IMG/VR virus record: IMGVR_UViG_3300029882_000002 | DNA length: 64,000 bases | Direction: 5' to 3' (one strand) | Origin: a virus | Shown: positions 1 to 64,000 of the stretch, in pieces | Position numbering within the stretch: position 1 is the first letter of the stretch | How the letters are laid out: every line of letters starts with the position of its first letter | The notes under the pieces: generated by a model | What the model saw: only the letters and a program-made list of their open reading frames with translations | Told to the model about the DNA's origin: nothing | Databases searched by the model: none | Made by a program: the position numbers and the translations under genes

Positions 1-1070
1 TAACCGCAGCAGTAACAAAAGCCGTCGTTGCTACCTGAGTTGTGTTGGTACCCGACGTAGCTGTTGGCGCTGTTGGAACTCCGGTTAACGCCGGACTAGC
101 TAGAAGTGCACCGCCAGCGCCTGTGATATCTGAAGCTTCAAAAGTAATGGCCCCGGTTCTTGAGTTAAAACTTGTTACTCCAGCTGATGCAGCAATAGCG
201 GAAGTAACAAAAGCTGTGGTCGCCAACTGAGTATTGTTGGTGCCCACCGTTGCCGTTGGTGCCGTAGGCGTACCTGTGAACGCTGGACTAGCAATGTTGG
301 CCGGAGTGTACGTTAGAGCCGTCGTTATATCTGAATTGGTTAGAGTTACTGCCCCTGTTCTCCCATTAAATGAAGTGACACCGGAACCGGCAATAGCAGA
401 AGCAACAAAAGCAGTGGTTGCTAATTGATTCGTTGACGTGCCAGGCGTAGCCGTTGGAGCCGAAGGAACACCTGTAAATGTAGGGCTGGCTAGCAGTGCT
501 CCACCTACACCAGAAATATCCGAGGCTAAAAAGGTGATAGCCCCTGTTCTTGAATTAAAAGAAGTAACAACACCTGAGGCTAATGTGGCCTCGACAAAAG
601 CGGTTGTTGCTATTTGTGTGGTCGAGGTACCCAGGCTTGCTGTCGGAGCTGTCGGTACACCAGTCAACGAAGGATTAGCCAACGGAGCATAACTGTTGGA
701 AATAAATGCCGTCGTTGCTAGTTGCGTAGTGGACGTACCTGGACTAGCAGTTGGTGCCGTAGGAATCCCTGTAAATGCAGGACTAGCCAACAAGGCTCCA
801 CCAACACCCGTTAAATCGGAAACCAAGAAAGTCACTGCACCCGTTCTGGAATTGAAAGATGTGACTGTATTTAATCCCAATTCAGCTAGGACAAAGGCTG
901 TGGTTGCGATCTGGGTATTGTTGGTGCCTAGACTTGCTGTAGGGGCCGCAGGAACGCCTGTAAATGTAGGGCTGGCTAACGGTGCGGGATTAAAACCCAA
1001 GGCCGTTGTGACGTCTCCTGACGCTAATACTATGGCCCCCGTTCTTGAATTAAAAGAAGTCACTGGCGAA
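1..1070 (-). repeat. in-frame tandem coding repeats (about 190-200 nt unit, at least 5 units in window) inside tail fibre A
   Basis: Each unit encodes VTSFNSRTGA(I/V)T(F/L)..SDI(T/S)G.GGALLASP.FTG.PTAPTA..GT..TQ(L/I/V)ATTAFV. The periodicity is visible as the serial antisense ORFs starting at 42, 234, 438 and 696. Confidence 0.8.
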
Positions 1071-2020
1071 CTGGAAGCCGCTACATTCAACAGACCGCCA
1101 GAAGTAATGGTCAAGGTGTCACCAATCTGGACAACACCTAATTGCGTGGTTGTCGCTATTTGGGGACTAGGTGCCACACTAGTTGCGGTTCTTTCAAAGA
1201 CCGAGAACAGGTCTCCAACAATTGGAGGACTCATTAAAGGGTTGACGAAACCCAGAGTCACGAAATTTCCACTGATCACCGTTGTCTGAACATAGCGACA
1301 AATACTGTACAAGTTCCCGGTCACAAATTCCAGAATGACCTGACCTAGATACGAAGGGGTCATTGCTTCAACGTAGTCGGACAGGGCAATAGTCACCGAC
1401 TGTGTGTCGAACGAAGTGATGGTCGCCGTTGCTTGGTTAGCAAAATTGTAGGCATCGAAATTCCACAGGCCCGTCTGATTTGTGTAGGCTAGAAATGACG
1501 ATTGATAATTCGTTATTCCGCTGATCACATAAGCATTAGGAGTTGCCTGGTTGCTCGGCGGTAAATAGTCAGGACTACCTAGAACAGCCATGCGGAACGC
1601 GTTATCGGACTCAGCGAATTGCAACCACATCGCGTAGTTTTGTCCCACCATCGATAGATAGCAGTCGATCCGGATAGAATTACCTGGCGGTGTAATTGCA
1701 GCTGCTAATTTGACTACCAATTCGTTACCAGCACCCAAAGCGAATAGTGTGCCGTCCTCAGTGAACAGTCCTACTTCACCGAAAGAGAAAGGTCCGAGTT
1801 CAGCATTCAGGAACAAAGAATAAACAACTATGTTGGCTGTGACCGGTGTTGGCAAACTCGGTGTCATTGAGAATACCAAGGATCCATGAATGTTGGTATC
1901 TGTTGCTTCAGGCACGTAATTAAAGGCAGATCCTAATTCGGCAGTAGTAATAGTGATAGGACCTGTATCCGCGTTTAGAAGAGCGGCACCCGCGTCCGTC
2001 AGTTGAAATAGAAAGCTCAT
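1..2020 (-). CDS. tail fibre protein, paralogue A (partial; C-terminal end lies beyond window start)
   Basis: ATG at 2018-2020 preceded by AAGGA. The frame stays open to the window edge (codons 2-61 read ...APTATSGTNTTQVATTAFVTAAV). The N-terminal ~300 aa are paralogous to the 2042..3916 product (MSFxxQLT.AGAALLNA.TGPI, NSIRIDCYLSMVGQNY, GLWNFDAY, ILEFVTG.LYSICRYV). The rest is tandem tail-fibre collar repeats. Plus-strand ORFs 42..1289 are its antisense shadows. Confidence 0.8.
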   Translation of the reverse strand, partial: MSFLFQLTDAGAALLNADTGPITITTAELGSAFNYVPEATDTNIHGSLVFSMTPSLPTPVTANIVVYSLFLNAELGPFSFGEVGLFTEDGTLFALGAGNELVVKLAAAITPPGNSIRIDCYLSMVGQNYAMWLQFAESDNAFRMAVLGSPDYLPPSNQATPNAYVISGITNYQSSFLAYTNQTGLWNFDAYNFANQATATITSFDTQSVTIALSDYVEAMTPSYLGQVILEFVTGNLYSICRYVQTTVISGNFVTLGFVNPLMSPPIVGDLFSVFERTATSVAPSPQIATTTQLGVVQIGDTLTITSGGLLNVAASSSPVTSFNSRTGAIVLASGDVTTALGFNPAPLASPTFTGVPAAPTASLGTNNTQIATTAFVLAELGLNTVTSFNSRTGAVTFLVSDLTGVGGALLASPAFTGIPTAPTASPGTSTTQLATTAFISNSYAPLANPSLTGVPTAPTASLGTSTTQIATTAFVEATLASGVVTSFNSRTGAITFLASDISGVGGALLASPTFTGVPSAPTATPGTSTNQLATTAFVASAIAGSGVTSFNGRTGAVTLTNSDITTALTYTPANIASPAFTGTPTAPTATVGTNNTQLATTAFVTSAIAASAGVTSFNSRTGAITFEASDITGAGGALLASPALTGVPTAPTATSGTNTTQVATTAFVTAAV

Positions 2021-2041
2021 TGCCTATCCTTTTAATTTATT

Positions 2042-3916
2042 TTAATAGCCGATGACAATCCAGGTGCAGTCTACAACGGCGTGTGGCTCTATGGCCCCAG
2101 TAGTGCAGCTATATGGCGCTGTATAGACACCGATCTGCACAAGCGGATTACCGGATGTATATGCTGATACCGAACAGGAGAAACCAGATACTCCAACGTC
2201 GGAGGCGACCCCACCCAAGTAAGCTGTTGTGAACGCTATAGGAAGCGTCTGCACCACGACGTTCACACCAGCCGCTATAGTTGTCACACCCCACTGAATG
2301 ATGAATGATTTACTGGAACCGCCTATCGGTATCTCGAAATACCCAGGATTACCAAACGAGCCGGTGAAGTCAGCCAAGGGCGCAAAGTTGCCGGAGATGG
2401 CAGCCAATGCAGCTGCGACAAAAGCAGTACTAGCAAGTTGAGTTGAATTTGTACCTGGATTTGCTGTTGGTGCTGACGGAACGCCCGTGAACGTAGGGCT
2501 GGCCAGTAGTGCTCCACCAGCACCCGTAATATCAGAACCAGTCAATGTCACAGCACCTGTGCGTGAATTAAAACTAGTCACAGCTCCACTAACACTCAAA
2601 ACACCAGCGCCAGTCACAGCTAGTCCTGAACCAACAGAAACAATTCCGGGGACACTAGTTGTAGCAATCGGAGGTAGCGGAACGACAACATTCCCTGAAC
2701 CATCAGCGGCCACGCTGTTGACTTTTAATACAGGGCTAAAGCCAATATCTAATGTTCCGTCACCGGCAACCGTAATATGTCCATTCGATGAGGCCTTGAC
2801 TCCACCCAACACAGACGTTGTGGCTATGGGCAAAACATAAGTTCCGGGCGCACCAATCAAACTAGAATATAGACCCGTGGTTGCTACCGTAGCTAGACCC
2901 GGAATATCCGAGGCTACAAGTGCAACATTACCAACCTGACCGTTGACGGATATAACGGGGCACGAACTAGGGTTAATGTTTAACAGGCCCTGGCTAGTGA
3001 CAATCAATGAAGTTCCGATCTGTACGGCCCCCAAGGAACTCGTGGTCGCAATCGGTAAATTAGGAATTGTGGTGGATAGTTGTTGACGTCCAAATACTGT
3101 AATTTGGTCACCCACTATTGGATAAATCATGAGTGGATTCACGAAACCCAGAGTCACGAAGTTTCCACTAATAACAGCCGACGAAACATAACGACAAATA
3201 CTATAGAGCGCACCTGTCACGAATTCAAGAATGACCTCACCTAAATATTCCGGATTCATGCCCGATACATAGGAGGCCAAAGGAATTGTTACACTAAAAG
3301 CATCGAAAGAAGTGATAGCTGCTGATGCTTGATTAGCGTAGGCATAGGCATCGAAATTCCACAGTCCAGTTTGATTTGTGTATGCTAGAAACGAGGACTG
3401 TGAACTGGTGACACCACTAATTATGTACGCATTGGGAGTAGCTTTATTGGACGGTGGCAAATAATCAGGACTACCAAGAACCGCCATCTGAAATTGATTA
3501 TTTGACTCTCCTAGCTGTAGCCACATTTCGTAGTTCTGACCCACCATCGATAGATAACAATCAATGCGAATTGAATTCCCAGGAAATCCTACGGACTGTG
3601 CTAATTTATAAATTAGAAGATTGGAAGCACCTAGTGCAAATAAGGTTCCATCACCAGTAAAGAATCCAACCTCACCAAAGTCAAATGGACCAACCTCGTA
3701 GTCCAAGTAAATAGAATAGCGAACAACGTTTGCTGTTGCAGCTACGGGCAAGCTAGGGGTAGTCTCGAAAATTAGTGATCCATGAATGTTGGTATCCGAG
3801 GGCTGCGGAATGTAGTTAAAGGCCGATCCCAGTTCACAATTGGTAAGTACAATAGGTCCAGTATTAGCATTTAGAAGCGCGGCACCTGCCGTTGTAAGCT
3901 GAAGAACAAAACTCAT
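2042..3916 (-). CDS. tail fibre protein, paralogue B
   Basis: 624 aa, ATG 3914-3916. Shares the N-terminal ~300 aa with fibre A. Has three IATTSxxGxV repeats, a single collar repeat (VTSFNSRTGAVTLTGSDITGAGGALLASPTFTGVPSAPTANPGTNSTQLASTAFV) and a distinct C-terminal knob-like domain (FIIQWGVTT...). Confidence 0.85.
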   Translation of the reverse strand: MSFVLQLTTAGAALLNANTGPIVLTNCELGSAFNYIPQPSDTNIHGSLIFETTPSLPVAATANVVRYSIYLDYEVGPFDFGEVGFFTGDGTLFALGASNLLIYKLAQSVGFPGNSIRIDCYLSMVGQNYEMWLQLGESNNQFQMAVLGSPDYLPPSNKATPNAYIISGVTSSQSSFLAYTNQTGLWNFDAYAYANQASAAITSFDAFSVTIPLASYVSGMNPEYLGEVILEFVTGALYSICRYVSSAVISGNFVTLGFVNPLMIYPIVGDQITVFGRQQLSTTIPNLPIATTSSLGAVQIGTSLIVTSQGLLNINPSSCPVISVNGQVGNVALVASDIPGLATVATTGLYSSLIGAPGTYVLPIATTSVLGGVKASSNGHITVAGDGTLDIGFSPVLKVNSVAADGSGNVVVPLPPIATTSVPGIVSVGSGLAVTGAGVLSVSGAVTSFNSRTGAVTLTGSDITGAGGALLASPTFTGVPSAPTANPGTNSTQLASTAFVAAALAAISGNFAPLADFTGSFGNPGYFEIPIGGSSKSFIIQWGVTTIAAGVNVVVQTLPIAFTTAYLGGVASDVGVSGFSCSVSAYTSGNPLVQIGVYTAPYSCTTGAIEPHAVVDCTWIVIGY

Positions 3917-3987
3917 GATTTGGCCTCGGGTTGAAATTTAATATTGCTTATATCCGTAAAATTGCGCATTTTCCTCAAAGGCTTTTA

Positions 3988-4887
3988 ATGACCCGTATAC
4001 GCCCCCTATCATCACATTCAATTGGTTCTGACTTCGTTCAGGTCTACCGAGAGGCTATGGCTGAACAACTAGTAACCGACAAAAATACACCGCACAGGGT
4101 CTTGAACTTGCGTCCCTCACAAATGCCGTTCTGTCCTCTAAATTTCTTTATTCAGCATGCAGTTCGCGGCCTCTATAGAGACCTGGACATGAAGGGCACT
4201 TTCTATACGTCTGTAGGGACCACTGTTCATGAAGTACTTCAGAATTTTCTGTGCAGAAGCGGAAGACTACTAGCCGACTACTATTGTCGTGAATGTGATA
4301 CCTGGCACCGCTTTTCATACGTCCATGAATGCTGTGAGTTTCCAACCGCGTACCATGAAGTCTCAATAAAGTGGGGAGGTGTGCAGGGGCACATCGATGC
4401 TGTCTACCAAGATAGAAAAGGGAAACTTTGGGTATTAGATTTCAAAACAACATCAATTGACGGAGCTGAGGCCAAGAAAAAAGATCCAGGGGTAGCCTAC
4501 AGAGAGCAGATCGAGACTTACGCTGTATTGTTCGAACTTCAGTACGGCTTGCAAATCGAAGGAATCATGGATGCCTTTATTATTCGTGACAATCCAGAAA
4601 AAGATCCCGTGATATGGGCACGTCCACTAACCGATGCACTAAGGTCCAAGGTAAAGACCCGGCTGAACAAATACAAACGTATGCACAGAGATGCGCTGGA
4701 TGCAGAGACTGGCCCAGAAGTAGTAGCTTTGTTGAATTATGGACGTTGTGTTGATCCTTATTGCAAGGTCTGCAAGCTTAGCGATGCATCGTTGAGGACT
4801 CGTCTTAAGCACGCGTATCGAATGGGTAAAGCCAATGGCAACGTGCCGATCCGGGCAATGGCTAACCGTGCATTGTCTAGTAAATAA
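3988..4887 (+). CDS. PD-(D/E)XK exonuclease, Cas4/RecB-like
   Basis: GHIDAVYQD ... LWVLDFKTTS nuclease core, plus an N-terminal Cys (MPFCPL) and a C-terminal Cys triad (CVDPYCKVCK) as in Cas4-family Fe-S nucleases. Start placed at ATG 3988 (AAAGG RBS); the longest ORF starts at TTG 3931, only 14 nt from the divergent fibre gene. Confidence 0.65.
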   Translation: MTRIRPLSSHSIGSDFVQVYREAMAEQLVTDKNTPHRVLNLRPSQMPFCPLNFFIQHAVRGLYRDLDMKGTFYTSVGTTVHEVLQNFLCRSGRLLADYYCRECDTWHRFSYVHECCEFPTAYHEVSIKWGGVQGHIDAVYQDRKGKLWVLDFKTTSIDGAEAKKKDPGVAYREQIETYAVLFELQYGLQIEGIMDAFIIRDNPEKDPVIWARPLTDALRSKVKTRLNKYKRMHRDALDAETGPEVVALLNYGRCVDPYCKVCKLSDASLRTRLKHAYRMGKANGNVPIRAMANRALSSK

Positions 4888-4939
4888 AGAGTGAGTTAAT
4901 GATTGACACGTACACGTAAGATAGACTACGGAGAATGTC

Positions 4940-5128
4940 TTGGAACTACGCGAATTCATATTGCAGGAAAAGGAATTGCTAGACGGCTTTGCTTGGACCT
5001 ACGCACAGCACATAAAGAAAGGAAAGGCCTTGACCAATATAAGGCCTGCAGAAGAATGGACCATATTATTAACCGAATATTTGGAGACCCGAAAAGATGG
5101 CAATCAAAGACAAAGTGAAGCTGCCTGA
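4940..5128 (+). CDS. hypothetical small protein
   Basis: 62-aa ORF with TTG start 5 nt after GGAGA. More protein-like composition than the overlapping 4903..5118 ORF. Overlaps the next ORF by 32 nt. Confidence 0.3.
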   Translation: MELREFILQEKELLDGFAWTYAQHIKKGKALTNIRPAEEWTILLTEYLETRKDGNQRQSEAA

Positions 5129-5345
5129 ACGTCAGCCTGAAAGCCTCACTGTAACAGTTTCAAGAACAGCTCAGATTCGGCAATTCGAACCTGTTCATGT
5201 GTCAGTGACTCAGGTCTATACCGTGGGCGACAGCATAAGTATTAGTTCATTGCGACGGACGGCCCTAGAGGCTATCGGCTCAGCAGTTGAGCAGGCAATT
5301 GACAAGGAGATTGACCGATACTCAACGCACGTAAGAGACGATTAA
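5097..5345 (+). CDS. hypothetical protein
   Basis: 82-aa ORF in the plus-strand block. Its stop is 1 nt before the next ATG. Confidence 0.55.
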   Translation: MAIKDKVKLPERQPESLTVTVSRTAQIRQFEPVHVSVTQVYTVGDSISISSLRRTALEAIGSAVEQAIDKEIDRYSTHVRDD

Positions 5346-5346
5346 C

Positions 5347-5586
5347 ATGGGTCGCTACGATACGGTGTACTTTAATTGCCCCGCGTGCTCGGACCTCAAT
5401 TCTGAGCAAACGAAAGTCGGAGCCTGCAAATTCGACGGTTATCCAATAACTGAAGTTCCAGCTGAAATTGCTAAATCCATTCTCAATGATTGGACCACCT
5501 GTTACTGCCAACACTGTGGAACCCACATCGTGTTCGGTCACATAGACAATCAAATAATCCCATTAGTTTGTAGAGAGCACGCATGA
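5347..5586 (+). CDS. zinc-ribbon protein
   Basis: 79 aa with CPAC ... CQHC pairs. ATGA-coupled to the clamp-loader gene. Confidence 0.6.
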   Translation: MGRYDTVYFNCPACSDLNSEQTKVGACKFDGYPITEVPAEIAKSILNDWTTCYCQHCGTHIVFGHIDNQIIPLVCREHA

Positions 5587-6737
5587 CCACAAAAAAAGTA
5601 GAAGACGTAGACTCCACAGATAATTCTAATAGACTGGCCCTCAAGTACAGGCCTCGCACGTTCGCACGAGTCCTAGGCCATGAGACGGTCGTGACCCGTC
5701 TTAGGGGCATGGTTGCCAAAGGCACACTGCCCTCTGTTATTGCATTCTTTGGGCCACCGTCAGCAGGCAAGACAACGCTAGCCCGTGTTCTAGCCGCAGA
5801 ATTCAATGGACGACCAGTCGAACAACAACCGTCGTTCAAAGAGTTAAATGCGGCAACTCAGCGTGGAATTGATGATGTACGTGATCTAGAAAAACTCTCC
5901 AAGTTTAGACCCATGGACTGCAAGCAACGATTCATCGTTATCGATGAGGCCCAGCAGTTCATGAGCAATGCTGTGGCAGCGCAGGGATTGCTCAAGCCTA
6001 TGGAGGAACCGGGGAAAAGCACAACTTGGATTATTTGTTCCATGGAGCCTGATAAGTTTCAGGGTTCTAAAGTCGGGCGTGCAATCCTTAGTAGAGCTAC
6101 ACAATTTGTGCTTAATCCACCTACAGCCTCGGACATGCTGAAACAGGCATTACGCATAGCCAAGGGTGAGTCCATGGACTATGTATTGACTGAAGACCGA
6201 TCTATTCTGAAGGCTATCGTAAAGGCTAGCAATCAAGAACTGCGAGTAGTCGCCAACTTAATGGCCGACCTTCAGAATTACTACGATGGACTGGGGGTCA
6301 AGCCTAAGTTTCTTTCAGCCGAGAATGTCTCTGACGTCTTGGCCTCAACCGAAAGCTCAGATGACGAAGTAGCGTTGAAGTTCATGGTTGCTTTGTATTC
6401 TCTAAACTATAAGAAACTACAGCGAGCACTTTTAGACGTTACAGATGGTTTTGGTTTCATAAAAAAGATTTGTTGGTTATCCTCATTTATTCTAAATACT
6501 GAAGTCCTGGACGGTGTACGACATTCGAAAGTTTGGTCCTCACCCTTAAATAAGAAACTGCATGTTCAAGTAAAGGCCATGAACACGAGTTTTGATTTGA
6601 TAGCCCAAGTGAATGCAAAGCTGATCCAGGTCCAGGGTCTGTCCATGCAATTCCAGGTCCAGGCCACCGAGCTTTTATCCTCCGAATTGTATGGGTTTAT
6701 TAAGAGTGTTTGCTATCGTGATCGTGAAGTTAAATAA
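5583..6737 (+). CDS. clamp-loader AAA+ ATPase (DnaX/RFC/T4 gp44-like)
   Basis: LKYRPRTFARVLGHE box, Walker A GPPSAGKTT, Walker B FIVIDEAQ, sensor-1 SRATQF. Confidence 0.8.
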   Translation: MTTKKVEDVDSTDNSNRLALKYRPRTFARVLGHETVVTRLRGMVAKGTLPSVIAFFGPPSAGKTTLARVLAAEFNGRPVEQQPSFKELNAATQRGIDDVRDLEKLSKFRPMDCKQRFIVIDEAQQFMSNAVAAQGLLKPMEEPGKSTTWIICSMEPDKFQGSKVGRAILSRATQFVLNPPTASDMLKQALRIAKGESMDYVLTEDRSILKAIVKASNQELRVVANLMADLQNYYDGLGVKPKFLSAENVSDVLASTESSDDEVALKFMVALYSLNYKKLQRALLDVTDGFGFIKKICWLSSFILNTEVLDGVRHSKVWSSPLNKKLHVQVKAMNTSFDLIAQVNAKLIQVQGLSMQFQVQATELLSSELYGFIKSVCYRDREVK

Positions 6738-6753
6738 CAGCAATAGGTAACAT

Positions 6754-9015
6754 ATGAACGTAGTCCACAGTATCAGACTAAAAGACGTAGGTGTTTTTAA
6801 AGACGTCGAGCTTAAGGTAGAGCCTGGCATTACAGTTCTGTACGGACTGAACCGAAGTGGTGGACGAGCCTCAAAGAACTCGAATGGTGTGGGCAAGTCC
6901 CTGATTACCAGTTCTTTGGCTGATCTCTTGTACGAGGAGCCTATTGTTGGTGAAAAGTCTGATCGTATGCGTGTCGGTAGCCGTTATACGTCGTTCACCG
7001 ATTATAGGGGACGTAAAGTAGACTTGAGTCGAGTTATGAACGGGCGTTCCGAAAAGATTGGAATTTCTGTTGATGATAAAGAATTAAAGCTTAGGACGTC
7101 TACCTACAACAGACAGACCCTGAAAAAGCTGTGGCCTATTAGTCAAGAAGAATATCAGACCTACGTTCATATAGATGGTCGAATTCCACACCCCTTGGTC
7201 ATGGGAAAAAGCGTTGAACGCAAAGCATTCTTTACTGCGTTCTTCGGCTTGGACAAAATGGATGCTGAACGCAAACTCTACACTGCTGAATTATCCAAAT
7301 TATCCAAGATAAAATCTGCGTTCCAAGAATTAAGGACTGCTTACACTAAAGCAAAATTAGATTTATTGGACACCGAGGCAGAGACTCAAGTCACTGAGCT
7401 GGTCACCAAGTACAGACAGCAACTAAAGAACGTACAGCAACGGTTCAATAAGGCACAAGACATATTGCGTTTACTGAACTTTGCGACATCCGCAAAGTCC
7501 CATATCTCTACATTGGCCAAGGCCTGTGGGGGGACTATAACGGAGGAAGAGGTTGAACGCTGTGTGTCAGATAATAAATGGGAATTGAAGAAAGCTACTT
7601 CCGACCTAGAAGACGCTGAGAACTGGACGCTATACCAACGCGAAACTTCGAACTACACAAAGGCTATCGAGAAATTAAGTAAGAGCACGAGAGCTAGGAT
7701 AGAAAAATATGGAGTCAAGAAGGCCTTGACCCTGGCTAAAGCGAAGACCAAAGAGCGACGCGAACTTCTTCATAAATCAGAAGAACTAAGAGAAGAAATA
7801 GGCACCGCCAAATATGCATTAGACCGATTAAAACTCGAACGCGTGATGAGACCTCAAGGGGAATTAGCTGATCTTGAAACAGCGCTTAGGTCCTACGTGC
7901 ATCAGTTGGAACATGCCTTACAGTTCAAGTCGGGTACGTGTGAAACTTGTGGGCAATCTGTGACAGTAAAAGACCCGAGGACCCTAGAGTCCAAGGTCAC
8001 TAAATTGAGGTCGCAAATTGAACAGCATAGGACCTACACTGAGTTCAAGAAGGCCCAGGCAGAGAGAACTAAACTAACAGAGATTTTTACATCGGCTAGT
8101 GCTGAACTTGAAGAGGTAAAAGCTAAAAGTTTAGCATTAACTACATGGTCTTCTGTCTACGAAGAACTGATTGATCTTCCGTCCAAACCTTCTCCGTTTG
8201 AAGGCAAGAAATTGCAGGCTGAGGTCATGCGCAGGGTCATGGCTGAATTAGTTGAGCGCAGATCCTTGTTCGATTATTTAGTGCCCCATCTAGAAACTAT
8301 TCTTGAGTTCCAGGCATTGACCAAAGACGACTTGGAGTTGGCTACCCAAGTTGATGATATGTCAGAACGCATGAATCGGGTTCAAGAGCGGTTGGCTAAG
8401 GTTCAGGTCAAGCTTGAAGTGCATAAAACGGTGAAGACTCGTATCTCTGAAATGAGAACCCGTCTTGTATCAATGAAGCACGAATTAAAAGACGAACCGG
8501 CACTTAAGTTATTAGTCCAAGGTTTCCAAGATAAGGTCATGAAGAAGATGGCTGTCGAGGCTATTGGTCAACGCTTAATGGCATTAGTCAACACTTATGC
8601 GGCAGCAGCCTTTCCTGAGAACTATAGGTTCGAGATTCAATGGGGTTCACAAGTCGATATCTTGGTTCATCGAAAATATGGCAAGCGTGTATTGACGTCA
8701 GATGTTCGAAAACTCTCTGGTGCCGAATCTACAATATTTACACTGATATTGGTATGTGCACTTTTTGCTTTCGTTCCGTCACACAAACGCTGCAATCTTT
8801 TGATACTGGATGAACCGAGTGCTCGTCTATCGAAAGAAATGACTGACGTACTGCAACACTTGCTTAAGGTCCTCAACAAATTCATACCTTCAATCATTGT
8901 TGTGACGCCTAAAAACGATGAAATTTTTGAGGGTGCCCGAGCACTCACAATTGTCAAACAGAATGGTTACGCAACAATTAGATCGGGTTTCCCTCATCAA
9001 CAAACTAGCAATTGA
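6754..9015 (+). CDS. Rad50/SbcC/T4 gp46-like recombination ATPase
   Basis: N-terminal P-loop (NSNGVGKSL), long coiled-coil with a central CxxC zinc hook (CETCGQ), C-terminal signature LSGAESTIF and Walker B LLILDEP. Confidence 0.8.
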   Translation: MNVVHSIRLKDVGVFKDVELKVEPGITVLYGLNRSGGRASKNSNGVGKSLITSSLADLLYEEPIVGEKSDRMRVGSRYTSFTDYRGRKVDLSRVMNGRSEKIGISVDDKELKLRTSTYNRQTLKKLWPISQEEYQTYVHIDGRIPHPLVMGKSVERKAFFTAFFGLDKMDAERKLYTAELSKLSKIKSAFQELRTAYTKAKLDLLDTEAETQVTELVTKYRQQLKNVQQRFNKAQDILRLLNFATSAKSHISTLAKACGGTITEEEVERCVSDNKWELKKATSDLEDAENWTLYQRETSNYTKAIEKLSKSTRARIEKYGVKKALTLAKAKTKERRELLHKSEELREEIGTAKYALDRLKLERVMRPQGELADLETALRSYVHQLEHALQFKSGTCETCGQSVTVKDPRTLESKVTKLRSQIEQHRTYTEFKKAQAERTKLTEIFTSASAELEEVKAKSLALTTWSSVYEELIDLPSKPSPFEGKKLQAEVMRRVMAELVERRSLFDYLVPHLETILEFQALTKDDLELATQVDDMSERMNRVQERLAKVQVKLEVHKTVKTRISEMRTRLVSMKHELKDEPALKLLVQGFQDKVMKKMAVEAIGQRLMALVNTYAAAAFPENYRFEIQWGSQVDILVHRKYGKRVLTSDVRKLSGAESTIFTLILVCALFAFVPSHKRCNLLILDEPSARLSKEMTDVLQHLLKVLNKFIPSIIVVTPKNDEIFEGARALTIVKQNGYATIRSGFPHQQTSN

Positions 9016-9752
9016 AAACTATGACTATACTTGGAGCATTCGGAGTTGTTCATCTATCACCATTAGAGGTGGTTCAGGCCCTAACCGAATTAAGAACCTC
9101 ATATACGTTGGTCAGCCGTGAACGTAATTTGAAGGTCCATACTTCAGATGGACTATGCGAGGCACAACCGGCATGGCCTATTGTCATTGACTCATTAAAG
9201 GCTCTCAATAAAGTCAGAGGTGTTCCTCATGATCGGCATGTCTACCTGATAGTTGATAGCAGGGCTGCACTTTCACATACCAACGTTGATAAAACGCTGT
9301 GGCCCGAATCAGGGACTCAAGCTGAGTTCAGGACTAATCTTAAAAAAGCGTTGAGATTAGCGGCTAAGTCTACATATGAATGGCGGCTAGTCAACAGTGA
9401 ACCCTCGATTACGGAGTATGTGAATTCAGCGACGAAGCCCTCATTCTTGAACTTCATTCAGACAGAGCTATACAAGATCACGAACTATCAATTGCGTAAA
9501 GAGGTACAGGGGCTAACCATTGCCTATTTGGCGGGGGCACTGCCTATCTCTGTACTGAGGCGTCGTATCAAGAGCAGTCATAAATTAACTGCTCTTGGGA
9601 CCTATGTTCTTTCTGACAAGGCCAAACAGTTGAAGGACGCAATAGCTATGCTGAAGACCACGTCTATGGAACAGGTAGTCAAATCCACGGGTTTCCAGCA
9701 GTTTGAACTAATGTATGTGACAACCAGTCACGCTAAGTCCAGTTTGAAATAG
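9012..9752 (+). CDS. hypothetical protein (not Mre11-like)
   Basis: 246-aa ORF coupled to the Rad50-like gene (TTGA overlap; alternative ATG at 9021). No metallophosphoesterase motifs seen. Confidence 0.6.
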   Translation: MKTMTILGAFGVVHLSPLEVVQALTELRTSYTLVSRERNLKVHTSDGLCEAQPAWPIVIDSLKALNKVRGVPHDRHVYLIVDSRAALSHTNVDKTLWPESGTQAEFRTNLKKALRLAAKSTYEWRLVNSEPSITEYVNSATKPSFLNFIQTELYKITNYQLRKEVQGLTIAYLAGALPISVLRRRIKSSHKLTALGTYVLSDKAKQLKDAIAMLKTTSMEQVVKSTGFQQFELMYVTTSHAKSSLK

Positions 9753-9799
9753 ACAATTTTATAAAGTAAGTCGACAATTCAATCTGGAGTTATAAAAGC

Positions 9800-10174
9800 A
9801 TGACTTCCTATATCCGGCTGTACTTGGTTCCCACACAACCGACAGCTACTCAGCAAGTGATAGACGTAGATTCAACCCTATTGGTCTTGTCCCAAGGTCA
9901 GTTTTTACCTGTTCAAAGTGCACCTACTTTGACTCTAGTAGGGACACCTACCAGTTCTAGTTTTGATCCGTTCACCAGTGCGCAACTAGCTTTAACAATT
10001 AGTACGGAGCAGACTCAAGAAATAAAAGTATGTTGGCGAGAACCTGTAGGCACCGATCAGTTTCCTAATGAAGATGTGATCACAGAAGTTGACCCGAGTG
10101 GTGGAACCTGTGTTTGCGGCATAACCTGCAACGGCACTGACTTGGCCTATGTTATGGTCCAAAACGTAGCCTAA
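9800..10174 (+). CDS. hypothetical protein
   Basis: 124-aa ORF, ATG preceded by GGAG. Confidence 0.6.
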   Translation: MTSYIRLYLVPTQPTATQQVIDVDSTLLVLSQGQFLPVQSAPTLTLVGTPTSSSFDPFTSAQLALTISTEQTQEIKVCWREPVGTDQFPNEDVITEVDPSGGTCVCGITCNGTDLAYVMVQNVA

Positions 10175-10192
10175 ATTTAAAAGGATTTTCAA

Positions 10193-11035
10193 ATGTCGAG
10201 TAATCAATATGGGCTTCCCTTGGCTAAGCCTATTACCCAGTCAATACTTCCCATCGTTATGCCTGATGGTCGGCTTTACGGGTTTTATCCAATTAGCGAG
10301 CACACATTCACAGGTACTGAAACTTCATTTGCACTAAGTCAAGGCTCGGTTCCTATCACCACTGTAACGTTGGCACCAAAAGTTTATACCAATGTTTATG
10401 ATGAACAGCGTGTTGAACAATACATGGCAGCTCAATGGCCGTCCAATACTGAAGGTGTGTTCCCTTGGCGCGGTTACGAAGAACTGGTAACCGTTGACCA
10501 GCCACAGAATATTGGGACTTATAGCTGGTGGTCAATGCCTGTCAATCACATCATGAAGCACTTCGGGCGCGGTATCCTGTGGAACGCCTTAATGTTCAAC
10601 ATGAATCAAACACCGTTTGTGCCTACACCTCCGGAGCCGCCTGTCGTGACTACACCCCAAGTTCTCCAATGGGCGACGTCCCTTAATCAACAGGCTTTTA
10701 GTCAAGACTGTGCGTTTATCGACTTTAACTGGGTGAATCTGTTTCAAGCCGTGATTGTGAGCGATCCAAGCCAAGAAGGTAACGGCGTGGTGCCCATGTC
10801 TATCTCGACGGTTAGCAACCCCACTGGCGGCTATTTTAAGGCCTCTGTGGTGACCGGGGCGACCGTAGGTCAAACTATTTATCCGGGTGGTGGCGCGGTC
10901 TTTAATACCGTGCGTATTTTGCGCCTTCAAGATCCACCGGCTGGCACCTACACGTTCAACTTCAACATCACGTACACGTTGAACGGCAGCAACACAATGA
11001 ACGTGCCAGCAGTCTTGACCTTAACTGTTGTGTAA
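10193..11035 (+). CDS. hypothetical protein
   Basis: 280-aa ORF, ATG preceded by AAGGA. The C-terminal part is beta-rich. Confidence 0.65.
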   Translation: MSSNQYGLPLAKPITQSILPIVMPDGRLYGFYPISEHTFTGTETSFALSQGSVPITTVTLAPKVYTNVYDEQRVEQYMAAQWPSNTEGVFPWRGYEELVTVDQPQNIGTYSWWSMPVNHIMKHFGRGILWNALMFNMNQTPFVPTPPEPPVVTTPQVLQWATSLNQQAFSQDCAFIDFNWVNLFQAVIVSDPSQEGNGVVPMSISTVSNPTGGYFKASVVTGATVGQTIYPGGGAVFNTVRILRLQDPPAGTYTFNFNITYTLNGSNTMNVPAVLTLTVV

Positions 11036-11077
11036 CTAGTAAATAGACTATAACGAAAACAACAAAGCCCCTTCCCG

Positions 11078-12148
11078 ATGAACGCAACTATAGATTCAGA
11101 TCTGATTCAAGAAGCACTGAGGGTAGCTCTACGTTTGAGTCCTCCAAGCTCAGGTAACGTAACCCTAAATTCGGATGGCACCAAACTATTTCTAATCTCT
11201 AGTGCTGAACTCAGCCGGTGCCGAGTTCTAGTTCCATGCGTCCTTGAGGGTGAAGCCTTATTCGCGATTCCAACAGCCGCGATTCAAGCTTCGGTCAAGG
11301 GCCGCAAGGAACTGTCAATTGTCTACGACAAGACTGTGCTCAATATAAAAAGTGGGCGATACAAAGCACAGTTGGCAACCGTAGACGCCATTCAAATGGA
11401 CGAGGGTGACGAGAAAGCAGCCGACATTAAGACGTGGGTCATTACAGCGGAACAGCTTGAATGGTTAAGAACTGCTGTTGCTGCTGTAGCATTAAAGCCA
11501 ACGGCTAATGTCACGGCATTCATGCCGGTCTCCATCAAGTTGGGCCCCAAATATGCGTTTGTTGCGTGCTACGATGAACAACACATGGCATTTGCTTTTG
11601 ATCGATCAATGAAAGGTGACTTGGAAGTTACTATTCCATTGGATACGTTGACCGCTGTCTTAGACACATTCAAGAACCTAAGTTGTAAACTGCAGGTCAC
11701 GCCATCGGCCCTCCACGTTCGAAATAAATTGGTTAGCGTCCAACTAGCACTTCCGTCTATGGAAGATCAGAAGATCAACGGGTCTGATGTATTAGAGAAG
11801 TCAAAAGAAGTACTCAAGGTTGATGGACAGTCCATTATATTCGTCAAGAAAGACGTTTTGATATTCTTGGATAATGCCAGAGCCGTTGCAGAAAAAAGTC
11901 GAATGGAACTTAAGGTTAGTACCGAAGTTGGAAAACTAGGACTATCCGTTACAACAGGTCAGGGGCGCGCACAGGCTACGATCAAGGCTAACACAAAGGC
12001 AGAAACCAGTTTCAAAGTAGACTTTGAATTCTTCGAGGAAGCGGTCCGCAAGTGCACGGATGATATCCAGATGAAGGTAGTAGGTTCAGACTTTCTTTCG
12101 TTTGTGGGCAAGAACGCTACCATCCTTGTAGCCTTAAACGAGGACTAA
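11078..12148 (+). CDS. putative DNA sliding clamp (DnaN-like)
   Basis: 356 aa (beta-clamp size). N-terminal pattern FLISSAELSRCRV ... FAIPTAAIQASVKG ... LNIKSGRYKAQLATVD resembles DnaN domain I. Sits in the same module as the clamp loader. Similarity judged by eye only. Confidence 0.45.
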   Translation: MNATIDSDLIQEALRVALRLSPPSSGNVTLNSDGTKLFLISSAELSRCRVLVPCVLEGEALFAIPTAAIQASVKGRKELSIVYDKTVLNIKSGRYKAQLATVDAIQMDEGDEKAADIKTWVITAEQLEWLRTAVAAVALKPTANVTAFMPVSIKLGPKYAFVACYDEQHMAFAFDRSMKGDLEVTIPLDTLTAVLDTFKNLSCKLQVTPSALHVRNKLVSVQLALPSMEDQKINGSDVLEKSKEVLKVDGQSIIFVKKDVLIFLDNARAVAEKSRMELKVSTEVGKLGLSVTTGQGRAQATIKANTKAETSFKVDFEFFEEAVRKCTDDIQMKVVGSDFLSFVGKNATILVALNED

Positions 12149-12153
12149 TTGAC

Positions 12154-12567
12154 ATGGCGCGAACTAAAGTTAAGGACGAAGAACCGACAGTCCCCATCAA
12201 GATGTTGCTGGATGTTGAGCCTGGGCTTTTCTACGAAGTTGGGGATGCCCATCTAACGTTCTTCAGAGAAGAGAAGGCAACTACATTTTGGTTGGGTCCT
12301 AAAATTCCATTAGCCTGTATGTTCGAGGCCCATTGGATTGTTCTGGACGGTGAACGAGTGGGTTTGCACTTTGTTACCCAGTTCCAGGTAACCAATGGTG
12401 GAGGCTATCTTTTAGGATACCTGAATAAAGGACGAGGAAAGGCCTCCAAAGTAGAAGTGCTCTTGAAGTCTAAGAACATCGTCATCTACTCGTTTCCCAA
12501 TAGAGGGGCGCTAATTATTGCCTGCAAGATTGGGCCTGATGTACTTACAATCTTCGAAGAGCAGTAA
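12154..12567 (+). CDS. hypothetical protein
   Basis: 137-aa ORF, GAGGA RBS. Confidence 0.6.
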   Translation: MARTKVKDEEPTVPIKMLLDVEPGLFYEVGDAHLTFFREEKATTFWLGPKIPLACMFEAHWIVLDGERVGLHFVTQFQVTNGGGYLLGYLNKGRGKASKVEVLLKSKNIVIYSFPNRGALIIACKIGPDVLTIFEEQ

Positions 12568-12586
12568 TTCTAAACTGGAATTAATA

Positions 12587-13135
12587 ATGGCTAAGACCGA
12601 AGAATTCGATCTGCAAGACTTACTAGCTGAAATTCGTAACGATCCAAGTTTTACCAAGTTCAAGCGTGTGGTCAGAATTACAGGCACGCGCCTGAACCTA
12701 GAAAAAGATAGAGAAGAAGCACTAGCTAGTCATGCAGCACGGACCAGCAGAACATTACACGGTTCAAAACGATATTCCCCAAAAGACTTGATTGATGCAA
12801 CGCTTACTGATGGACGGACACGTAGTCGATTAGTAGAAATCAGGGTGAAGGCCTCAAATCATATTGAGCTTTTAGAAGATGCCTGTGATGCAATCAAACA
12901 TCATTTGTTCACCGAGTACCACGAACAGTTAAAAGCGTTTTCTACTGTTGATCAACGATCAGCTCTAGTCAAAAGAGTCCAACGAGTAGCCCTAAACATG
13001 GTGGCTGAAGGTCGGACCCTGCTCGATCTATTGGACCAGATCATCAAGGACATCGACCAGAACGGACATAGCTTACGTAATTCTATGGAGCTTTTAAAGT
13101 TGCTCGACGGGGCTAAGAGTGGAGTCGTTATATGA
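12587..13135 (+). CDS. hypothetical protein
   Basis: ORF 12518..13135 trimmed to ATG 12587 (MAKTEEF...), which avoids overlap with the upstream gene. Helical, charged protein. Confidence 0.6.
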   Translation: MAKTEEFDLQDLLAEIRNDPSFTKFKRVVRITGTRLNLEKDREEALASHAARTSRTLHGSKRYSPKDLIDATLTDGRTRSRLVEIRVKASNHIELLEDACDAIKHHLFTEYHEQLKAFSTVDQRSALVKRVQRVALNMVAEGRTLLDLLDQIIKDIDQNGHSLRNSMELLKLLDGAKSGVVI

Positions 13136-13608
13136 CAACAGAAACGATAAGAGTTCCTGATCTACGAAACTTCTTCAATGACATGGGGTATCTAGGAATT
13201 AGTCAGGAAGTTTCTAGTTTGTGGACCTATTATGAACGGGCAGTAAACGACGTAACTTATCAAGAATTGCGATTGGTGGGTAACTCTGTAATTATCCAAC
13301 AGGCGTCCGATCAATTTGGACTATCCGTTCTAGCCTTACAAACAAATGAGTTACGAGTCTACGAGCATGCAGCATTTATGCTGGCTCAGGCCCTACCCTA
13401 TTTCGTGCGTGGCTCCTCTGTTCTGCACCTTCATTTTCTAGGCACCGGTTACCAAGCATTTATAGGATTGGACCTGAGTCTATTAGGCCTGCAAGCAGAA
13501 TTGATAAAGTTGGAAGGATCGTTAGAACTAGTAAATAGACATGGAGTACCCTACGACAAAGAAATATCCAAAGTCACAGGTGCTCTAGTTAAGGTAAAAG
13601 GAAAATAA
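13132..13608 (+). CDS. hypothetical protein
   Basis: 158-aa ORF, ATGA overlap with the upstream gene. Confidence 0.6.
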   Translation: MTTETIRVPDLRNFFNDMGYLGISQEVSSLWTYYERAVNDVTYQELRLVGNSVIIQQASDQFGLSVLALQTNELRVYEHAAFMLAQALPYFVRGSSVLHLHFLGTGYQAFIGLDLSLLGLQAELIKLEGSLELVNRHGVPYDKEISKVTGALVKVKGK

Positions 13609-13609
13609 A

Positions 13610-14104
13610 ATGAACAATAATTATTTGGTAGCTACAGCACCTTCATTGTCATCAGCTACGGTTGATGCCTCGGGATCTCGCCATTTCGTTTTGATAGACC
13701 TGGGTGAGTTAGGTCCCTGGTCCCTTGCTTCTTTAGCTGTCAATCAAAAATTGAATATCCGGACCTTGTCACTAAACCCTAAATACGACTATTCAACTGA
13801 TATTTCCGCAGACGAAGGTTCAGCTATCGTTAAATTTCTCGTGTCTATGGTTGCTCAATTCGGTAAAGCCCCGTTGATTATTACCGGCAGTCCGGCCGTG
13901 ACCCTAGCCTTGGCACTAACTGTGCAGTATGCAACAAACAACCCAGACTTGAAGAACCTGAACATCGTATTAACGGCCGAAGTCGATCCTCAGTCCCAGT
14001 CAAATGTGGCGGTCAACCGTGTATCCTTGAGTAATAGTGAAATATCTGGAATATCTGCTTTGGGGTCGCCCACGAGTTTAAATCTAGCTTTCACCAGCGT
14101 TTGA
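13610..14104 (+). CDS. hypothetical protein
   Basis: 164-aa ORF, AAAGGAAA RBS. Confidence 0.6.
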   Translation: MNNNYLVATAPSLSSATVDASGSRHFVLIDLGELGPWSLASLAVNQKLNIRTLSLNPKYDYSTDISADEGSAIVKFLVSMVAQFGKAPLIITGSPAVTLALALTVQYATNNPDLKNLNIVLTAEVDPQSQSNVAVNRVSLSNSEISGISALGSPTSLNLAFTSV

Positions 14105-14110
14105 TGTGAT

Positions 14111-15646
14111 ATGACAGGCACTATCACCATCCATGCACGAGAGGCATTCTTCATCAAGAAACAGGATATTAGTCCTAAAATAAGATCAACGTTGATCGAC
14201 AAATATCGTCACATGTTTTATGAGGTTAAAGCCTGCAAAAAATGCGAGTTCTATGAAGAAAGATTGGCTGACGAGAAACAGCATCTTGAGGTCTGTGACA
14301 ATTGTGCAGCTTTCAAGGGTGGCGCGGAACTGGCAACAGAAGTTAAGGTAGGTAAGAATTCGTATATCCGAACACCTCTGGGCAATCCTGGGCCTTTAAA
14401 ATCGGTGCTGGACCATCAAGAAATTAAGTACAAGTTCAAGTCCCATTTTCCGGATAAAAAGTTTAGTACCCCTATTAAGTTCACTGGGACTTTGAGAGAC
14501 TATCAACCAGAGGCCGTTGAGGCCATGGTTAAAAAGAAGCGAGGCGTAGTAAAATCCAGGGCGCGTACAGGGAAGACGGTAATGAGTTGTGCCGCCATTT
14601 GTAGAATTGGCAAAAAAACAATTATCATGGCGTCTCAACGTGAATGGCTTTTAGGTTTTCAAGAAACATTCATCGGGTCAAAAACACAGAAAGCCTTAAC
14701 TGACTGCAACCCCGATAAGATAGGTTTTGCACGCAAGATCGAGGACTTCAAAAAATACGACGTTTGTTTGGTAACGGTTCAGACTTTCTACAGTGAAGGT
14801 GGACAGCGCTTGCTAAGAAAGATTCGTGACATGTTTTCAGTTTTAGTCTGTGACGAGGTACACACAGCAGCTGCCTCCAAATATGCCTCAGTTATTTCCA
14901 AACTTAATTGTGGCTGGAAGATAGGTCTTTCTGCGACACCCTCAAGGAAAGATTTTAAATTTTCGTTGGTACGTGATTTGATGGGGCCAAATATCGCCGA
15001 CCTTAAGGTTGCGCGGTTAAGGCCCCATGTTCGTTTGATACGTACCGAATATGTGAAGAAAGGGAAGGGACAACAATTGTGGCCTTATATTGTTGGATCC
15101 TTAGAAAAAGATCCGAAACGTTTAAAGCTTATTGCCAAATGGGCCTTGCAGGACGTCAAGAACGGGCACATGGTACTCATACCTTTTGCCCAAGTAGCGC
15201 CCATTAAAGCCCTCGTAGCGGCTATCAACACGATGGCTGGTAAGACCGTGGCCTACCCATTCTATGGGGGCCTTAAAAAGGCGGATAGGGATAAGTACAT
15301 TGAAGGTGCGCGTCGGTACACTCACAAAATATTGGTGGGTAACATCAAACTCCTGTCCACCGGTACCAACATTCCCAGGGCCAGTTGTTTGTATGAGTCT
15401 ACACTTTCTAGTAATATGGAAAATGCTGAACAGCGGGTGTCTCGTATTCTCACACCTATGGACGGCAAGATCACACCTATTCTCCGTATCTTTTTGGATG
15501 ATGCTCATGTTAGACGTGCGTGCTTAAGGACCGAATGGTTTGGGTGTATCAAGCCCATGTTCAAGCCCGTCATTTCAGAAAAAGACACAGAAATCCTGAA
15601 GGCTTATTTTGCTGACAAAGACCGGGTCCCCAAGGTGGAATGGTAG
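14111..15646 (+). CDS. superfamily-2 DEAD/DEAH-box helicase with N-terminal zinc ribbon
   Basis: Motif I ARTGKTVM, motif II VLVCDEVH, motif III LSATPSR, second RecA-like lobe (LLSTGTNIPRAS). N-terminal CKKC ... CDNC. Confidence 0.8.
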   Translation: MTGTITIHAREAFFIKKQDISPKIRSTLIDKYRHMFYEVKACKKCEFYEERLADEKQHLEVCDNCAAFKGGAELATEVKVGKNSYIRTPLGNPGPLKSVLDHQEIKYKFKSHFPDKKFSTPIKFTGTLRDYQPEAVEAMVKKKRGVVKSRARTGKTVMSCAAICRIGKKTIIMASQREWLLGFQETFIGSKTQKALTDCNPDKIGFARKIEDFKKYDVCLVTVQTFYSEGGQRLLRKIRDMFSVLVCDEVHTAAASKYASVISKLNCGWKIGLSATPSRKDFKFSLVRDLMGPNIADLKVARLRPHVRLIRTEYVKKGKGQQLWPYIVGSLEKDPKRLKLIAKWALQDVKNGHMVLIPFAQVAPIKALVAAINTMAGKTVAYPFYGGLKKADRDKYIEGARRYTHKILVGNIKLLSTGTNIPRASCLYESTLSSNMENAEQRVSRILTPMDGKITPILRIFLDDAHVRRACLRTEWFGCIKPMFKPVISEKDTEILKAYFADKDRVPKVEW

Positions 15647-15690
15647 CTTACGGCTAGTAAATAAGTATAGAACTATCAACGAGACGAACT

Positions 15691-15852
15691 ATGTTTTTTA
15701 CAACTGTCCAATCGCCTATTACGTACAACCCAACTGAGGCCTCCCTATCTTTGTTAAAAGGCCTTCATCTTCTGTACCCACATATGATGAATGAAGATCA
15801 AACTATGTTCTACGCACCTAATGGACATAGTTTGGAGGTGAGGCTTCAATGA
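15691..15852 (+). CDS. hypothetical small protein (53 aa, below the ORF-track cutoff)
   Basis: ATG at 15691. The TGA stop overlaps the ATG of the next gene (ATGA at 15849-15852). Fills an otherwise 200-nt gap. Confidence 0.4.
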   Translation: MFFTTVQSPITYNPTEASLSLLKGLHLLYPHMMNEDQTMFYAPNGHSLEVRLQ

Positions 15853-16634
15853 ACGAGATCAATGGTGGTTCGTCCAGGGCTAAGGTCCCCTATGCTAGGG
15901 GCTCTACTTACACTAGGTCCGGGTCTAAGTCAGGGTCTCCCGTCTATGATCCTAAAGACGAGGCCTCGGTAGAAGACCTTCAGAGTATCAATAAAAAAAT
16001 AGTTAAAAAACAAGAATTAGCTAAATCAGAATCCAAATCTAGTAGTACTCGTATTATGGTGAAACAAGGAATAGCTATCAAACAGGTGGTGCCTTCATCT
16101 GTCTGGCGCTGTGCTCCATTTAAATGGGACCCCTTACCTTTTTCTGTAGAGAATGAAAAACTTAATGACAGAATTATTGAGGCCGAGGTCCAGAACCAAG
16201 GCTTATCCATGTTTCTGGACGATGTAAGAATTCCCATTGTTTATGGTGTGTCAGGCAACCCCGATGACGTACAGGCCCGTTATTTCGCGGCCTTCCTAGT
16301 CGACGCTCATCTACAGGCCCTAGGATCAAAAGCAAATGTAGTGTGGCATACCTTGTACGGTGGATTTGACAATCCGTTACTCAAGTCCCACACGGATAAC
16401 GATTTAATAGAAAAACCCTCATTATTGGTTCTCACCAATTTGAGCCCCGCTAGTACAGGGGTGAAACTGGATAAGGCTAAAGATCTGCTGGAGAAGTTTC
16501 AAGACATTCCACGTATAGTGGTCATGGCCGGTGAAGACCCTTTGTCATTCCTGTCCTGCAGACTATACAGTGAAGTAAATGCTTTAGCCTATTTCTGTCA
16601 AAGCTTGGTCAAACGAAAAATGGATATTATATGA
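15849..16634 (+). CDS. hypothetical protein
   Basis: 261-aa ORF, GGAGGTGAGG RBS. Confidence 0.65.
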   Translation: MNEINGGSSRAKVPYARGSTYTRSGSKSGSPVYDPKDEASVEDLQSINKKIVKKQELAKSESKSSSTRIMVKQGIAIKQVVPSSVWRCAPFKWDPLPFSVENEKLNDRIIEAEVQNQGLSMFLDDVRIPIVYGVSGNPDDVQARYFAAFLVDAHLQALGSKANVVWHTLYGGFDNPLLKSHTDNDLIEKPSLLVLTNLSPASTGVKLDKAKDLLEKFQDIPRIVVMAGEDPLSFLSCRLYSEVNALAYFCQSLVKRKMDII

Positions 16635-16975
16635 AGGACCCTCAAGTTGTTATTCAGTTATCAACGTTTTCGTTAGCTAAGACTTGGAGACCAGGAGTCC
16701 GTAAGTCAAAACCTATTGCTACTCTGACCGGCGTTATTCATAACGGTGGCGGGTTTAACTGCAAATTCAGTTTCAACTTTGGACATAGATCACAATTGGT
16801 GTTTGAGGACGCTCGTATATTTGATGGTTCCGAGCCTAAGACACTAGCTTTGTTAGTAAAGAATCGATTACTGGATTGGGCAAAGGCAACTGATTCCATA
16901 CCTGAAGAACTAAGATCCGAGCTGGTTCAAAGCATATTGAAACATGATCAAGGTCAAGGTCACGGCTCGTCATGA
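16631..16975 (+). CDS. hypothetical protein
   Basis: 114-aa ORF, ATGA coupling. Confidence 0.6.
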   Translation: MKDPQVVIQLSTFSLAKTWRPGVRKSKPIATLTGVIHNGGGFNCKFSFNFGHRSQLVFEDARIFDGSEPKTLALLVKNRLLDWAKATDSIPEELRSELVQSILKHDQGQGHGSS

Positions 16976-17178
16976 AATGGTCAACCAATGAAAAAGTTGA
17001 TAAAACGTTGCAGGACTATGCTCAAAGAGTTATTGATACTGAGGACGACAAAGAAAGATTTGCTGTAGCCCTAGGTTATATTGGTGCGGCCTGTACTTTG
17101 TACAGAGGAGAGCCATTGTTGAATAATTATATTTGTATATTAGCCCAATTAGCTTTATTTCCATTGGACATTAAATGA
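16972..17178 (+). CDS. hypothetical protein
   Basis: 68-aa ORF, ATGA coupling at both ends. Confidence 0.55.
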   Translation: MKWSTNEKVDKTLQDYAQRVIDTEDDKERFAVALGYIGAACTLYRGEPLLNNYICILAQLALFPLDIK

Positions 17179-17501
17179 ACAGCGATTACACCAAGTTAGT
17201 TAAAGATTTGCGGCTCCTGTATTTCACTACGGTAGTGCAAGAGCTAAATGATGAACAAACCCGTCGTTCACTAAGAATCCTGTTTCTAGAACACTGCTAC
17301 TCAAGTCCCGGAATAACTAGCGCCCAAATACAATGTGATAAATCCAATAACCCACCGTCCGTTGTTGAGGCTAAGGACTTGGCGATTCGAGTTAAAGTTC
17401 AATGGTCTGCTGGTGATCAGACAATGATTTATATGTCGGTATATAAAGTCAGCGTGTTCCACAATTTAAAAGAAGTACCAAATGGGTTGAATCCAGAATG
17501 A
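17175..17501 (+). CDS. hypothetical protein
   Basis: 108-aa ORF, ATGA coupling. Confidence 0.6.
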   Translation: MNSDYTKLVKDLRLLYFTTVVQELNDEQTRRSLRILFLEHCYSSPGITSAQIQCDKSNNPPSVVEAKDLAIRVKVQWSAGDQTMIYMSVYKVSVFHNLKEVPNGLNPE

Positions 17502-17623
17502 GAAGTAAGTTAAGGCGCAAATGCGCTATCTGTTGGTGGCTAGTCCTAGTATTTGTGGTTGTCCCAATATCGACTTATTTATATGTAGCAGCGGTCTTAA
17601 CCGAGGGTTCTCAATATGAATAG
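17498..17623 (+). CDS. hypothetical small membrane protein (41 aa)
   Basis: ATGA-coupled to the upstream stop. Basic N-terminus followed by a hydrophobic span: MRSKLRRKCAICWWLVLVFVVVPISTYLYVAAVL. Confidence 0.4.
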   Translation: MRSKLRRKCAICWWLVLVFVVVPISTYLYVAAVLTEGSQYE

Positions 17624-17789
17624 TCGACAACGTAGGGTTAACCGCCGAGCTGATCTAAGAAAACCTTATTGCTTTGTTCTTGAGCCAGAACACGATTTCT
17701 ATGAAAGACTAGTGGCTGACTATATTGAACCCGACGAACCTATAGCTAAGGACAGACCGCTATTAAAAGGCGAGTTAGGAACGATCTAG
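17616..17789 (+). CDS. hypothetical small protein (57 aa)
   Basis: ATG at 17616 overlaps the preceding small ORF by 8 nt: MNSRQRRVNRRADLRKPYCFVLEPEHDF... Confidence 0.35.
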   Translation: MNSRQRRVNRRADLRKPYCFVLEPEHDFYERLVADYIEPDEPIAKDRPLLKGELGTI

Positions 17790-17833
17790 GTTATCAGGTT
17801 ATCTATTAAACTAAATAAATATAGGTTTCAGCT

Positions 17834-18703
17834 ATGATTTATATGGGAAGTAAAGCGAGTTTCGGCAAAGAAATAATGAGGACTATGCTGTCCAGCAGAC
17901 CAGATGCTACAGTTTATGTAGAGCCATTTGCCGGTGGTATGAACATGATGAAATATGCTCCACCAACAATGAAAAGAATCGGGAATGACATTAATGAATT
18001 CCTGATTGCCATGTGGAGAGCATTGGATAAGGGCTGGACCCCACCTAAGTTCGTTAGTCGTGCACTCTAAGTAGAGTGCAAAGCTAATCACTATGCACGG
18101 TCAGCGGCCCTAACCAGCTACATTGGGTTTGGTTGTACTTTTGGTAGTGCATGGTTTAGTAGTTATTTAGACAAAGGTAAATTCAAAGACGGTAGTGTAC
18201 GTAACTATCAAGCTGAGGCCTTAAAAAGTATACTCAAACAACTTCCGGCCCTAACGGATGTTGAGTTCTTAAACAAAAGTTACTCGGATTTGGAAATACC
18301 TGACGGTGCTTTAGTATATTGTGATCCCCCCTATGAAGGAACTGCAGGTTATAAAGATGCATTTGACAACTCCAAGTTCTGGACCTGGGTTAGAAAACTT
18401 TCATTAAGATGTACTGTCTTTGTCTCTGAATATAAGGCTCCACCAGATTTTAATTGTGTTTGGAGTAAAAATAGAAAAGTGACTCTGCATAATGCTTCTA
18501 ACAAAATATCCAAACAAAGAGTAGAAAAACTATTTGTCTGGAGCGGAGCATCAATCAGAAAAGAGGAGAATGCTATTTTGATTCTGTGGACTGAACCCTT
18601 AGTTGAGACTAAAGCTTTCTTAATTGAGCCTAAGTCCGATAAGCAACGTCAGAAACTTTTATCTTTGAATAATCGATTCGTCAATGACTCAAATCTAGAT
18701 TAA
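17834..18703 (+). pseudogene. D12-class N6-adenine DNA methyltransferase (Dam-like) interrupted by a single in-frame TAA
   Basis: ORFs 17834..18070 (GSKASFGKEI ... YVEPFAGGMN, AdoMet-binding motif) and 18290..18703 (YCDPPYEGTAGY, catalytic DPPY) are in the same frame. I translated 18071-18289 and found no further stop, so TAA at 18068-18070 is the only interruption. Confidence 0.75.
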
Positions 18704-18870
18704 AAGCATCTGGTCTACCAGTTGAATGAAAGAGTTCAAGATCAAGATCCAACACTGAATAAATACAGGGTTGATTATCCCTTGGCTTTAAACCAACCAT
18801 TAACTGTTGTCCATTGTGGAATTATTGACTAGCAGTAAATAAGAGTAGAGCAACATAAAAGGATTAAGGT

Positions 18871-20229
18871 ATGGCCCGATTAGTTAGCCTGAAAGCAGAG
18901 TTAGCAGTGCTTAGAGGTATGTGTAGCAAGAATAAAAAGATAGCGGGGGCCCTACTCTCAAATACAGACGAATCATATTTTTACTCAGAAGAAAGTGTAG
19001 AACTCTACCAGGCAATCAAGCGGCATATGCATGAATCGGGGACAGCCCCCAGCTACAGACTGCTTATTGAAGACCCGGAAATCAGTGAAGACGCAAGATC
19101 CCACATGCGGGATAGCCAGGCATCAGTGCTAACTGTTGAAGACGCTGATAAAGCTGCACGCATCCTCAACCGTTATCGTCAGACACGTGGACTCTTCAAC
19201 TTAGCCTCCCACATCAATGATGCGATGAAGGGTTCCCGTCTCAATATTGATAACCTGTTAGAGGACTCGGCAACGGCCATCAATATTGTACGGAGCAAGA
19301 AGTCTAATAACGATGCTTTCACCCATTTCGGGCGCAACAACAACTCGAAAGAACTGGTTCATGATATTCTGTACGGCGATAACTCAGAGGACTTAATACC
19401 GTCTGGCATTGAAGCCTTTGACGAAGTGAACGGAGGATTTGCCAGAGGCTCTTTAGTTACTGCTGGTGCCAACTCAGGTGGGGGTAAATCAGTTTTAGCC
19501 GGTGCCATGGGTCTGAAGATGGCGGCTTTAGGCTACAAGGTATTGTTCGTTCCCTTGGAAATGTCTGAGAAAGAAATGACTCAGCGTATCTTGGCAAACG
19601 TAACAAAGACCAATCTAACAAAGATCATTAGACAGCAGTTAGCAACAGGTGAACGAGATTTAGTATTCAAGCGTCAACGACGTTGGGAACGTAGAGTCAA
19701 AGAAGCTGGTGGTCGATTCACTATATTTAAGCCTCGTGAGGACATGAATATTGAGGAGATCATGGCTGCAACCGCTGCCTACCAGTGTGATGTGATGATC
19801 ATTGATTATATTTCACTTTTGAAAGGTGTAGACGGTGACGATCAGTGGCGGGCCTTAGGGTCAGTTGCTCGTTATGCTAAGATCAATGCCGAAATAGAAG
19901 GTCGCGTAAATATTTTATTGTGTCAAGTTAGCGATGATGGCAAGATCCGTTATGCGCGAGCCATAAGCGAGCACAGCAGCAATTCTTTAATTTGGATTAA
20001 TTCAAAAGAACAAAAAGAATCGGGCATTACCCGTATTGAACAACCTAAGTCCCGTAATTCTATGGCCTTTCCTTTCTCTGTCAAGTTCGTATGGGACCAG
20101 ATGAGAATTGAAAGGGCACCTACAGACGAAAGTTTGGGTGCAGTTGAGCATCCGCCAGGATCAGATGCCGAGGACCCCAAAAAGGCCCCAAAAAGGCGGA
20201 AAATGCCCAACCTTGCCACTGATACATGA
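18871..20229 (+). CDS. DnaB-like replicative DNA helicase
   Basis: Walker A GANSGGGKSVLA, Walker B-like VMIIDYISLL, DnaB-type N-terminal helical domain, basic C-terminal tail. AAAGGATTAAGG RBS. Confidence 0.8.
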   Translation: MARLVSLKAELAVLRGMCSKNKKIAGALLSNTDESYFYSEESVELYQAIKRHMHESGTAPSYRLLIEDPEISEDARSHMRDSQASVLTVEDADKAARILNRYRQTRGLFNLASHINDAMKGSRLNIDNLLEDSATAINIVRSKKSNNDAFTHFGRNNNSKELVHDILYGDNSEDLIPSGIEAFDEVNGGFARGSLVTAGANSGGGKSVLAGAMGLKMAALGYKVLFVPLEMSEKEMTQRILANVTKTNLTKIIRQQLATGERDLVFKRQRRWERRVKEAGGRFTIFKPREDMNIEEIMAATAAYQCDVMIIDYISLLKGVDGDDQWRALGSVARYAKINAEIEGRVNILLCQVSDDGKIRYARAISEHSSNSLIWINSKEQKESGITRIEQPKSRNSMAFPFSVKFVWDQMRIERAPTDESLGAVEHPPGSDAEDPKKAPKRRKMPNLATDT

Positions 20230-20328
20230 TCCTCAATTTAGGGTCGCCACGGGCCTCAAAAGGGCCTTAAAACAGCACGTGGCGTGGCAAGGCACTGCAT
20301 GTTTCATGCTCCAATTTAGAGAAAAACA

Positions 20329-20571
20329 ATGACAAACGTTATTAATTTTTGTAGGCCAGTCATTAGTCCCAAACCTAAGGTAGAATTCAGCAAGTGGAAC
20401 GGTGGGCCCGGGCCCTGCCCTGTTTCCAAAGACCAAGTTGTGCGGGTAGTCCTACGCAACGGAAAAATTATGACTATCAGCGCATGTGCTTTAACTTGGG
20501 AACATCGGGGCTTACCTTCCGATATAGTAGGATGGTCCGTAAGTCTAGAGCTGGATGCGTCTAAATACTAA
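20329..20571 (+). CDS. hypothetical protein
   Basis: 80-aa ORF. Its first 8 codons (MTNVINFC) are duplicated at 20954. Confidence 0.55.
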   Translation: MTNVINFCRPVISPKPKVEFSKWNGGPGPCPVSKDQVVRVVLRNGKIMTISACALTWEHRGLPSDIVGWSVSLELDASKY

Positions 20572-20594
20572 GTTTAAAAATCAGGAATTTGGTT

Positions 20595-20936
20595 ATGCCA
20601 AAAATTAAGACTTATGTTCAAACTAAAGTTCATGTCGAAATAGACGTTGAATTTCCGTTTTACCGCAAAATTCGTGATGTCCACCATTCGGATTACTACA
20701 ACGAAGATACCTATGTAAAGATCGAGGAGACTAGAACAATAACCTTGGTTTTCCGAACGGGTTGCGGCTATCCTGGAGACTATGAAAAGACTTCAATTCT
20801 AGTTGGGGCTACTAGTCTTGAGAACTATGGGATAGCTTATCTGAAAGGTACTGCGGATAACATGCTTACTGCGTCCGAGTTTAAGGCTAAATTAGCTGAA
20901 GCTTTGTCAGACATATCCCTAGCCGACCTAGACTGA
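20595..20936 (+). CDS. hypothetical protein
   Basis: ORF 20589..20936 trimmed to ATG 20595 (AGGAA 7 nt upstream). Confidence 0.6.
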   Translation: MPKIKTYVQTKVHVEIDVEFPFYRKIRDVHHSDYYNEDTYVKIEETRTITLVFRTGCGYPGDYEKTSILVGATSLENYGIAYLKGTADNMLTASEFKAKLAEALSDISLADLD

Positions 20937-21030
20937 ACAGATTAAGATTAGAAATGACCAACGTTATCAATTTTTGTATGTCAAGGCCCCCGACCATATA
21001 CAAACATTAAAAGCGTGCGTGCTCTAAATA

Positions 21031-21072
21031 AAAAAGGGACTACACAATCAAATGTGTAGTCCCTTTTCTTTT
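21031..21072. terminator. bidirectional rho-independent terminator between convergent blocks
   Basis: Stem GGGACTACACA / TGTGTAGTCCC (21036-21063) with a 6-nt loop, flanked by AAAAA on the left and TTTTCTTTT on the right. Lies between the + gene ending at 20936 and the - gene ending at 21084. Confidence 0.8.
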
Positions 21073-21083
21073 AGTCTCTCAGT

Positions 21084-21845
21084 TTATGTGCTACGCTCTA
21101 CGGTCCAAAAACTATCTGATAACGTTGGGTCTAGTACAAAGGCAAAGGGAAGCCAGAAATAGCCGTCTAGTCCCCATTTAATGCCCCAACTATTGCGGAC
21201 CAGAAACATACGGGTATTTAAATCGTAGCCCACCATTAATACAGCGTGACCGCCTAAGCATTTTTCTTTTGTATTATCGGGCATAGGTACTATCCCCGTC
21301 TTTGCTACAACTTCGTTCTCAAACGATTCGTAGACAACGATACCGAACACAATAGGACGACCTTCACTTAAGAAATGAAGAATCGTATTTTCGTGCTGGC
21401 TAATCTTTGTACATTTTAGGGCTCTACGTTTTAATCCATCAATATAGGCATCAGCTGAGGGTTTAGCCTTAAAATGATGAACGTTATAGGGCCAGACGGC
21501 CTCTTCACATACGCCGTAAGTCTTGAGTGCTTGTATGCCATCAGCGATCTGGGCCCCAGCGTCTTGTCTGGTTGTCCCCTCAATTAATCGTTCGTTGTAA
21601 TAAACAAAGTTGCGACTTAACCGGGTGAACTTCTGATGCTGAACCAGTTCTAAGTGCTCCATTGCACCAATGAATGCGTGACCCGTACACGAGCCCTCCG
21701 ATTCTTGATTCTCTACCGGACTACACTTAGGACGTAGATCAACTGTTCGCGGAACATCCACAGGATTAGCAACAGCGAATACTGGAGTCCTTGAGTCATA
21801 ACTATCTCTCACTCTGCTATATTCTCTACTCATCGTTAGCCCCAT
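21084..21845 (-). CDS. papain-like (C1 family) cysteine peptidase
   Basis: Catalytic Cys region QESEGSCTGHAF (cf. Q..GSCWAF), His region GGHAVLMVGYD, Asn/Trp region VRNSWGIKWGLDGYFW. Confidence 0.75.
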   Translation of the reverse strand: MGLTMSREYSRVRDSYDSRTPVFAVANPVDVPRTVDLRPKCSPVENQESEGSCTGHAFIGAMEHLELVQHQKFTRLSRNFVYYNERLIEGTTRQDAGAQIADGIQALKTYGVCEEAVWPYNVHHFKAKPSADAYIDGLKRRALKCTKISQHENTILHFLSEGRPIVFGIVVYESFENEVVAKTGIVPMPDNTKEKCLGGHAVLMVGYDLNTRMFLVRNSWGIKWGLDGYFWLPFAFVLDPTLSDSFWTVERST

Positions 21846-21858
21846 AAATAATAATGAA

Positions 21859-21897
21859 CAAAAGAAAAGGGCTACACCTAGTGAAAGATGCAGCCCT
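21859..21897 (-). terminator. rho-independent terminator (minus strand)
   Basis: Stem AGGGCTGCA / TGTAGCCCT (one mismatch) at 21868-21897, followed on the minus strand by TTTCTTTTG. Lies just downstream of the 21926..22684 gene. Confidence 0.6.
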
Positions 21898-21925
21898 ATA
21901 GTTAAGCTTTTGGTCTAAAACTGGT

Positions 21926-22684
21926 TCAAGCAGTAGTGCCTTCATTTACCTGAGAAATTACGTCGCTCAAATAAGCAGGATCGTAAGAATACAACTGCTT
22001 CCAATATTCTATAGCCTTTGCCTTGTCAGCACGACTAATACCAGCCTTCACCATCTTTTCGTTAAACGACTTCATGACCGGAACCTGAGCAATCGAGGTC
22101 ACCAGATCATAGCTAACTGTAGTCGCCAGATTAGTAGTTGAGGATACAACCTGTACCTTTTCACTATTGGCCTGGACAGCAAACCCATAGTCCATGTCCC
22201 CGCTTTTAGCCACAAACGAAACGAATTCACCCGGTGCTGCTGAGGCCATAGACAACTGAGCTAGGCGTGGTACATCGGGGCGACGGCTGACCGTGGCTTC
22301 AACCAGTTCCGACAGATCTTCATGACCGTGACGTGCCAGATATTTGCCACTCTTACCTTCACGTACTTCCCACAGTGACTTGTCTTTATTATCCATCATG
22401 ATATTCGAGCTCATGACACGATAACTAGCCCGTACTTCTTTTTCATTCAAGACTCGCACTTCTTTGTGAGCACGAATAAAACCAACAGCTACACCAGCCT
22501 TAATAATACGGAAACTGTCTTCAACGATAGCTGCTAAATGACTAAACTTGGATCCAACTGATGCACGAATGCTGTCTTTAGTTTGCTGACCCGTAAACGA
22601 GACAATAACCTTGGCTAGGGTTGGAGTTTTCATCTCGAAATCGGTAACAGCTACGGTAGACGTTTGAATATAATCGTTGTTCAT
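21926..22684 (-). CDS. hypothetical protein
   Basis: 252-aa ORF, AAGGA RBS. Confidence 0.65.
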   Translation of the reverse strand: MNNDYIQTSTVAVTDFEMKTPTLAKVIVSFTGQQTKDSIRASVGSKFSHLAAIVEDSFRIIKAGVAVGFIRAHKEVRVLNEKEVRASYRVMSSNIMMDNKDKSLWEVREGKSGKYLARHGHEDLSELVEATVSRRPDVPRLAQLSMASAAPGEFVSFVAKSGDMDYGFAVQANSEKVQVVSSTTNLATTVSYDLVTSIAQVPVMKSFNEKMVKAGISRADKAKAIEYWKQLYSYDPAYLSDVISQVNEGTTA

Positions 22685-22763
22685 TTTTAATCCTTATTGC
22701 GAAAGGGAGAGTACAGATTGTGAACCTCTAAGGGTTATCATTAAATTGTGGAACGTAGAACTA

Positions 22764-23120
22764 CTATTTAGCGTTGATAATGCCAACCAATTTGTAGTAG
22801 CCATTGGTGTTACAGATAAACTGCAGATTTTTAATTTTTGACAGGTCCTTCATCAAATTATGGATTTCTAAGATTCCGCTAGGGTCCCAAGACGTACCTC
22901 TGAGGCCCGGAATACTGCTTTTACTAGCCTTCAAATAGATCGATATGACATTATCCGCTTCTTCACCATAACTAACTCCATCAATAATATGGTGCTTGGA
23001 GAATTCATGTTTCAAAAGTTCAGCAATTTCTGGATTTGAGGCCTCAAGTTGTGCAAAACCTGGATCGCGACTAATATCTGTTGCCACTAATCTTTGTGCT
23101 GCATTAACTTTGATGTTCAT
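22764..23120 (-). CDS. hypothetical protein carrying the N-terminal AAxRL tag
   Basis: 118 aa, begins MNIKVNAAQRLVATD. ATGA-coupled to the upstream gene. Confidence 0.65.
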   Translation of the reverse strand: MNIKVNAAQRLVATDISRDPGFAQLEASNPEIAELLKHEFSKHHIIDGVSYGEEADNVISIYLKASKSSIPGLRGTSWDPSGILEIHNLMKDLSKIKNLQFICNTNGYYKLVGIINAK

Positions 23121-24442
23121 TTGCTATCCTTTGATTGTTGATCAAGTTCCTCTTGTGCTTTGGTCCACGCAGCGTCAGGTATATCACCTGACTCAACGTA
23201 GTCAGCAATTGCATCAATCACTTTACCTACAAGTTCGTCGTCCAGTTTATCGCTAGTTTCGGCTGTAATCAGTCTTGAAGCAATGCTTAAGGTTAGTGAA
23301 CTATGGACACCATGTCGACTATTTTTGGTGCCTGGTCCACCTTGACGTTGACGGCGGTCTATTTCTTCGTCGCTTAATGTATCATATTCGTGTTTGGATA
23401 GCGGTACCCAATCGCCGTTTTTCCAATATCCATATTTATTTGCTTCAGCTTCTTCATCTGACCACCCTTTCTTTCTAGGCTTATCGTTTCCTAGTTTCTT
23501 AATGCTCGATCCAGCACCGACCACACCTTTCTTTACCAGACTATATATTGCCGGTGCACCCAAGTGCTTAACAGCCATGAAAGCTACTAGTCCAACACCA
23601 CCTGAGGCACCCAGTACACCAGCCATAGCTGCACTGCCTAGGATATTACCGACCATTGATGCAATCTTCTTTACATCGCCTTCCTGCGTCTTACCATTCA
23701 ATAGTCTGTGAGTTGCACCAATACCCGATAGTAGGCCTCCACCGTCCCTTATAATGCCTCTAATCAACCCTTTCTTCTTAGCCTCAGCTTTAACCTTGGA
23801 AGCTGCGGTTTTGCGTTGTGGACTACTTGGTTTCTTATCCTCTGGTGTTATTTTGGGTTTACTGCTTTTAGTAGGTGCTTTAACCGGCACCTTAGACTGG
23901 GGTTTTGGTTCAGGACTATCCACTCCTGACTTGTCCTTAGCTTCAGGTTTCCCTTTAGCTTTAGGTTCAGGAGCAGAATTGGGTTCAGGTTTCAACAAAT
24001 CTTTCTTATTCTGCTCAAATTTCTCTTGTTCGGTTTTGGGTGCGGGTGTGGCTGCGGGTTTCTGCTTCTGAGTTTCGCTTATTGATTTAGGCAACGTCTT
24101 CTGATCCCTGGTCACGGTCACCGGCTGATTACGATCAGTGGGTCTAGATTTGGGTTTATTGTCCTCAGATTTTATGTCATCCGCGTACTTGGAACCCGGA
24201 TGTTCCTCAACGTAGTCTTCTTGTTCTGGTTTTGAGAGCTTATCAAACCATTCTTCATTGAGTTTGTATTCTTTGTCGGGTTGAGGGTTATTGACCTTAT
24301 AGAATTTATTAGGCTGATTCTTTTTGACTGGCTTTTTAGTCTCTAACGGCTGAGGTCTAGTGCTCTGCATTTGAGCCTGCCCCGTAGGTGCTGCACTAAT
24401 AGTTTGGGTGCTCAATAATCGAAAAGCAGCGTTGAGTTTCAT
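23117..24442 (-). CDS. Lys/Pro-rich protein with Gly-rich hydrophobic segment; N-terminal AAxRL tag
   Basis: 441 aa, begins MKLNAAFRLLSTQ. Low-complexity K/P/E-rich middle, hydrophobic GNILGSAAMAGVLGASGGVGLVAFMAV segment. AGGAA RBS. Confidence 0.65.
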   Translation of the reverse strand: MKLNAAFRLLSTQTISAAPTGQAQMQSTRPQPLETKKPVKKNQPNKFYKVNNPQPDKEYKLNEEWFDKLSKPEQEDYVEEHPGSKYADDIKSEDNKPKSRPTDRNQPVTVTRDQKTLPKSISETQKQKPAATPAPKTEQEKFEQNKKDLLKPEPNSAPEPKAKGKPEAKDKSGVDSPEPKPQSKVPVKAPTKSSKPKITPEDKKPSSPQRKTAASKVKAEAKKKGLIRGIIRDGGGLLSGIGATHRLLNGKTQEGDVKKIASMVGNILGSAAMAGVLGASGGVGLVAFMAVKHLGAPAIYSLVKKGVVGAGSSIKKLGNDKPRKKGWSDEEAEANKYGYWKNGDWVPLSKHEYDTLSDEEIDRRQRQGGPGTKNSRHGVHSSLTLSIASRLITAETSDKLDDELVGKVIDAIADYVESGDIPDAAWTKAQEELDQQSKDSK

Positions 24443-24487
24443 TGTTGTTCCTGATCATAATTTGGTCCATAACTATTCGGCGCATAA

Positions 24488-25360
24488 TCAAATTTGTAGA
24501 TAGCTAAGAGACTTCGAAAAGTACATTAATTCTTTACCTTTTCTTAAGCTTGCATGCGCACTATACGCAAGGTCAATTTCATGCCCCGCCCCCGCACTGG
24601 CCTTATAGCATTCTTTTATCAAGGGGTGACTGTCATAGGACATAATCCAAGGAAGCTTTAATTTCTTCTGTACCCACGTAGCGAGTCTTCTATGGTCAGC
24701 CTCTTTATACGCATCTGTGTATAGACCCGGACCTTTCTCAACGTAAGGAGGGTCTAGATATACTAATGAATTCTTTGGTACTTGTGACTGTATACCAGAC
24801 ATAAAGTCCAAGGCATCTAAATTATAGATACCTATACGGGACTTGAGTTTCCCAATAGTCTGAATTCGTTTTATGAGTCCATCTTTGTTGTAACGAGCAT
24901 CTAATTTATATGTTCCAGCCTGTTGTTTTCCGCCGATAACACCAGCCTTTAGGATCCCAGATCTGTTCACCCTATTAAGAAAGAATGTAGCAAAACCTAG
25001 GTTTAGAAGAGGGGCTTTATTTCTGTTCAACCAAGTCTCACGTTGAAGATACCAAGTGTCCATGGTGCAAGGCACTGTTTCGATAAGAGAGCACAAAGCA
25101 TCTGGTTTACGAATACAGCTATACCAAAATGCATAAATCGCTCTATCGTAGTCGTTGAGATGAATCGCGCTAACTGAATCAGTCAGCAATAAGCCTAGTG
25201 CTAATCCGGCTCCGCCACAGAAAGGTTCTATGTAGTGCCCGCTCTTTAACTTATTGTTGGCTATTAGTTTTTGAAAATACGGGAGTAGTTGAGACTTCCC
25301 ACCGGGGTATCTTAAAGGTGTGTAATTAGTAATTTTCTTTCCTAGATTAGTCCACAACAT
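24488..25360 (-). CDS. D12-class N6-adenine DNA methyltransferase (Dam-like), intact
   Basis: RYPGGKSQLL, EPFCGGAGLAL (AdoMet-binding motif) and LDPPYVEKG (DPPY). Start placed at ATG 25360; the longest ORF begins at GTG 25390. Confidence 0.8.
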   Translation of the reverse strand: MLWTNLGKKITNYTPLRYPGGKSQLLPYFQKLIANNKLKSGHYIEPFCGGAGLALGLLLTDSVSAIHLNDYDRAIYAFWYSCIRKPDALCSLIETVPCTMDTWYLQRETWLNRNKAPLLNLGFATFFLNRVNRSGILKAGVIGGKQQAGTYKLDARYNKDGLIKRIQTIGKLKSRIGIYNLDALDFMSGIQSQVPKNSLVYLDPPYVEKGPGLYTDAYKEADHRRLATWVQKKLKLPWIMSYDSHPLIKECYKASAGAGHEIDLAYSAHASLRKGKELMYFSKSLSYLQI

Positions 25361-25441
25361 AGTTGGTTTACTGCATTCAAGTCGAAGCACTGAGCACTAA
25401 ACTATATTTACTATGTTGTGGAATAAGTCTAACAAAACATT

Positions 25442-25948
25442 TTACACATCTTGAACGTAATCGAAGCTCCAACCGATCTGTAGTGTAATCAGATTAGAGG
25501 CTCCACCGTCAAGCTCCACCTCGTTCACGGTCTCCGGCCACATACCGTAAACGTTAATAGTTCTACTAACTTGGGGTAAATCGTTATATACGACTATCTG
25601 ACCATTTACGCCATATGAAGACTTAAAAGTACCGCTATTATTAAGCCATGAACGGGCGCTTTCAGACCAAGCATAAAACTGAGCACGTGTACTCCAGTCA
25701 GAGGCTTCCATGAAAGTTGAATTAAAACTTCCCGTGTAAGTCTTCATGCCCGCATAGTTAAGTTTTGTTCCGTGCAAAGGAACTACAACTTTATCCATTG
25801 CAAAGCCAGGAAGGCCAGTGGTCATACATTTCCAGGTTAAGGCCTGTGTAGAACTAGAGCCTGGAATAGCTGGTAAAAAAAGATCAAAATTCCAAGACTG
25901 AGCTGGGTCGGCAACCGCTTGTACATCTGCTAAACTCGAACGTCCCAT
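25442..25948 (-). CDS. putative tail tube protein
   Basis: 168 aa, strong GAGGTG RBS. Size and N-terminal pattern (SWNFDLFLPAIPG ... LTWKCMTTGLPG) resemble gp19-type tube proteins. Close to the sheath gene. Confidence 0.55.
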   Translation of the reverse strand: MGRSSLADVQAVADPAQSWNFDLFLPAIPGSSSTQALTWKCMTTGLPGFAMDKVVVPLHGTKLNYAGMKTYTGSFNSTFMEASDWSTRAQFYAWSESARSWLNNSGTFKSSYGVNGQIVVYNDLPQVSRTINVYGMWPETVNEVELDGGASNLITLQIGWSFDYVQDV

Positions 25949-25963
25949 AATACACCTCTAGGT

Positions 25964-26019
25964 TTAATGATTAATGACTAGTGACTAGTGACTAGTGACT
26001 AGTGACTAGTGATTGATGA
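25964..26019. repeat. heptanucleotide tandem array (8 units NNNNTGA; 5 perfect CTAGTGA)
   Basis: ttaatga ttaatga (ctagtga)x5 ttgatga, in the 100-nt gap directly upstream of the tail tube gene. Contains five SpeI (ACTAGT) sites. Confidence 0.9.
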
Positions 26020-26048
26020 TTAAAATAACAATAGGTTGATCAATCAAA

Positions 26049-26453
26049 TCAACCCAAAATTTGAATAACTGGATCCCAACCCTCTCTTAATTCTCGGACT
26101 CTGATCAAGCAGTCTTTACCTTTAAATAGATAAGAATTAGGTGGCTCCCCATGGGGTATAGGCTGGGCCTTGAAATCAAGCATTTGAACGGCCTTTAAAA
26201 GCTTCGCGAAATCGCAGTGACAACCTAAGCTAAAGTCCGCTTGGTTCAGGTGCACTCTTAGACCATGCATTTTCAATAACTGATTTAAGGCTATTGCTTT
26301 AACTCCACGGGTGCCTATGTCCGCTACATGCTGTGGATTCTGGCCCTTGAGCTGGTACTTAGGTTCTTCATGATAAGTAGCTAGTAATCGATGCCAGGCC
26401 TTAGACTTGATAACGACGCCTAGTCGTGGATTAACTGGAATTAAATTTTCCAT
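26049..26453 (-). CDS. hypothetical protein
   Basis: ORF 26049..26510 trimmed to ATG 26453 (MENLIPVNP), 7 nt after the upstream stop. Confidence 0.6.
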   Translation of the reverse strand: MENLIPVNPRLGVVIKSKAWHRLLATYHEEPKYQLKGQNPQHVADIGTRGVKAIALNQLLKMHGLRVHLNQADFSLGCHCDFAKLLKAVQMLDFKAQPIPHGEPPNSYLFKGKDCLIRVRELREGWDPVIQILG

Positions 26454-26460
26454 AAGTGTC

Positions 26461-27234
26461 TCAGCCCAATGGTTGTTGACCCATGTTAAAGAGTCGAGGA
26501 TCAGCATCACTTAAGACCTCGTGTTCTAAGACCTGCTCTCTAGTCATATTGGCTTCTTGATCCTCGTTCAAAACACCGGGCAACGATTCGTACATAAAGC
26601 CATCTGATTTAGAAGTCGATGGCGGACCGGCCTCTAATTGTTTTTGACCTTTCTTTTGCTTAGCATAGCTTTGGTTATCACCTTCTTCGCCAATCATTTG
26701 ATAGCCGTCAAATAAGCCTGGCATCCCATCTGTATCCACAGTCGAATTAGCAATCCTAGGTTTAACTTTAGATTTAACTTTAGATTTAAGTTTAAGTTCG
26801 GCCCTAGCTACTGGACGCTGCTTAGTATTAGGTCTACGCGTGGACTCTTCTAGTGCAGCGTTCTCCATGTCCATTGTTAGGGGGTCGTCCTCAGCACCGG
26901 ATTCAATACGAAACAAACGTAATGCAGCCTTAATCTTAAGATAGGCCTGGGCGTGGGCGTACTGAGCATCAGTTTGTTGGGTCGTCGGATTCTTGCTCAC
27001 TGGTGTAGAACTAGCTGTAGTGTCCGTGCCCGTGTCTTTAACTGCTGTTTTATCCATAGCTGATTTAGGGCTAGTGCTAGTGCTTTCTTTGTTCTCAGTC
27101 GTTTCCCTGGTATCTTGCTGATGCTCTAACTGCTTTTCGTTCTGGGACTTGAAATCTGTAGCTGGTGCTATTACGTCTGAATTCGACTCAGCAACTAGTC
27201 TGAATGCTGCCCTTACCTCGGTTTTAATTTGCAT
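26461..27234 (-). CDS. hypothetical protein with two copies of the AAxRL tag
   Basis: 257 aa. N-terminus MQIKTEVRAAFRLVAES and internal YLKIKAALRLFRIES (aa 98-112). S/T-rich linker between them. Confidence 0.65.
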   Translation of the reverse strand: MQIKTEVRAAFRLVAESNSDVIAPATDFKSQNEKQLEHQQDTRETTENKESTSTSPKSAMDKTAVKDTGTDTTASSTPVSKNPTTQQTDAQYAHAQAYLKIKAALRLFRIESGAEDDPLTMDMENAALEESTRRPNTKQRPVARAELKLKSKVKSKVKPRIANSTVDTDGMPGLFDGYQMIGEEGDNQSYAKQKKGQKQLEAGPPSTSKSDGFMYESLPGVLNEDQEANMTREQVLEHEVLSDADPRLFNMGQQPLG

Positions 27235-27320
27235 CTTAACCGCCTGTATGTTTACGTGCTTAGTGTTTGTACTGTGGTGTGTTATAGTAAATAGAGGGTA
27301 TAACGAACGTCAGGGCCATC

Positions 27321-28106
27321 ATGTACAATCCAAATTACAATAATATAAAACCGGGGCACCTGAAATGGTGGGTAACCGTTGATCAAGTGCCTGAGAAAGT
27401 TTTCAAGGACGTAGAGAAATTAACTGGAAAATTCAAGATCGAGGACTGGACGGCTAAAGATGATGACGCGTTAAAGACCCAAATTTTGAAGTTCAAGTCT
27501 AGCAAGCAAATTACGCATTGGTTGCCTGCAGCCTTCTATGAACTAAAATTGACCAATCCTCGTCTTTGGAATAAATTCTGGTATTTAAATAGAGGCTATC
27601 TTCTCATCTTGGAACTAATGCTAAATGACCAAGCCAAGACCGTAAATGCTAGCGAATGCTTGGTAAAGAAGTCGAAGATGACACCTGAGTTAAAAACATT
27701 CTTTGCCCGAACCTGCATTCAAGGAAGTCCAGAAACGCAAACAGTGATATCTCTTGTTCAGGGCTCTGCTGTTGTAGCCGCATTAGCCTTTAAAAAATTA
27801 ACTGAAAACGGTGGCTACGAATTACTAGCCTATGGATCATCACTACGTATTCAAGGACTGGTACCGAAACTTAAAGAGGCCCTGTTGAAACTGACGGACG
27901 CCAAGTACATAATTTCGTTTAGCGTCAACTCAACTTCAACAGGGAGTCTGCAAAAAGCATTAGGTTTTACCAAACTAAAAGACGTGGGTCCCGAAACAAA
28001 AGTTTGGTACGGTCCTAATCTAGTAGGTTCTAAAACTGGAGACTATGAAGTAGGACTACCCTCATTTGTTGACGCAGGTAAAACCAAGTGGAAGCTAGAG
28101 TTTTAA
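27321..28106 (+). CDS. GNAT-like acetyltransferase-domain protein (opposite-strand moron)
   Basis: The only plus-strand gene inside the minus-strand virion block. C-terminal half (VVAALAFKKLTENGGYELLAYGSSLRIQGLVPKLKEALLKL ... LQKALGFTKL) resembles the GNAT acetyl-CoA-binding core. Possible extended -10 (TGtTATAGT) upstream. Confidence 0.45.
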   Translation: MYNPNYNNIKPGHLKWWVTVDQVPEKVFKDVEKLTGKFKIEDWTAKDDDALKTQILKFKSSKQITHWLPAAFYELKLTNPRLWNKFWYLNRGYLLILELMLNDQAKTVNASECLVKKSKMTPELKTFFARTCIQGSPETQTVISLVQGSAVVAALAFKKLTENGGYELLAYGSSLRIQGLVPKLKEALLKLTDAKYIISFSVNSTSTGSLQKALGFTKLKDVGPETKVWYGPNLVGSKTGDYEVGLPSFVDAGKTKWKLEF

Positions 28107-28143
28107 AAGTAGGGTGGGTAGGGTACCCTACCCACCCTACTTT
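28106..28143. terminator. perfect 38-bp palindrome, bidirectional terminator
   Basis: AAAGTAGGGTGGGTAGGGT|ACCCTACCCACCCTACTTT, centred on GGTACC. Lies between the convergent genes ending at 28106 (+) and 28155 (-). Confidence 0.8.
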
Positions 28144-28154
28144 GGCACCAACAA

Positions 28155-30107
28155 TCATTGAGGAGTAACTTGCGAGAGCGCTTCTGTAAAGGATACACCC
28201 TGTTGACTAATAACTACTTGGAGGTTAATAATATGCGTTGGCACCAGCGGAATTACGATCACCGTCACATTTCTAATTCCAGAATTAAAATCCTGAGCCG
28301 TATTATTCGAGTTGTCACTAACAACAGTGAAACTAGAAATACCCCGAGCATTCTGAATAGATTGCAAGTAATCAGTACACGAGGCTACGATCTGACGGCC
28401 TAGAAAATCATCATTAGGTTCCTGCAGGGCGTATAGCAAGAAGTTATACAACGCTGTCTTCATCACGTTGACGATTCGCCGTACACTAACCCATGACAGG
28501 GCACTAAATTGAGCAGCTAATGTTTGTTGTTCCCACAGAGCCGTACCTTGACCGATGAATGTTTGCGTGTAATTAATCTGCGCATCAAACAGGTCATCCA
28601 TCTGTCCAGCATCATAGGTGTAACGGGTACCCAATACATTGACGATACCTCGGTTTAAGCCCGCGATACTGAAAGATGGATTGGCCACGCGGTCTGTACG
28701 TGCACACAGGGCTGCAGCCCAACCAGAGAACGGCACATACTGTTGCTTGCCATTAATCGTATCTGCTTCCAACATATCGGGGCTAAAGATCGCGCTGTAC
28801 GTTGAATTAAGATTAAGCTGCAGATTCCTATAGTTCAAGGCATTCTGGAACTGCTGGCTAGCACTTGGCATATCAATTAAAGATACACAATCACCACGAG
28901 ATTGAGCCAGTGTATCCATTGCTAGTTGAACGGTGGGCGTCGAGTTACCCGAGTTCAGCAATATATTGATCGAATACAATTGTTTATTCTGGAACGTCGA
29001 CCACGCAGCTGCTACGTCATACGGTGTAGGAGCTGTTCCCGAGTCACCGCCAGCCATTGCAGTGGAAGCCACGCTATCAATAGGCGGCAAGTCAACAGGA
29101 TAGCCAGGAAGCGCCGGTACATTGGATGTCACTTGAATATACTGAGAGAACGGGTTAATCCGCTGCTCCAATTCGGTCTCCATACCCGTGCTATCCGTGT
29201 AATCAATTAAAGAGCAGTTGAACTGTTCCACAGGGTAATTCAGACTCTGGCTCAAACTATAAACGTTTAGGCCGAAAGTGGGGCTGGGTGCTGCAACATT
29301 GGCCGGACTGGTAATAGGCAGAATCGCAGGATTGGGGATCAGTGCCCCTGTATCGATGAAGCTCGATGTACCCTGCCCAATCGTTGCCATAAGCCCGTAG
29401 GTGCCCCCAGTAACCCGCCCATACAGGTTATAACCGATGGCATTGGGGTCAATCACCCAGGTTACGGTCACCGTATTCGTCACACCCATACCACTAATAA
29501 TGATCTGGGCAGGAGCTGAGGCCAGGGTCTCACCTGCGGGACCCAAGCTAGAGACCTGGTACTGGTAGGTACCGGCTACTAGGGTGCCGCCTGTCAGGGC
29601 TGAGGCTAAGGTAGGTTCGGCTGGTTGCTGAAGATTAGAGCTAACAATCGAGATTGCTAGGTTATCCCCGTAGCTTCCGGGTCCCAAATTCGGGTAGAAC
29701 AGAGCCAGTGCTTCGTTAGTAGAACCTACAGGCAGAATAGCTGCCCAATCGGGTTGGGTAGGATCGACAATACCTGCTGCAATTGGCGTCAAATAGGTTA
29801 AGACGCCATCGCTCCACATGAGAACTGATGAGTAAAGTGCACCTTCACCAACAACTCTAAGGCCCCAGAGTTGATTACCTTCACTGAAATAATCTAAGGC
29901 GCAGTAGACGTCGAAACTGATCTGCGCATTTGGATTACCATACTGGCTCAAATAGTTCTGACCATTGGTGAATAGTTTAGGACTAGTCGATCCTTGGTTG
30001 GATACTATAACTTGGGCTACTACGGATGTTGAGGCCGAGGTAATAACTTGAGAGAGATTAATTTCCTGGATTATTACCTTACTCGACTGCTGTGCTGAGA
30101 TGGTCAT
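28155..30107 (-). CDS. tail sheath protein
   Basis: 650 aa. N-terminal VIIQEINLSQVI...VAQVIVSNQGSTSPKLFTNGQNYLSQYG and C-terminal GQGTALWEQQTL ... VSVRRIVNVMKTALYNFL ... EPND pattern typical of contractile-tail sheath proteins. Confidence 0.8.
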   Translation of the reverse strand: MTISAQQSSKVIIQEINLSQVITSASTSVVAQVIVSNQGSTSPKLFTNGQNYLSQYGNPNAQISFDVYCALDYFSEGNQLWGLRVVGEGALYSSVLMWSDGVLTYLTPIAAGIVDPTQPDWAAILPVGSTNEALALFYPNLGPGSYGDNLAISIVSSNLQQPAEPTLASALTGGTLVAGTYQYQVSSLGPAGETLASAPAQIIISGMGVTNTVTVTWVIDPNAIGYNLYGRVTGGTYGLMATIGQGTSSFIDTGALIPNPAILPITSPANVAAPSPTFGLNVYSLSQSLNYPVEQFNCSLIDYTDSTGMETELEQRINPFSQYIQVTSNVPALPGYPVDLPPIDSVASTAMAGGDSGTAPTPYDVAAAWSTFQNKQLYSINILLNSGNSTPTVQLAMDTLAQSRGDCVSLIDMPSASQQFQNALNYRNLQLNLNSTYSAIFSPDMLEADTINGKQQYVPFSGWAAALCARTDRVANPSFSIAGLNRGIVNVLGTRYTYDAGQMDDLFDAQINYTQTFIGQGTALWEQQTLAAQFSALSWVSVRRIVNVMKTALYNFLLYALQEPNDDFLGRQIVASCTDYLQSIQNARGISSFTVVSDNSNNTAQDFNSGIRNVTVIVIPLVPTHIINLQVVISQQGVSFTEALSQVTPQ

Positions 30108-30472
30108 TATGCGTTCTCCGTTTTCGTGGGCGTTGCACTAGCGGAGGACTGAGCTGCACTAGAGGCCGTAGTTGCTACAACAGTCGCGGGAATTGGAACT
30201 GGAACTGGAGCTGTCACCGTCTTTGATTGAGCCATAGTCCGGGGCTTTGAAGAATTGGTCTTGACCGGAGGCTTACTATTAGAAGTGCTAACCGTTGTTG
30301 GCGTGAACGATTTCACCGTATTCGGATGCAGGGCTTCCCAGTTAGGATCAACAACAAATCCTGCAGGTAGATCAACACGTCCCTTAGGACTAATACGGGC
30401 ACCGCCTTTGATTCCTGACGAATTAATCGTGTCCGGAAACTGACTTACTTTAGTTAAGTTAACGACTCTCAT
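30107..30472 (-). CDS. hypothetical S/T/P/A-rich protein
   Basis: 121-aa ORF. Stop and start overlap the sheath gene (TAATG). GAGGAG RBS. Confidence 0.6.
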   Translation of the reverse strand: MRVVNLTKVSQFPDTINSSGIKGGARISPKGRVDLPAGFVVDPNWEALHPNTVKSFTPTTVSTSNSKPPVKTNSSKPRTMAQSKTVTAPVPVPIPATVVATTASSAAQSSASATPTKTENA

Positions 30473-31146
30473 TACTGCTCCTCTGTAGGGAAGGCGAAGA
30501 ACTGCGAGCTAACAATTTGGCTGTTCACGCCTCCGATTTGTGCATTCACATTGATTTGATTCGTCTTGCCCATTTTTGCAGTGTAGGGTTCACTGATATA
30601 GCCGTGGATAGTGGCTAGTACAGTAATTTCGTATTTCGTTTCTTGCTCTACGATATTTTCACGCTGAGGAATATTGATTGACTCAGCTAGCGTCAGGCCT
30701 ATGCCGAATTGTTTCAAGCCATAGTCCACACTGAACTTTAAATAGCCTGCTCTTCTGGCTAGGAGCCATCGTCGGACAAATGCCCTAACCGATCCTTGCT
30801 CTATAGAATCAAATTTGTTGGTTACGTAGGTCACTTCGATGTCGAAATTAGTGGGTTGAATCCGCGCCATTTGAATTGTGTCGTCAGATCTCACACCAAT
30901 CCTAATTCCCCTACGTACCCATTGATGAGGGTTATAACTTTCGTTGTTGACGCTAGTCGTCTGGATCACAAAATAAGCATAGGGATAAGTCAGCGTCTTT
31001 CCCTGACCGAATAGCGCATCTAGGACCTTCGTCTTATCGTTCTGGTTAATGAACGCACATTTAGCACAACCGAATACTTGCTGGAATCGTTGAGCAAATC
31101 CCTCCATCACAAACATGTCCAGGGGTTGTACTGAAGGATCACTCAT
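30472..31146 (-). CDS. hypothetical virion-module protein
   Basis: ORF 30472..31152 trimmed to ATG 31146 (AAGGAG 6 nt upstream). Immediately upstream of the sheath operon genes. Confidence 0.65.
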   Translation of the reverse strand: MSDPSVQPLDMFVMEGFAQRFQQVFGCAKCAFINQNDKTKVLDALFGQGKTLTYPYAYFVIQTTSVNNESYNPHQWVRRGIRIGVRSDDTIQMARIQPTNFDIEVTYVTNKFDSIEQGSVRAFVRRWLLARRAGYLKFSVDYGLKQFGIGLTLAESINIPQRENIVEQETKYEITVLATIHGYISEPYTAKMGKTNQINVNAQIGGVNSQIVSSQFFAFPTEEQ

Positions 31147-31169
31147 AAGCAACTCCTTTGTGTAGTACT

Positions 31170-31222
31170 AAAACTAAAACTAAAAGAAAAAGGGCACGGC
31201 GGTTCGAATCACCGGCGTGCCC
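31170..31222 (-). terminator. rho-independent terminator (minus strand)
   Basis: GC-rich hairpin at 31192-31222 (GGGCACGCCGGTG ... CCGCCGTGCCC, one mismatch), followed on the minus strand by TTTTTCTTTTAGTTTTAGTTTT. Confidence 0.7.
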
Positions 31223-31252
31223 TTCTTTGTTGAAACTTTTGACTATGGATTA

Positions 31253-31672
31253 TTACTTTTTCTTGGTAGGAATCAATTCAGCCAAGGCTTTAGCAAACAG
31301 AGCTTTAGCCAATGCCTCTTTATCATCCGTCTTATCCTCGTCCTCAACAGCCTCGTCTTCTACTTCTTCAGGCTCGCCTTCGGGTTCGGCTTCAGCCTCA
31401 ACCTCTTTACCCTCTTCGTCTTGGTCACCAACCAGATGATCCAGAGCTTTTTCTTCAGCCGCTTTTACCTTAACTTTCTTGGCATTAGCCGTAGCCTCTA
31501 CCTTGGCTGTGTAGGCCTGAGCATTATTATGCTCAAGAATAGCGATAGCCGACTGCACGTCCGGTTGGCTAAGAGCTTTAGCAAAAAGAGCTGCTGCCGT
31601 TTTAGGCTTGCCCTTTGATGCTTGCTCCATGGCCAATACCACGTAGTCCAAGGACTTGTTGTAAGTCTTCAT
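31253..31672 (-). CDS. hypothetical acidic helical protein
   Basis: 139 aa, AAGGAA RBS. Repeated ALFAKAL segments and an acidic E/D tract. Confidence 0.6.
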   Translation of the reverse strand: MKTYNKSLDYVVLAMEQASKGKPKTAAALFAKALSQPDVQSAIAILEHNNAQAYTAKVEATANAKKVKVKAAEEKALDHLVGDQDEEGKEVEAEAEPEGEPEEVEDEAVEDEDKTDDKEALAKALFAKALAELIPTKKK

Positions 31673-31723
31673 GATTCATTCCTTTTGAATTCGGTAATTG
31701 TAAGGTTCGACGTATTTTGAGCA

Positions 31724-32752
31724 CTAAATCAACAACTTTAAATTGAGCAAGCGTGTAATCTCATTTTTAGTCCAGAACTTTTCAGTGGGGTAAAACATCC
31801 CATCGATATGAACATAAGTCTTGTACTCGGCAAAATGCAGACTTGCAGCTTCCGCTTTAGCACGGTTCTCTATCAGAGCTTCTTCTTTGGGCATCCAGTG
31901 ATAATCTCTTAACCCTAGAGACGACAAATCTTTAATCTCTATATAAGTATCTCCAACCTTAAAATCTGGAGAATACTTAGCCATTCTATTTAGTCTTGGA
32001 TTAAAATAATCTACTGATTCCTTGGGTTCATATACTATGTCGTCAACGGGAGTAGCCCTGTGTTTAACTAAATGCTCAACAAAGGCTTTCTCGATCAACG
32101 ACCTAGTATTGAAATCCTTACCATTAATTCTGAACTTAAACCATATGTGATTTGGGTGGCAGATAGGACATATTCCAATAGTTTTTAGCTTGAAGAGAGT
32201 TTCAGGTTGATGACTTACCTTATGCCCACATTTAATATATTGATGCAAGATCGGAGTCTTCGTACCTTTATACTTCTCTATGACACGTATGTTATTACTA
32301 CGTTCTGTCACTTCAGCTACATAAACATCATTCGGTTTCTTAACCCAAGGTCTACACTTGGAGCACGGATCTATGCACATATTGAAACAAGACAATCGCA
32401 TGTCGAACACAAAACCGCAGTTATGCTTGTAGGTGAAAACAGTGCTATCTTTACTGCCTTCACCTTCTGTAATTTTTATGCATTTGTAGTCACCTTTACC
32501 TGCACTTTTTAGATGTTCGGTATAAGTTTTAGGCGTTCTCTTAACTTTGTAGAACTGCCGTTTATGAGTACATCTACATGCGTGTCCCATCTTACTGTGC
32601 TTGCATTCAACAATCCGCAACTCATTACAAGCATTACATTTAACCTCAAACTTGCGGTCACCCAAGACCCTGAGCAACTTATAGTTAAACGTTACTGAAT
32701 ACTTGTGAGCATAGTCCTCAGGACTAAGTGGTTTAGGTCCAGTCTTTGCCAT
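31724..32752 (-). CDS. zinc-ribbon repeat / PD-(D/E)XK-type endonuclease (putative free-standing homing endonuclease)
   Basis: Several CxxC/CxC-type Cys pairs in the N-terminal 200 aa. C-terminal YSPDFKVGDTYIEIKD matches the D...E-x-K nuclease core. Start placed at ATG 32752 (longest ORF starts at TTG 32764). Sits 158 nt downstream of the candidate capsid gene. Confidence 0.5.
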   Translation of the reverse strand: MAKTGPKPLSPEDYAHKYSVTFNYKLLRVLGDRKFEVKCNACNELRIVECKHSKMGHACRCTHKRQFYKVKRTPKTYTEHLKSAGKGDYKCIKITEGEGSKDSTVFTYKHNCGFVFDMRLSCFNMCIDPCSKCRPWVKKPNDVYVAEVTERSNNIRVIEKYKGTKTPILHQYIKCGHKVSHQPETLFKLKTIGICPICHPNHIWFKFRINGKDFNTRSLIEKAFVEHLVKHRATPVDDIVYEPKESVDYFNPRLNRMAKYSPDFKVGDTYIEIKDLSSLGLRDYHWMPKEEALIENRAKAEAASLHFAEYKTYVHIDGMFYPTEKFWTKNEITRLLNLKLLI

Positions 32753-32910
32753 TATTCTGTCCAATAATATTTAATTTGATGAGGTAGATTAGTCCGGACA
32801 GGAACCAATCAGGGCCGCTAAACCTTTTCCCTCAAACTCGTTCAAGCTTCTGATAGAGAACCGCGCTAAACACGGAGTCTTAAGGCTTATTGTTGATTAA
32901 ACGTTGGTGC

Positions 32911-34002
32911 CTACACACGTAAACCTTTCGCGACGGATCTGCTGTTGGCGATAGACACGGCCAAACTTTCATACATCACCCATCCGCGACCCGGAATACG
33001 CTCAATAGAAATGTCGATAGGTTGCGATTGCAGGCCACCACGATCCGAGTAAGCACCGTGATTCAATGCATCGGCAATGACGAAGAACTCACCTTGGTTC
33101 AACACCTTATGTTCCGGATGACGATAAGCGTCCGAAGTAATCGTGCAACCATACATCACACCCAGTTCACCGGTCAGCAACAACTCGTGACGTGCAACCG
33201 GATCAATGGCGGCAAAGAAATCCGAATTACCGATGATGTCCTGATAGATATCGGTAGCGATCAGGACATGCGGTGCTTTCAGGCCCCAGCGCGTAACGTT
33301 CGTCATTACTTGAGCGAACGTGTAGGGCGTAAGCTGACCTGAGATAATCGACAGCGGATTATCAATACCTACGATCTGATTCACCTGGTTGTACCACAAG
33401 CGATCTTCACCCACCATGATTGCTTCGGTTGCTTCAACATACTTCTCTTGCAGAACGTCGCCAGCTGATTGGTTCAACTCGTTCATCGGAATAAACGGAC
33501 GAGTAACGACTTGCATTTCCGGCGGTGTAAACCATTTATCGCGAGTGATCTGCGACTGAATCTTGGTGGGGCTAGTCGAGTACACAGCCGTTACGTTTTT
33601 AGTACGCAAGGGGAACCGTGGGATAGCGCCTTGCTCGACGGTAATCTTCGTCAAGTACTTGCGCATAAAACCCTGACGATTTGCCGTGATATACAAAGAA
33701 TCGCTAATCTTTTCACCCAAGACACGATGGGCTTCTTTGTCGTTGAACGCTGCTTGCACTAGTTCGCGACTAAGCTTGACTTGTTGCTCTGCGCTAGCAA
33801 ATACACCATCAGCAGCCAAGGAACCATTCGAGGATGCAGCCAAGAACTTTTGTTGGCGGTTAATAAGGTCACGTTTATCCGATGCATTAATTTCACCGTT
33901 ACGACCAATTGCACGCTCACCTTCTTGCATGCCGTCGAAACGATACTCGGATGCTGCCACCATTGGCGTCTTCGACGCCCGAACCTGAACTTTTGTACGC
34001 AT
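32911..34002 (-). CDS. candidate major capsid protein
   Basis: 363 aa, GGAG RBS. Positioned after the protease, scaffold and a small structural gene. Size and composition fit an HK97-fold capsid protein. No database confirmation possible. Confidence 0.5.
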   Translation of the reverse strand: MRTKVQVRASKTPMVAASEYRFDGMQEGERAIGRNGEINASDKRDLINRQQKFLAASSNGSLAADGVFASAEQQVKLSRELVQAAFNDKEAHRVLGEKISDSLYITANRQGFMRKYLTKITVEQGAIPRFPLRTKNVTAVYSTSPTKIQSQITRDKWFTPPEMQVVTRPFIPMNELNQSAGDVLQEKYVEATEAIMVGEDRLWYNQVNQIVGIDNPLSIISGQLTPYTFAQVMTNVTRWGLKAPHVLIATDIYQDIIGNSDFFAAIDPVARHELLLTGELGVMYGCTITSDAYRHPEHKVLNQGEFFVIADALNHGAYSDRGGLQSQPIDISIERIPGRGWVMYESLAVSIANSRSVAKGLRV

Positions 34003-34087
34003 CTTAATACTCCGTTATTTTGTTTAAGTTAGGACCACTAATTAAATGATTAACCTTAGTGATCCTAAATTTGTTCTTAACTAGTTA

Positions 34088-34789
34088 TCAATTCGAGGCC
34101 GAGAACTCAATACCCAACCACGGATAGTCTTGACCCGGAACAGCAATAACCGAACCAGGAATACCCACATTCGGGCCAGCAGTAGTGTTAGCCAAAGTAA
34201 CTTGACCACTCGCACCCAAGGCCAATTGCGTAGCAGTAGTCGAACCCGCAGCAGCCCAGTTTTGCGAAGCATCGAATTCCGAGGTGAAGATGACACCGCG
34301 AGTAGCAACGCCGATTTGACCCACGTAGGCACCGCTGTAACCACCCGGTTGAACATCACCAAACAAGGCCCGTTCTTGAACAATGGTCAGGCTGTACTTG
34401 TAGGTAACGTTCACCGTGTCACCAGCGGTCAGGCCCGTGACCTGATTACCAACAACCGTCGGGCTAGTAACCGGAGCATTAGCCGTAACGTCGAATACGA
34501 AAACCTGACCAGAAACCGGCGTCAGGCTCAACGTAATTGCCCCCGTCGACGGAACCAGGAATTGTTCTACTTTGTTGTAATACGATTCAGGGAAAGGCAA
34601 GGCCGAGGTACCGGCAACAACGAACCCTTGGAAAATATCAGATGCGGTACCCGTCGATACCAAAACACCGGCCGAAGTATTACCTTGAGTACGAACCAAG
34701 GCCTGGCCTTCAGCCAAAAAGATTGCGCCGGGTGCAGTCAGCATCTCGGTCGAATCGGAGAGTCGAGTTCCTGGAAAATACAAGCTCAT
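34088..34789 (-). CDS. putative head structural/decoration protein
   Basis: 233 aa, AGGAG RBS, beta-rich G/T/V/S composition. Lies between the scaffold-like and capsid-like genes. Confidence 0.45.
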   Translation of the reverse strand: MSLYFPGTRLSDSTEMLTAPGAIFLAEGQALVRTQGNTSAGVLVSTGTASDIFQGFVVAGTSALPFPESYYNKVEQFLVPSTGAITLSLTPVSGQVFVFDVTANAPVTSPTVVGNQVTGLTAGDTVNVTYKYSLTIVQERALFGDVQPGGYSGAYVGQIGVATRGVIFTSEFDASQNWAAAGSTTATQLALGASGQVTLANTTAGPNVGIPGSVIAVPGQDYPWLGIEFSASN

Positions 34790-34908
34790 GATGTGAAACT
34801 CCTGTTTGGAATTTGTAAATAATTAGGCAGCGGGAACTATAAAACTTGAAGTGTTAATTAAGTTCCCGTCACCATTAAATTAAGGATTGTGTGAACTTAG
34901 ACTTAGGA

Positions 34909-36552
34909 TTAAGCAAAAGGCAAAGGAGCTTTACCCGAAAGCACGGCCGCAGCATTTACCGAATAACCGGTTGAGCTTGCCTTTACTTCGTTGATACGGC
35001 GATGAATCGGTCCACGCAACAGCGCTGCTTGAACCGTGTTGGGGGCCTGTTCTTCTGCAAATTCATCGTTGAACTCGTCATCAGAATCACCAGCAGCGAA
35101 TTCCGATTGAAAATCCGGGCTAGCCGAGTCACCGAACAAGTCTTCTTCGTCATCAGTGCTGGTGCCTGCTTCATCGCTAGTCATGTCCAAGGCAGATGCA
35201 AATGCATTACGTTGAACTTCAGGCAAGCCCGAAAGTTTGTTAGCAACAGTGAGAATCGATTTAGCGTAATCCACACCGTAGCTAGCAAATACCCGACGAA
35301 CTAACGACACGCCACCGCGAACACCTGCAGCCTGCAATTCTTCTTCTAGGGCTGCACGCAGTTCATTGCGCGTATCCTTGAAGTACTGTTTGTTGATGCC
35401 AACAGCAGCAATTGCCAAGCATTGATTCAGGGCATCGTTAGAAACTTGATTAGAACGACGAACGGCAGCTGTCAATTTAGCGGCTTTAGCCTCAACACGT
35501 TTGTTCAGTACTTCTTGAGAACCTACGTTGACGGTGGCCAGTACAAATCCCATCTTTTTCAAGCCCGCACGCAAGCCATGTTTTTGCATCTCAACTTCAG
35601 TTACTTCCTGGAATTGATCCGACAAATACATGTCGCCATGACCCGCTTTTACAGCTACTTTTTTGCCCAGAGATGCAACAATACGATTAGCTTTAATTGC
35701 GTGAACTCGGGTCCCCACAGTAGCGAATACAACGTCGTCGCCTTCATCATCCGTACCATCTACGTCCAACAAGGCTACGTTGTCTGCTTTATCAGCAACG
35801 GGTGCAACTTCAAGCTCATCCGAATCTTCAGTGTCCGTGTCCGTGTCGTCTTCGTCGTCAAACTCCGAATTAACTTCTTCGGCGTCACCGGCGTCCCAGT
35901 TATCATCAACTTCCAACAGCGATTGAGGATTGTCACCGTCTTTCAATTCGACTTCCTCGTTATCGAAATCGGCATCGACTTCATCTGCTTCCTCCGTATC
36001 ATCCGAATCTTCAGTGTCAGTGTCTGCATCTGAGCCAACCGTCAAATAACCGGCAGCAGGATCAACTGCATTCGGAAGATTAGTGGTTGCTTGCTGGCCC
36101 GGTACATTCGGATCGTTGTCAGCCTTAACTTTATTGGCTTTCAAGGTTCCAGAATCAGGACCACCGGCTTTAAAATTAGCATCAGCATCGGGACCTTTAA
36201 CCGTATCTAGATCAACTTCATCAGCTGCATCATCAGCGTCCAATCTGGCTTGCGCAGGATGTTTCTTGGGCGAAACCTTCGACAGAGGAACTGGTTTAGT
36301 TTTACCCGGCTTAGCCGCTGCCGTGGTTCGACCCCCGTTGTTCATCTTCGATTTCTTGTTGTATTCTTCGTTGTTATTGAAGTGTGTAGAACCGCCTTCG
36401 TCGTCCTCCGGATCAGTCAGAGTTTCCGGCACTTGATGGTTCAAAGCCTGTTGACCATTATCGTCAGCGGGCTTCGTCGTGTTATTTGGAAAATGCGTGC
36501 TGGTGCTAGACTGGGCTTCAGCTTCGACTTTCCGCTTGGTACCGATGGTCAT
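34909..36552 (-). CDS. highly acidic protein, putative scaffolding protein
   Basis: 547 aa with long D/E tracts (DTDTEDSDD..., duplicated) and a helical C-terminal half. GAGGAA RBS. Located between the protease and capsid candidates. Confidence 0.5.
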   Translation of the reverse strand: MTIGTKRKVEAEAQSSTSTHFPNNTTKPADDNGQQALNHQVPETLTDPEDDEGGSTHFNNNEEYNKKSKMNNGGRTTAAAKPGKTKPVPLSKVSPKKHPAQARLDADDAADEVDLDTVKGPDADANFKAGGPDSGTLKANKVKADNDPNVPGQQATTNLPNAVDPAAGYLTVGSDADTDTEDSDDTEEADEVDADFDNEEVELKDGDNPQSLLEVDDNWDAGDAEEVNSEFDDEDDTDTDTEDSDELEVAPVADKADNVALLDVDGTDDEGDDVVFATVGTRVHAIKANRIVASLGKKVAVKAGHGDMYLSDQFQEVTEVEMQKHGLRAGLKKMGFVLATVNVGSQEVLNKRVEAKAAKLTAAVRRSNQVSNDALNQCLAIAAVGINKQYFKDTRNELRAALEEELQAAGVRGGVSLVRRVFASYGVDYAKSILTVANKLSGLPEVQRNAFASALDMTSDEAGTSTDDEEDLFGDSASPDFQSEFAAGDSDDEFNDEFAEEQAPNTVQAALLRGPIHRRINEVKASSTGYSVNAAAVLSGKAPLPFA

Positions 36553-36820
36553 AGTGTTCCTCGCTCAAAAGTTAATATGTAGGGATTACAATGACGCGCG
36601 TCCTAATAATCTCACATACAGTAAAATTAACGTATGTGCGGAATTAAGAATCGGAATTTGAATTACAAATGCTGGGGATTGATAACTGGATTTTAAATTT
36701 AATTAATAACTACGAATAATTATTAATTAAGCTGTAGGACGAATGTGGGTGCCGAGTATTTATAATTAAATACTGGAAATTGAAGAGTGAGGAGTGAAGA
36801 GTTAATAACGCATTGAGGAC

Positions 36821-36862
36821 AAAAAGAAAGCCACCGATTTCATTTAAGAAAAGGGTGGCTTT
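36821..36862 (-). terminator. rho-independent terminator after the protease gene
   Basis: 9-bp stem AAAGCCACC / GGTGGCTTT (36827-36835 / 36854-36862), 18-nt loop, CTTTTT on the minus strand. Confidence 0.55.
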
Positions 36863-36879
36863 TATACTGCTAATTAAAA

Positions 36880-37785
36880 CTATAAAAACTGCTGAGGTTT
36901 TGAACTTCCAGGGACATCTAAATCTGCTTTTACTTCTGACGTCCAAGGATACTCAACCCAATCTGAAAGGGCTGACGCCCAAGCTGGATCCCGAACAATG
37001 GAACACTCTATCGGACTTATTCCGTGAGCATTCAAAAATGCTAAATGCGATGAGCCATCATAATCTTGATAGCGTTTCCAATTGACGTTGTCCGTACCTG
37101 AAGTATGTGAGCAACGTCTGTCCTTAGAGCAAACGGTTCCGCAATAACCGCAGGTAAAACTATCGACTAGAGCACCCATAGAATAAGTATTAATTGTTCC
37201 ATCTAAAACCTGTTGAGCAATGTCCGGATACTTATTTTTATCAATGCCTAAAAGACCCATCACTTTCCACAGTTTTCCATTCCCATAACCCTGGACTTTA
37301 TTGAAAGATGCGTCAAAGATAACTCCATGTGCCGTGGAGCAGTCCTCATTGGAATGTTCCTCATGGATCGGGCAACCTACCCAGGCCTTATAAGACAATC
37401 TGTTTATTGGTGGTGGTTGAAATCTTACTAATTCGGAACGCGGAAATGCAATGCCGTTTCGATTAGGAAGATCGGATGGACATATAATAGTCCGGACCAA
37501 TATGTAGTCTTCAATACGGGGCGAAATTTTGTAGACCGGAGCACAGAAGGGTAGCCATGTTGCGTAATCCAGTTCACTAATTCGCGCCATTTCTTTTTCA
37601 GCTTCAAACGTTTCGATTGATCGCTGAAGGTTATCTACTGAGTTGGTTTCTAACGTGCGTTCTAGAGGCACAGTATCGGCTGTAACTTGATGCTGGTATT
37701 TAGCAACACTAAGCTTTTGGTGGGCACTGACACTGACACTGGCACGGGCACTCAGAAATGATTTTGGTACCTGAAGGTTAGCCAT
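36880..37785 (-). CDS. putative prohead (maturation) serine protease
   Basis: 301 aa. LPNRNGIAFPRSEL ... GCPIHEEHSNED ... GKLWKVMGLLGIDKNKYPDIAQQVLDGTINTYSMG follows the HK97/T4 gp21-type prohead protease pattern (His in the ..EEH.. block, Ser in the ..YSMG.. block). Located upstream of the scaffold and capsid candidates. Confidence 0.5.
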   Translation of the reverse strand: MANLQVPKSFLSARASVSVSAHQKLSVAKYQHQVTADTVPLERTLETNSVDNLQRSIETFEAEKEMARISELDYATWLPFCAPVYKISPRIEDYILVRTIICPSDLPNRNGIAFPRSELVRFQPPPINRLSYKAWVGCPIHEEHSNEDCSTAHGVIFDASFNKVQGYGNGKLWKVMGLLGIDKNKYPDIAQQVLDGTINTYSMGALVDSFTCGYCGTVCSKDRRCSHTSGTDNVNWKRYQDYDGSSHLAFLNAHGISPIECSIVRDPAWASALSDWVEYPWTSEVKADLDVPGSSKPQQFL

Positions 37786-37792
37786 ATAGACC

Positions 37793-38185
37793 TCAATGAG
37801 ATACTACGTAGAACTCACCAGCTTCAGTCCACGTAACCCGAATACACGAGAATAAATTAATTGTTGGTTGAACAATCGTATCTGCAGGAACCGTCAGCGT
37901 GTTAGCCCATTTAACGGAGGCCTGGACCGCTGGATCAGGATTGGCAGCTAATCCCGCGTTCTGCAAGGTGAAGTCCACGGTACAGCCACCAGTCGATTGA
38001 AAAGCGTAACCCTGAAACAATTTATTATTTGAAGTACAGGACGCGGCCGTGAAATAAGCTACGTCTCCGGCCTTGCCAACAGCGCCAACCCAACTAATAA
38101 TTCCGTCAGGTTGGTTGCTGATGCCAATACCATCGGCTCCACCTTTGAAATAGGCTGACCGATTGCTAATTACTTTGGCAACCAT
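37793..38185 (-). CDS. hypothetical virion-module protein
   Basis: 130-aa ORF, AAGGA RBS. Confidence 0.6.
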   Translation of the reverse strand: MVAKVISNRSAYFKGGADGIGISNQPDGIISWVGAVGKAGDVAYFTAASCTSNNKLFQGYAFQSTGGCTVDFTLQNAGLAANPDPAVQASVKWANTLTVPADTIVQPTINLFSCIRVTWTEAGEFYVVSH

Positions 38186-38200
38186 GATTCATCCTTTGAC

Positions 38201-38698
38201 TTAGGGTTGTGGCGTAACTTCGGGTTCGATTGTTTGTGTTGATTGTTCTACAACCGGAATACTTTCTGTAGCTGGTGCTGCAACTTCAGTTACTGCCTCT
38301 GGCGTAGGTTCAGCAACAGTCTCAATCACTGGCGTCTGCTCTACAGCCGGTGCAACAACTTCGGTAACTACAGGTTCAGCAACGGGTGCTGAATCCGTAA
38401 TAGTTGATGCCTCAACAGCAGGGACTGGAGTTACCGGCGCTGCCGCAGGAGCCTCAACTTTAGGACCAGCAACTTGTGCACCAGCAGTAGTTTCTGCCTG
38501 CGGGTGGCCTGGAAAATCCTTGGTGATTGTCGAGGGATAAGCCAGACCATATTGAACCTGTTTCTTGGAAAGCCCAAGATGCAAATAAGCCCAGTCATAG
38601 AGTTCAAGCATATCTTTGTGCGCCAATTCCGCGCCCTCGGTAACCACGTGACCAGCCTCAGTCAATGCTGCTTTAATTTTTGAGATATTGAAACTCAT
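38201..38698 (-). CDS. hypothetical protein with P/A/V/E-rich C-terminal tail
   Basis: 165 aa, AGGAG RBS. The N-terminal ~60 aa are related to the N-terminus of the 45889..46377 product. Confidence 0.6.
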   Translation of the reverse strand: MSFNISKIKAALTEAGHVVTEGAELAHKDMLELYDWAYLHLGLSKKQVQYGLAYPSTITKDFPGHPQAETTAGAQVAGPKVEAPAAAPVTPVPAVEASTITDSAPVAEPVVTEVVAPAVEQTPVIETVAEPTPEAVTEVAAPATESIPVVEQSTQTIEPEVTPQP

Positions 38699-38742
38699 GT
38701 ATAGCTCCTAGGTGAAGAATGGATTCATGAACAGCGCTACAA

Positions 38743-41700
38743 TTAAATTGTGTTGTTTTCAGTTTGGCGAAATTTCAATTTTCGTAACTTATTGAATTCT
38801 CTGGACAGCGATTTAGCATTAGTTATGGTCATACCTAGGGCCACTATTTTACGCACGACGTCCCGCACTTCTTTTACTGAGCCGTAAAATGACATGGTGG
38901 ACTCGCTCTTGTGCCATTCATAGGTTGGTCGTTTAAATCGCATAGCAGCCTTCGTACCTGCTTGGCCTACTGCCGGTAATACCAAGTAAGGTACGCCGTT
39001 CTGGATCATCGGATAAGGCTTGTAAACGTGTTTATCGTTATTCGGTTTGTGCTGCAATTGATAGAAATTCACCGTCTTTGATTTAGATAAAGCTTTGACC
39101 ACGGATTCATGGTCAGAAACTTCTTCCTCGACTAAAAGATGCAACATAGCTTGGAGGGATTCCCGCACACCGTTTTTGTAGACCGACGGATCAGGAGTCA
39201 GCCCCTTCTGACGCCAGAGTTTGAATTGATTTCTTAGGGCCGCAGCATTCTTGACCTCAGAATAATAAAAGTCAGACATGGGTCGCAAGCCACACTTAGT
39301 CAACAATTGAATTGCAGCCTGACTACTATTGGTCATCACGTAGTCAATGCCCAAGAAGCCATTGGCAACCACGAATTCTAGGCGAATAGTGGTGTCGGCT
39401 TTACGCTGGCGCTCACGGACTTTGTACTCGCGAACTTTGATCTTGGTCTCTTGCTTCTTAATTTTTGCTGCTAATCCTTTGGAAGGCTTCCAAGATGTAG
39501 CCAAGGTGTTAATCGAACGAGTGACAGGAAAATCGCCAACTAAAGTCAATAATTGTTCTCTAGTGTCGTGGGCCACTGAATCAGGAGCAAGCAAGAACAC
39601 TTGAGACTTGTGGGTCTGCACGGAATAGCTGTTGAGCAGATCAATCGTAATCAGCGCATTGTTAGGAGCACATTTCGAAATATAGCCGTTGCCATATTCC
39701 GTGTGGACTAGTCTGTGTTTGAGTTCCTGTGCTTTCTGTTTGCGTTCAATCGAGACCTGATCGCTACCCGAGTCATCAGAGAATTCATTCTCGTCATCGT
39801 CATCGGAGTCTGAGTCAATATTGGTATTCAGATTGAGGAATTCGTCAATACGAATAAGACCTAGAGCTTCGGCCCCAAACAAATTCATCCCCGGAGTATA
39901 GACCGTGCTAGTCAGTAACTTGGTATCTGCGGGTGCCTCAGCAACAGGAATTAATTCTAGAGCTGGGGCCTTGCCATACTTAGCGATGTAGTCCTCTTTG
40001 TACTGACGGTAGTCCTCATCACGTACCTTCACATAAACAGCTTGTGCCTTTGCATAGTCCAATAGTCCTGGATTATCTGGGCCTAGGGCCACCCAACTAT
40101 TGAACTCGATAATTGAGTCAATAGTCATGCTGATAGTTGGTACATCAGGAATAGTGGAATACTCAGCGTTGTCCGCGTTCTCAAACTTAGCAGCTGCAAT
40201 TACCTTCGAAATTAAGCGTGCGCTTTTCGTGATGTCAATCGTGCGATCAGCAACCACAGTGTCAAAGAAGATTTCTTTGCGGAATTCTTCTTTCTTGAGT
40301 TCCGGTCTATCGATACGAGAATTACCTTGTTCCAATGTACCTGGGTTCCACGGACTTTCACATCTGATCAATCGGTCTGAATGCTGAAAATTGAGACCTT
40401 CATTCATGGACGCCTCTACACCCGCCATCCATCGAATGGTCTTAATCTTTTCGTACTTAGCGCCATCCTCGATCTTACGATGAGCCTTATATAGTATTCC
40501 GCACTCTTTTAATTCTGGGCCTGCCAGTTCATAGATTTCTTCAGCAGAAATAATGTTGTTGGTGAAGATCAGGACCTTGCCGGGAAAAGGTCCGTATTGG
40601 ACTTTCTCGCCAGTATCAGGGTCCGTAATTAAGCCACCGAAAATATGCAAGCGTACACGTTCAAGAATAGCTAGAACCTTAGGGCTAATTGCATCTTCAC
40701 CCTGTAGTTGATCAGGTGCGATCTTTCCCGGCGCAATGATGAATTGTTCTAGAGTTGCTAGATAAGGCATGATCGCAGTCTCTGTCAACTCACCTGAGTC
40801 TTCGTCTACTGGATTATCGTAGTCAAAGTCCTCAGGTGCCTCGCCCTCGACGTCTTGGGCAAAGAATTTACGCAAGGCCAGCGCCTTTTTCCTTGAACCC
40901 TTGATCGAGTCCTCTTGCATTTTCTTTAGTGCGCCAGCCAGCAAATCGTTGTATACGCTCTGCTGATTAGGTGTCAGAGTCACACCACCAATCCATTCGC
41001 GCTTGGACGGCAATAATGCAGCCCACTCCTTGCGCATAGCCCTGGCCTCTACAATCCGGGATCTGATTTTAAGCATGATCTGGACCTGGGCACCAGGCTT
41101 CCATTCAACTACACGGTCACTTTTGACGATCAAGCCATAAGTATTATTGAAGTTCTCACGTGATCCAAAAAGCGTTGGGTCCAGAGCCATAATTTGGAGG
41201 GCTAAATCCGATGGCGAATCGTGAACCATGGTTCCGGACGCCAGTCGTTTCTTTGGAATGTCTGTGATCAACATCATGGCTGCACGTGTACGCGCCGTAT
41301 TATTCTTGACGCGATGGGCCTCGTCTAAGGCTGAATAACCGAAGTCGAATTGACGCAAGAAATCAATGACAGGAAATACCTGGATCGGGGTCGTTCCGTA
41401 ATTAATTATTCGATTGAAACCCTTGGGCACGTAGCTCAGGGTGTCATAGGCAACAAACACCACGGTGTTACGTGGTGCCTGCTCAAACAGGGTCTGCAGA
41501 CGTGCGAATCCCAACTGGCGTATGGCAGAATTGGTGATAGCCAATACGTTCAGTTGTCCGTTAGTAAAGTACGCAACTTCTTTTACGTAGTTCGATACCA
41601 AATGACCTGGGCACAAAACAATGTAAGGATCATTTGAATTTTCTTTAATTTCGTACAATATGTCGGTGATAAGAAGTAAACTTTTTCCACCCCCTGCTTG

Positions 41701-43401
41701 TACGGGTAGAATTGCTAGGTCAGGACTGTCCTTCAGTAAATTGCGTACTTTCTTTTGATGCGGCAAGAACCCAATATTCGGAGCCAGCAACGGAATAGCT
41801 GGAATTTCCCAATCAGGATCAACACCCTGATTAATTGCTGCATACCGATTGGCCTCATCATTGGTGCGTACCCATTCCATCCGTGATGCATATTTAGCAA
41901 TCAGGGTTAGCCAGGGCAGCATTTCAGTAACAGAGGCTACACTCCATTTCGTGTACACGGCCTCCAGGTTTTCATTGATAGCTGTTTCAAGGATAGCGAA
42001 ATACCGGGCCAATGATCTGAATGGCCCGAAACCTGTTTCGCTTATTTCGGAAAACTTAATTGATGATCGATCTTCATATCTTTGATGAAGTACCACAGAT
42101 GCTTTAAACCAGTCTTGTGGACCGGCCGCACTATCAAATGTATGTTGAAGCTGCGGCTCTAGGGCTAGGCCCTCAAAATCCGAATCTTGAATGCATGAAC
42201 GAAAGAAATTGGGATCAATGCCTGCGCTCTTGCCCATGCGAGCAAACCAGTCTACTTTTTCTGACGTAATAAACCGGTTGTCCAACAGTTCACGGATGTG
42301 CGAAATATCTGCCTTGCGATGACGTGTTAGGTCCTCAACATGCAAGTTTCCCTGAGTGTTGGTGTACGAAAATTTGTTGTTCACCCAGTCAAGGGCCACC
42401 ACCATGTTATGTGGGAGTTGCGTCCTAGCGTCAGTTTGTGAGCCTAATTCTAGGTTAGCTGAGGCTAGAGTAGATAAAGCAAAACAATCGTTGTGAGTCC
42501 CGGCCTGTGCATAGCGATCTTCATAAACAATTGCGTTATTTCGATCTACTGTTAGAGGAATAAATTCGGGTTCGCCAACAGGTGAAATAGAAATATTGTA
42601 CTTATTTGTACGAGCGGATTCAACGTGATCTGGAGGCAAGCCAAACACGATTTTCGAAATCGGAAACGAAGCAGTGCTAGGCAGTCCTCGTTCGCCAAAG
42701 CCTGAACCTACCCAGTGCAGAATCAATGGATAGATATCGATGTCACGAATCTGAGACCACTCGGTGGTCGTTAGTTGTTCGGCCTCGTCCTTAGCTATTT
42801 TGAAGTCCGCAAAAATGATGTACAGATGTCCTCTAACTTGGACTTTTAATTCTAAGAAGCAATTGAGCAACGCCTGTTTAGTTGTGGCCTTGATGTCTTT
42901 CAGGTTAGCGATAACAGTAGCTGCCGGGACACTTCTTGTGGACACAAAAGAAAGGGATTCGTCACCCAAAAGTTCAGCAAATTCTTTGTACTCTTGAACC
43001 TGCTGCATGTTGGCTTCTGGACCATGCGTTTTCTCACCCAGAAACCAGTCTTTCAAGAAGGCTAATGGCGCACCCCACGTGTCCTTGCTAAAAGATGCCA
43101 GCGGCAATGACACCTCGTAATGAGGAATATGTGCATCGTCTACTTTGTTGATTGATAAATAGGTCTTCGGATTTATTTTTCTTAATTTTTCGGCCAACAA
43201 TCGACTGGAGCCACGGCGTGGGTCTGCAACAATCGAAGGAAAGAAGGTTGACGCCCACAAAGTAGTCAGAAAGAAAGACGGACTCCCACTGTATTTTTCT
43301 GTGTAGAAATGCATGAAGCGCTCACCCATAAGACGTCGGTTGAGCTTCAGGTGCTGAGGTACCACCAAATTCGATTTGGGCCTTAGCTTGTCTTTTAGCA
43401 T
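38743..43401 (-). CDS. 1552-aa SNF2-family helicase-domain protein
   Basis: Central SNF2 core: LPHQKKV ... PVQAGGGKSLLLI (motif I), ALDEAHRVKN (DEAH), later NFQHSDRLIRCESPWNPGTLEQGNSRIDRP (helicase C motifs). Flanked by ~540 aa N-terminal and ~500 aa C-terminal regions with no motif I recognise. Confidence 0.8.
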   Translation of the reverse strand: MLKDKLRPKSNLVVPQHLKLNRRLMGERFMHFYTEKYSGSPSFFLTTLWASTFFPSIVADPRRGSSRLLAEKLRKINPKTYLSINKVDDAHIPHYEVSLPLASFSKDTWGAPLAFLKDWFLGEKTHGPEANMQQVQEYKEFAELLGDESLSFVSTRSVPAATVIANLKDIKATTKQALLNCFLELKVQVRGHLYIIFADFKIAKDEAEQLTTTEWSQIRDIDIYPLILHWVGSGFGERGLPSTASFPISKIVFGLPPDHVESARTNKYNISISPVGEPEFIPLTVDRNNAIVYEDRYAQAGTHNDCFALSTLASANLELGSQTDARTQLPHNMVVALDWVNNKFSYTNTQGNLHVEDLTRHRKADISHIRELLDNRFITSEKVDWFARMGKSAGIDPNFFRSCIQDSDFEGLALEPQLQHTFDSAAGPQDWFKASVVLHQRYEDRSSIKFSEISETGFGPFRSLARYFAILETAINENLEAVYTKWSVASVTEMLPWLTLIAKYASRMEWVRTNDEANRYAAINQGVDPDWEIPAIPLLAPNIGFLPHQKKVRNLLKDSPDLAILPVQAGGGKSLLLITDILYEIKENSNDPYIVLCPGHLVSNYVKEVAYFTNGQLNVLAITNSAIRQLGFARLQTLFEQAPRNTVVFVAYDTLSYVPKGFNRIINYGTTPIQVFPVIDFLRQFDFGYSALDEAHRVKNNTARTRAAMMLITDIPKKRLASGTMVHDSPSDLALQIMALDPTLFGSRENFNNTYGLIVKSDRVVEWKPGAQVQIMLKIRSRIVEARAMRKEWAALLPSKREWIGGVTLTPNQQSVYNDLLAGALKKMQEDSIKGSRKKALALRKFFAQDVEGEAPEDFDYDNPVDEDSGELTETAIMPYLATLEQFIIAPGKIAPDQLQGEDAISPKVLAILERVRLHIFGGLITDPDTGEKVQYGPFPGKVLIFTNNIISAEEIYELAGPELKECGILYKAHRKIEDGAKYEKIKTIRWMAGVEASMNEGLNFQHSDRLIRCESPWNPGTLEQGNSRIDRPELKKEEFRKEIFFDTVVADRTIDITKSARLISKVIAAAKFENADNAEYSTIPDVPTISMTIDSIIEFNSWVALGPDNPGLLDYAKAQAVYVKVRDEDYRQYKEDYIAKYGKAPALELIPVAEAPADTKLLTSTVYTPGMNLFGAEALGLIRIDEFLNLNTNIDSDSDDDDENEFSDDSGSDQVSIERKQKAQELKHRLVHTEYGNGYISKCAPNNALITIDLLNSYSVQTHKSQVFLLAPDSVAHDTREQLLTLVGDFPVTRSINTLATSWKPSKGLAAKIKKQETKIKVREYKVRERQRKADTTIRLEFVVANGFLGIDYVMTNSSQAAIQLLTKCGLRPMSDFYYSEVKNAAALRNQFKLWRQKGLTPDPSVYKNGVRESLQAMLHLLVEEEVSDHESVVKALSKSKTVNFYQLQHKPNNDKHVYKPYPMIQNGVPYLVLPAVGQAGTKAAMRFKRPTYEWHKSESTMSFYGSVKEVRDVVRKIVALGMTITNAKSLSREFNKLRKLKFRQTENNTI

Positions 43402-43439
43402 AAGTTTCCGTAAAAATTAGGGTAAGACATGGACTTAAT

Positions 43440-43467
43440 ATTGTACATCAATTCTCAAAGCTATCAA
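43440..43467 (-). promoter_or_regulatory. sigma70-like promoter for the SNF2 gene
   Basis: Minus strand reads TTGATA - 16 nt - TACAAT. Lies about 40 nt upstream of ATG 43401 and directly downstream of a terminator. Confidence 0.5.
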
Positions 43468-43491
43468 TCCTGATTGCAAAATCTGATCAGC

Positions 43492-43528
43492 AAATAGAAA
43501 AGAGCCCACCTTATTAGGGATGGGCTCT
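43492..43528 (-). terminator. rho-independent terminator (minus strand)
   Basis: Stem AGAGCCCA / TGGGCTCT (43501-43528), followed on the minus strand by TTTTCTATTT. Confidence 0.7.
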
Positions 43529-43554
43529 GGACTGACAAATGAAAGGGCCTACTC

Positions 43555-43929
43555 TTATTTACTAACGCTCGTAGTATCCGGCGAACTTGAAACGATAGTT
43601 GTTTCAGACACGGCGCTAGGCACCGTAACTACAGTTGAGGAAACAATAGAGCCGGAACTTGTGGAACCGGAACCAGAAGCTGACGCACTCGCAGCACTGG
43701 TCTCAGTCTTAGCTGCTTCTTTCTTGACCGCCGATGCAACGTCTAAAGCTACTTTCTGCACGTCCGTGTCGATGGTGGTCAGGAAGTGACCTAGCAGGGT
43801 TGGATTGGTACGCAACAAATAGCGGTAGACCAAGACACCTAGGACTAAACCAATCAAAAGAAAGGGCACGTCAACAGCCAGGCGTACAGCGGTTTCAACC
43901 GCACTCACAATAGTGGTGACATCATTCAT
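43555..43929 (-). CDS. small membrane protein with Ser-rich tail
   Basis: 124 aa, AAGGAAA RBS. Hydrophobic segment VPFLLIGLVLGVLVY. Confidence 0.6.
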   Translation of the reverse strand: MNDVTTIVSAVETAVRLAVDVPFLLIGLVLGVLVYRYLLRTNPTLLGHFLTTIDTDVQKVALDVASAVKKEAAKTETSAASASASGSGSTSSGSIVSSTVVTVPSAVSETTIVSSSPDTTSVSK

Positions 43930-43942
43930 TTCTTTTTTCCTT

Positions 43943-44674
43943 TTAAATAAGACGGCGTAGGGTCTTCAACGGTCGTGCTGACATCATGACTGGACGCCAT
44001 AAAATATCCAACACGAATTTCTCAATTTCTGCCTTTGACGGCAATTGATTGGTAGGCAAATCAGGGAAAATAGGACACACAATTTCGTAACCTAGATGCC
44101 AACGTTGATCCATTGATCTGGAATAGTCGTTGTACGCAAATAGTGTAAGTCCGTCCATCAATTGACGCCTGTAATGTCCGTTAAGCGTGTCTAACTGGAA
44201 TTTAGGGTAGGGTGTGCGCTTCAACCATTCAACAAACGTTGGATCCTTTACGTTGACATCAGCATTAACTGTTAGCACGAATCCTTTGTCAGTTACTTTG
44301 ACCTCTCTGGTAGTCGACTTGATAAATAGGTTACCAAACAAATCGGTTAGATTCACGAACTTGACGAAGGCCCGACGACGCTCAGTCAAATACGTTGAAA
44401 TCTGATCATTGCGTGACTGGCTAACGTTCTGGAACGGAAACAAATCATGAACCATACACAGATCAACGTATCTGCGAATAGCTACAGACCAGTCAAGAAT
44501 CGAATTGTTTGTGACCTCCGATTCAGTAACTGCCTGAGCCCAGGCCAATCGATTGTTCTGATTAAAAGCCAACGGAAATCCTTCAATCGTTGGCTTCCGT
44601 GCTTGCTGCAGAACGGGAATTCCCAAGTTACTGAGAAATGGATGCTGCGTCTGTTCCTCACGTTCACGACTCAT
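43943..44674 (-). CDS. hypothetical protein
   Basis: 243-aa ORF. ATG lies 2 nt after the upstream stop. Confidence 0.65.
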   Translation of the reverse strand: MSREREEQTQHPFLSNLGIPVLQQARKPTIEGFPLAFNQNNRLAWAQAVTESEVTNNSILDWSVAIRRYVDLCMVHDLFPFQNVSQSRNDQISTYLTERRRAFVKFVNLTDLFGNLFIKSTTREVKVTDKGFVLTVNADVNVKDPTFVEWLKRTPYPKFQLDTLNGHYRRQLMDGLTLFAYNDYSRSMDQRWHLGYEIVCPIFPDLPTNQLPSKAEIEKFVLDILWRPVMMSARPLKTLRRLI

Positions 44675-44676
44675 GA

Positions 44677-45126
44677 TTAACCCGCACTTTCAGTCAGACG
44701 TAAAGCGGCTTTGAGTTGCATGGGTGCAACGCCGTCACTAATCATTGCATCTTTGTCACCGTCAATTCCGGTCCCCACATCGTTGATGCCAACACCGTCA
44801 TTTAATGTTGAATCCTGCAATGCTTGCTGGCTAGTAGTTCCCGCTGGTGCCCCGTCATTTAACACCAAGTCTTCAACGCTAGTTGTGTTCGGATCGTACT
44901 CGCCGTCCAGCACTTCTTCGCTCTCTGTCTGGGGTGGTTGAACTATTTCAGCCACTACTTCTTGTTCAATTTCGTTGGTGTCGGCCAACATGGCATAAGC
45001 AATTGATTCTAAACTTTCATGATCAACACCAACGGACTCAGCCAGCGCGTGGAACTGAGCATCAGACGGTTCAGGATTGATCTGAAGAAACAAAGCAATT
45101 AGGCTTACAAGTTTTTGATTATCCAT
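44677..45126 (-). CDS. acidic protein ending in the AAxRL tag
   Basis: Start placed at ATG 45126 (longest ORF begins at GTG 45150). The C-terminus is ...PMQLKAALRLTESAG-stop. Confidence 0.6.
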   Translation of the reverse strand: MDNQKLVSLIALFLQINPEPSDAQFHALAESVGVDHESLESIAYAMLADTNEIEQEVVAEIVQPPQTESEEVLDGEYDPNTTSVEDLVLNDGAPAGTTSQQALQDSTLNDGVGINDVGTGIDGDKDAMISDGVAPMQLKAALRLTESAG

Positions 45127-45139
45127 GACAGGTTTCTCT

Positions 45140-45520
45140 CTATAGGGCACGCAATTGGGACAGGACTTCGTCTAGTCCAGGTACCTTTTTATTTACTTCC
45201 GTTGCTGCTTTTCCGATTGAAGCCAGTAAGCTTTGATCATCCGAGCCTTCGGCCTTTAATTCGTACTTGTATTTAGAGGCCTTGAAATAAAAGTTTAAGT
45301 CCTCATCAACCGTACTGAAGTTCAAGACCGCTTGATACTCGGAAGTGCGCCAGATCAAAGACTGGTTGGTAGACGATCTATCATCCAGCAGAAAATGAAT
45401 GCCTAGAATTCTTTTTAGAATGGTCAGCACGTTTTCCACGTCCTCGGGACCTGCCTCTATGTTGGTGCCTTTCTCATCGGCGTCTGCCAATAGGCGTAGG
45501 GCTGCTGTGATCATGGTCAT
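45140..45520 (-). CDS. hypothetical protein with N-terminal AAxRL tag
   Basis: 126 aa, begins MTMITAALRLLADAD. AAAGG RBS. Confidence 0.65.
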   Translation of the reverse strand: MTMITAALRLLADADEKGTNIEAGPEDVENVLTILKRILGIHFLLDDRSSTNQSLIWRTSEYQAVLNFSTVDEDLNFYFKASKYKYELKAEGSDDQSLLASIGKAATEVNKKVPGLDEVLSQLRAL

Positions 45521-45548
45521 AATTACCTTTTCAGAAGCTAATGTTGGT

Positions 45549-45875
45549 TCATCTTTTCTTTAATTGTGCTGCTCTAACTAAATGTGGGTGCCTACGGTCG
45601 TGACAGGCCTGGCACAAAAGAATTAAGTTAGATAAATTATTGGTGCCACCAGCGTTTAACGGCTGTATGTGGTGAACCTCAGATCCAGGCTTTAAACAAC
45701 GGGTGCCCCTAATTAAGGCCTGGCACACACCTTTATCCCTAGCATAGGCCTTGGCTCTGAGTTCCCACCAAGAATTGTTCTGGGTGAACCCATTGACCGT
45801 CGAATAACTGTCTCTTTTTATGCTGGCTACGCCATGCACATTTCGGGCTCTTGGTCGTGATCTGCGCGCCAGCAT
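45549..45875 (-). CDS. HNH endonuclease
   Basis: CQALIRGTRC ... EVHHIQPLNAGGTNNLSNLILLCQACHDRRH: classical HNH with two Cys pairs. Confidence 0.8.
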   Translation of the reverse strand: MLARRSRPRARNVHGVASIKRDSYSTVNGFTQNNSWWELRAKAYARDKGVCQALIRGTRCLKPGSEVHHIQPLNAGGTNNLSNLILLCQACHDRRHPHLVRAAQLKKR

Positions 45876-45888
45876 AATTAATTCCTAT

Positions 45889-46377
45889 TTACGATAGAAT
45901 AGCCGGAGCCGTAGCGGAAATTGCGGGCACCTGGTTACCGCCAACAGTCGGGACCACCGAAGCTGTAAACGTACCGGCCGCACTATAGGTATAAGTCAGG
46001 TGAGGTACTGTGGTAACCTGCGGGGATGAACCGTCACCCAGGTGCCAAGAATACGAAGTACCTGTAGCTCCGGTCTCGGTCAGGGTCCATGTAACAGGTG
46101 TAGATGCATGGGCACCAGTCAATGGAGTACCGGCCAACGTTGCATGATAGTCATCGATCTCTACAGCGTCCAACACGGATACAGGCATGATCGATGGATA
46201 AGCAAACCCGTAATTAGTTTGATACTTGCTGTATGCAACACCACCTTTGTAGGTAGCAGCTGCAGCGAACTTATCGTAGGATGCTTGGTCAATTCCTTCC
46301 CAATTGGAGCCAGCGCTGGTTGGTAGTCCAGCAGCAACCAAGGCCGCTTTAGCATTCGTGTAATTTACAGTAGTCAT
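45889..46377 (-). CDS. PKD-domain protein
   Basis: Start placed at ATG 46377 (GAGG RBS). C-terminal YSWHLGDGSSPQVTTVPHLTYTYSAAGTFTASVV matches the PKD/Ig-like fold signature. Confidence 0.6.
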   Translation of the reverse strand: MTTVNYTNAKAALVAAGLPTSAGSNWEGIDQASYDKFAAAATYKGGVAYSKYQTNYGFAYPSIMPVSVLDAVEIDDYHATLAGTPLTGAHASTPVTWTLTETGATGTSYSWHLGDGSSPQVTTVPHLTYTYSAAGTFTASVVPTVGGNQVPAISATAPAILS

Positions 46378-46385
46378 TGTTAGCC

Positions 46386-46733
46386 TCAAATGGAAAAGAA
46401 AATTCTTAACGCTACCTGCACGCGCTGCAAGCATACGCCGTCGTTACCCTTAACCGCGAACGAAACCCTTTTGAATATTCCAGGGCTTGCATTCATGGCG
46501 TACTTTAAACGGTTCAAAACTTCAACAGAGGCTTCGGCCTCACGTCCAACATCCTCTGGATTGCTCTTGTGGAACATCAAATGTGGGTGTACGAATTTAT
46601 AAATTAAGCCGTGCTTGCGCAACTCGGCCTGTATTTTACGAAGCTCATCACCTTTACCTTCGTGAATTTGAGCCTCTACTTTTTGTTCTTCATCTTCTAT
46701 AGCTTTCAGTCTCTGAGCTGCATGCACGTACAT
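46386..46733 (-). CDS. hypothetical protein with N-terminal AAxRL tag
   Basis: 115 aa, begins MYVHAAQRLKAIEDE. AAGGA RBS. Confidence 0.65.
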   Translation of the reverse strand: MYVHAAQRLKAIEDEEQKVEAQIHEGKGDELRKIQAELRKHGLIYKFVHPHLMFHKSNPEDVGREAEASVEVLNRLKYAMNASPGIFKRVSFAVKGNDGVCLQRVQVALRIFFSI

Positions 46734-46769
46734 TAATTATCCTTATAGTTCAAAACTGACTCATAAATT

Positions 46770-47204
46770 CTATTGCGGTGGATTTCCAGCTGGTGTAACT
46801 GAATTATCCTGGGGTCCACCCATTCCCACTCCACCCACATTAGAATTAGCCGGGATTTGGTTGCTACCGTAGCTGAAGTCCGTGCGTCCTCGACTAGTCG
46901 TCCATTGATTGATGGCCTGGGCGGCTGTCCATATCCCCATGTACGTAGTGAAGTACACACTGTCCATTCGATTTTGTAGCGCTAAATACACCAAGAGCCA
47001 AGTACTCATGACTAGAGCCGTGAGTTGCCCTAGTTTATGAATAGAAGGTTGCTTGGTTTGCTCATCAACGATTAATGACCGTAGGTCTAAATTATCTTTA
47101 GTTCGTTGTACTACCCATAAAAGTATTAGGGCAATGACCACTATTGCCAACAGGACAAAGGCCATGGGATTTTGAACAATGAACGAAAGTACGGTATTAA
47201 ACAT
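46770..47204 (-). CDS. membrane protein
   Basis: 144 aa with hydrophobic spans (AFVLLAIVVIALILLWVV; LTALVMSTWLLVYLAL). ACGGAG RBS. Confidence 0.65.
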   Translation of the reverse strand: MFNTVLSFIVQNPMAFVLLAIVVIALILLWVVQRTKDNLDLRSLIVDEQTKQPSIHKLGQLTALVMSTWLLVYLALQNRMDSVYFTTYMGIWTAAQAINQWTTSRGRTDFSYGSNQIPANSNVGGVGMGGPQDNSVTPAGNPPQ

Positions 47205-47293
47205 GAGTGAGCTCCGTGAGCCTAGACCTACATCTACTATGGGTTTATTTTTTGAATGCTTGTGACTGTGATTGTGAGACTATTACTATTAAA

Positions 47294-47590
47294 TTAGTGC
47301 CAGTAACTTAAGTTCAGGTTTCCACCGTGGACCCCAATAGAGATTTCATGATTGGCTTTGGTGTACGTGTCCAGGCCGTCAACTTCGGATGCCTTCTTTG
47401 CGTAGCTAAAACCTGCGATCTCTAAGTTATGAATAAAACGTGCGGCCTTTTCATAAGCATCTTTAGGTGAACTGCATCTGAAAATATTGGTGCCCAGTTT
47501 AAGTTTGAACCCACCTTCTTTTTCTAGGTCCTCACCGGCATAAACCGTAGTAGTTGAGGCCAGTATTCGCTGACGTGCATTTGTTTTCAT
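47294..47590 (-). CDS. hypothetical protein with N-terminal tag variant
   Basis: 98 aa, begins MKTNARQRILASTT. Confidence 0.6.
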   Translation of the reverse strand: MKTNARQRILASTTTVYAGEDLEKEGGFKLKLGTNIFRCSSPKDAYEKAARFIHNLEIAGFSYAKKASEVDGLDTYTKANHEISIGVHGGNLNLSYWH

Positions 47591-47593
47591 AGT

Positions 47594-49126
47594 TTAAATT
47601 CCACGATTTCCAAAGTATCCTGGAGCATAAGCTCCCCACATTGAGGCCTGCGTAATCGTAATTCCTACGGCACCGATTGCTCCGTGTTGAAGTTGACCAG
47701 CGTTGACCGATCCATCACCTGAAGTATTTCCCTTGATAATAAGATTGGTTTTGATCAGCTTCAATTCGTTATCTAATCGGGTTTGAATAGCAGTTGCAGC
47801 AGCCTCTAAATATTGAGTTCTATCTACGTCTAAACTAATTGCTGCACCTTGAAAATTAAAGGATTTCTCAGCCTCCGAAAGATAAGCACTGGCTAAGGCG
47901 GCAGCTTCACTGCATAGTAACCAAAATTCACGAATACCACCCAGTGCATTTGTGAACGTGAAATTAGTAAACTGTCCATAAGCGATATTGAATGCGTCAC
48001 CACCACGGCGTAGCCAGGTTAAAATAGTTGAAGCAGGGAACAACATATCAGGTGTTCCATAAAGCGTAGTCCGTGCCTTATTAATCTTGGCTTTAACGTC
48101 ATTGACCGCACTCATGATCGACGGATTAACAACAAAGAAATCAGCATTTTCCTGATTGATGATTCCCGTATTAGTTGATGCCCAGTATTTCCAAATTATT
48201 TGGTAGGGAACTAGGGATACGCCTAATCCCGAGGTATCTAATACACCAGCAAAGTACCAACCATTAGCAGTTCTTTCATAGGCTTGAATCTGGGTCGGGG
48301 CCACTACTTGAGTGGGTCCAGCCCATAATTCGACTGTCACATTATCATATAGCGTGTCCAACACAATTGAAACAGTAGCTGGTACACCCTGGAGCTCGAC
48401 TGATGGTTGGGTACCCAATGGAACTGTGTTCAACCCCACCACCCGAACGTTCTCGAATTGAAAAAATACGTTCTGGCCTAGGTTCCCTGCTGTGGGATCA
48501 GGTGGTGTTCCATACTCTTGACTTAGACTTAGCGTATATCTTAATTGATAGGCTTGTCCATCTAATGATGGTGGGACTGTAACGGGCACCGTAATAATAG
48601 ATTTGGCAACTACAGTATTGGCCAACCCATTTGATTGCACAGTGTAGTCGAAAGCATTACCTGCGGCATAAACAGTACCGTCTGAGGCTAGAAATTCCCA
48701 GGTAACAAAACCACCGGAAGGGTCTATTTGCGGGGGAAACGCAAATACGGATGTTCCGACGGCTGCTTTACCGGCTTCTATTTCGTCTACTAAGTCTTGG
48801 AACGCATCTGGATTTTCAGTGGTGTAAGGAATAAATTCTGCTTGTGAAACTGATGTGGCGACAGTGACGATGAATACACGAGCATTAGTAGTAATTGTTA
48901 ACTGAAAGCCATAACTAAGTCCGTCATTGCCGCCCGTAATCGTTAATCCAATTACCGAGCTAGTGCCTGTCGTGACTGTTGCTGACAAAGGAGTGCTAGT
49001 GACGGGACTGGCTGTACCTACAACGATGCTGGTGATTGTCTCAGCCCCAATCAACATTGAGGTTACATCAGCAATAACGGCTATATCTGTTGTTGGTGTC
49101 TTAAAATAAACATAAGGTACGGCCAT
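47594..49126 (-). CDS. hypothetical protein, probably a virion structural component
   Basis: 510 aa, AAGGA RBS. Beta-rich T/V/G composition typical of structural proteins. No diagnostic motif. Confidence 0.6.
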   Translation of the reverse strand: MAVPYVYFKTPTTDIAVIADVTSMLIGAETITSIVVGTASPVTSTPLSATVTTGTSSVIGLTITGGNDGLSYGFQLTITTNARVFIVTVATSVSQAEFIPYTTENPDAFQDLVDEIEAGKAAVGTSVFAFPPQIDPSGGFVTWEFLASDGTVYAAGNAFDYTVQSNGLANTVVAKSIITVPVTVPPSLDGQAYQLRYTLSLSQEYGTPPDPTAGNLGQNVFFQFENVRVVGLNTVPLGTQPSVELQGVPATVSIVLDTLYDNVTVELWAGPTQVVAPTQIQAYERTANGWYFAGVLDTSGLGVSLVPYQIIWKYWASTNTGIINQENADFFVVNPSIMSAVNDVKAKINKARTTLYGTPDMLFPASTILTWLRRGGDAFNIAYGQFTNFTFTNALGGIREFWLLCSEAAALASAYLSEAEKSFNFQGAAISLDVDRTQYLEAAATAIQTRLDNELKLIKTNLIIKGNTSGDGSVNAGQLQHGAIGAVGITITQASMWGAYAPGYFGNRGI

Positions 49127-49129
49127 GAT

Positions 49130-49900
49130 TTATCCTTGAACGGGTGTACTTGGGAGCATTATATTATTGACGCCCATACCTGTTCGTGTAGGGTGGTCCC
49201 CAAACAAATCAGGCTCTGAATTTAAATCCTCTGTCGTGGTACCGAACCCAGGTTCGTCAACTAGTTTGGCACTAACTGAAGAACCGAGGTCCTTTAAGTC
49301 TTCAAAACTAAAAGAGGTTCCCAGCATCAAAAGTCGTATCAAATGTGACTTAGCTATTCTTTCTCTAGTCTTTGGTGACAATATTTCGAGACCCATCAGG
49401 TCAATAAGATATGTAGGGAACACTGAAGCTAGGTTCCTCCACAACAGGTTGGCGGCTCTAGAATGTGAGTCACCGGTCATCAGACAATTACCGGCTTCAA
49501 GAAACCATGAATAGATACTTGATACTATTTTCTGCTTCTGATGATCGGGATTAATCTCAGCATGAGGCGTGTATAGCTTGTTGCCCAGGGCACTTTTCAA
49601 CTCCATGGTTTTACCATTGAACTGTGTGGCACCAATGCTATTAAAAGTCACCAACCCCACTAAAGAATCTTGAGGATAAGCATCAAGTAAATCGTCATGG
49701 ATAAAAATATAGAAACTATAATTAAAGCTAGCTACGGTCAGCCAAATATTAGGTCTATCTGTTTCGACTATCCGTAATTCACCTTTCGCCTGAACCCTTA
49801 GCCATTCTTTGATAACAGCATCATGATCGTAATTAGGGCCTTCAAATGTACGGAGGGCCAGCAGTCTTGATGCTGCATAAACTTTAGTTAAGCCTTCCAT
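49130..49900 (-). CDS. hypothetical protein with N-terminal AAxRL tag
   Basis: 256 aa, begins MEGLTKVYAASRLLALRT. Confidence 0.65.
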   Translation of the reverse strand: MEGLTKVYAASRLLALRTFEGPNYDHDAVIKEWLRVQAKGELRIVETDRPNIWLTVASFNYSFYIFIHDDLLDAYPQDSLVGLVTFNSIGATQFNGKTMELKSALGNKLYTPHAEINPDHQKQKIVSSIYSWFLEAGNCLMTGDSHSRAANLLWRNLASVFPTYLIDLMGLEILSPKTRERIAKSHLIRLLMLGTSFSFEDLKDLGSSVSAKLVDEPGFGTTTEDLNSEPDLFGDHPTRTGMGVNNIMLPSTPVQG

Positions 49901-49920
49901 AGCTCGCCTTATTAGATTAA

Positions 49921-51204
49921 TTAGAACTGCAATAGTTTAGCTATCTGGAGGCCCGTGAATCCAAATTTGGAACCCAAAACCTCAGCGTCATGAGGAATGA
50001 CCGCCGATTTAATACCCGAGGTTAGAGGTTCAAACGATATGAATTTCGCACCAATCTTCACTCTAAGTTTTACGACCGGACTATTGGCAAACAAACGTTT
50101 GACCTCAAGATAAAGCGGATACTTAATTTCGTCTATCTGTTCGACAGTAGTATTCGCTTTGAGTCTAAAAGATATACATTTAGCATCAACGTCAACTTTC
50201 TTTATATAATCACAGTAGTTAAACATAGAAGCACTGAACTTGGAAGGATCATTCTTCATTCTGGTAGACAGTGGAATAGCAGCTAGGCTAGTACTGAAGT
50301 TCTCTTGTTCCAAAAGTTTGTCTATCACCACTAAGGCTTCGTTCAATGAACTAACCTCGGAACCGCCATCAACTAGTAACAGATTGGGTAAGTCAAATTC
50401 ATGATTAACCTGAATTTGAATTCCTTGGTTCACAGTCCATTGAAGGCTGATGTAGAGATGGGGCGTTACCTGTAGGTCATCATTCTTTACGTTCTTTAGC
50501 AAGATGTAATCCGTAAAGATTAGGGCTCCGTCTTTGACACTGACGTACAAAAACTGTTCCTTGTGCTCGAATATAACGTGCTCTTGAAGCTCTTGGACTA
50601 ATGTCGATACGTAGCTCTGAAACACTTTAGGTACGTAGTGTGAGGCCACGCTGCTCAAGAATTCTAAAACGTTTTTTAACTGAAAGCCAATCTTGTCCTT
50701 CAGTGCTTTTAACAGTCCGTAGGCCTTCGTGTAAGGCTCGCCCCGCTTATCCGTGAACTGTATAGCCAACTGCGTTTCTAGGGCCTCTAAAGCCCTGTAT
50801 TTCTCGTACAAGTCTTCTGACAATACATATTGCGTATTCAGCTGTTCAATTTTGGGAACCAAGGTCTTCAAGGACTCATGATCAGGATCAGTTTGAGTCT
50901 CGCCGTCTAGACTCAAGCCGCTGGCCTTAACTAGGCAGGGATGAGTGTGGATTTGTGCCTGATTTAATTTTGCTAGTTGTTGCTGCTGGACTCCACTTAG
51001 CTGACTTAATTCTTTAACCGTGCTTCCCGTCTGGTCAAGAAATCGAGCAACATCGTCAATATATCGGAACTTAGGTAGCTCCAAGGCACAAATACGAGCA
51101 GCTGCCTTGACTTGAGTTCTTGGTTTATTTTTTGACGTTTTAACGTTACCTGTTTTATCTTTAGTCGTGCTTGCTTTCAATCTCTGGGCTGCATTGGTAG
51201 CCAT
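49921..51204 (-). CDS. hypothetical protein with two tag copies
   Basis: Start placed at ATG 51204 (AAGGA 5 nt upstream; longest ORF starts at 51210). Begins MATNAAQRLKAS, with a second copy QVKAAARICALEL about 30 aa in. Confidence 0.65.
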   Translation of the reverse strand: MATNAAQRLKASTTKDKTGNVKTSKNKPRTQVKAAARICALELPKFRYIDDVARFLDQTGSTVKELSQLSGVQQQQLAKLNQAQIHTHPCLVKASGLSLDGETQTDPDHESLKTLVPKIEQLNTQYVLSEDLYEKYRALEALETQLAIQFTDKRGEPYTKAYGLLKALKDKIGFQLKNVLEFLSSVASHYVPKVFQSYVSTLVQELQEHVIFEHKEQFLYVSVKDGALIFTDYILLKNVKNDDLQVTPHLYISLQWTVNQGIQIQVNHEFDLPNLLLVDGGSEVSSLNEALVVIDKLLEQENFSTSLAAIPLSTRMKNDPSKFSASMFNYCDYIKKVDVDAKCISFRLKANTTVEQIDEIKYPLYLEVKRLFANSPVVKLRVKIGAKFISFEPLTSGIKSAVIPHDAEVLGSKFGFTGLQIAKLLQF

Positions 51205-51251
51205 GATCATCCTTAAGCTAATGTGCTGGGCTGTGCTTGTCTGATGTTAAA

Positions 51252-52487
51252 TTACGTGCGACGGGGGCCTGTCACGTTATCTCTGGTCATTGACGTAGTT
51301 CGGTCCTTGGTCGCAACTCTTCCTCTGTGGGGCAAGATACGAAATAATTCTTGAGGCTGAATTACACGGACTTGAACCTCCCAACCCAAAACATTCTGCA
51401 ATCTGGAACGCCAAGGATTGACGTTTTGGACCACTAGAACTTTACCTAGCTGTGATTCAACGATCACGTCCATGCTCGATATATTGGGTAGGTTAGGACT
51501 CAGTATAATTTGGAACGGTTCCATCTGTTCCAGCAGTGCAGTATTAGAGCTAGTCGGACGTTTTGGGAACTCGAAATACACGCTCTCTGTCGTCAAGTTG
51601 AATTGAAGTTCTAGATGGGTGAACCGTCCGTTAAACGTAGCAGTAACTAGATGTGGCTTTCCATCGCAATAAGACAGTAAGGTCGTGATGCCAGTCAGCG
51701 GATTTCCGTCAATAGAGAATTTAGCGGGGACCGGAATTGCTGAGTCCCAGACTCGGAACACGTCAACCCCAATAGCCCCTCTGGGCAGCGTAACTAAGAC
51801 ATTGAAACCGGTCTCTGTTGAGGCCGTCCACGGTTTATCCTCCAGATTAATTTCACCAGTTAATGGGAGCTGGACATCAGGCACAGTAAACACCTGACGA
51901 TGCGCGTGGTAGGGTGCAAATCCGCCAATGAAGCCGGATCCAAAACAGATGGGGCACGCTACATCGGAAAAGCCCATAGTTGAGGCATCAAAGTCGCCTA
52001 CCATGTCGTCAAGCGATAAGGGAGAAACTGGACCGTTGTCCCCAAATGAATCTTCGTCTGTGATATCAGCTAGGGGGAAATCCTCGCCCAGGGTCACAAC
52101 ATCGAACACACCCTGATTTTTGTTCTGCGGAGCATTAGGACTGGATTCTCCGTTATAACCTGTTACCCTTTGCTGATTGAAGTTATAGGGCGTCACATTG
52201 AACGATAACGGAGTTTGGCCCGTGATCAGACTATTGATTGTGCCGGTGCTGGCCTTACCCTGTTCATCTAGGATTCCACCTAATTGTTTAGCACTAGCTT
52301 GGCAATTGCATTTACGACCGGACGTCAATCTGTTGAAGTGCACACAAGTTATGCCCTGCGGACGAAAAGCATCGTAGTATCTGCGCTGTTGCATAGGTAT
52401 GATGTGTTCAACCATACGTTCAGCAACATCAGCAGCCCTAGCGTTGGCCGGAAGTAGCCTGTTGTTATTTGATTCACGAATTGGCAA
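51252..52487 (-). CDS. hypothetical protein with CPICFGSG zinc-knuckle-like motif
   Basis: 411-aa ORF, TTG start 5 nt after GAGGTGA. Confidence 0.6.
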   Translation of the reverse strand: MPIRESNNNRLLPANARAADVAERMVEHIIPMQQRRYYDAFRPQGITCVHFNRLTSGRKCNCQASAKQLGGILDEQGKASTGTINSLITGQTPLSFNVTPYNFNQQRVTGYNGESSPNAPQNKNQGVFDVVTLGEDFPLADITDEDSFGDNGPVSPLSLDDMVGDFDASTMGFSDVACPICFGSGFIGGFAPYHAHRQVFTVPDVQLPLTGEINLEDKPWTASTETGFNVLVTLPRGAIGVDVFRVWDSAIPVPAKFSIDGNPLTGITTLLSYCDGKPHLVTATFNGRFTHLELQFNLTTESVYFEFPKRPTSSNTALLEQMEPFQIILSPNLPNISSMDVIVESQLGKVLVVQNVNPWRSRLQNVLGWEVQVRVIQPQELFRILPHRGRVATKDRTTSMTRDNVTGPRRT

Positions 52488-52561
52488 TTTATCACCTCAC
52501 TCAAACTTTAGTTGGTGTGGGATTTGGCTCTCACTCCCAGTTACTATTAAATTTGAGGGTT

Positions 52562-52600
52562 TAATAATAAAGGCGCAAACCCGATGAAGAATTTGCGCCT
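52562..52600 (-). terminator. rho-independent terminator (minus strand)
   Basis: Stem AGGCGCAAA / TTTGCGCCT (52571-52600), followed on the minus strand by TTTATTATT. Confidence 0.7.
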
Positions 52601-52631
52601 TTTATGCTAAAACTTTAATTGAAAACTGAGC

Positions 52632-52892
52632 TTAGTATGATGCACGACTGGCAATTGTTTTACCTTGCGCATTCAATACGTAGGCATTTCCTTGCAGCCA
52701 GTATTCCTTACCTGTGTCATCACCATACTTTTTGATAACAGCAAAGACAGGGCTTGAATTATTATCGTCACCTATACGCGGACGTCTCTCGAAAGAAAGC
52801 TCCTCATCGTCATTAATTTGAATCAACATAAAATCGTGTGCGGCATCTGAGTCAGCCATAGCCGCACCTGTCATAAGTTTCAATGTAAGCAT
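52632..52892 (-). CDS. hypothetical protein
   Basis: 86-aa ORF, AGGAA RBS. Confidence 0.6.
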   Translation of the reverse strand: MLTLKLMTGAAMADSDAAHDFMLIQINDDEELSFERRPRIGDDNNSSPVFAVIKKYGDDTGKEYWLQGNAYVLNAQGKTIASRASY

Positions 52893-52937
52893 TATTGTCT
52901 ATTCCTAGTAATTAGGCATCTCTGCCAAGGTTAAAGA

Positions 52938-52996
52938 CTGGTCCCTAGCTCAGAATCGACCTAAGGGTCCAGGTTTTTGTGTCAACCTAGACACAA
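52938..52996. promoter_or_regulatory. two adjacent intergenic stem-loops
   Basis: Hairpin 52938-52972 (CTGGTCCCTAG ... CTAAGGGTCCAG, one mismatch) and hairpin 52977-52996 (TTGTGTC aaccta GACACAA). On the plus strand the first is followed by GTTTTTG. Confidence 0.35.
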
Positions 52997-53001
52997 AATG
53001 G

Positions 53002-53352
53002 TTACTGCAAATTCTGAACTTTCGGAACAGCCATATCCAGTATTTGGACTGCTAGGTCAGTCAGTTCTTTATTCGACTTGCATAGATGGTGCTCGCTATG
53101 GAACACACCATTTATTTTCCGGTCAACATACAGCTCTTGGTTGACCGTTACCTTGAAAATGAAGGATCGTTTGGGATTAACAATAGTTAGGCTACGTCCA
53201 GCGTAAATACGTTCCCAACCTTTAGGTAGCTCGTAGACCCCAACACTTTCTTTGATAGCTAGCCATGCGTCATTGGTTGTGAACACACGATTCTTGTGGA
53301 ACACATGATCGGTATTGCCCTGGGGATTTGGATTGGAATTCATGTTTTTCAT
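53002..53352 (-). CDS. hypothetical protein
   Basis: 116-aa ORF. ATG abuts the upstream stop (TAAATG). Confidence 0.6.
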   Translation of the reverse strand: MKNMNSNPNPQGNTDHVFHKNRVFTTNDAWLAIKESVGVYELPKGWERIYAGRSLTIVNPKRSFIFKVTVNQELYVDRKINGVFHSEHHLCKSNKELTDLAVQILDMAVPKVQNLQ

Positions 53353-53814
53353 TTAGTACATCAAAAGGCTAGTTCTAATACCACGTTTGTTGAGCAACGC
53401 CAAACCTTTGTTGTCTCTATAGTAATCGGCAAAGACAACCTCGGCAATACCTGTTCTTTGAATTAGTTTCGCGCACTCAATACAGGGTGCGTGCGTACAA
53501 TAAAGCGTGGCACCAACAGCGCTTACCGTAGATGCTGCTAACTTTGCACAAGCATTCATTTCAGCGTGACTGACCTCATCGTTGGTCTTCAAACCGAAAT
53601 GCATTACATAGCTGTTACCTACATCGGATCCTGACAGTACCGAATGTTCACATGTATTGTCGTAACCCTGGGGCATGCCGTTCCAACCATAGGACACCAC
53701 AGAGTCATCCTTCACAATTACGCAGCCTACTTGAAGTCGTTGAGCATGACTTCGTTCGGCTGCACGTTTAGCAAAGTCCATGTACATTTTGTCATCGTCT
53801 AGAGGCTGAGTCAT
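53353..53814 (-). CDS. dCMP deaminase
   Basis: Zinc-binding motifs VSHAEMNA and HAPCIECAKLI. 153 aa. Confidence 0.85.
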   Translation of the reverse strand: MTQPLDDDKMYMDFAKRAAERSHAQRLQVGCVIVKDDSVVSYGWNGMPQGYDNTCEHSVLSGSDVGNSYVMHFGLKTNDEVSHAEMNACAKLAASTVSAVGATLYCTHAPCIECAKLIQRTGIAEVVFADYYRDNKGLALLNKRGIRTSLLMY

Positions 53815-53847
53815 TATTGTATTTAGTTGTTGTATGAACCCTATTTA

Positions 53848-54423
53848 CTAGCGGATCGAAAGTTCGGAGTTAACCAATCTGGATGCTGCATTGACTTTGA
53901 CACCCGTGCTTAAATTCTGTGCTCTACGTTTCAAGGCTTGCTCCAACACGAATTGCACATGTGGATCATCCAGTACCGCTTTAAGTCCTGGATGCATTGG
54001 CTGAGGCCATTGATTGAAAGCTGTCCAAATAGCAGCCGTCGATTCTGACCTGAATTCTGATTCTGGGTTGACTACGAACTGCTTGGGGACAGTAACAAAA
54101 TAAGTGTGGTACTCAAAGCCTTTTCCATTTCTGGATACCTTGAGCGGCATTACAGACCACTCACCGTTATAGCCGGTCTCTTCTCTGAGTTCCCGGCGTA
54201 GGGCATTGACCAAGTCTTCTGCGCCGTCAACGGAGCCACCCCACGTTCCGTAGCAATTCGGTGTATCAGAATGAGGACCACGTAGCTGGAAACTAAAGTT
54301 ACCGGTGTCTAGGGCCAGTACTAAGGCTCCGACTGCTTGGTGATATCCTCTGATGCCGGGTCCCCAATTCTCTTTATCCTTAGACGCCTCTATAGCAATA
54401 AGTCGTGACGCTGCTTTTATCAT
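53848..54423 (-). CDS. Nudix hydrolase flanked by AAxRL tags at both termini
   Basis: Nudix box GGSVDGAEDLVNALRRELREETGY (G-x5-E-x7-REUxEExGU). Start placed at ATG 54423, 1 nt after the upstream stop, giving MIKAASRLIAIEAS. The C-terminus is GVKVNAASRLVNSELSIR-stop. Confidence 0.8.
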   Translation of the reverse strand: MIKAASRLIAIEASKDKENWGPGIRGYHQAVGALVLALDTGNFSFQLRGPHSDTPNCYGTWGGSVDGAEDLVNALRRELREETGYNGEWSVMPLKVSRNGKGFEYHTYFVTVPKQFVVNPESEFRSESTAAIWTAFNQWPQPMHPGLKAVLDDPHVQFVLEQALKRRAQNLSTGVKVNAASRLVNSELSIR

Positions 54424-54424
54424 T

Positions 54425-55873
54425 TTATAGTCCACTGTCAGTTCGAAAATTAGAAAAGGCCCACACATCTGAGTCGTCGTGCTCGTCGTCATACAGTTCA
54501 CGATTTGCATGGGCTAGGGGCGTCCAATCGCTGTAGACCGCAGCAATAGGCCCAAGGAAGGGCGAAGCGATGTTTAACACGAATTCAAATGGTAGGTCCT
54601 CTGGTTCGCAATAACCTTGATTAGGATTGTCCAGCATCCAAACAATAGCACCTAACATTGAACCCACTACCTGCAATGTTGTTGCGTTTTGCCCTTCTAC
54701 CAGTTCCCGTGATTCTTCGATAGAAAGTTGCGATCCGTACCACAGGGCATTCCGTTCATGACCTAGAAGCAAGACCCCTAGTTCATCGATTCCGCTCTGA
54801 ATACTATTTTTAGCAATTCGGGTCTTTCTGTGCATCCACAATTCTTGTCCCTTCATTTCATGGACAGACGCAATTGCAGCATCACACGGTTGATACGCAT
54901 AGTAACAGGTCGGTCGATAATTCTCTGTACTAAAGTATTCGCTGATAGTGATGGCTTCCGAGTGCTGAATCAAATAGCCGTTGAATGTACCGCCCAAAGG
55001 TACCCACGACTTAACCGTGGTCTCCACACCCGGTTGCTCTAGATAGAGCACAGAGCCACCAGCGAGTTCTTTACCGTCAGCAGGAATCTCTTTTTCGTGC
55101 GTGCCCCACCCCATTTCTGCTGGTGCTCGACCCTCAGCCCAGAACCCTTCACAGCTCCAGGTGTTGACGAATTCATTAACACGCTTGGGTTCTTTCAGAA
55201 TTTGTGTATCGCGCTCAGCCGTTTGAATTATTTTCACATTCAGGGCTTCAGCTAGCATTCCCCATTGCTCTTGGGACTCAGGGGTCCCTGTTTTCAGACC
55301 TGTATCTTTTGCGAGTTTGAGCAACGCCGCTTTAACAAAATGCGAAACTAGACCTGGATTAGCTCCATGCGTCACCACACAGGTAGAGGCCCCAGGATAG
55401 GCCGAGGCCATTCTTCGCATTTCTTGATGCGTTGTGTAGAGCGTGCGTTCACCCAGTTCCGGAATGATTTCGTCGGGTTCAGTAGCCCAACGTTCGATAG
55501 ACGTGTCAATGTAGAGCACATTATTTTGTAGGCACCACTCAACGATTTCTAGTCCGTCTATGTTCAAGCTTACGTTAATCAGTAAGTCACCGGGACTCAA
55601 TAATTCATTTAGTGTTGGCACCAAATTAGATTTGACGATTTCACGATGAACGTAAGTTACACCCAAATCTTCGTATTTAGCAAATTCAGGGCGTACCTCT
55701 TTATCCAGAACGACTACCGCGCTAGGACTTACATCGAGGTGACGTAGAATTACGGGGAGAATCGATTGACCAACACCACCGAAGCCTAGGACCAGGATAT
55801 GTCCTCTGTGAGTTGCTAGTTTTTCGTGTTGATCCTCCAGCAGTCGTTGTGCAGCGTGTATTTGAACCTTCAT
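54425..55873 (-). CDS. homospermidine synthase-like NAD-dependent enzyme with N-terminal AAxRL tag
   Basis: Rossmann motif LGFGGVGQS near the N-terminus, plus HGANPGLVSHFVK and WSCEGF...PAEMGWGTHE blocks, as I recall them from bacterial homospermidine synthases. Start placed at ATG 55873 (AAGGA RBS), giving MKVQIHAAQRLLEDQ. Confidence 0.65.
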   Translation of the reverse strand: MKVQIHAAQRLLEDQHEKLATHRGHILVLGFGGVGQSILPVILRHLDVSPSAVVVLDKEVRPEFAKYEDLGVTYVHREIVKSNLVPTLNELLSPGDLLINVSLNIDGLEIVEWCLQNNVLYIDTSIERWATEPDEIIPELGERTLYTTHQEMRRMASAYPGASTCVVTHGANPGLVSHFVKAALLKLAKDTGLKTGTPESQEQWGMLAEALNVKIIQTAERDTQILKEPKRVNEFVNTWSCEGFWAEGRAPAEMGWGTHEKEIPADGKELAGGSVLYLEQPGVETTVKSWVPLGGTFNGYLIQHSEAITISEYFSTENYRPTCYYAYQPCDAAIASVHEMKGQELWMHRKTRIAKNSIQSGIDELGVLLLGHERNALWYGSQLSIEESRELVEGQNATTLQVVGSMLGAIVWMLDNPNQGYCEPEDLPFEFVLNIASPFLGPIAAVYSDWTPLAHANRELYDDEHDDSDVWAFSNFRTDSGL

Positions 55874-55904
55874 ATCAATCCTTTTAAGCACTTTCACTTT
55901 CAGC

Positions 55905-56342
55905 TCACGCAACGCTGATAATTTTTGTTTTATTTCCTATGTCCTCTAATTCTACTTCGTGCTCACCTTTACTGAAATGATTGACCTCGGCGGACCTAGC
56001 CTTTGCCCAGTCGTTTGCATAAAGCTTGGCCTCAACGTCTTTTAACGGCGCGTCAACGATCACGAAGTCCTCGTTGTCCGGACGTTCATACGCATACTGC
56101 AGTGTATTTACCCAACCCTCGAAAGCATCTGCTTCCATCTTGGAGACCGCGACTAGGCGTAAGGCTGCTTCAACTTTAGTGCTACCTGTCATTTTGTGAT
56201 AAATATAATTAGTCAAAGCATAGGGCTCTTTCTTGCCGCTGCTTTTCTTGGCCTTATCCTCAGCGTCCTTCCATTTATGTTCAAGACTTTTCTTGCTACC
56301 TTTGCCTTGTTTTACGTCATGTTTAATTATGTTATTGGGCAT
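55905..56342 (-). CDS. hypothetical protein with Lys-rich N-terminus and internal AAxRL tag
   Basis: Start placed at ATG 56342 (GGAG RBS). The tag TKVEAALRLVAV is encoded at 56145-56180. Confidence 0.6.
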   Translation of the reverse strand: MPNNIIKHDVKQGKGSKKSLEHKWKDAEDKAKKSSGKKEPYALTNYIYHKMTGSTKVEAALRLVAVSKMEADAFEGWVNTLQYAYERPDNEDFVIVDAPLKDVEAKLYANDWAKARSAEVNHFSKGEHEVELEDIGNKTKIISVA

Positions 56343-56377
56343 TGTTGAGACTCCAATCAACTTAGTAAAATCGCTGA

Positions 56378-56632
56378 TTAATCTTTATACGCACAATATA
56401 GAAAACGAACGTTGCGATTTTTCGGCGTACCATCTTTATTTTCTAGACGCTCAGCTAACAAGGTGTAATCTGAATTATCGATATCAAAAGGAACATCAAT
56501 GTAGATGCAACCCATGTAGTCAACATAACCACTATTCTCCGCAGGTCCGCACTCGATCCAGCTCAGGTTCCTGAGTTCTAACCAGGAAATTAGGTCAAGC
56601 CTAGGCTTATACTTGTTGTATTTAGCTTCCAA
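56378..56632 (-). CDS. hypothetical protein
   Basis: 84-aa ORF with only a TTG start available and no clear RBS. Confidence 0.45.
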   Translation of the reverse strand: MEAKYNKYKPRLDLISWLELRNLSWIECGPAENSGYVDYMGCIYIDVPFDIDNSDYTLLAERLENKDGTPKNRNVRFLYCAYKD

Positions 56633-56685
56633 AATACAGGGGAGCGCGCAACCAAACTAGTTATTCTAAAATTGCGAACCCGAGA

Positions 56686-56722
56686 TAAAAAAGAAAAAGG
56701 GTGGAATTTTTAGTTCCACCCT
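56686..56722 (-). terminator. rho-independent terminator (minus strand)
   Basis: Stem AGGGTGGAA / TTCCACCCT (56698-56722), followed on the minus strand by TTTTTCTTTTTT. Confidence 0.75.
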
Positions 56723-56746
56723 CCTTTACCACACAATAATTAAGAG

Positions 56747-57643
56747 TTATTCATTTATCAACGTTTTCGACCAAACCTTAAGTTCCTCTTCTTCGTCATA
56801 GTCTTCATCCGCAGCTTCGTCATCTTCATCTTCGTCAGTATCTAGTCCTTCGGCATGAAGAATGTCGGTCATCGGGTTACACAGCAATTCTTCACCGATA
56901 ACAGAGAAATCATTAACCAACTGTGACACACCTTCGTATTCAGTAATCAGTTCTTGGGTACCGAACAAGGTGGCATAAATATGCTGTTCGGGTGGCATGA
57001 AATTCGGACCTTTCTCGACTTTGCCTGTTGCCTCGTTCTTGATAGGCAACCCGTTCTCGTCGAGCTTGGTAAAGTTCGAACCCATAATACAGGCCAGCAT
57101 AGACTCCAAAGGAATACCATACTTCAGACTTTCGCTGCGGATGTAGACTACCATGTCACCGAGCCAATCGCCCAAGGCTACAAGTATCTGGCGCTCGACT
57201 TCTGTGGTGCCATCGTCATTGAATTGGAAGCCTGTGCTCTTGTCATGCAGGTAGGCTTTCATGAATGTCTCTGCCGTGGCCTTAGCACGTTTCGCCGACA
57301 CGCCGTTGCTGGTCGCCAAATTAGTTACGTCTTGCTCGGTGATGTCCACATTTTCATGTGATGCACGACGGGCCTGCATCAGGGCTAGAATTTCATGACC
57401 CTCGCTGATCTCATCGCTAAGTACACCAAGAAACTTTTGAAGTCTGGCTTCCGGGGGCTCGTTCAGGTATTCGTCCTTGATCGTCGGGCTTTCGTTGATT
57501 GGCAGCGTGTACATTGTGTTCATGCGGACAATGCACCAGGGGAAATACTGGCCGAAAGACAGACCGGTGGCCTGGAATTCATTGGCCGACGAGCCAACGA
57601 CGTGGTGATAGGTTTTCAGATCCATGCTATTAATGTTTGTCAT
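56747..57643 (-). CDS. MazG-like nucleoside triphosphate pyrophosphohydrolase with acidic tail
   Basis: SDEISEGHE (E-x-x-E) and LGDWLGDMVVY ... GIPLESMLACIMGSNFTKLDENG ... GKVEKGPNFMPPE resemble all-alpha NTP pyrophosphatases. C-terminal DEDEDDEAADEDYDEEEE tract. Confidence 0.5.
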   Translation of the reverse strand: MTNINSMDLKTYHHVVGSSANEFQATGLSFGQYFPWCIVRMNTMYTLPINESPTIKDEYLNEPPEARLQKFLGVLSDEISEGHEILALMQARRASHENVDITEQDVTNLATSNGVSAKRAKATAETFMKAYLHDKSTGFQFNDDGTTEVERQILVALGDWLGDMVVYIRSESLKYGIPLESMLACIMGSNFTKLDENGLPIKNEATGKVEKGPNFMPPEQHIYATLFGTQELITEYEGVSQLVNDFSVIGEELLCNPMTDILHAEGLDTDEDEDDEAADEDYDEEEELKVWSKTLINE

Positions 57644-57705
57644 CTTTGTTTCTCTTGTTGGGAAGGGTGATTGGTACTCTAACTTTCTTGCTGCTGGTTA
57701 TAAGA

Positions 57706-57948
57706 CTAAGATTGAATATTCGCAGTTACGTAGTCGATAACCTCTTGAACATTACTGAACTTTTCTGCCTCCTCGTTATTGACCTCTAGTTCGAATTCAT
57801 CCTCAATAGCTATCAAAAGTTCGAGCTCGTCTAGGCTGTCGATACCCAAGTCATTGACGAAGTTTGAGGTTGGAAGAACTTCATAGATAGCTAGTCCTAG
57901 CTGTTCAGCTACGATGTTGATGACCCGATCCTGAATACTAGTTTCCAT
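57706..57948 (-). CDS. acyl carrier protein
   Basis: 80 aa, canonical NDLGIDSLDELELLIAIEDEF with the phosphopantetheine-attachment Ser in DSL. AAGGA RBS. Confidence 0.8.
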   Translation of the reverse strand: METSIQDRVINIVAEQLGLAIYEVLPTSNFVNDLGIDSLDELELLIAIEDEFELEVNNEEAEKFSNVQEVIDYVTANIQS

Positions 57949-58008
57949 TTGTTTATCCTTTAGTTGACTTTATTTACTAGGTGTCCTATGCATCAATCAG
58001 TTTCGCAC

Positions 58009-58326
58009 TTAGGCTGTCGATACCCAGGTTGCTGCAGTCTTCATATCGGCTAGGTCCTGGCCGGTGAAACCTCCTATCTGGATTGGAATCGTCCCTGTAA
58101 GTCCACTGAATGTTATGGTCTGTAGTTGTTGAATTTTCAAATGCTTAACTTCGGCTACAGATTTCCCGTCTTTCAAAAATACAAGGTTAACAACCGGCTC
58201 GTCATTAACTTCAGACTGACGATACTGGACGCTCAAGCTATCGAACGATATTTGCATTTTGGATTTCAACTCAGATTCGGCTGAAAGTTGAGCTAGTCCT
58301 GCTCCGGTTATAGTCGGGGATATCAT
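58009..58326 (-). CDS. hypothetical protein
   Basis: 105-aa ORF, ATGA-coupled to the upstream gene. Confidence 0.6.
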   Translation of the reverse strand: MISPTITGAGLAQLSAESELKSKMQISFDSLSVQYRQSEVNDEPVVNLVFLKDGKSVAEVKHLKIQQLQTITFSGLTGTIPIQIGGFTGQDLADMKTAATWVSTA

Positions 58327-58766
58327 AGTATTTGTCCATGTCTGGCAAAGAAATGCTCTACGCGGTTGAGCCAGACTTGACGATCTGACAAATGATTTGG
58401 TTGGTCGTTGTCGGCAATCTTAATCGCGGTTCGTTCCCCCGCAATCCCGCGAATACCAAACAAAATAGTAGTCTCTACTAGACTTATTTTGAAAACGCAG
58501 GCTAGTGCTTCAAAACCGGATAAATACTCACCATTAACTATGCAATAAGGTTTCCCCCGAACATGTCGTTTAAGTCCACGATCATTAAACAAGGGATTAA
58601 CTGCAAGTGTACCAGCGGCACAGGCCAAGGTGCGACACGGGTCAACCATGTGGGGCTGACACCATTTCTCTAGGTCGATATCCTCGTCAGATGTAGTCTT
58701 GATTAGGGCATAAGCATCTCGAAACAAATCCCAGTCAATGTCCTCAGTATCGCGATAATCTTTCAT
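58323..58766 (-). CDS. hypothetical protein
   Basis: 147-aa ORF. Confidence 0.6.
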   Translation of the reverse strand: MKDYRDTEDIDWDLFRDAYALIKTTSDEDIDLEKWCQPHMVDPCRTLACAAGTLAVNPLFNDRGLKRHVRGKPYCIVNGEYLSGFEALACVFKISLVETTILFGIRGIAGERTAIKIADNDQPNHLSDRQVWLNRVEHFFARHGQIL

Positions 58767-58778
58767 GTCAAATATCCT

Positions 58779-59051
58779 TTAAACAATATTTAGATTCAAA
58801 TCTCTGATACGTAAGTTTACCAGTTGCTTGTTCACCTCGGATACTAAATCTTTGACCCTTGATTCCGGAGTAAACAATTTTTCGTCAATCGGGACTTGAA
58901 GTTCGCGCTCTACGGTAAGAGCTAGGTCCAGAATATGGAGAGCATCCAAACCCAAACTCTTGAATGTAGAATCCAGTGTGGCTGCGGAAACACCGAATGC
59001 TATGCCAGCCACGGTGTCAAACACGTAGGCTGCAAGTTCTTGATTGGTCAT
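58779..59051 (-). CDS. acyl carrier protein-like, attachment Ser replaced by Ala
   Basis: FKSLGLDALHILDLALTVERELQVPIDE aligns to the ACP helix II region, but DSL reads DAL. Start placed at ATG 59051 (ATGA overlap, AAGGAA 7 nt upstream). Confidence 0.6.
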   Translation of the reverse strand: MTNQELAAYVFDTVAGIAFGVSAATLDSTFKSLGLDALHILDLALTVERELQVPIDEKLFTPESRVKDLVSEVNKQLVNLRIRDLNLNIV

Positions 59052-59389
59052 GACCATTCCTTAGTCATTATTACGCTGGGGTTTCTTCCCCACCCGTTAT
59101 AACAGTCTTCAATAATTGCTGTTTTTACGTCGATCCACGCTTTCGACCAGTCCCAAGCAATACCATAAGCTTTAACTGTGTCTCCGGTGTAGAAGCCGGA
59201 AGTCACCACACCAGTTATGTCCAAAGAGTAGTCATAATTCTCGGGACACAAATTAGAAAAACGCAGGACCTCGATTTCTGAATAGTTGGTCTCTGACGGA
59301 TTAGAGTACACATAAACTAAAGAAAACGAGTTGACTCCATTTTCAGTAGTCTTTATGAGATGAACATCGGTGTACTGAATTGATAACAT
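59048..59389 (-). CDS. hypothetical protein
   Basis: 113-aa ORF. Confidence 0.6.
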   Translation of the reverse strand: MLSIQYTDVHLIKTTENGVNSFSLVYVYSNPSETNYSEIEVLRFSNLCPENYDYSLDITGVVTSGFYTGDTVKAYGIAWDWSKAWIDVKTAIIEDCYNGWGRNPSVIMTKEWS

Positions 59390-59391
59390 GA

Positions 59392-59643
59392 TCAGTCTTT
59401 GTCCTTACCTTCAATCAGTTTGAAATTCAGATCCGGATCGTCAACTAAATTCTTGATTGCTGCAGATACCCGTCCAGCTTTCTCAAAAGGAATGGTAATA
59501 CCGTTACGACCTATTTTCCAGTCATCCGGTTCTTTCTTAGTCTTGTAGATTTGGCGGATTGAAATACGCTTGGATCCATCTTCGAATTTGATGGCCTCGA
59601 TTCTGAGTCCCGAACTCGGCGTTATTGCAAGTATTTTTGCCAT
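59392..59643 (-). CDS. hypothetical protein, possibly PC4/YdbC-like ssDNA-binding fold
   Basis: 83 aa. The LRIEAIKFEDGSKRISIRQIYKTKK...WKIGRNGITIPFE pattern is reminiscent of PC4-family proteins. Weak, judged by eye. Confidence 0.3.
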   Translation of the reverse strand: MAKILAITPSSGLRIEAIKFEDGSKRISIRQIYKTKKEPDDWKIGRNGITIPFEKAGRVSAAIKNLVDDPDLNFKLIEGKDKD

Positions 59644-59703
59644 GGTTGTTTTCTCTATTTCTAATTTTGAACTAAACCCGATAGAACTCAGCTAAAGGTT
59701 TAC

Positions 59704-59895
59704 CTACGAGTTAGGAGGTCTTTGCTCCTTAACTTTTAAGGCTCCCGGTCCCGCGTACTCGGCGCGGCCGGGTAGAGACTCCCAAGAGTTACCGTTCCTG
59801 ATGGGCTCATACTCGCTCCAGTACCAGCTATCCTGGTCGTACTGGAATAGCCATTCAGCCCAATTCGGGGCATTAGTCCAACTTGGTTTGTCCAT
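59704..59895 (-). CDS. hypothetical Trp-rich small protein
   Basis: 63-aa ORF. Confidence 0.5.
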   Translation of the reverse strand: MDKPSWTNAPNWAEWLFQYDQDSWYWSEYEPIRNGNSWESLPGRAEYAGPGALKVKEQRPPNS

Positions 59896-59923
59896 AAAAT
59901 TCTCCGTAACGTTGAGGCTATGC

Positions 59924-60373
59924 TCAGACCAGGATATGGTTGTTATATCTATGTCGCAAGTAGGCTTCGCGACCGAAGGTCTCCATAGGTGCCCGCTGTT
60001 TTACTAAAGATTCATCAATCAGCACATAACAGGAGTCAATGACAGCCGTGCTTGGAATGGAAAATCCGTTAGAAGCCTTCAACCCGATGTTCCATACTAA
60101 GGCTTGATCGCCATAAGTGTCAAATCCTAATTTGGTGTGAGCATAAATAGGCTGGGCCTCGGGTGCGGATGAGGGAAACCTAAAATCTTGTTGGTGCTTA
60201 GGCACCTTCAACACACGTTCTGTTTCTACTACCTTGATGTAGTTAAGGTGCTTGATTACCGGATACGGCAGACTATAGTGATGGACAATAGCCGGAACTC
60301 CGGATCCATCTAGTATCATCACGTGCTGTTCGTTACTCAATAGTTGCACGACTTCGGAAGTGTGTGAAATCAT
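59924..60373 (-). CDS. hypothetical protein
   Basis: 149-aa ORF. Confidence 0.6.
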   Translation of the reverse strand: MISHTSEVVQLLSNEQHVMILDGSGVPAIVHHYSLPYPVIKHLNYIKVVETERVLKVPKHQQDFRFPSSAPEAQPIYAHTKLGFDTYGDQALVWNIGLKASNGFSIPSTAVIDSCYVLIDESLVKQRAPMETFGREAYLRHRYNNHILV

Positions 60374-60379
60374 AGCTGT

Positions 60380-60778
60380 CTAGTTATTGATGAACTTCAT
60401 TGCTCGCATACGGGCATGCATAGCTTGGCGGAAAACATTTGGGCTTACATCATCCCCGTAAGTTGGCCATTGACAACCGAGAAAGAAATGAGCAAAAGCA
60501 TCTAGTAAGCAATCTACAGTCTCTGTATCTTCTCCGTAATAAGCTAGTTTGATTCGTGCATGAGGATATAAGCTTATAATACCTCGCATCTGGACTTCCG
60601 TCAGATTAAGTCCTACATTTTCCTGGAAAGTCTCGGATGCAAAAACAATATCAGCAGTACTTAATTCTACATTACGATTGTCGAATAAGAAACTATTGAT
60701 ATTCCGGGTTATGTTGAGGAGAACACTAATCTCTTCCTCAGCCTCGTATAAAACTTGGTCAACCGGAATATCAAACAT
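60380..60778 (-). CDS. hypothetical protein
   Basis: 132-aa ORF. Confidence 0.6.
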   Translation of the reverse strand: MFDIPVDQVLYEAEEEISVLLNITRNINSFLFDNRNVELSTADIVFASETFQENVGLNLTEVQMRGIISLYPHARIKLAYYGEDTETVDCLLDAFAHFFLGCQWPTYGDDVSPNVFRQAMHARMRAMKFINN

Positions 60779-60848
60779 GATCTTGTTCCTTATTTACGTT
60801 GTGTATTAACTAAGCAGACAGCTAAAACTAATGATGACTAGTTTGATT

Positions 60849-61541
60849 TCAAGCCTCAATCAACAGCTTCAGTAAGGTATCGCGCTCCCAGAGCCAATGA
60901 GATTCAGCTGAATTGGCTGACAGTGCTAACTCTGCTGATGACCATACTGCTGACCAGTAGGCTGAAAGTGCTGATGACCATACTGCTGAACCTGTTACTG
61001 ACCAGTAGGCTGCTGACAGTGCTGAATCTGCTGCTGACCGGACGATATCGAAAGAACCTGCTGCCCGTGCTGAATGTGCTGCTTCTTTACGCTGGTCCTC
61101 CGTAGCTGTTCCCTCAATCTTTGCCCTGCAATAGTTGATAATCAACTGGAGGGCATCTAGACACTGGACAGCGTAGTCCTCTTTGTTATCTTTTAAGGCC
61201 TCCAGCTGCCGTTCGTGACGGGCAACTGCTAATTTCCATTGGACAGGCTCCAAATCCTTCCCTATGGGGATTGCCTCCAATAAGTCAGTACCAAATTGAG
61301 GAGCCTCTATAGCTGGCAAGCCTTCAAAAATAGAGTCAGCCAAATGTGCTAGCCATTGAGGCCTGATTTGTTTGGCAAAAGATTCATGATTGTATTCGTT
61401 CATTGTACAGCCGATAAAACAGCCACGTCCCCCTGAAAAACCCGTACCTTGGAGTACTTCATCAGCGACACGGTGTTGATCAAAACGCGCTTGAAACATT
61501 TCTTTTACTTTGGGATCGTTTTGATAAGAAAGAATGGTCAT
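60849..61541 (-). CDS. hypothetical protein with C-terminal SA..W(S) heptad-like repeats
   Basis: 230 aa. The C-terminus is SAADSALSAAYWSVTGSAVWSSALSAYWSAVWSSAELALSANSAESHW, encoded by imperfect DNA repeats at about 60900-61045. First gene downstream of the conserved promoter. Confidence 0.65.
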   Translation of the reverse strand: MTILSYQNDPKVKEMFQARFDQHRVADEVLQGTGFSGGRGCFIGCTMNEYNHESFAKQIRPQWLAHLADSIFEGLPAIEAPQFGTDLLEAIPIGKDLEPVQWKLAVARHERQLEALKDNKEDYAVQCLDALQLIINYCRAKIEGTATEDQRKEAAHSARAAGSFDIVRSAADSALSAAYWSVTGSAVWSSALSAYWSAVWSSAELALSANSAESHWLWERDTLLKLLIEA

Positions 61542-61593
61542 GATCTTGTTCCTTTAGTTGGGTTGTTGGTTCACGCTTCAGTGCAGTGATTCC

Positions 61594-61622
61594 AGTATAA
61601 TACAGATTGAAGCTGGTGCCAA
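61594..61622 (-). promoter_or_regulatory. sigma70-like promoter, conserved copy 1
   Basis: Minus strand reads TTGGCA - 17 nt (ccagcttcaatctgtat) - TATACT, with an AT-rich tract upstream of the -35. Lies 46-80 nt upstream of ATG 61541. Confidence 0.6.
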
Positions 61623-61630
61623 CAATTATT

Positions 61631-62083
61631 TTAAATTACGCCAGCGTCCATTAGAGGTGGACGAGTCGCGAACACTCTGTGATTAAGATTAGGGTTCATC
61701 AGGCTCAACGTCACTTTTAACACTGGTCGCTGATCAGGGTACATTTCATCAATAAACAGAATGTGAGAAATGTGCATATTCGGAATGTGATGCTTCAAGT
61801 CCAGCACGTTCATAAACAAAACTTTACGAGCGGTTAAGCGTTGTTCCTTCAGTGAATTCACAGTGAATCGCCACAAATTGTGCATAGCCCTTGGTGCAAC
61901 CACAATTATAGGTGACGACCGGTCAACCGGTACTTGACTCTCTAACGCGTCCAAGACAGCTAGGAAACGAGCCTCACGTTCGGGCGGTGAACCCAGTTCG
62001 TGACCAGCGAATCGCGTGGTATTGTTAGCTAGTTTCTCGATTTCCTGGTCCGTGAGCTTTCGTGGATCTTTGTTTGAGTTCAT
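61631..62083 (-). CDS. hypothetical protein
   Basis: 150-aa ORF, ATGA-coupled to the upstream gene. Confidence 0.6.
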   Translation of the reverse strand: MNSNKDPRKLTDQEIEKLANNTTRFAGHELGSPPEREARFLAVLDALESQVPVDRSSPIIVVAPRAMHNLWRFTVNSLKEQRLTARKVLFMNVLDLKHHIPNMHISHILFIDEMYPDQRPVLKVTLSLMNPNLNHRVFATRPPLMDAGVI

Positions 62084-62313
62084 GCAGGTTCCTCGTTTCC
62101 TTTGTGCTTGTGTTGTTGATTGCTTGCTCGTGTTCGGTGTTTGAGTTTAAGCCAAATCCTGAACATAGGATAACACAAGATCACTATTAAAGAGGCTTGA
62201 CCCAAGCCATACATAAAGGCTAGAACTAAACTGAGCTTCGGGTACATTGGAGCACCGCAGATGCTGGCCGTCAAGAATAGAACAGACAGACAGTAAATTA
62301 GTTTGGACTTCAT
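62080..62313 (-). CDS. small membrane protein
   Basis: 77 aa with two hydrophobic spans and a basic tail. Confidence 0.6.
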   Translation of the reverse strand: MKSKLIYCLSVLFLTASICGAPMYPKLSLVLAFMYGLGQASLIVILCYPMFRIWLKLKHRTRASNQQHKHKGNEEPA

Positions 62314-62316
62314 GGG

Positions 62317-62403
62317 TTATACCTCAATTGTAGTCAAGCAGTAAGCGTGGTATACATCGCGTTTTTTGCGCCCGGTCCCGAGGTAATAAGTTTGATGAAT
62401 CAT
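62317..62403 (-). CDS. possible 28-aa leader ORF
   Basis: ATG at 62401-62403, about 30 nt downstream of promoter copy 2 (MIHQTYYLGTGRKKRDVYHAYCLTTIEV). Its stop is 3 nt before the next ATG. Confidence 0.3.
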   Translation of the reverse strand: MIHQTYYLGTGRKKRDVYHAYCLTTIEV

Positions 62404-62437
62404 GATTTTCCCTTTCGTTAGGACTTTCAATGAATTC

Positions 62438-62466
62438 AGTATAGTAAAGATTGAAGCTGGTGCCAA
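62438..62466 (-). promoter_or_regulatory. sigma70-like promoter, conserved copy 2
   Basis: Minus strand reads TTGGCA - 17 nt (ccagcttcaatctttac) - TATACT. The core is nearly identical to copy 1. Confidence 0.6.
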
Positions 62467-62524
62467 CATTTATATTTAAGTTTCGGTGAAGCTATCCAAA
62501 ACAGCTTCCAAGTCTGCTAGGAGT

Positions 62525-62560
62525 ATTTGCTGTTTTCCAGCAATTTGCTGTTTTCCAGCA
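62525..62560. repeat. perfect 18-bp tandem duplication
   Basis: ATTTGCTGTTTTCCAGCA x2. Each unit contains the small inverted repeat TGCTG ttttc CAGCA. Confidence 0.9.
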
Positions 62561-62566
62561 GTTCGA

Positions 62567-62701
62567 CTATAAATAGTGTCTAAGATGCGTCTCTAGAACT
62601 TGAGTAGCTTTAGCATTGGCATTCGTCGTGTAACAGAAATGCACGAAAGCCATGATCAACAAGAGGGCTATTACAAACCCAAGGGTTTCGTCTGGGGTCA
62701 T
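62567..62701 (-). CDS. possible 44-aa membrane peptide
   Basis: ATGA-coupled to the preceding small ORF: MTPDETLGFVIALLLIMAFVHFCYTTNANAK... Confidence 0.35.
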   Translation of the reverse strand: MTPDETLGFVIALLLIMAFVHFCYTTNANAKATQVLETHLRHYL

Positions 62702-62781
62702 TTTGTCACCACTGCAGCAAGTGCCGATTGTAAATCAGCTATGAGCTTTCGGGCCGTTAGTGCAGAGAGCGTCTCAAGCAT
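62698..62781 (-). CDS. possible 27-aa ORF
   Basis: ATG at 62779-62781, 7 nt after AAGGAG: MLETLSALTARKLIADLQSALAAVVTK. Confidence 0.35.
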   Translation of the reverse strand: MLETLSALTARKLIADLQSALAAVVTK

Positions 62782-62870
62782 GCGAATCTCCTTTTGGTAG
62801 GGAAATGGGGATACCAACAGTGCAGTGAGTAGTATCCCCATTTATTTACTACGTGCTATAATAGGTGTGA

Positions 62871-64000
62871 TTACTTCAGATTGCTATTTGCCCGGACTTG
62901 CGCAAAGGTCTGGTCGTTGTACGATACACCATTCTCGTACACAACACGCAGAAGATTCTGACTCTCAGGACGCGAGCCTTTCGGGACAGCAATCATTTTG
63001 CCTGTAGCGTCATATACAACCATCTGACGACCCTTCAGCGACGCTTTCTCAGGTGCAGTAATCGGACTCTTGTTGATACCCGTCCAATGTTCACCATCAG
63101 CGGAAATCGCTGAAGCCTTCTGCGCCCAACCTAAGTCATCCCGCATAACTTCTTGCAACAGCGCACCACCCATACCGTACCCGTTATTCTCGATTGAGAG
63201 CTTGTTAAGCTCCAAAGCGTGACAGATACCGTTAATGGATGTACGGTTTACGCCGTCACCCTGGATAATGCGTGCTGCAGGGTTCACCACATCGTAACCC
63301 TTCTTATTGGTGTGGAAACCGTAAGAGTTAGCGATAGACTTAACCGCGTAAACAACTTCTGCGATAGGCTTACCTGAGTCAAGACGGATGACGGCGGTAC
63401 CACCTTTCGCCAAGACCTTATCCTTCAACTGCTTGCCCCAGATGTTATCTACTGAGTTACGTTGATCGTAAGCATCGCAAACACACGCGTACTTCTTGCC
63501 TTCGCCACCATACACATCAATCATGCGTTCGTAAGCTTGGGCTTCCCTTTCACGACCCCATGCGGTCACGGTGAAATGTTCCATGGCAGGAATTGAATAC
63601 CCCGCCATCCATTCATCGTAGAACTCGGTTGCGGCCTCTAAGGCTGGGACAGTATCAGTGCCCATAAAGTTGATCAAATGCGACATACCACCAAGCGCAG
63701 CTGATTCTTCAGAACTGGCACCGCGACCCCCAAAGTCATGCAAGCGAAATGCAAGCTCTTCCTCGGGATTATCGCACGTTTGCTCTAACCACTTACGCAA
63801 GTCCTGTTTGATATGCCAGCTCAGTGTAGCGACCGAAGACTGATACCATGCAGCACGCAGAATCTCGGTCTCAAGAAACGAACCAAGAGTCGGCAATAAC
63901 GGGTCCGTGCTTACTACCTGATAACACGGGACACCGACCGGAACAATCAACCCCTCGGGAAGAGCTTCAATGCGAACCGGAGGCAGTCCGTTATGGACCT
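62871..64000 (-). CDS. nadV: nicotinamide phosphoribosyltransferase (partial; N-terminus beyond window end)
   Basis: RLHDFGGRGASSEESAALGGMSHLINFMGTDT, VIRLDSGKP and IIQGDGV blocks are characteristic of NAMPT/NadV. The frame stays open from 63951 to the window edge (...PPVRIEALPEGLIVPVG...). Confidence 0.85.
   Translation of the reverse strand, partial: VHNGLPPVRIEALPEGLIVPVGVPCYQVVSTDPLLPTLGSFLETEILRAAWYQSSVATLSWHIKQDLRKWLEQTCDNPEEELAFRLHDFGGRGASSEESAALGGMSHLINFMGTDTVPALEAATEFYDEWMAGYSIPAMEHFTVTAWGREREAQAYERMIDVYGGEGKKYACVCDAYDQRNSVDNIWGKQLKDKVLAKGGTAVIRLDSGKPIAEVVYAVKSIANSYGFHTNKKGYDVVNPAARIIQGDGVNRTSINGICHALELNKLSIENNGYGMGGALLQEVMRDDLGWAQKASAISADGEHWTGINKSPITAPEKASLKGRQMVVYDATGKMIAVPKGSRPESQNLLRVVYENGVSYNDQTFAQVRANSNLK

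Follow-up and report, generated by a model that had tools for sequence, protein, structure and literature searches.

The capsid-targeting sequence (CTS) of bacteriophage T4, MKTYQEFIAE, is carried by the internal proteins IPI, IPII and IPIII and is removed by the gp21 prohead protease. In the phiKZ-like phages (phiKZ, 201phi2-1, SPN3US) many virion proteins have removable N-terminal regions, the propeptides of head, inner-body and ejection proteins are cleaved at S/A/G-x-Glu, and enzymes are packaged and ejected. To our knowledge, these propeptides have the cleavage motif alone in common and no common leader. Encapsulin cargo-loading peptides and microcompartment encapsulation peptides are short terminal peptides that address unrelated enzymes to a protein shell. 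N-terminal leaders also load unrelated payloads into extracellular contractile injection systems, the phage-tail-like machines PVC and AFP; these leaders comprise about 50 residues, are disordered and without a consensus, and require an AAA+ ATPase.

The window (the whole stretch of 64,000 nucleotides analysed here) comes from a jumbo myophage whose relatives include Ralstonia phiRSL1 and Burkholderia BcepSauron. An 11-residue tag, M-K-L-N-A-A-x-R-L-L-A, is found on many unrelated proteins encoded beside its particle-building genes (Table 1). Like the T4 CTS, the tag is a Met1-anchored leader of ∼ 10 residues on non-homologous, fast-evolving proteins near the head genes of a large myophage, with a prohead protease and a scaffold encoded alongside the carriers. 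It differs in that its consensus has only Met-Lys in common with MKTYQEFIAE, the protease in the window is not a recognizable gp21/S77 member, and no conserved cleavage site closes the tag at a fixed place, whereas the CTS ends in Leu/Ile-x-Glu. The tag also occurs internally, at the C-terminus and twice per protein, and among its carriers are metabolic enzymes and products of genes in tail-side blocks. The phiKZ-like phages are jumbo myophages too, but unlike their propeptides the phiRSL1-like leader is strongly conserved and without a clear cleavage motif. Like the peptides of encapsulins (which have an HK97-fold shell) and microcompartments, the tag would be modular, transferable and tolerant of an N- or C-terminal position; its consensus is different, and the phage shell is a DNA-filled T=27-type head (T=27 is the literature value for phiRSL1). 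A point in common with PVC and AFP is that sheath, tube and baseplate genes have some of the tagged genes as neighbours, but the long disordered leader, the lack of consensus and the AAA+ ATPase dependence of those systems are all not seen for the tag. A sequence-only reading of the window had not recognized the consensus from any described system, and our literature search likewise found no published description of the motif.

Table 1. Tags, tagged proteins (C1 to C12) and neighbouring genes in the window.
Feature	Coordinates	Strand	Tag sequence	Remarks
C1 carrier	22764-23120	-		118 aa; no known family
C1 N-terminal tag	23082-23120	-	MNIKVNAAQRLVA	AAGGA upstream
C2 carrier	23117-24442	-		441 aa; low-complexity; Gly-rich hydrophobic stretch
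C2 N-terminal tag	24410-24442	-	MKLNAAFRLLS	
C3 carrier	26461-27234	-		257 aa; between sheath and tube genes
C3 N-terminal tag	27187-27234	-	MQIKTEVRAAFRLVAE	
C3 internal tag	26905-26937	-	KIKAALRLFRI	followed by conserved EDDPLTMDM
C4 carrier	45140-45520	-		126 aa; orthologue phiRSL1 ORF124, tag MAYDITAAVSRLAG
C4 N-terminal tag	45482-45520	-	MTMITAALRLLAD	
C5 carrier	44677-45150	-		157 aa
C5 C-terminal tag	44680-44721	-	MQLKAALRLTESAG-stop	
C6 carrier	46386-46733	-		115 aa; orthologues phiRSL1 ORF120 and BcepSauron gp091, both tagged
C6 N-terminal tag	46695-46733	-	MYVHAAQRLKAIE	
C7 carrier	47294-47590	-		98 aa; adjoins portal gene, downstream
C7 N-terminal tag	47552-47590	-	MKTNARQRILAST	
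C8 carrier	49130-49900	-		256 aa; adjoins portal gene, upstream
C8 N-terminal tag	49847-49900	-	MEGLTKVYAASRLLALRT	
C9 carrier	49921-51204	-		about 427 aa
C9 N-terminal tag	51169-51204	-	MATNAAQRLKAS	
C9 second tag	51076-51114	-	QVKAAARICALEL	ends at Glu before LPKFRY, conserved in orthologues
C10 carrier, Nudix hydrolase	53848-54423	-		191 aa
C10 N-terminal tag	54382-54423	-	MIKAASRLIAIEAS	
C10 C-terminal tag	53851-53904	-	GVKVNAASRLVNSELSIR-stop	kept in closest homologue P0122
C11 carrier, homospermidine-synthase-like enzyme	54425-55873	-		482 aa
C11 N-terminal tag	55829-55873	-	MKVQIHAAQRLLEDQ	
C12 carrier	55905-56360	-		151 aa
C12 internal tag	56145-56180	-	TKVEAALRLVAV	
Possible degenerate copy	26376-26414	-	VIKSKAWHRLLAT	11 bits; no start codon adjacent; ORF 26049-26510
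Major capsid protein	32911-34002	-		untagged; conserved N-terminal segment ends A-A-S-E before YRF
Acidic scaffold-like protein	34909-36552	-		20% Asp+Glu; putative docking partner for the basic tag
Prohead maturation protease	36880-37785	-		untagged; candidate processing enzyme
Portal protein	47594-49126	-		untagged; tagged genes on both sides

A peptide repeat on unrelated proteins

All 15 copies listed in the sequence-only reading translate exactly at their minus-strand coordinates. The AA.RL core is present 13 times in minus-strand coding frames of the window and once in a non-coding frame, against an expectation of 0.52 and a maximum of 5 in 5000 residue shuffles of the 84 window proteins. 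The same shuffling predicts 1.3 occurrences of A[AR].R[LI], of which 15 are observed, and a position matrix scores the 15 matches at 28-40 bits, the next best at 11 bits. The comparison with shuffled and plus-strand proteins proposed in the earlier reading came out in favour of the tag (13 versus 0.5 expected; plus strand, 0), and its claim that plus-strand proteins lack the segment holds for all 29 plus-strand genes of the window. The reading had also called the carriers otherwise unrelated. Indeed, BLASTP with the tag masked detected no similar pair (best E = 0.46).

The arginine is encoded by AGA, CGA, CGT or CGC, the Leu/Ile position by seven different codons, and the mean nucleotide identity between window copies is 50%. 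This agrees with the original description of a repeat at the level of the peptide rather than the DNA; as synonymous codons vary among copies, selection acts on the peptide, not on the DNA. A DNA-level repeat, such as a promoter or start-region cassette, was rejected on the basis of the 50% nucleotide identity and of 35% identity at third positions of shared codons. The tag might in principle be non-functional, arising from chance, low complexity, a start-codon DNA repeat or common descent of a paralogous family: some small carriers are possibly distant paralogues (C1 versus C7 gives the E = 0.46 above), C4-like proteins in relatives have a common helix after the tag, and a Lys in second position is frequent in bacterial genes at large. 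The excess over expectation and the diverse codons argue against this, as do the existence of internal and C-terminal copies, the presence of the tag on a Nudix enzyme, a saccharopine-dehydrogenase-fold enzyme and unrelated proteins of the window, and its retention by orthologues in 12 genomes. We regard the non-functional explanation as effectively refuted.

In 10 of the 15 window copies the arginine lies within the first 12 residues, positions that make up 5% of all. Most N-terminal tag ATGs in the window have an AAGG, AGGA or GGA motif 8-12 nt upstream; none was found for the C3 tag. The Met-to-Arg spacing has a mode of exactly 7 among 76 non-redundant copies from the clade. By this spacing and the ribosome-binding motifs, the N-terminal tags are real N-termini. 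For C10, an independent protein-database gene call gives the same 191-aa Nudix product, starting MIKAAS. The C9 gene most likely starts at 51204 (MATNAAQRL), not at 51210. The C5 copy is C-terminal, as first described, yet its first residue is a Met, spaced canonically from the arginine; no ribosome-binding motif was found at this Met. Two segments originally noted as look-alikes, SKIKAALTEAG (38698) and TNAKAALVAAG (46377), are not tags but instances of another N-terminal motif that is conserved, whereas the segments at 26376-26414, 23258-23290 and 46389-46421 may be additional, degenerate copies.

Several known signals were considered and rejected. A Sec or Tat signal peptide does not fit: the tag has neither a hydrophobic core of 10 or more residues nor a twin-arginine motif, and polar and acidic residues come after its only Arg. 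The consensus differs from the C-terminal, Gly/Ser-rich encapsulin cargo-loading peptide (LTVGSLKG type) and is mostly N-terminal, and the shell in the window is not an encapsulin; it is a phage capsid protein accompanied by portal, sheath and tube genes. In hydrophobic moment the tags (0.42) do not exceed shuffled controls (0.34 ± 0.16), so an amphipathic helix is not demonstrated, and a microcompartment encapsulation peptide, an amphipathic helix of ∼ 18 residues, was rejected on the same ground. No encapsulin or microcompartment shell genes are present among the annotated genes. Our data support a phage-specific peptide signal that is under selection and confined to virion-side genes.

Conservation and dialects within the clade

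Across 12 genomes the 76 non-redundant copies give the consensus M-K-[IL]-[NQE]-A-A-x-R-L-[L]-A-[ST]; 68 are N-terminal, starting at Met1, and few are internal or C-terminal. The tag is a trait of the whole phiRSL1/BcepSauron clade, whose phages put it on many non-homologous proteins from their virion-morphogenesis blocks; it is probably a clade-specific leader that normally forms the first 11-12 residues and is occasionally internal or C-terminal. Orthologues in related phages, the second comparison suggested by the earlier reading, kept the segment. Among Nudix orthologues the Arg and Leu of the tag are invariant (8/8), alongside residues of the Nudix domain. The weak homologue of C2, BcepSauron gp075, is likewise tagged, and both C3 tags are kept in the likely L019 orthologue. 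The position is less constant: the C5 tag lies inside phiRSL1 ORF125 but at the C-terminus of BcepSauron gp090, and that of C12 is C-terminal in the shorter orthologue BcepSauron gp098 and in a probable L005 orthologue. C9 orthologues have 0, 1 or 2 tags ahead of the same conserved start. Probable homologues of C11 in L006 and L020, recognized by N-terminal sequence only, are tagged; its counterpart in phiRSL1, the homospermidine synthase ORF110, is untagged. The tag is therefore dispensable for that enzyme and for the C9 family.

In BcepSauron, where 242 of 262 kb were scanned (20-262 kb), tags are found only in virion-gene clusters and never in replication genes. No tag was found in the 30 kb around the portal gene of PaBG, a distant relative. 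The carriers either have no homologue or are 24-64% identical to one, compared with roughly 35-82% for core structural genes; they are the fast-evolving genes of the virion block. The internal proteins of T4 are likewise fast-evolving.

Each genome has its own dialect of the tag. At the variable positions, copies from one genome are more alike than copies from different genomes (identity 0.27 versus 0.19; permutation p < 0.0005), and identity at third codon positions is just 35%. Such dialects, with no DNA similarity behind them, imply a shared, coevolving partner in trans. They would not be expected of a host-directed degron in phages of different hosts, which bears on the idea that a host or phage AAA+ protease, with ClpXP-type N-terminal recognition, or another regulator uses the tag to time carrier abundance. 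A short, Met-anchored N-terminal motif with basic and hydrophobic residues would suit such a role, and ClpX is said to recognize classes of N-terminal signal that the tag loosely resembles. However, this is at odds with the restriction to virion-gene blocks and with internal and C-terminal copies that look functional, and no Clp-type gene was noticed in the window on unsystematic inspection. We consider a degradation or regulation tag very improbable.

Neighbouring genes, possible cleavage signals and candidate partners

The three structural assignments of the earlier reading stand. Its capsid candidate is 77-82% identical to annotated major head proteins, its scaffold candidate is strongly acidic and lacks a Walker A motif, and its protease candidate matches the PHROG 'head maturation protease' and has a predicted prohead-protease fold. 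This fold matches models for prohead serine protease, COG3740 and DUF2213, and suggests an HK97-type enzyme by prediction only. Pfam, NCBIfam and PDB gave no match, and the enzyme is not demonstrably of the gp21 family (S77). An 'ATPase' label on a 547-aa protein proved unsupported.

Most tagged genes are grouped near those for the portal, protease, scaffold and capsid. Others lie in tail, baseplate or tail-fibre blocks: C1, C2 and C3 are next to the sheath and tube genes, BcepSauron gp253 is in the baseplate block and gp276 beside the tail-fibre genes. No tagged gene was found between 56.4 and 64 kb of the window. These outlying genes and the presence of the tag at either protein end could indicate a docking peptide whose shared partner is not the capsid interior but, for example, an assembly chaperone, the tail lumen (loaded as in extracellular contractile injection systems) or another phage-made structure; the dialects show a common coevolving partner and do not identify it. 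The clustering around head genes argues against this, no AAA+ loader was found, and tail-lumen loading is disfavoured by the tape-measure protein that normally occupies the myophage tube lumen. We regard docking elsewhere as rather unlikely.

Alternatively, the tag might be a processing signal only, a propeptide element recognized by the prohead or another phage protease that keeps carriers inactive or unassembled until maturation and has no addressing role. The protease gene lies in the same block, and internal copies could mark cleavage junctions: the tags of BcepSauron gp093, C3 and C9 lie between segments. In the C9 family a Glu precedes the conserved start in every orthologue (Asp in L012), within boundary triplets A-L-E, T-L-E, S-M-E or G-V-E. 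In phiRSL1, [AT]-x-E or T-E usually comes after the tag, resembling A-A-T-E of the capsid protein, which has a conserved A-[ST]-E (A-S-E or A-T-E) before its conserved body. Against this, no cleavage motif or conserved residue lies at a fixed distance downstream of the 76 copies, acidic residues show just a mild enrichment at +7 to +11, and S/A/G-x-Glu at a fixed place is absent after most tags. Nor is it obvious what regulation would gain from taking 10 residues off a Nudix enzyme or homospermidine synthase, and a cut at the C-terminal copies, which lie 5-10 residues before the stop codon, would free no more than a tiny peptide. Since prohead proteases work inside proheads, as established for T4 and HK97, substrates of a purely processing signal would still need to get there. 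Processing without addressing is decidedly unlikely in our estimation; because the protease is HK97-like by predicted fold only, its Glu specificity is itself a guess.

Proposed role of the tag

AlphaFold2 models the core of the Nudix carrier confidently but gives low confidence to residues 1-26 and most of 174-191. Together with the 0, 1 or 2 tags ahead of one conserved start in C9 orthologues, this marks the tag as an add-on outside the fold. The tag most likely loads its carriers, including two enzymes, into the virus particle. We give about an even chance to the specific proposal of a virion-loading leader analogous to the T4 CTS, possibly removed by the prohead protease. The short, basic, helix-prone tag would dock on one common phage-encoded partner during particle assembly, most likely the acidic scaffold or core of the prohead, and the tagged proteins (the Nudix hydrolase, the homospermidine synthase and the fast-evolving small proteins) would consequently be co-assembled into the particle. 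The prohead protease may cut the leader off afterwards, perhaps after a Glu downstream of the tag. Once packaged, the proteins could reach the next host along with the DNA. Part of the published account of phiRSL1 reportedly places enzymes such as topoisomerase IB in its virions.

A more general form of virion loading is conceivable, and we put it forward tentatively, at somewhat less than even. One or two copies of the tag, whether N-terminal, internal or C-terminal, would recruit any protein via one coevolving receptor, and the phage would package and co-inject a changing set of small effectors and metabolic enzymes, including homospermidine synthase and the Nudix hydrolase. If this is true, foreign proteins could be loaded into a jumbo-phage particle by giving them the tag as a portable handle, and the ejected proteome would be predictable from sequence alone.

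The tag in the window

Each of the 15 tag peptides (11-residue segments of the M-K-L-N-A-A-x-R-L-L-A type) picked out in the sequence-only reading was recovered exactly by translation of the minus strand. The observation is confirmed, and the signal proves to be much stronger than the sequence alone could have shown. The AA.RL core occurs 13 times in the window, always within long minus-strand ORFs, and once more in a non-coding plus frame at 41837. When residues were permuted inside each protein of a curated set of 84 window proteins (19,531 aa; 5000 trials), the core appeared 0.52 times on average and at most five times, so the tag stands out in the comparison with shuffled proteins proposed earlier. 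The looser pattern A[AR].R[LI] was observed 15 times against 1.3 expected from shuffles of the same proteins. A position matrix built from the tag copies returned 15 matches of 28-40 bits among the window proteins, the next best scoring 11 bits, and the tag Arg lies at or before residue 12 in 10 of the 15 copies, although such positions make up only 5% of the total. Chance or composition as the source of the tag is ruled out by the residue shuffles, and we regard an artefact as scarcely credible. A 16th copy at 26376-26414 was rejected because of its weak score and the lack of an adjoining start codon.

Most ATGs of N-terminal tags in the window are preceded by AAGG, AGGA or GGA 8-12 nt upstream; no motif of this type was found upstream of the C3 tag ATG. 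For the carrier at 49921-51210 (C9), the upstream motif puts the start most likely at 51204, so that the protein begins MATNAAQRL. An independent gene call in a public protein collection gives an identical 191-aa Nudix product (C10) starting with MIKAAS. Within the tag copies, Arg is encoded by AGA, CGA, CGT and CGC and the Leu/Ile position by seven different codons, and mean pairwise nucleotide identity is 50% over 33 nt. The repeat is therefore peptide-level, as previously claimed, and the codon analysis rules out a DNA repeat or gene conversion. BLASTP among the carriers with tags masked detected no similarity (best pair C1/C7, E = 0.46), which speaks against their being paralogues.

The tagged genes fall into two patches, at 22.7-27.3 kb and at 44.6-56.4 kb, where they number 12 among 23 genes. 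The window scan found no tag on the 14 core genes that separate the patches (from sheath to SNF2), on the 14 genes that occupy 56.4-64 kb or on the 29 plus-strand genes, in line with the earlier remark that the plus-strand replication proteins lack it.

Positions of tag carriers, block genes and neighbouring features (window coordinates unless a locus of a relative, L, is named)
Feature	Position (nt)	Strand	Remarks
C1	22764-23120	-	
C2	23117-24442	-	W-W-D-x-L family; relatives in L009, L012, L020; BcepSauron gp075
300-aa ORF	24488-25390		between tube gene and C2
C3	26461-27234	-	
Tail sheath and tube genes	within block	-	
Capsid protein	32911-34002	-	
'Virion structural protein'	within block		
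Scaffold-like protein, 547 aa	34909-36552	-	between protease and capsid genes; very acidic
Head-maturation protease	within block, 36880-37785	-	PHROG 18299, E = 8e-83
Second-motif protein	38201-38698		SKIKAALTEAGHVVTEG
SNF2-domain protein, 1552 aa	38743-43401		middle of head-gene block
C5	44677-45150	-	
C4	45140-45520	-	
Second-motif protein	45889-46434		TNAKAALVAAGLPTS
C6	46386-46733	-	C-terminal motif at 46389-46421
C7	47294-47590	-	
Portal	within block, 47594-49126	-	
C8	49130-49900	-	ORF at portal start
C9	49921-51204	-	
C10	53848-54423	-	Nudix hydrolase
C11	54425-55873	-	homospermidine-synthase-like
C12	55905-56360	-	small, Lys-rich
ORF at portal start, L002	33403-33777		BcepSauron gp093
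ORF at portal start, L005	9758-9958		
ORF at portal start, L007	about 7255-7602		
ORF at portal start, L008	about 9740-10000		

Conservation and turnover across the clade

The window capsid protein is 82% identical to that of BcepSauron/BcepSaruman (Burkholderia), 77% to phiRSL1 (Ralstonia), 73% to BCSR5 (Burkholderia) and 61% to Motura (Achromobacter), all jumbo myophages of 220-265 kb, and the gene order corresponds to that of phiRSL1 ORF107-ORF161. The orthologues in phiRSL1 and BcepSauron carry the tag in the same place: in the Nudix family (phiRSL1 ORF109, MKINSAFRLL; BcepSauron gp099, MEAAYRLL), in the C6 family (ORF120, MLKNAVHRLRATA; gp091, MFAVEAAKRLLATA) and in the C4 family (ORF124, MAYDITAAVSRLAG; no homologue found in BcepSauron). 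Other tagged proteins are phiRSL1 ORF111, 123, 125, 127 and 133 and BcepSauron gp075 and gp077.

For a wider comparison, the portal gene with 10 kb on each side was taken from 13 IMG/VR contigs. The matrix from the window copies proved too strict for relatives, and an HMM seeded solely with these copies and iterated over all loci was used instead. It detected the tag in every phiRSL1-like locus, nearly always on the coding strand, giving 76 distinct copies once redundant loci were removed; the script's positional rule, in counts that pre-date this de-duplication, assigned 68 N-terminal, 9 internal and 6 C-terminal copies. Counted from the closest Met upstream, the tag Arg has a modal distance of exactly 7, and the clade consensus is M-K-[IL]-[NQE]-A-A-x-R-L-[L/K/T]-A-[S/T]. 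The 21-kb locus L005 holds at least 10 tagged ORFs and L020 six within 5 kb, two of which resemble homospermidine synthase and Nudix homologues in their N-terminal sequence. In an alignment of eight Nudix orthologues the tag Arg and Leu are invariant, as are residues of the Nudix domain, and a homologue search returned six proteins, all from relatives and all tagged. Loss from orthologues had been named as a finding that would speak against the tag; the tag is kept in orthologues of phiRSL1 and BcepSauron and is present in every phiRSL1-like locus. The 30 kb surrounding the portal gene of the more distant relative PaBG contained no tag. A strict DNA pattern scan of IMG/VR gave three loci only, which are probably relatives judging from their tag content. 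A literature search returned no description of the motif, which is apparently undescribed, and no virion proteome for the clade.

Two of the carriers can be recognised as enzymes. The AlphaFold2 model of C10, a Nudix hydrolase, has a confident core, pLDDT below 50 at residues 1-26 and most of 174-191, and short helices at 2-9 and 177-187; the tags thus lie outside the predicted fold. C11 contains both saccharopine-dehydrogenase domains and shares 58% identity with the homospermidine synthase of phiRSL1, the activity of which has been demonstrated (PMC9992855). In the window, and apparently also in L006 and L020, this synthase bears a tag; the phiRSL1 version is untagged. The C9 family likewise illustrates the modularity of the tag. 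Its conserved body begins LPKFRY, and the orthologues of Motura and L014 start M-E-LPKFRY without a leader, those of phiRSL1, BcepSauron, BCSR5 and L012 have a short untagged leader, and those of the window and L005-L009 bear one or two tags. Several carriers have no detectable homologue in phiRSL1, BcepSauron and Motura, and the others are 24-64% identical; capsid, portal, sheath, tube and protease reach 42-82%, and the scaffold-like and SNF2-domain proteins 36-48%. The carriers are the least conserved genes in the block.

In several relatives a small ORF ends in a C-terminal tag copy, with its stop codon directly against the start of the portal gene; this ORF shares the portal reading frame in BcepSauron and L005. 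C8, in the position of these ORFs, stops at ...STPVQG, from where the L007 ORF goes on with VKLNAALRLLKTED. This arrangement may reflect read-through, the fission of a gene, or a C-terminal tag that is functional. A W-W-D-x-L ... Y-L-K-x-H-P-x-S-K-Y segment directly follows the tag in many tagged proteins and lies near residue 65 in C2, which also has a hydrophobic Gly-rich stretch; the C2 family might be an ejection or membrane-active protein. The C3 family (phiRSL1 ORF141, BcepSauron gp077, L019), encoded between the sheath and tube genes, ends in D-P-R-L-W/F-N-M-x-x-Q-P-x-G in all relatives; the remainder is of low complexity and differs greatly in length (117-343 aa). The C6 family has a partly tag-like C-terminus, ...(A)LRIFFS (window VQVALRIFFSI, BcepSauron KDLRIFFSA, phiRSL1 DVRLFFFIP, L005 NLRIFYSK). 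A second N-terminal motif, h-x-x-h-K-x-A-L-x-x-A-G-h-x-V-S, begins two window proteins that may be paralogues and is conserved in phiRSL1 ORF130 and ORF121, BcepSauron gp087 and one L005 ORF; it is a different motif and was not accepted as a tag. The 300-aa ORF contains R-Y-P-G-G-K-S, which we take to resemble a Dam-type adenine methyltransferase motif, and is probably an insertion because it has no homologue in phiRSL1, BcepSauron and Motura. The cluster at 53353-56360 (C12, homospermidine synthase, Nudix hydrolase and dCMP deaminase) has a syntenic counterpart in phiRSL1 ORF109-113, where the genes stand in a rearranged order; BcepSauron lacks the synthase.

Block proteins and the head-maturation protease

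The 547-aa protein is low-complexity with 20% Asp+Glu. Its 'ATPase' label derives from PHROGs and the RefSeq records of phiRSL1 and Motura and is unsupported, since a Walker A motif was looked for and is absent; the label is probably an annotation error and the protein has the look of a scaffolding protein. For the same reasons it was rejected as an AAA+ loader. The untagged SNF2-domain protein is kept in all relatives (37-48% identity), in the same position as a 1969-aa 'helicase' adjoining the PaBG portal, and is a candidate packaged enzyme. A further conserved protein, of 411 aa, is encoded at 51252-52487.

The protease sequence had no match in Pfam, NCBIfam or PDB sequences, and Foldseek found no PDB neighbour for its AlphaFold2 model (mean pLDDT 72, core 85-97). 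A library of predicted viral structures gave matches labelled prohead serine protease, COG3740 head maturation protease and DUF2213. His144 and Ser202 are invariant in the alignment, in the contexts H-L-E-H-D and Y-S-M-G, which resemble HK97-type motifs. Structural neighbours include proteins of uncultured phages whose annotation combines a prohead-protease-like domain with Nudix or Dps/ferritin domains; these models hint that other phages may bring such enzymes into capsids by fusion. The exact protease sequence is also on record in a 230,175-bp metagenomic contig. Public metagenomes contain 323 homologues of the family (E <= 0.001), many of them encoded on contigs 200-260 kb long, which makes phiRSL1-like jumbo phages a common group in environmental data; judged by these >300 homologues, the clade abounds in metagenomes from soil and water. 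Isolates number only about five so far.

No conserved residue stands at a fixed distance after the tag in the clade set. Acidic residues make up 20-25% at +7 to +11 against a background of 11%; since the Glu position is not fixed, a T4-type Glu cleavage site closing the tag was set aside, and two boundaries keep it as no more than a weak lead. In every C9 orthologue a Glu (Asp in L012) directly precedes the conserved start, and in the capsid protein a conserved A-[ST]-E lies in front of the conserved body. Both may be leads for Glu-specific cleavage, nothing more. That the tag is solely a propeptide for processing seems unlikely.

A possible virion-loading leader

Anchored to Met1 and conserved across the clade, the tag is subject to purifying selection on the protein sequence. 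It is modular, sits outside folded domains, has genome dialects and is limited to virion-morphogenesis blocks. The targeting role proposed in the sequence-only reading is plausible and remains the best model; packaging and processing, which it also put forward, we infer. We give an even chance to a virion-loading leader, with cargo delivered with the DNA. The tag would dock onto one phage-encoded partner, most economically a component of the particle during its assembly; the basic tag (Lys2, Arg8) would find a complement in the acidic scaffold-like protein. Tagged proteins would be built into the virion and then delivered along with the DNA, in parallel with the T4 internal proteins and Alt and the phiKZ and SPN3US ejection proteins, and the prohead protease may later take the leader off. 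A simple hydrophobic-moment test was not significant, and an amphipathic-helix reading of the tag was dropped.

The variable tag positions are more alike within a genome (identity 0.27) than between genomes (0.19), a difference matched by none of 2000 label permutations. Motura and L014 use E-I-Q-A-A, L007 and L012 K-L-N-A-A, and L005 K-L-E-A-A. Third positions of shared tag codons are merely 35% identical. Such dialects would fit co-evolution with a common trans-acting partner; gene conversion would not produce them.

The BcepSauron scan covered 20-262 kb. In the head and sheath block of this phage gp075, gp077 (two copies), gp090, gp091, gp093 (two copies), gp098 and gp099 are tagged; elsewhere, tags occur on gp253, adjoining the baseplate block, and at both ends of gp276 in the tail-fibre block. 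Tagged genes in tail-side blocks favour docking to some other partner, for instance a chaperone of assembly or a route of loading into the tail lumen; we consider this reading rather unlikely. The same scan found no tag in the replication, nucleotide-metabolism and small-ORF regions; that the peptide is a degron or regulatory tag appears very unlikely.

The concept of a capsid or virion cargo leader has precedents. If packaging occurs as we infer, the T4 capsid-targeting sequence is the closest in function, yet the tag does not belong to that family: it shows no similarity in sequence, it is not closed by a cleavage site at a fixed position, and the protease is not recognisable as belonging to the family of T4 gp21. 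Unlike the T4 sequence, the tag is also found internally, C-terminally and in two copies per protein. To our knowledge, phiKZ-type propeptides have a cleavage motif in common but share no leader. The cargo peptides of encapsulins and microcompartments are a parallel in concept, as short, modular, position-tolerant peptides that send enzymes to a shell, and are otherwise unrelated. A 2010 abstract by Yamada reportedly lists at least 25 phiRSL1 virion proteins, one of them a topoisomerase IB that N-terminal sequencing had identified; if this is correct, enzymes are packaged in the phiRSL1-like clade. The topoisomerase IB is untagged as annotated.

The virion-loading leader can be tested in the cultured phages phiRSL1, BcepSauron and Motura, and the genome dialects are a natural experiment to map the receptor. 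If the tag is such a leader, the T4 capsid-targeting idea would reach an unrelated jumbo-phage lineage as well as C-terminal and internal positions, and 11 residues would provide a minimal transferable handle to package foreign proteins. The packaged and probably injected proteins of the whole clade could be listed from sequence alone. Homospermidine synthase and the Nudix hydrolase would then travel with the genome, which would change the reading of their roles in infection and counter-defence.

Follow-up and report, generated by a model that had tools for sequence, protein, structure and literature searches.

Encapsulin cargo-loading peptides and microcompartment encapsulation peptides embody the idea of an address shared by enzymes. 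The encapsulin cargo peptide is a short module, separate from the fold of the enzyme, that may occupy either terminus and directs enzymes into a shell with the HK97 fold. Encapsulin is a cellular nanocompartment that holds no DNA, and binding of the cargo peptide to the shell interior is structurally proven. In phage T4, internal proteins and the ADP-ribosyltransferase Alt carry a capsid-targeting sequence (CTS), with which foreign proteins have also been packaged (PMC5694885). Head proteases of giant phages have a reported A/S/G-x-E specificity, and the N-termini of SPN3US gp53 and gp54 are conserved between diverged paralogues (PMC5694885). The Dar antirestriction cargo of phage P1 (DarB and others) needs an N-terminal region for packaging, and the term 'capsid targeting sequence' has been used in that system (PMC9024508). 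An enzyme fused to a shared address peptide is a kind of protein already known from Alt, so that the statement in a sequence-only reading of the DNA analysed here, that no such enzyme had been described, does not stand.

We identified a peptide tag of about 12 residues, with the consensus M-K-[LIV]-x-A-A-x-R-L-[LVK]-A-[ST] and the core AAxRL, in 12 to 14 proteins, including some of unrelated fold, encoded in a 64,000-nucleotide stretch of viral DNA (hereafter the window; IMG/VR record IMGVR_UViG_3300029882_000002). Protein searches show that the window is from a jumbo myovirus related to phiRSL1 (a Ralstonia phage), BcepSauron and Motura, and no near-identical DNA was found in phage records. 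Its major capsid protein is 82% identical to that of BcepSauron and 77% identical to that of phiRSL1. The tag is real, selected as a peptide, modular, clade-specific, confined to the virion gene block and located outside catalytic folds.

AA.RL is the commonest gapped 4-mer of the window proteome. It occurs 13 times in 72 proteins (18,640 residues), against a mean of 0.48 and a maximum of 5 in 5000 per-protein shuffles. Nine copies fall within the first 20 residues of a protein, where the shuffle mean is 0.027. The observed counts exceed the shuffle means about 27-fold for whole proteins and about 300-fold for N-termini. All 13 copies are in minus-strand coding frames, and the single copy on the plus strand is out of frame. 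Arginine is encoded by CGA, AGA, CGC or CGT in different copies, leucine by CTG, CTT, TTG, CTA or TTA, and alanine by all four GCN codons; this synonymous diversity places the conservation, and hence the selection, at the protein level. Copies are found at N-termini, at C-termini and at domain boundaries, and such position independence fits a binding epitope and does not fit an N-terminal signal. AlphaFold2 (AF2) predicts a separate terminal helix of low confidence for the tag, outside the folds of the two enzymes described below. A literature search found no earlier description of the tag, and PHROGs and Pfam searches with the tagged unknown proteins gave nothing useful. The uniform cargo charge of T4 internal proteins was not seen, the pI of tagged proteins ranging from 4.1 to 9.5.

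Two adjacent tagged genes encode enzymes. The features of the first are as follows.

54425-55873, minus strand: homospermidine synthase (HSS) gene, 482 aa, with an N-terminal tag (Pfam, PDB match, structure)
55832-55873, minus strand: HSS tag MKVQIHAAQRLLED (residues 1-14), with the core AAQRL at 55841-55855 (read from sequence)
55879-55883, minus strand: AAGGA ribosome-binding site, 7 nt 5' of the HSS ATG
55769-55786, minus strand: HSS NAD-binding loop GFGGVG, residues 30-35 (50-sequence alignment)

Judged by sequence matches and a structural model, this gene is a true bacterial-type homospermidine synthase (EC 2.5.1.44) at the level of the family. Its protein matches Sacchrp_dh_NADP (PF03435) and Sacchrp_dh_C (PF16653) in Pfam, and 2ph5 (E 8e-119) and 4plp (E 9e-111) in a phmmer search of the PDB. 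The AF2 model (pLDDT 89.8) superimposes on B. viridis HSS with a TM score of 0.90 and an rmsd of 2.1-2.2 A in Foldseek, whereas matches to the next-best family, carboxyspermidine dehydrogenase, go no further than E 1e-14 and TM 0.6. The active-site residues of B. viridis HSS that were probed by mutation are E117, E210, W229, E237 and H296. These align to E127, E220, W239, E247 and H304 of the window protein, all invariant across 50 homologues; E306 is likewise among the aligned catalytic residues, and G30, G32 and Q36 are invariant in the same 50-sequence alignment. The N-terminus reads MKVQIHAAQRLLE. The tag is predicted as a helix at residues 5-13, with low confidence, and the Rossmann strand follows at residue 26. 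Bacterial HSS structures lack the tag segment, their alignment to the protein starting only at residue 19-24. The window protein is 58% identical to the product of phiRSL1 hss (ORF110), which has been biochemically validated as a homospermidine synthase (PMC9992855).

The second enzyme gene lies immediately downstream.

53848-54423, minus strand: Nudix hydrolase gene, 191 aa, with a tag at both ends (PF00293, Foldseek)
54388-54423, minus strand: Nudix N-terminal tag MIKAASRLIAIE, residues 1-12
53863-53901, minus strand: Nudix C-terminal tag VKVNAASRLVNSE, residues 175-187, 4 residues before the stop
54172-54240, minus strand: Nudix box GGSVDGAEDLVNALRRELREETG, residues 62-84 (read from sequence)

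On its sequence and modelled fold this gene is a Nudix hydrolase, an assignment made at the superfamily level. It matches PF00293 (E 9e-9), and GGSVDGAEDLVNALRRELREETGY at residues 62-85 fits Gx5Ex7REUxEExGU, with G62, E69, R77, E78, E81, E82 and G84 invariant in the family alignment. The model is of moderate quality (AF2 pLDDT 72). The top 50 Foldseek matches listed for it are Nudix proteins (E about 1e-6), spread with similar scores over NUDT17/18, Dcp2, RppH, NudC and MutT; NCBIfam matches lie far below the cut-off, and the family is clade-specific. Both enzyme families had been named from the letters alone, and Pfam, PDB and Foldseek matches confirm them; the HSS falls inside the homospermidine synthase family, not outside the homospermidine synthase/saccharopine dehydrogenase group. 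R7 and L8 of the N-terminal Nudix tag are invariant in all eight family members. The C-terminal end reads ...VKVNAASRLVNSELSIR, and its tag recurs in one homologue (P0122, IKVNAAQRLL) and is missing in the other six. The presence of the tag on both enzymes, with a second copy at the C-terminus of the Nudix protein, is thus borne out, as is its absence from the protein of the neighbouring dCMP deaminase gene (53353-53814, minus strand).

The earlier placement of both starts at ATGs immediately after upstream stops and backed by ribosome-binding sites was right in part. The Nudix ATG at 54423 is 1 nt past the HSS stop, while the HSS ATG at 55873 follows the upstream stop by a 31-nt spacer. HSS has the AAGGA site 7 nt upstream of its start and the Nudix gene has only a weak GTGGA. 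An upstream TTG serves as the start in a database gene call for HSS (P0001, 495 aa), without support from homologues. All HSS and Nudix homologues share a common start point, which supports both starts, and conservation of the tag in 18 HSS and eight Nudix homologues argues that it is translated.

The other tagged proteins of the window, and the virion genes among which they lie, are the following.

55905-56360, minus strand: small lysine-rich protein with internal tag TKVEAALRLVAV, core at 56154-56168
49921-51210, minus strand: 429-aa protein 5' of the portal gene, with tag MIMATNAAQRLKAS and a weak second copy, VKAAARI
49130-49900, minus strand: 256-aa tagged protein adjoining the portal gene, MEGLTKVYAASRLLAL
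47294-47590, minus strand: 98-aa protein with weak tag MKTNARQRILAS (PSSM score 16.1)
46386-46733, minus strand: 115-aa tagged protein, MYVHAAQRLKAIE
45140-45520, minus strand: 126-aa tagged protein, MTMITAALRLLAD
44677-45150, minus strand: 157-aa protein with C-terminal tag MQLKAALRLTESAG, directly before the stop
26461-27234, minus strand: 257-aa protein tagged at the N-terminus and internally
23117-24442, minus strand: 441-aa basic tagged protein, MKLNAAFRLLST (pI 9.5)
22764-23120, minus strand: 118-aa tagged protein, MNIKVNAAQRLVAT (highest PSSM score)
47594-49126, minus strand: portal protein (phrog_17327, E 2e-81)
36880-37785, minus strand: head maturation protease, candidate remover of the tag (phrog_18299, E 8e-83)
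34909-36552, minus strand: very acidic 547-aa protein between the protease and capsid genes, scaffold-like candidate receptor (pI 4.3)
32911-34002, minus strand: major capsid protein (phrog_2522, E 1e-97)

All tagged genes are located at 22.7-56.4 kb, amid the portal, protease, capsid, sheath and tube genes, and all nine N-terminal copies belong to this virion gene block. AAGG-type sites precede most of the other N-terminally tagged genes. No tagged gene is present in the gene-dense replication block on the plus strand (3.9-20 kb), and none of the genes at 56.7-64 kb is tagged, two of which match nucleotide pyrophosphohydrolase and nicotinamide phosphoribosyltransferase. The block also encodes a papain-like C1 peptidase (21084-21845) and, in the head module, a large helicase-type protein of 1552 aa (38743-43401) that carries no tag. 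The label 'ATPase' for the 547-aa protein, which would make it a possible translocase, found no support: it is an extremely acidic low-complexity protein with no Pfam or NCBIfam match and no Walker A motif by eye. Its TAAVRR segment is not a tag, because it belongs to a conserved domain shared with phage PaBG.

The tag is present in the virion modules of phiRSL1, BcepSauron and Motura, and also in uncultured relatives (L002, L062 and L070); the pattern of a tag shared within the head module is repeated in five related genomes or contigs. In BcepSauron, convincing tags within 1-110 kb are found only at 33.5-56.8 kb. Of the 38.8-100 kb covered in phiRSL1, only 58.2-77.4 kb holds N-terminal tags, nine in number. 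The HSS gene of phiRSL1 has the neighbourhood found in the window, with Nudix, dCMP deaminase and the portal module. Tagged proteins include ORF109 (Nudix), ORF111, ORF120, ORF123, ORF124, ORF127 and ORF133 in phiRSL1 and gp099, gp098, gp093, gp091, gp090 and gp077 in BcepSauron. Carriers in the relatives include a kinase-like Zeta_toxin-domain protein (L070), a protein resembling SprT-like proteases (L062) and many proteins without a family match. In BcepSauron a gene of its own, encoding 71 aa, corresponds to the N-terminal part of the lysine-rich protein and has the tag at its end, and gp090, the orthologue of the 157-aa protein, is likewise tag-ended. No tag was found in PaBG, a relative for which proteomics exist, in 41 kb around its capsid gene, whose product is 35% identical to that of the window.

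The HSS genes show the tag as a discrete cassette. The 18 closest homologues of the window HSS begin with it, and HSS of phiRSL1, of Motura and of bacteria is untagged, in agreement with the suggestion that homologues in other genomes might lack the first 12 or so residues. The N-terminus of phiRSL1 HSS is MDKVGNIQLDGF, which is not a tag, and the window HSS and its 18 closer homologues are tagged in exactly that 12-residue slot. One of them (P0011), with MTVKAASRLLGS followed by TKYHKPEGK, differs from phiRSL1 HSS, with MDKVGNIQLDGF followed by TKYHKPEGK, only in the 12-residue cassette. Because phiRSL1 HSS is active yet untagged, HSS function does not require packaging. Other viral HSS proteins (L004, L018, L032 and L037) have N-termini, MKxFKxFxxE, that resemble the T4 CTS; their flanks (10 kb on either side) held no convincing partners with such N-termini, in a search whose positive control, L002, scored barely higher.

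Gene context and analogy with described systems support an address to the capsid best. We give roughly even chances to the leading explanation, by which the tag loads HSS, Nudix and the other carriers into the phage head as a position-independent docking helix. A short helix at the N-terminus, at the C-terminus or internally would bring proteins that are otherwise unrelated to a single partner within the assembling head (prohead), possibly the portal, the acidic protein that resembles a scaffold, or the inner surface of the capsid. The tagged proteins would become encapsidated cargo, HSS and Nudix being delivered with the DNA or active inside the particle. The Glu-specific head protease might then cut the tag off some of these proteins, at a small-x-E or L-x-E site close by. 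In line with such cutting, the capsid protein N-termini of the window, BcepSauron and Motura keep AASE[FY]R, a small-x-E site, and many phiRSL1 tags are succeeded by ATE, STE or TAE, which matches the A/S/G-x-E specificity of giant-phage head proteases (PMC5694885). A Glu within eight residues after RL is present in 36 of 56 tags, which is a weak signal against about 42% expected. In the majority of tagged HSS homologues no Glu stands between the tag and the conserved QKLA motif, so that removal of the tag is not general.

The T4 CTS (MKTYQEFIAE on IPI-III, with a related Alt propeptide) resembles the tag as a peptide of 10-20 residues common to unrelated head-internal proteins, including an enzyme. 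Moreover, T4 is a myovirus with a head maturation protease, and its peptide is modular and movable onto foreign proteins (PMC5694885). However, the AAxRL core has no sequence similarity to YQEFIAE, and MK[LIV]xAAxRL is therefore an analogue of the CTS at most, not a member. Unlike the T4 peptide, the tag also occurs C-terminally and internally, does not seem to include a cleavage site as an integral part, has metabolic enzymes among its carriers and is known from genes alone. This last point separates it also from the encapsulin peptides, where shell binding is proven and the consensus is different. In phiKZ, 201phi2-1 and SPN3US, which are likewise jumbo myoviruses, many head-internal or ejected proteins are processed after Glu (at S/A/G-x-E), but most of these propeptides exceed 100 residues in length, with no single short motif common to them; the phages described here belong to another lineage, and the PaBG-like relative that we examined gave no sign of the tag. 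Phage P1 offers a parallel in that the head of this myovirus takes up large enzymes, which are then injected, and a large helicase-type protein is encoded in the head module here too. In contrast, P1 uses a hierarchy of partner proteins rather than one short consensus peptide on a dozen proteins.

The alternative that survives best, although we regard it as unlikely, is that the tag docks to a common partner outside the head interior, such as a tail or neck hub, a phage chaperone or a late-infection complex, and that the enzymes are co-localised without being packaged. Since some tagged genes flank the sheath and tube genes, the tail or the virion interior might be the destination instead of the head. 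The cleavage site is not consistent, and placement at either terminus or internally is that of a general short linear motif. In L070, no recognisable head gene is present among the called neighbours of the tagged HSS, which lies amid small genes without family matches. However, tags are densest between the portal and capsid genes in every genome examined, replication genes and most metabolic genes are untagged, and no hub candidate is known outside the virion module.

We consider it improbable that the tag is mainly an element of proteolysis. As such it would either be a propeptide, keeping the enzymes inactive until the papain-like peptidase or the head protease cuts it, or act as a degron and limit their lifetime. 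Both peptidases are indeed encoded in the block, and internal copies are found at domain boundaries. Small-x-E also follows many tags, above all in phiRSL1. The capsid protein, the expected main substrate of the protease, nevertheless carries no AAxRL, and the invariant AA, R and L differ from the Glu-based motif of the giant-phage protease (PMC5694885). In most of the tagged HSS homologues there is no room for a cleavage site. A degron at both ends of one small enzyme would also be hard to explain.

That the tag has no shared function is effectively refuted: several small tagged proteins do look paralogous (phiRSL1 ORF123, 124, 127 and 133; the L002 genes at 20646 and 21008), but unrelated folds are tagged (HSS, Nudix, Zeta_toxin, SprT-like) and the enrichment described above is strong, a nucleotide signal at gene starts is ruled out by synonymous codon diversity and by the C-terminal and internal copies, and mis-called starts are ruled out by where homologues begin and by ribosome-binding sites of the AAGG type, though the one for Nudix is weak.

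Returning to the head-loading explanation, we tentatively extend it to the clade, where a portable 12-residue address, usable at either end, might load a changeable kit of enzymes (polyamine synthase, Nudix, zeta-toxin-like kinase and SprT-like protease) into the virion. Such enzymes could enter the next host alongside the DNA. Alternatively, they could condition the DNA once packaged, as by making homospermidine where packaging takes place. They would join or quit the kit by gain or loss of the cassette, and the existence of HSS orthologues with and without the tag suggests this kind of change.

Should the tag prove to be a loading signal, the particle contents of these jumbo phages could be listed from sequence, including metabolic enzymes, and possibly anti-defence ones, which no one would expect among virion components, and cargo sets would evolve by cassette swapping. 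Such a signal would also make testable whether phages themselves manage the polyamine counter-ions of their packaged DNA, and could serve as a short tag, usable at either terminus, for directing foreign proteins into large capsids. Otherwise the tag would still be a short linear motif, not described before, that is common to more than 50 phage proteins. The GenBank notes for phiRSL1 give no hint of virion membership for its tagged proteins. The cultured members of the clade number three, phiRSL1, BcepSauron and Motura, and a study of the phiRSL1 virion, according to reviews, reportedly counted 25 proteins.

Two adjacent genes on the window's minus strand encode enzymes that bear the tag, a peptide of about 12 residues with the consensus M-K-[LIV]-x-A-A-x-R-L-[LVK]-A-[ST] and the core AAxRL:

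54425-55873, minus strand, homospermidine synthase (HSS); ATG start, AAGGA 7 nt upstream
53848-54423, minus strand, Nudix protein; start codon 1 nt past the HSS stop

Pfam finds both saccharopine-dehydrogenase-type domains in the first protein, which matches the solved HSS structures of Legionella (E 8e-119) and Blastochloris viridis (E 9e-111). Its predicted fold is confident (AF2, pLDDT 89.8) and superimposes on B. viridis HSS with a TM of 0.90; the runner-up family for the model, carboxyspermidine dehydrogenase, is far weaker (E 1e-14). Residues E127, E220, W239, E247 and H304 are invariant in 50 homologues and align with B. viridis E117, E210, W229, E237 and H296, the positions mutated in structural studies of that enzyme. 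The ATG sits 31 nt past the previous stop. A public gene call (P0001, 495 aa) starts instead at a TTG 13 codons upstream (55873-55912) and so overlaps the previous gene; homologues and the ribosome-binding site favor the ATG at 55873. The protein is 58% identical to ORF110 of the Ralstonia phage phiRSL1, an HSS of demonstrated activity (PMC9992855); the HSS of phiRSL1-type phages is already known and validated.

In the second protein the Nudix box is canonical and the fold is that of a Nudix hydrolase (Pfam, AF2 model, structure search). No one substrate class stands out: NCBIfam matches are far below the cut-off, and structural matches to NUDT17/18, Dcp2, RppH, NudC and MutT score alike. Its family is small and confined to the phiRSL1/BcepSauron/Motura clade; the tag opens each of the eight members, with R7 and L8 invariant. 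HSS begins with MKVQIHAAQRLLED, and the Nudix protein begins with MIKAASRLIAIE and ends with VKVNAASRLVNSELSIR, a second copy common to the window and one other family member. In the AF2 models the tags are short, low-confidence terminal helices outside both catalytic folds. Nothing tag-like occurs in the neighboring dCMP deaminase. On all these points, namely the two enzyme families, a tag at the HSS N-terminus and at both Nudix termini, and an untagged deaminase, our results agree with the sequence-only reading.

The AAxRL core occurs 13 times in the 72 window proteins, against a shuffle mean of 0.48 (maximum 5 in 5000 shuffles), with 9 copies in the first 20 residues where shuffles predict 0.027. 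A position matrix made from the 13 copies and run on the window proteins separates them cleanly (scores 23.6-32.2) and adds three weaker copies (12.2-16.1); apart from these, a single match, on the plus strand, reaches the reporting threshold (11.6). Codons for the Ala, Arg and Leu of the tag vary freely between copies, and tags are also found C-terminally (Nudix, 44677-45150) and inside proteins (55905-56360, 26461-27234). What is conserved is therefore the peptide and not a DNA or RNA signal. The gene at 55905-56360 (minus strand) encodes a lysine-rich protein of 151 aa, whose internal tag is the counterpart of the C-terminal tag in BcepSauron gp098, a separate 71-aa gene (L065:3538-3753). 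Judged by sequence, it looks like a gp098-like small protein with an added C-terminal domain and the tag at the junction.

The tag is modular. Among the HSS homologues closest to that of the window (57-69% identity), 18 begin M-K-[LI]-x-A-A-x-R-L. One tagged homologue (P0011) begins MTVKAASRLLGS-TKYHKPEGKIVILGFG and phiRSL1 HSS begins MDKVGNIQLDGF-TKYHKPEGKIVILGFG, an exchange limited to the first 12 residues. Another large group opens directly with MQKLARPxGRIVILGYG. Homologues lacking the first ~12 residues, a check proposed earlier, were indeed found: solved bacterial HSS align only from window-HSS residue 19-24. Motura HSS begins MQGRNVFIIGCG, lies far from the head genes and adjoins glutathionylspermidine synthase.

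No near-identical DNA was found among 50,697 phage records. The major capsid protein is 82% identical to that of BcepSauron (Burkholderia phage), 77% to phiRSL1 and 61% to Motura (Achromobacter phage), which places the window in an uncultured jumbo myovirus of the same clade; its Nudix protein is present on a contig of up to 230 kb. The gene layout is as follows:

62871-63950, minus strand, nicotinamide phosphoribosyltransferase, untagged, upstream of the tagged block
56.7-64 kb, genes including matches to nucleotide pyrophosphohydrolase and the above nicotinamide phosphoribosyltransferase
57706-57948 and 58779-59057, minus strand, two small acyl-carrier-protein-like genes (DSLD/DALH motif, read from sequence only), untagged
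~56.4 kb down to 21 kb, minus strand, virion block, including a 233-aa virion structural protein (minus strand)
47594-49126, minus strand, portal
45549-45875, minus strand, HNH or homing-endonuclease-like gene interrupting the structural block
38743-43401, minus strand, SNF2-type helicase (1552 aa), in the head module between portal and protease
36880-37785, minus strand, head maturation protease
34909-36552, minus strand, very acidic 547-aa protein
32911-34002, minus strand, major capsid protein
31724-32764, minus strand, HNH or homing-endonuclease-like gene interrupting the structural block
28155-30107, minus strand, tail sheath
27321-28106, plus strand, HNH or homing-endonuclease-like gene interrupting the structural block on the opposite strand
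25442-25948, minus strand, tail tube
24488-25390, DNA methyltransferase, between tail tube and a tagged 441-aa gene
21084-21845, minus strand, Peptidase_C1 (papain-family) cysteine protease, at the end of the virion block right after two tagged genes
3.9-20 kb, plus strand, replication genes

The tag characterizes the clade and, within it, the virion module. The phiRSL1 form is slightly looser, AA(x)xRL, and ATE or STE often comes next; its nine N-terminal tags all lie at 58.2-77.4 kb, a stretch that opens with the Nudix gene and closes just upstream of the gene for the acidic protein, with none in the other ~42 kb examined. BcepSauron has about nine (three C-terminal), all at 33.5-56.8 kb of the first 110 kb, and Motura about ten of the form M-x-I-Q-A-x-x-R-L. 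Uncultured contigs carry about ten (L062) and seven (L002/L063). The more distant PaBG (capsid protein 35% identical) has no tag in 41 kb around the capsid gene. The set of tagged enzymes varies by phage: a tagged Zeta_toxin-domain (P-loop kinase) protein adjoins the tagged HSS on the 249-kb contig L070 (11442-12740, MKTQAATRLLADWW), and L062 carries a tagged SprT-like metalloprotease-domain protein (1226-2563, MKLQAAYRLMAAK) and a tagged Nudix of a second type. The tag also suggests that phiRSL1 ORF111 starts at MKYSVKGAVERL (record 60211), 15 codons downstream of the annotated start, and ORF126 at MYDIKAAVNRL (record 69428), 21 codons upstream of it.

A short, position-independent peptide on unrelated folds, restricted to the virion block, is the pattern of cargo loading or capsid targeting. 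The closest precedent is the capsid-targeting sequence (CTS) of phage T4, which occurs on internal proteins and on the enzyme Alt; it attaches to the scaffolding core, and the head protease cuts it off (PMC5694885). By sequence the tag falls outside that family. Because of this pattern and precedent, recruitment of the carrier proteins into the prohead is the best explanation of the tag, and we hold it with moderate confidence. The tag would then be a functional analogue of the T4 CTS, giant-phage propeptides, encapsulin cargo peptides and P1 Dar packaging. No earlier description of it was found in the searchable literature. The sequence-only reading, sound in its enzyme families and tag placement, erred in holding that enzymes with a shared address peptide were undescribed, since the T4 CTS sits on Alt. 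The tag stands out for its unusual candidate cargo and for a presumed function at either terminus, and the cultured phages phiRSL1, BcepSauron and Motura permit direct tests.

The acidic 547-aa protein is a plausible candidate for the receptor. Its pI of 4.3, low complexity, usual scaffold position between protease and capsid gene, and conservation as far as PaBG point to a probable scaffold or core protein. The "ATPase" label it bears in relatives is unsupported (no Walker A by eye, no Pfam or NCBIfam match). Cleavage of the tag is uncertain. N-termini of the capsid protein share AASE[FY]R (window, BcepSauron, Motura), and small-x-E follows many phiRSL1 tags, in keeping with the Glu-specific proteases that giant phages have. 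Over all 56 collected tags, though, Glu after RL is only mildly enriched, and in the majority of tagged HSS homologues no Glu precedes the conserved enzyme core. If packaged, HSS and Nudix might be injected along with the DNA and act early, or HSS might supply polyamine for the packaged DNA.

Prohead recruitment is weakened by several observations, from which the rival readings arise: some tagged genes adjoin tail genes, the HSS of phiRSL1 does without a tag, and the tagged HSS of L070 is not beside head genes. The first and last would suit a docking motif whose partner lies outside the head, which we consider unlikely. A proteolysis or propeptide signal seems more doubtful still. That the copies share no function is effectively excluded.

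The untagged SNF2-type helicase is kept in phiRSL1, BcepSauron and Motura, and it recalls DarB of phage P1, which is packaged. A PKD-domain protein in the head module (45889-46434, minus strand) has a conserved N-terminus, NYTNAKAALVAAGLPTSAGSNW, that differs from the tag and recurs in phiRSL1 ORF121 and the uncultured relative L002. Many other viral HSS begin MKTFKAFRQQLIE, MKKFKDFLIEQ, MKNFIDFLAEQ or MPIQPFKEFDK (L004:6394, L018:9965, L032, L005:859, L037:9995; contig GC 0.32-0.39). They might mark a second, independent addressing of HSS, but no partner proteins sharing these N-termini were found within ±10 kb. Several of these contigs carry T4-like replication genes, and these HSS N-termini resemble the T4 CTS MKTYQEFIAE, including its [LI]-x-E site.
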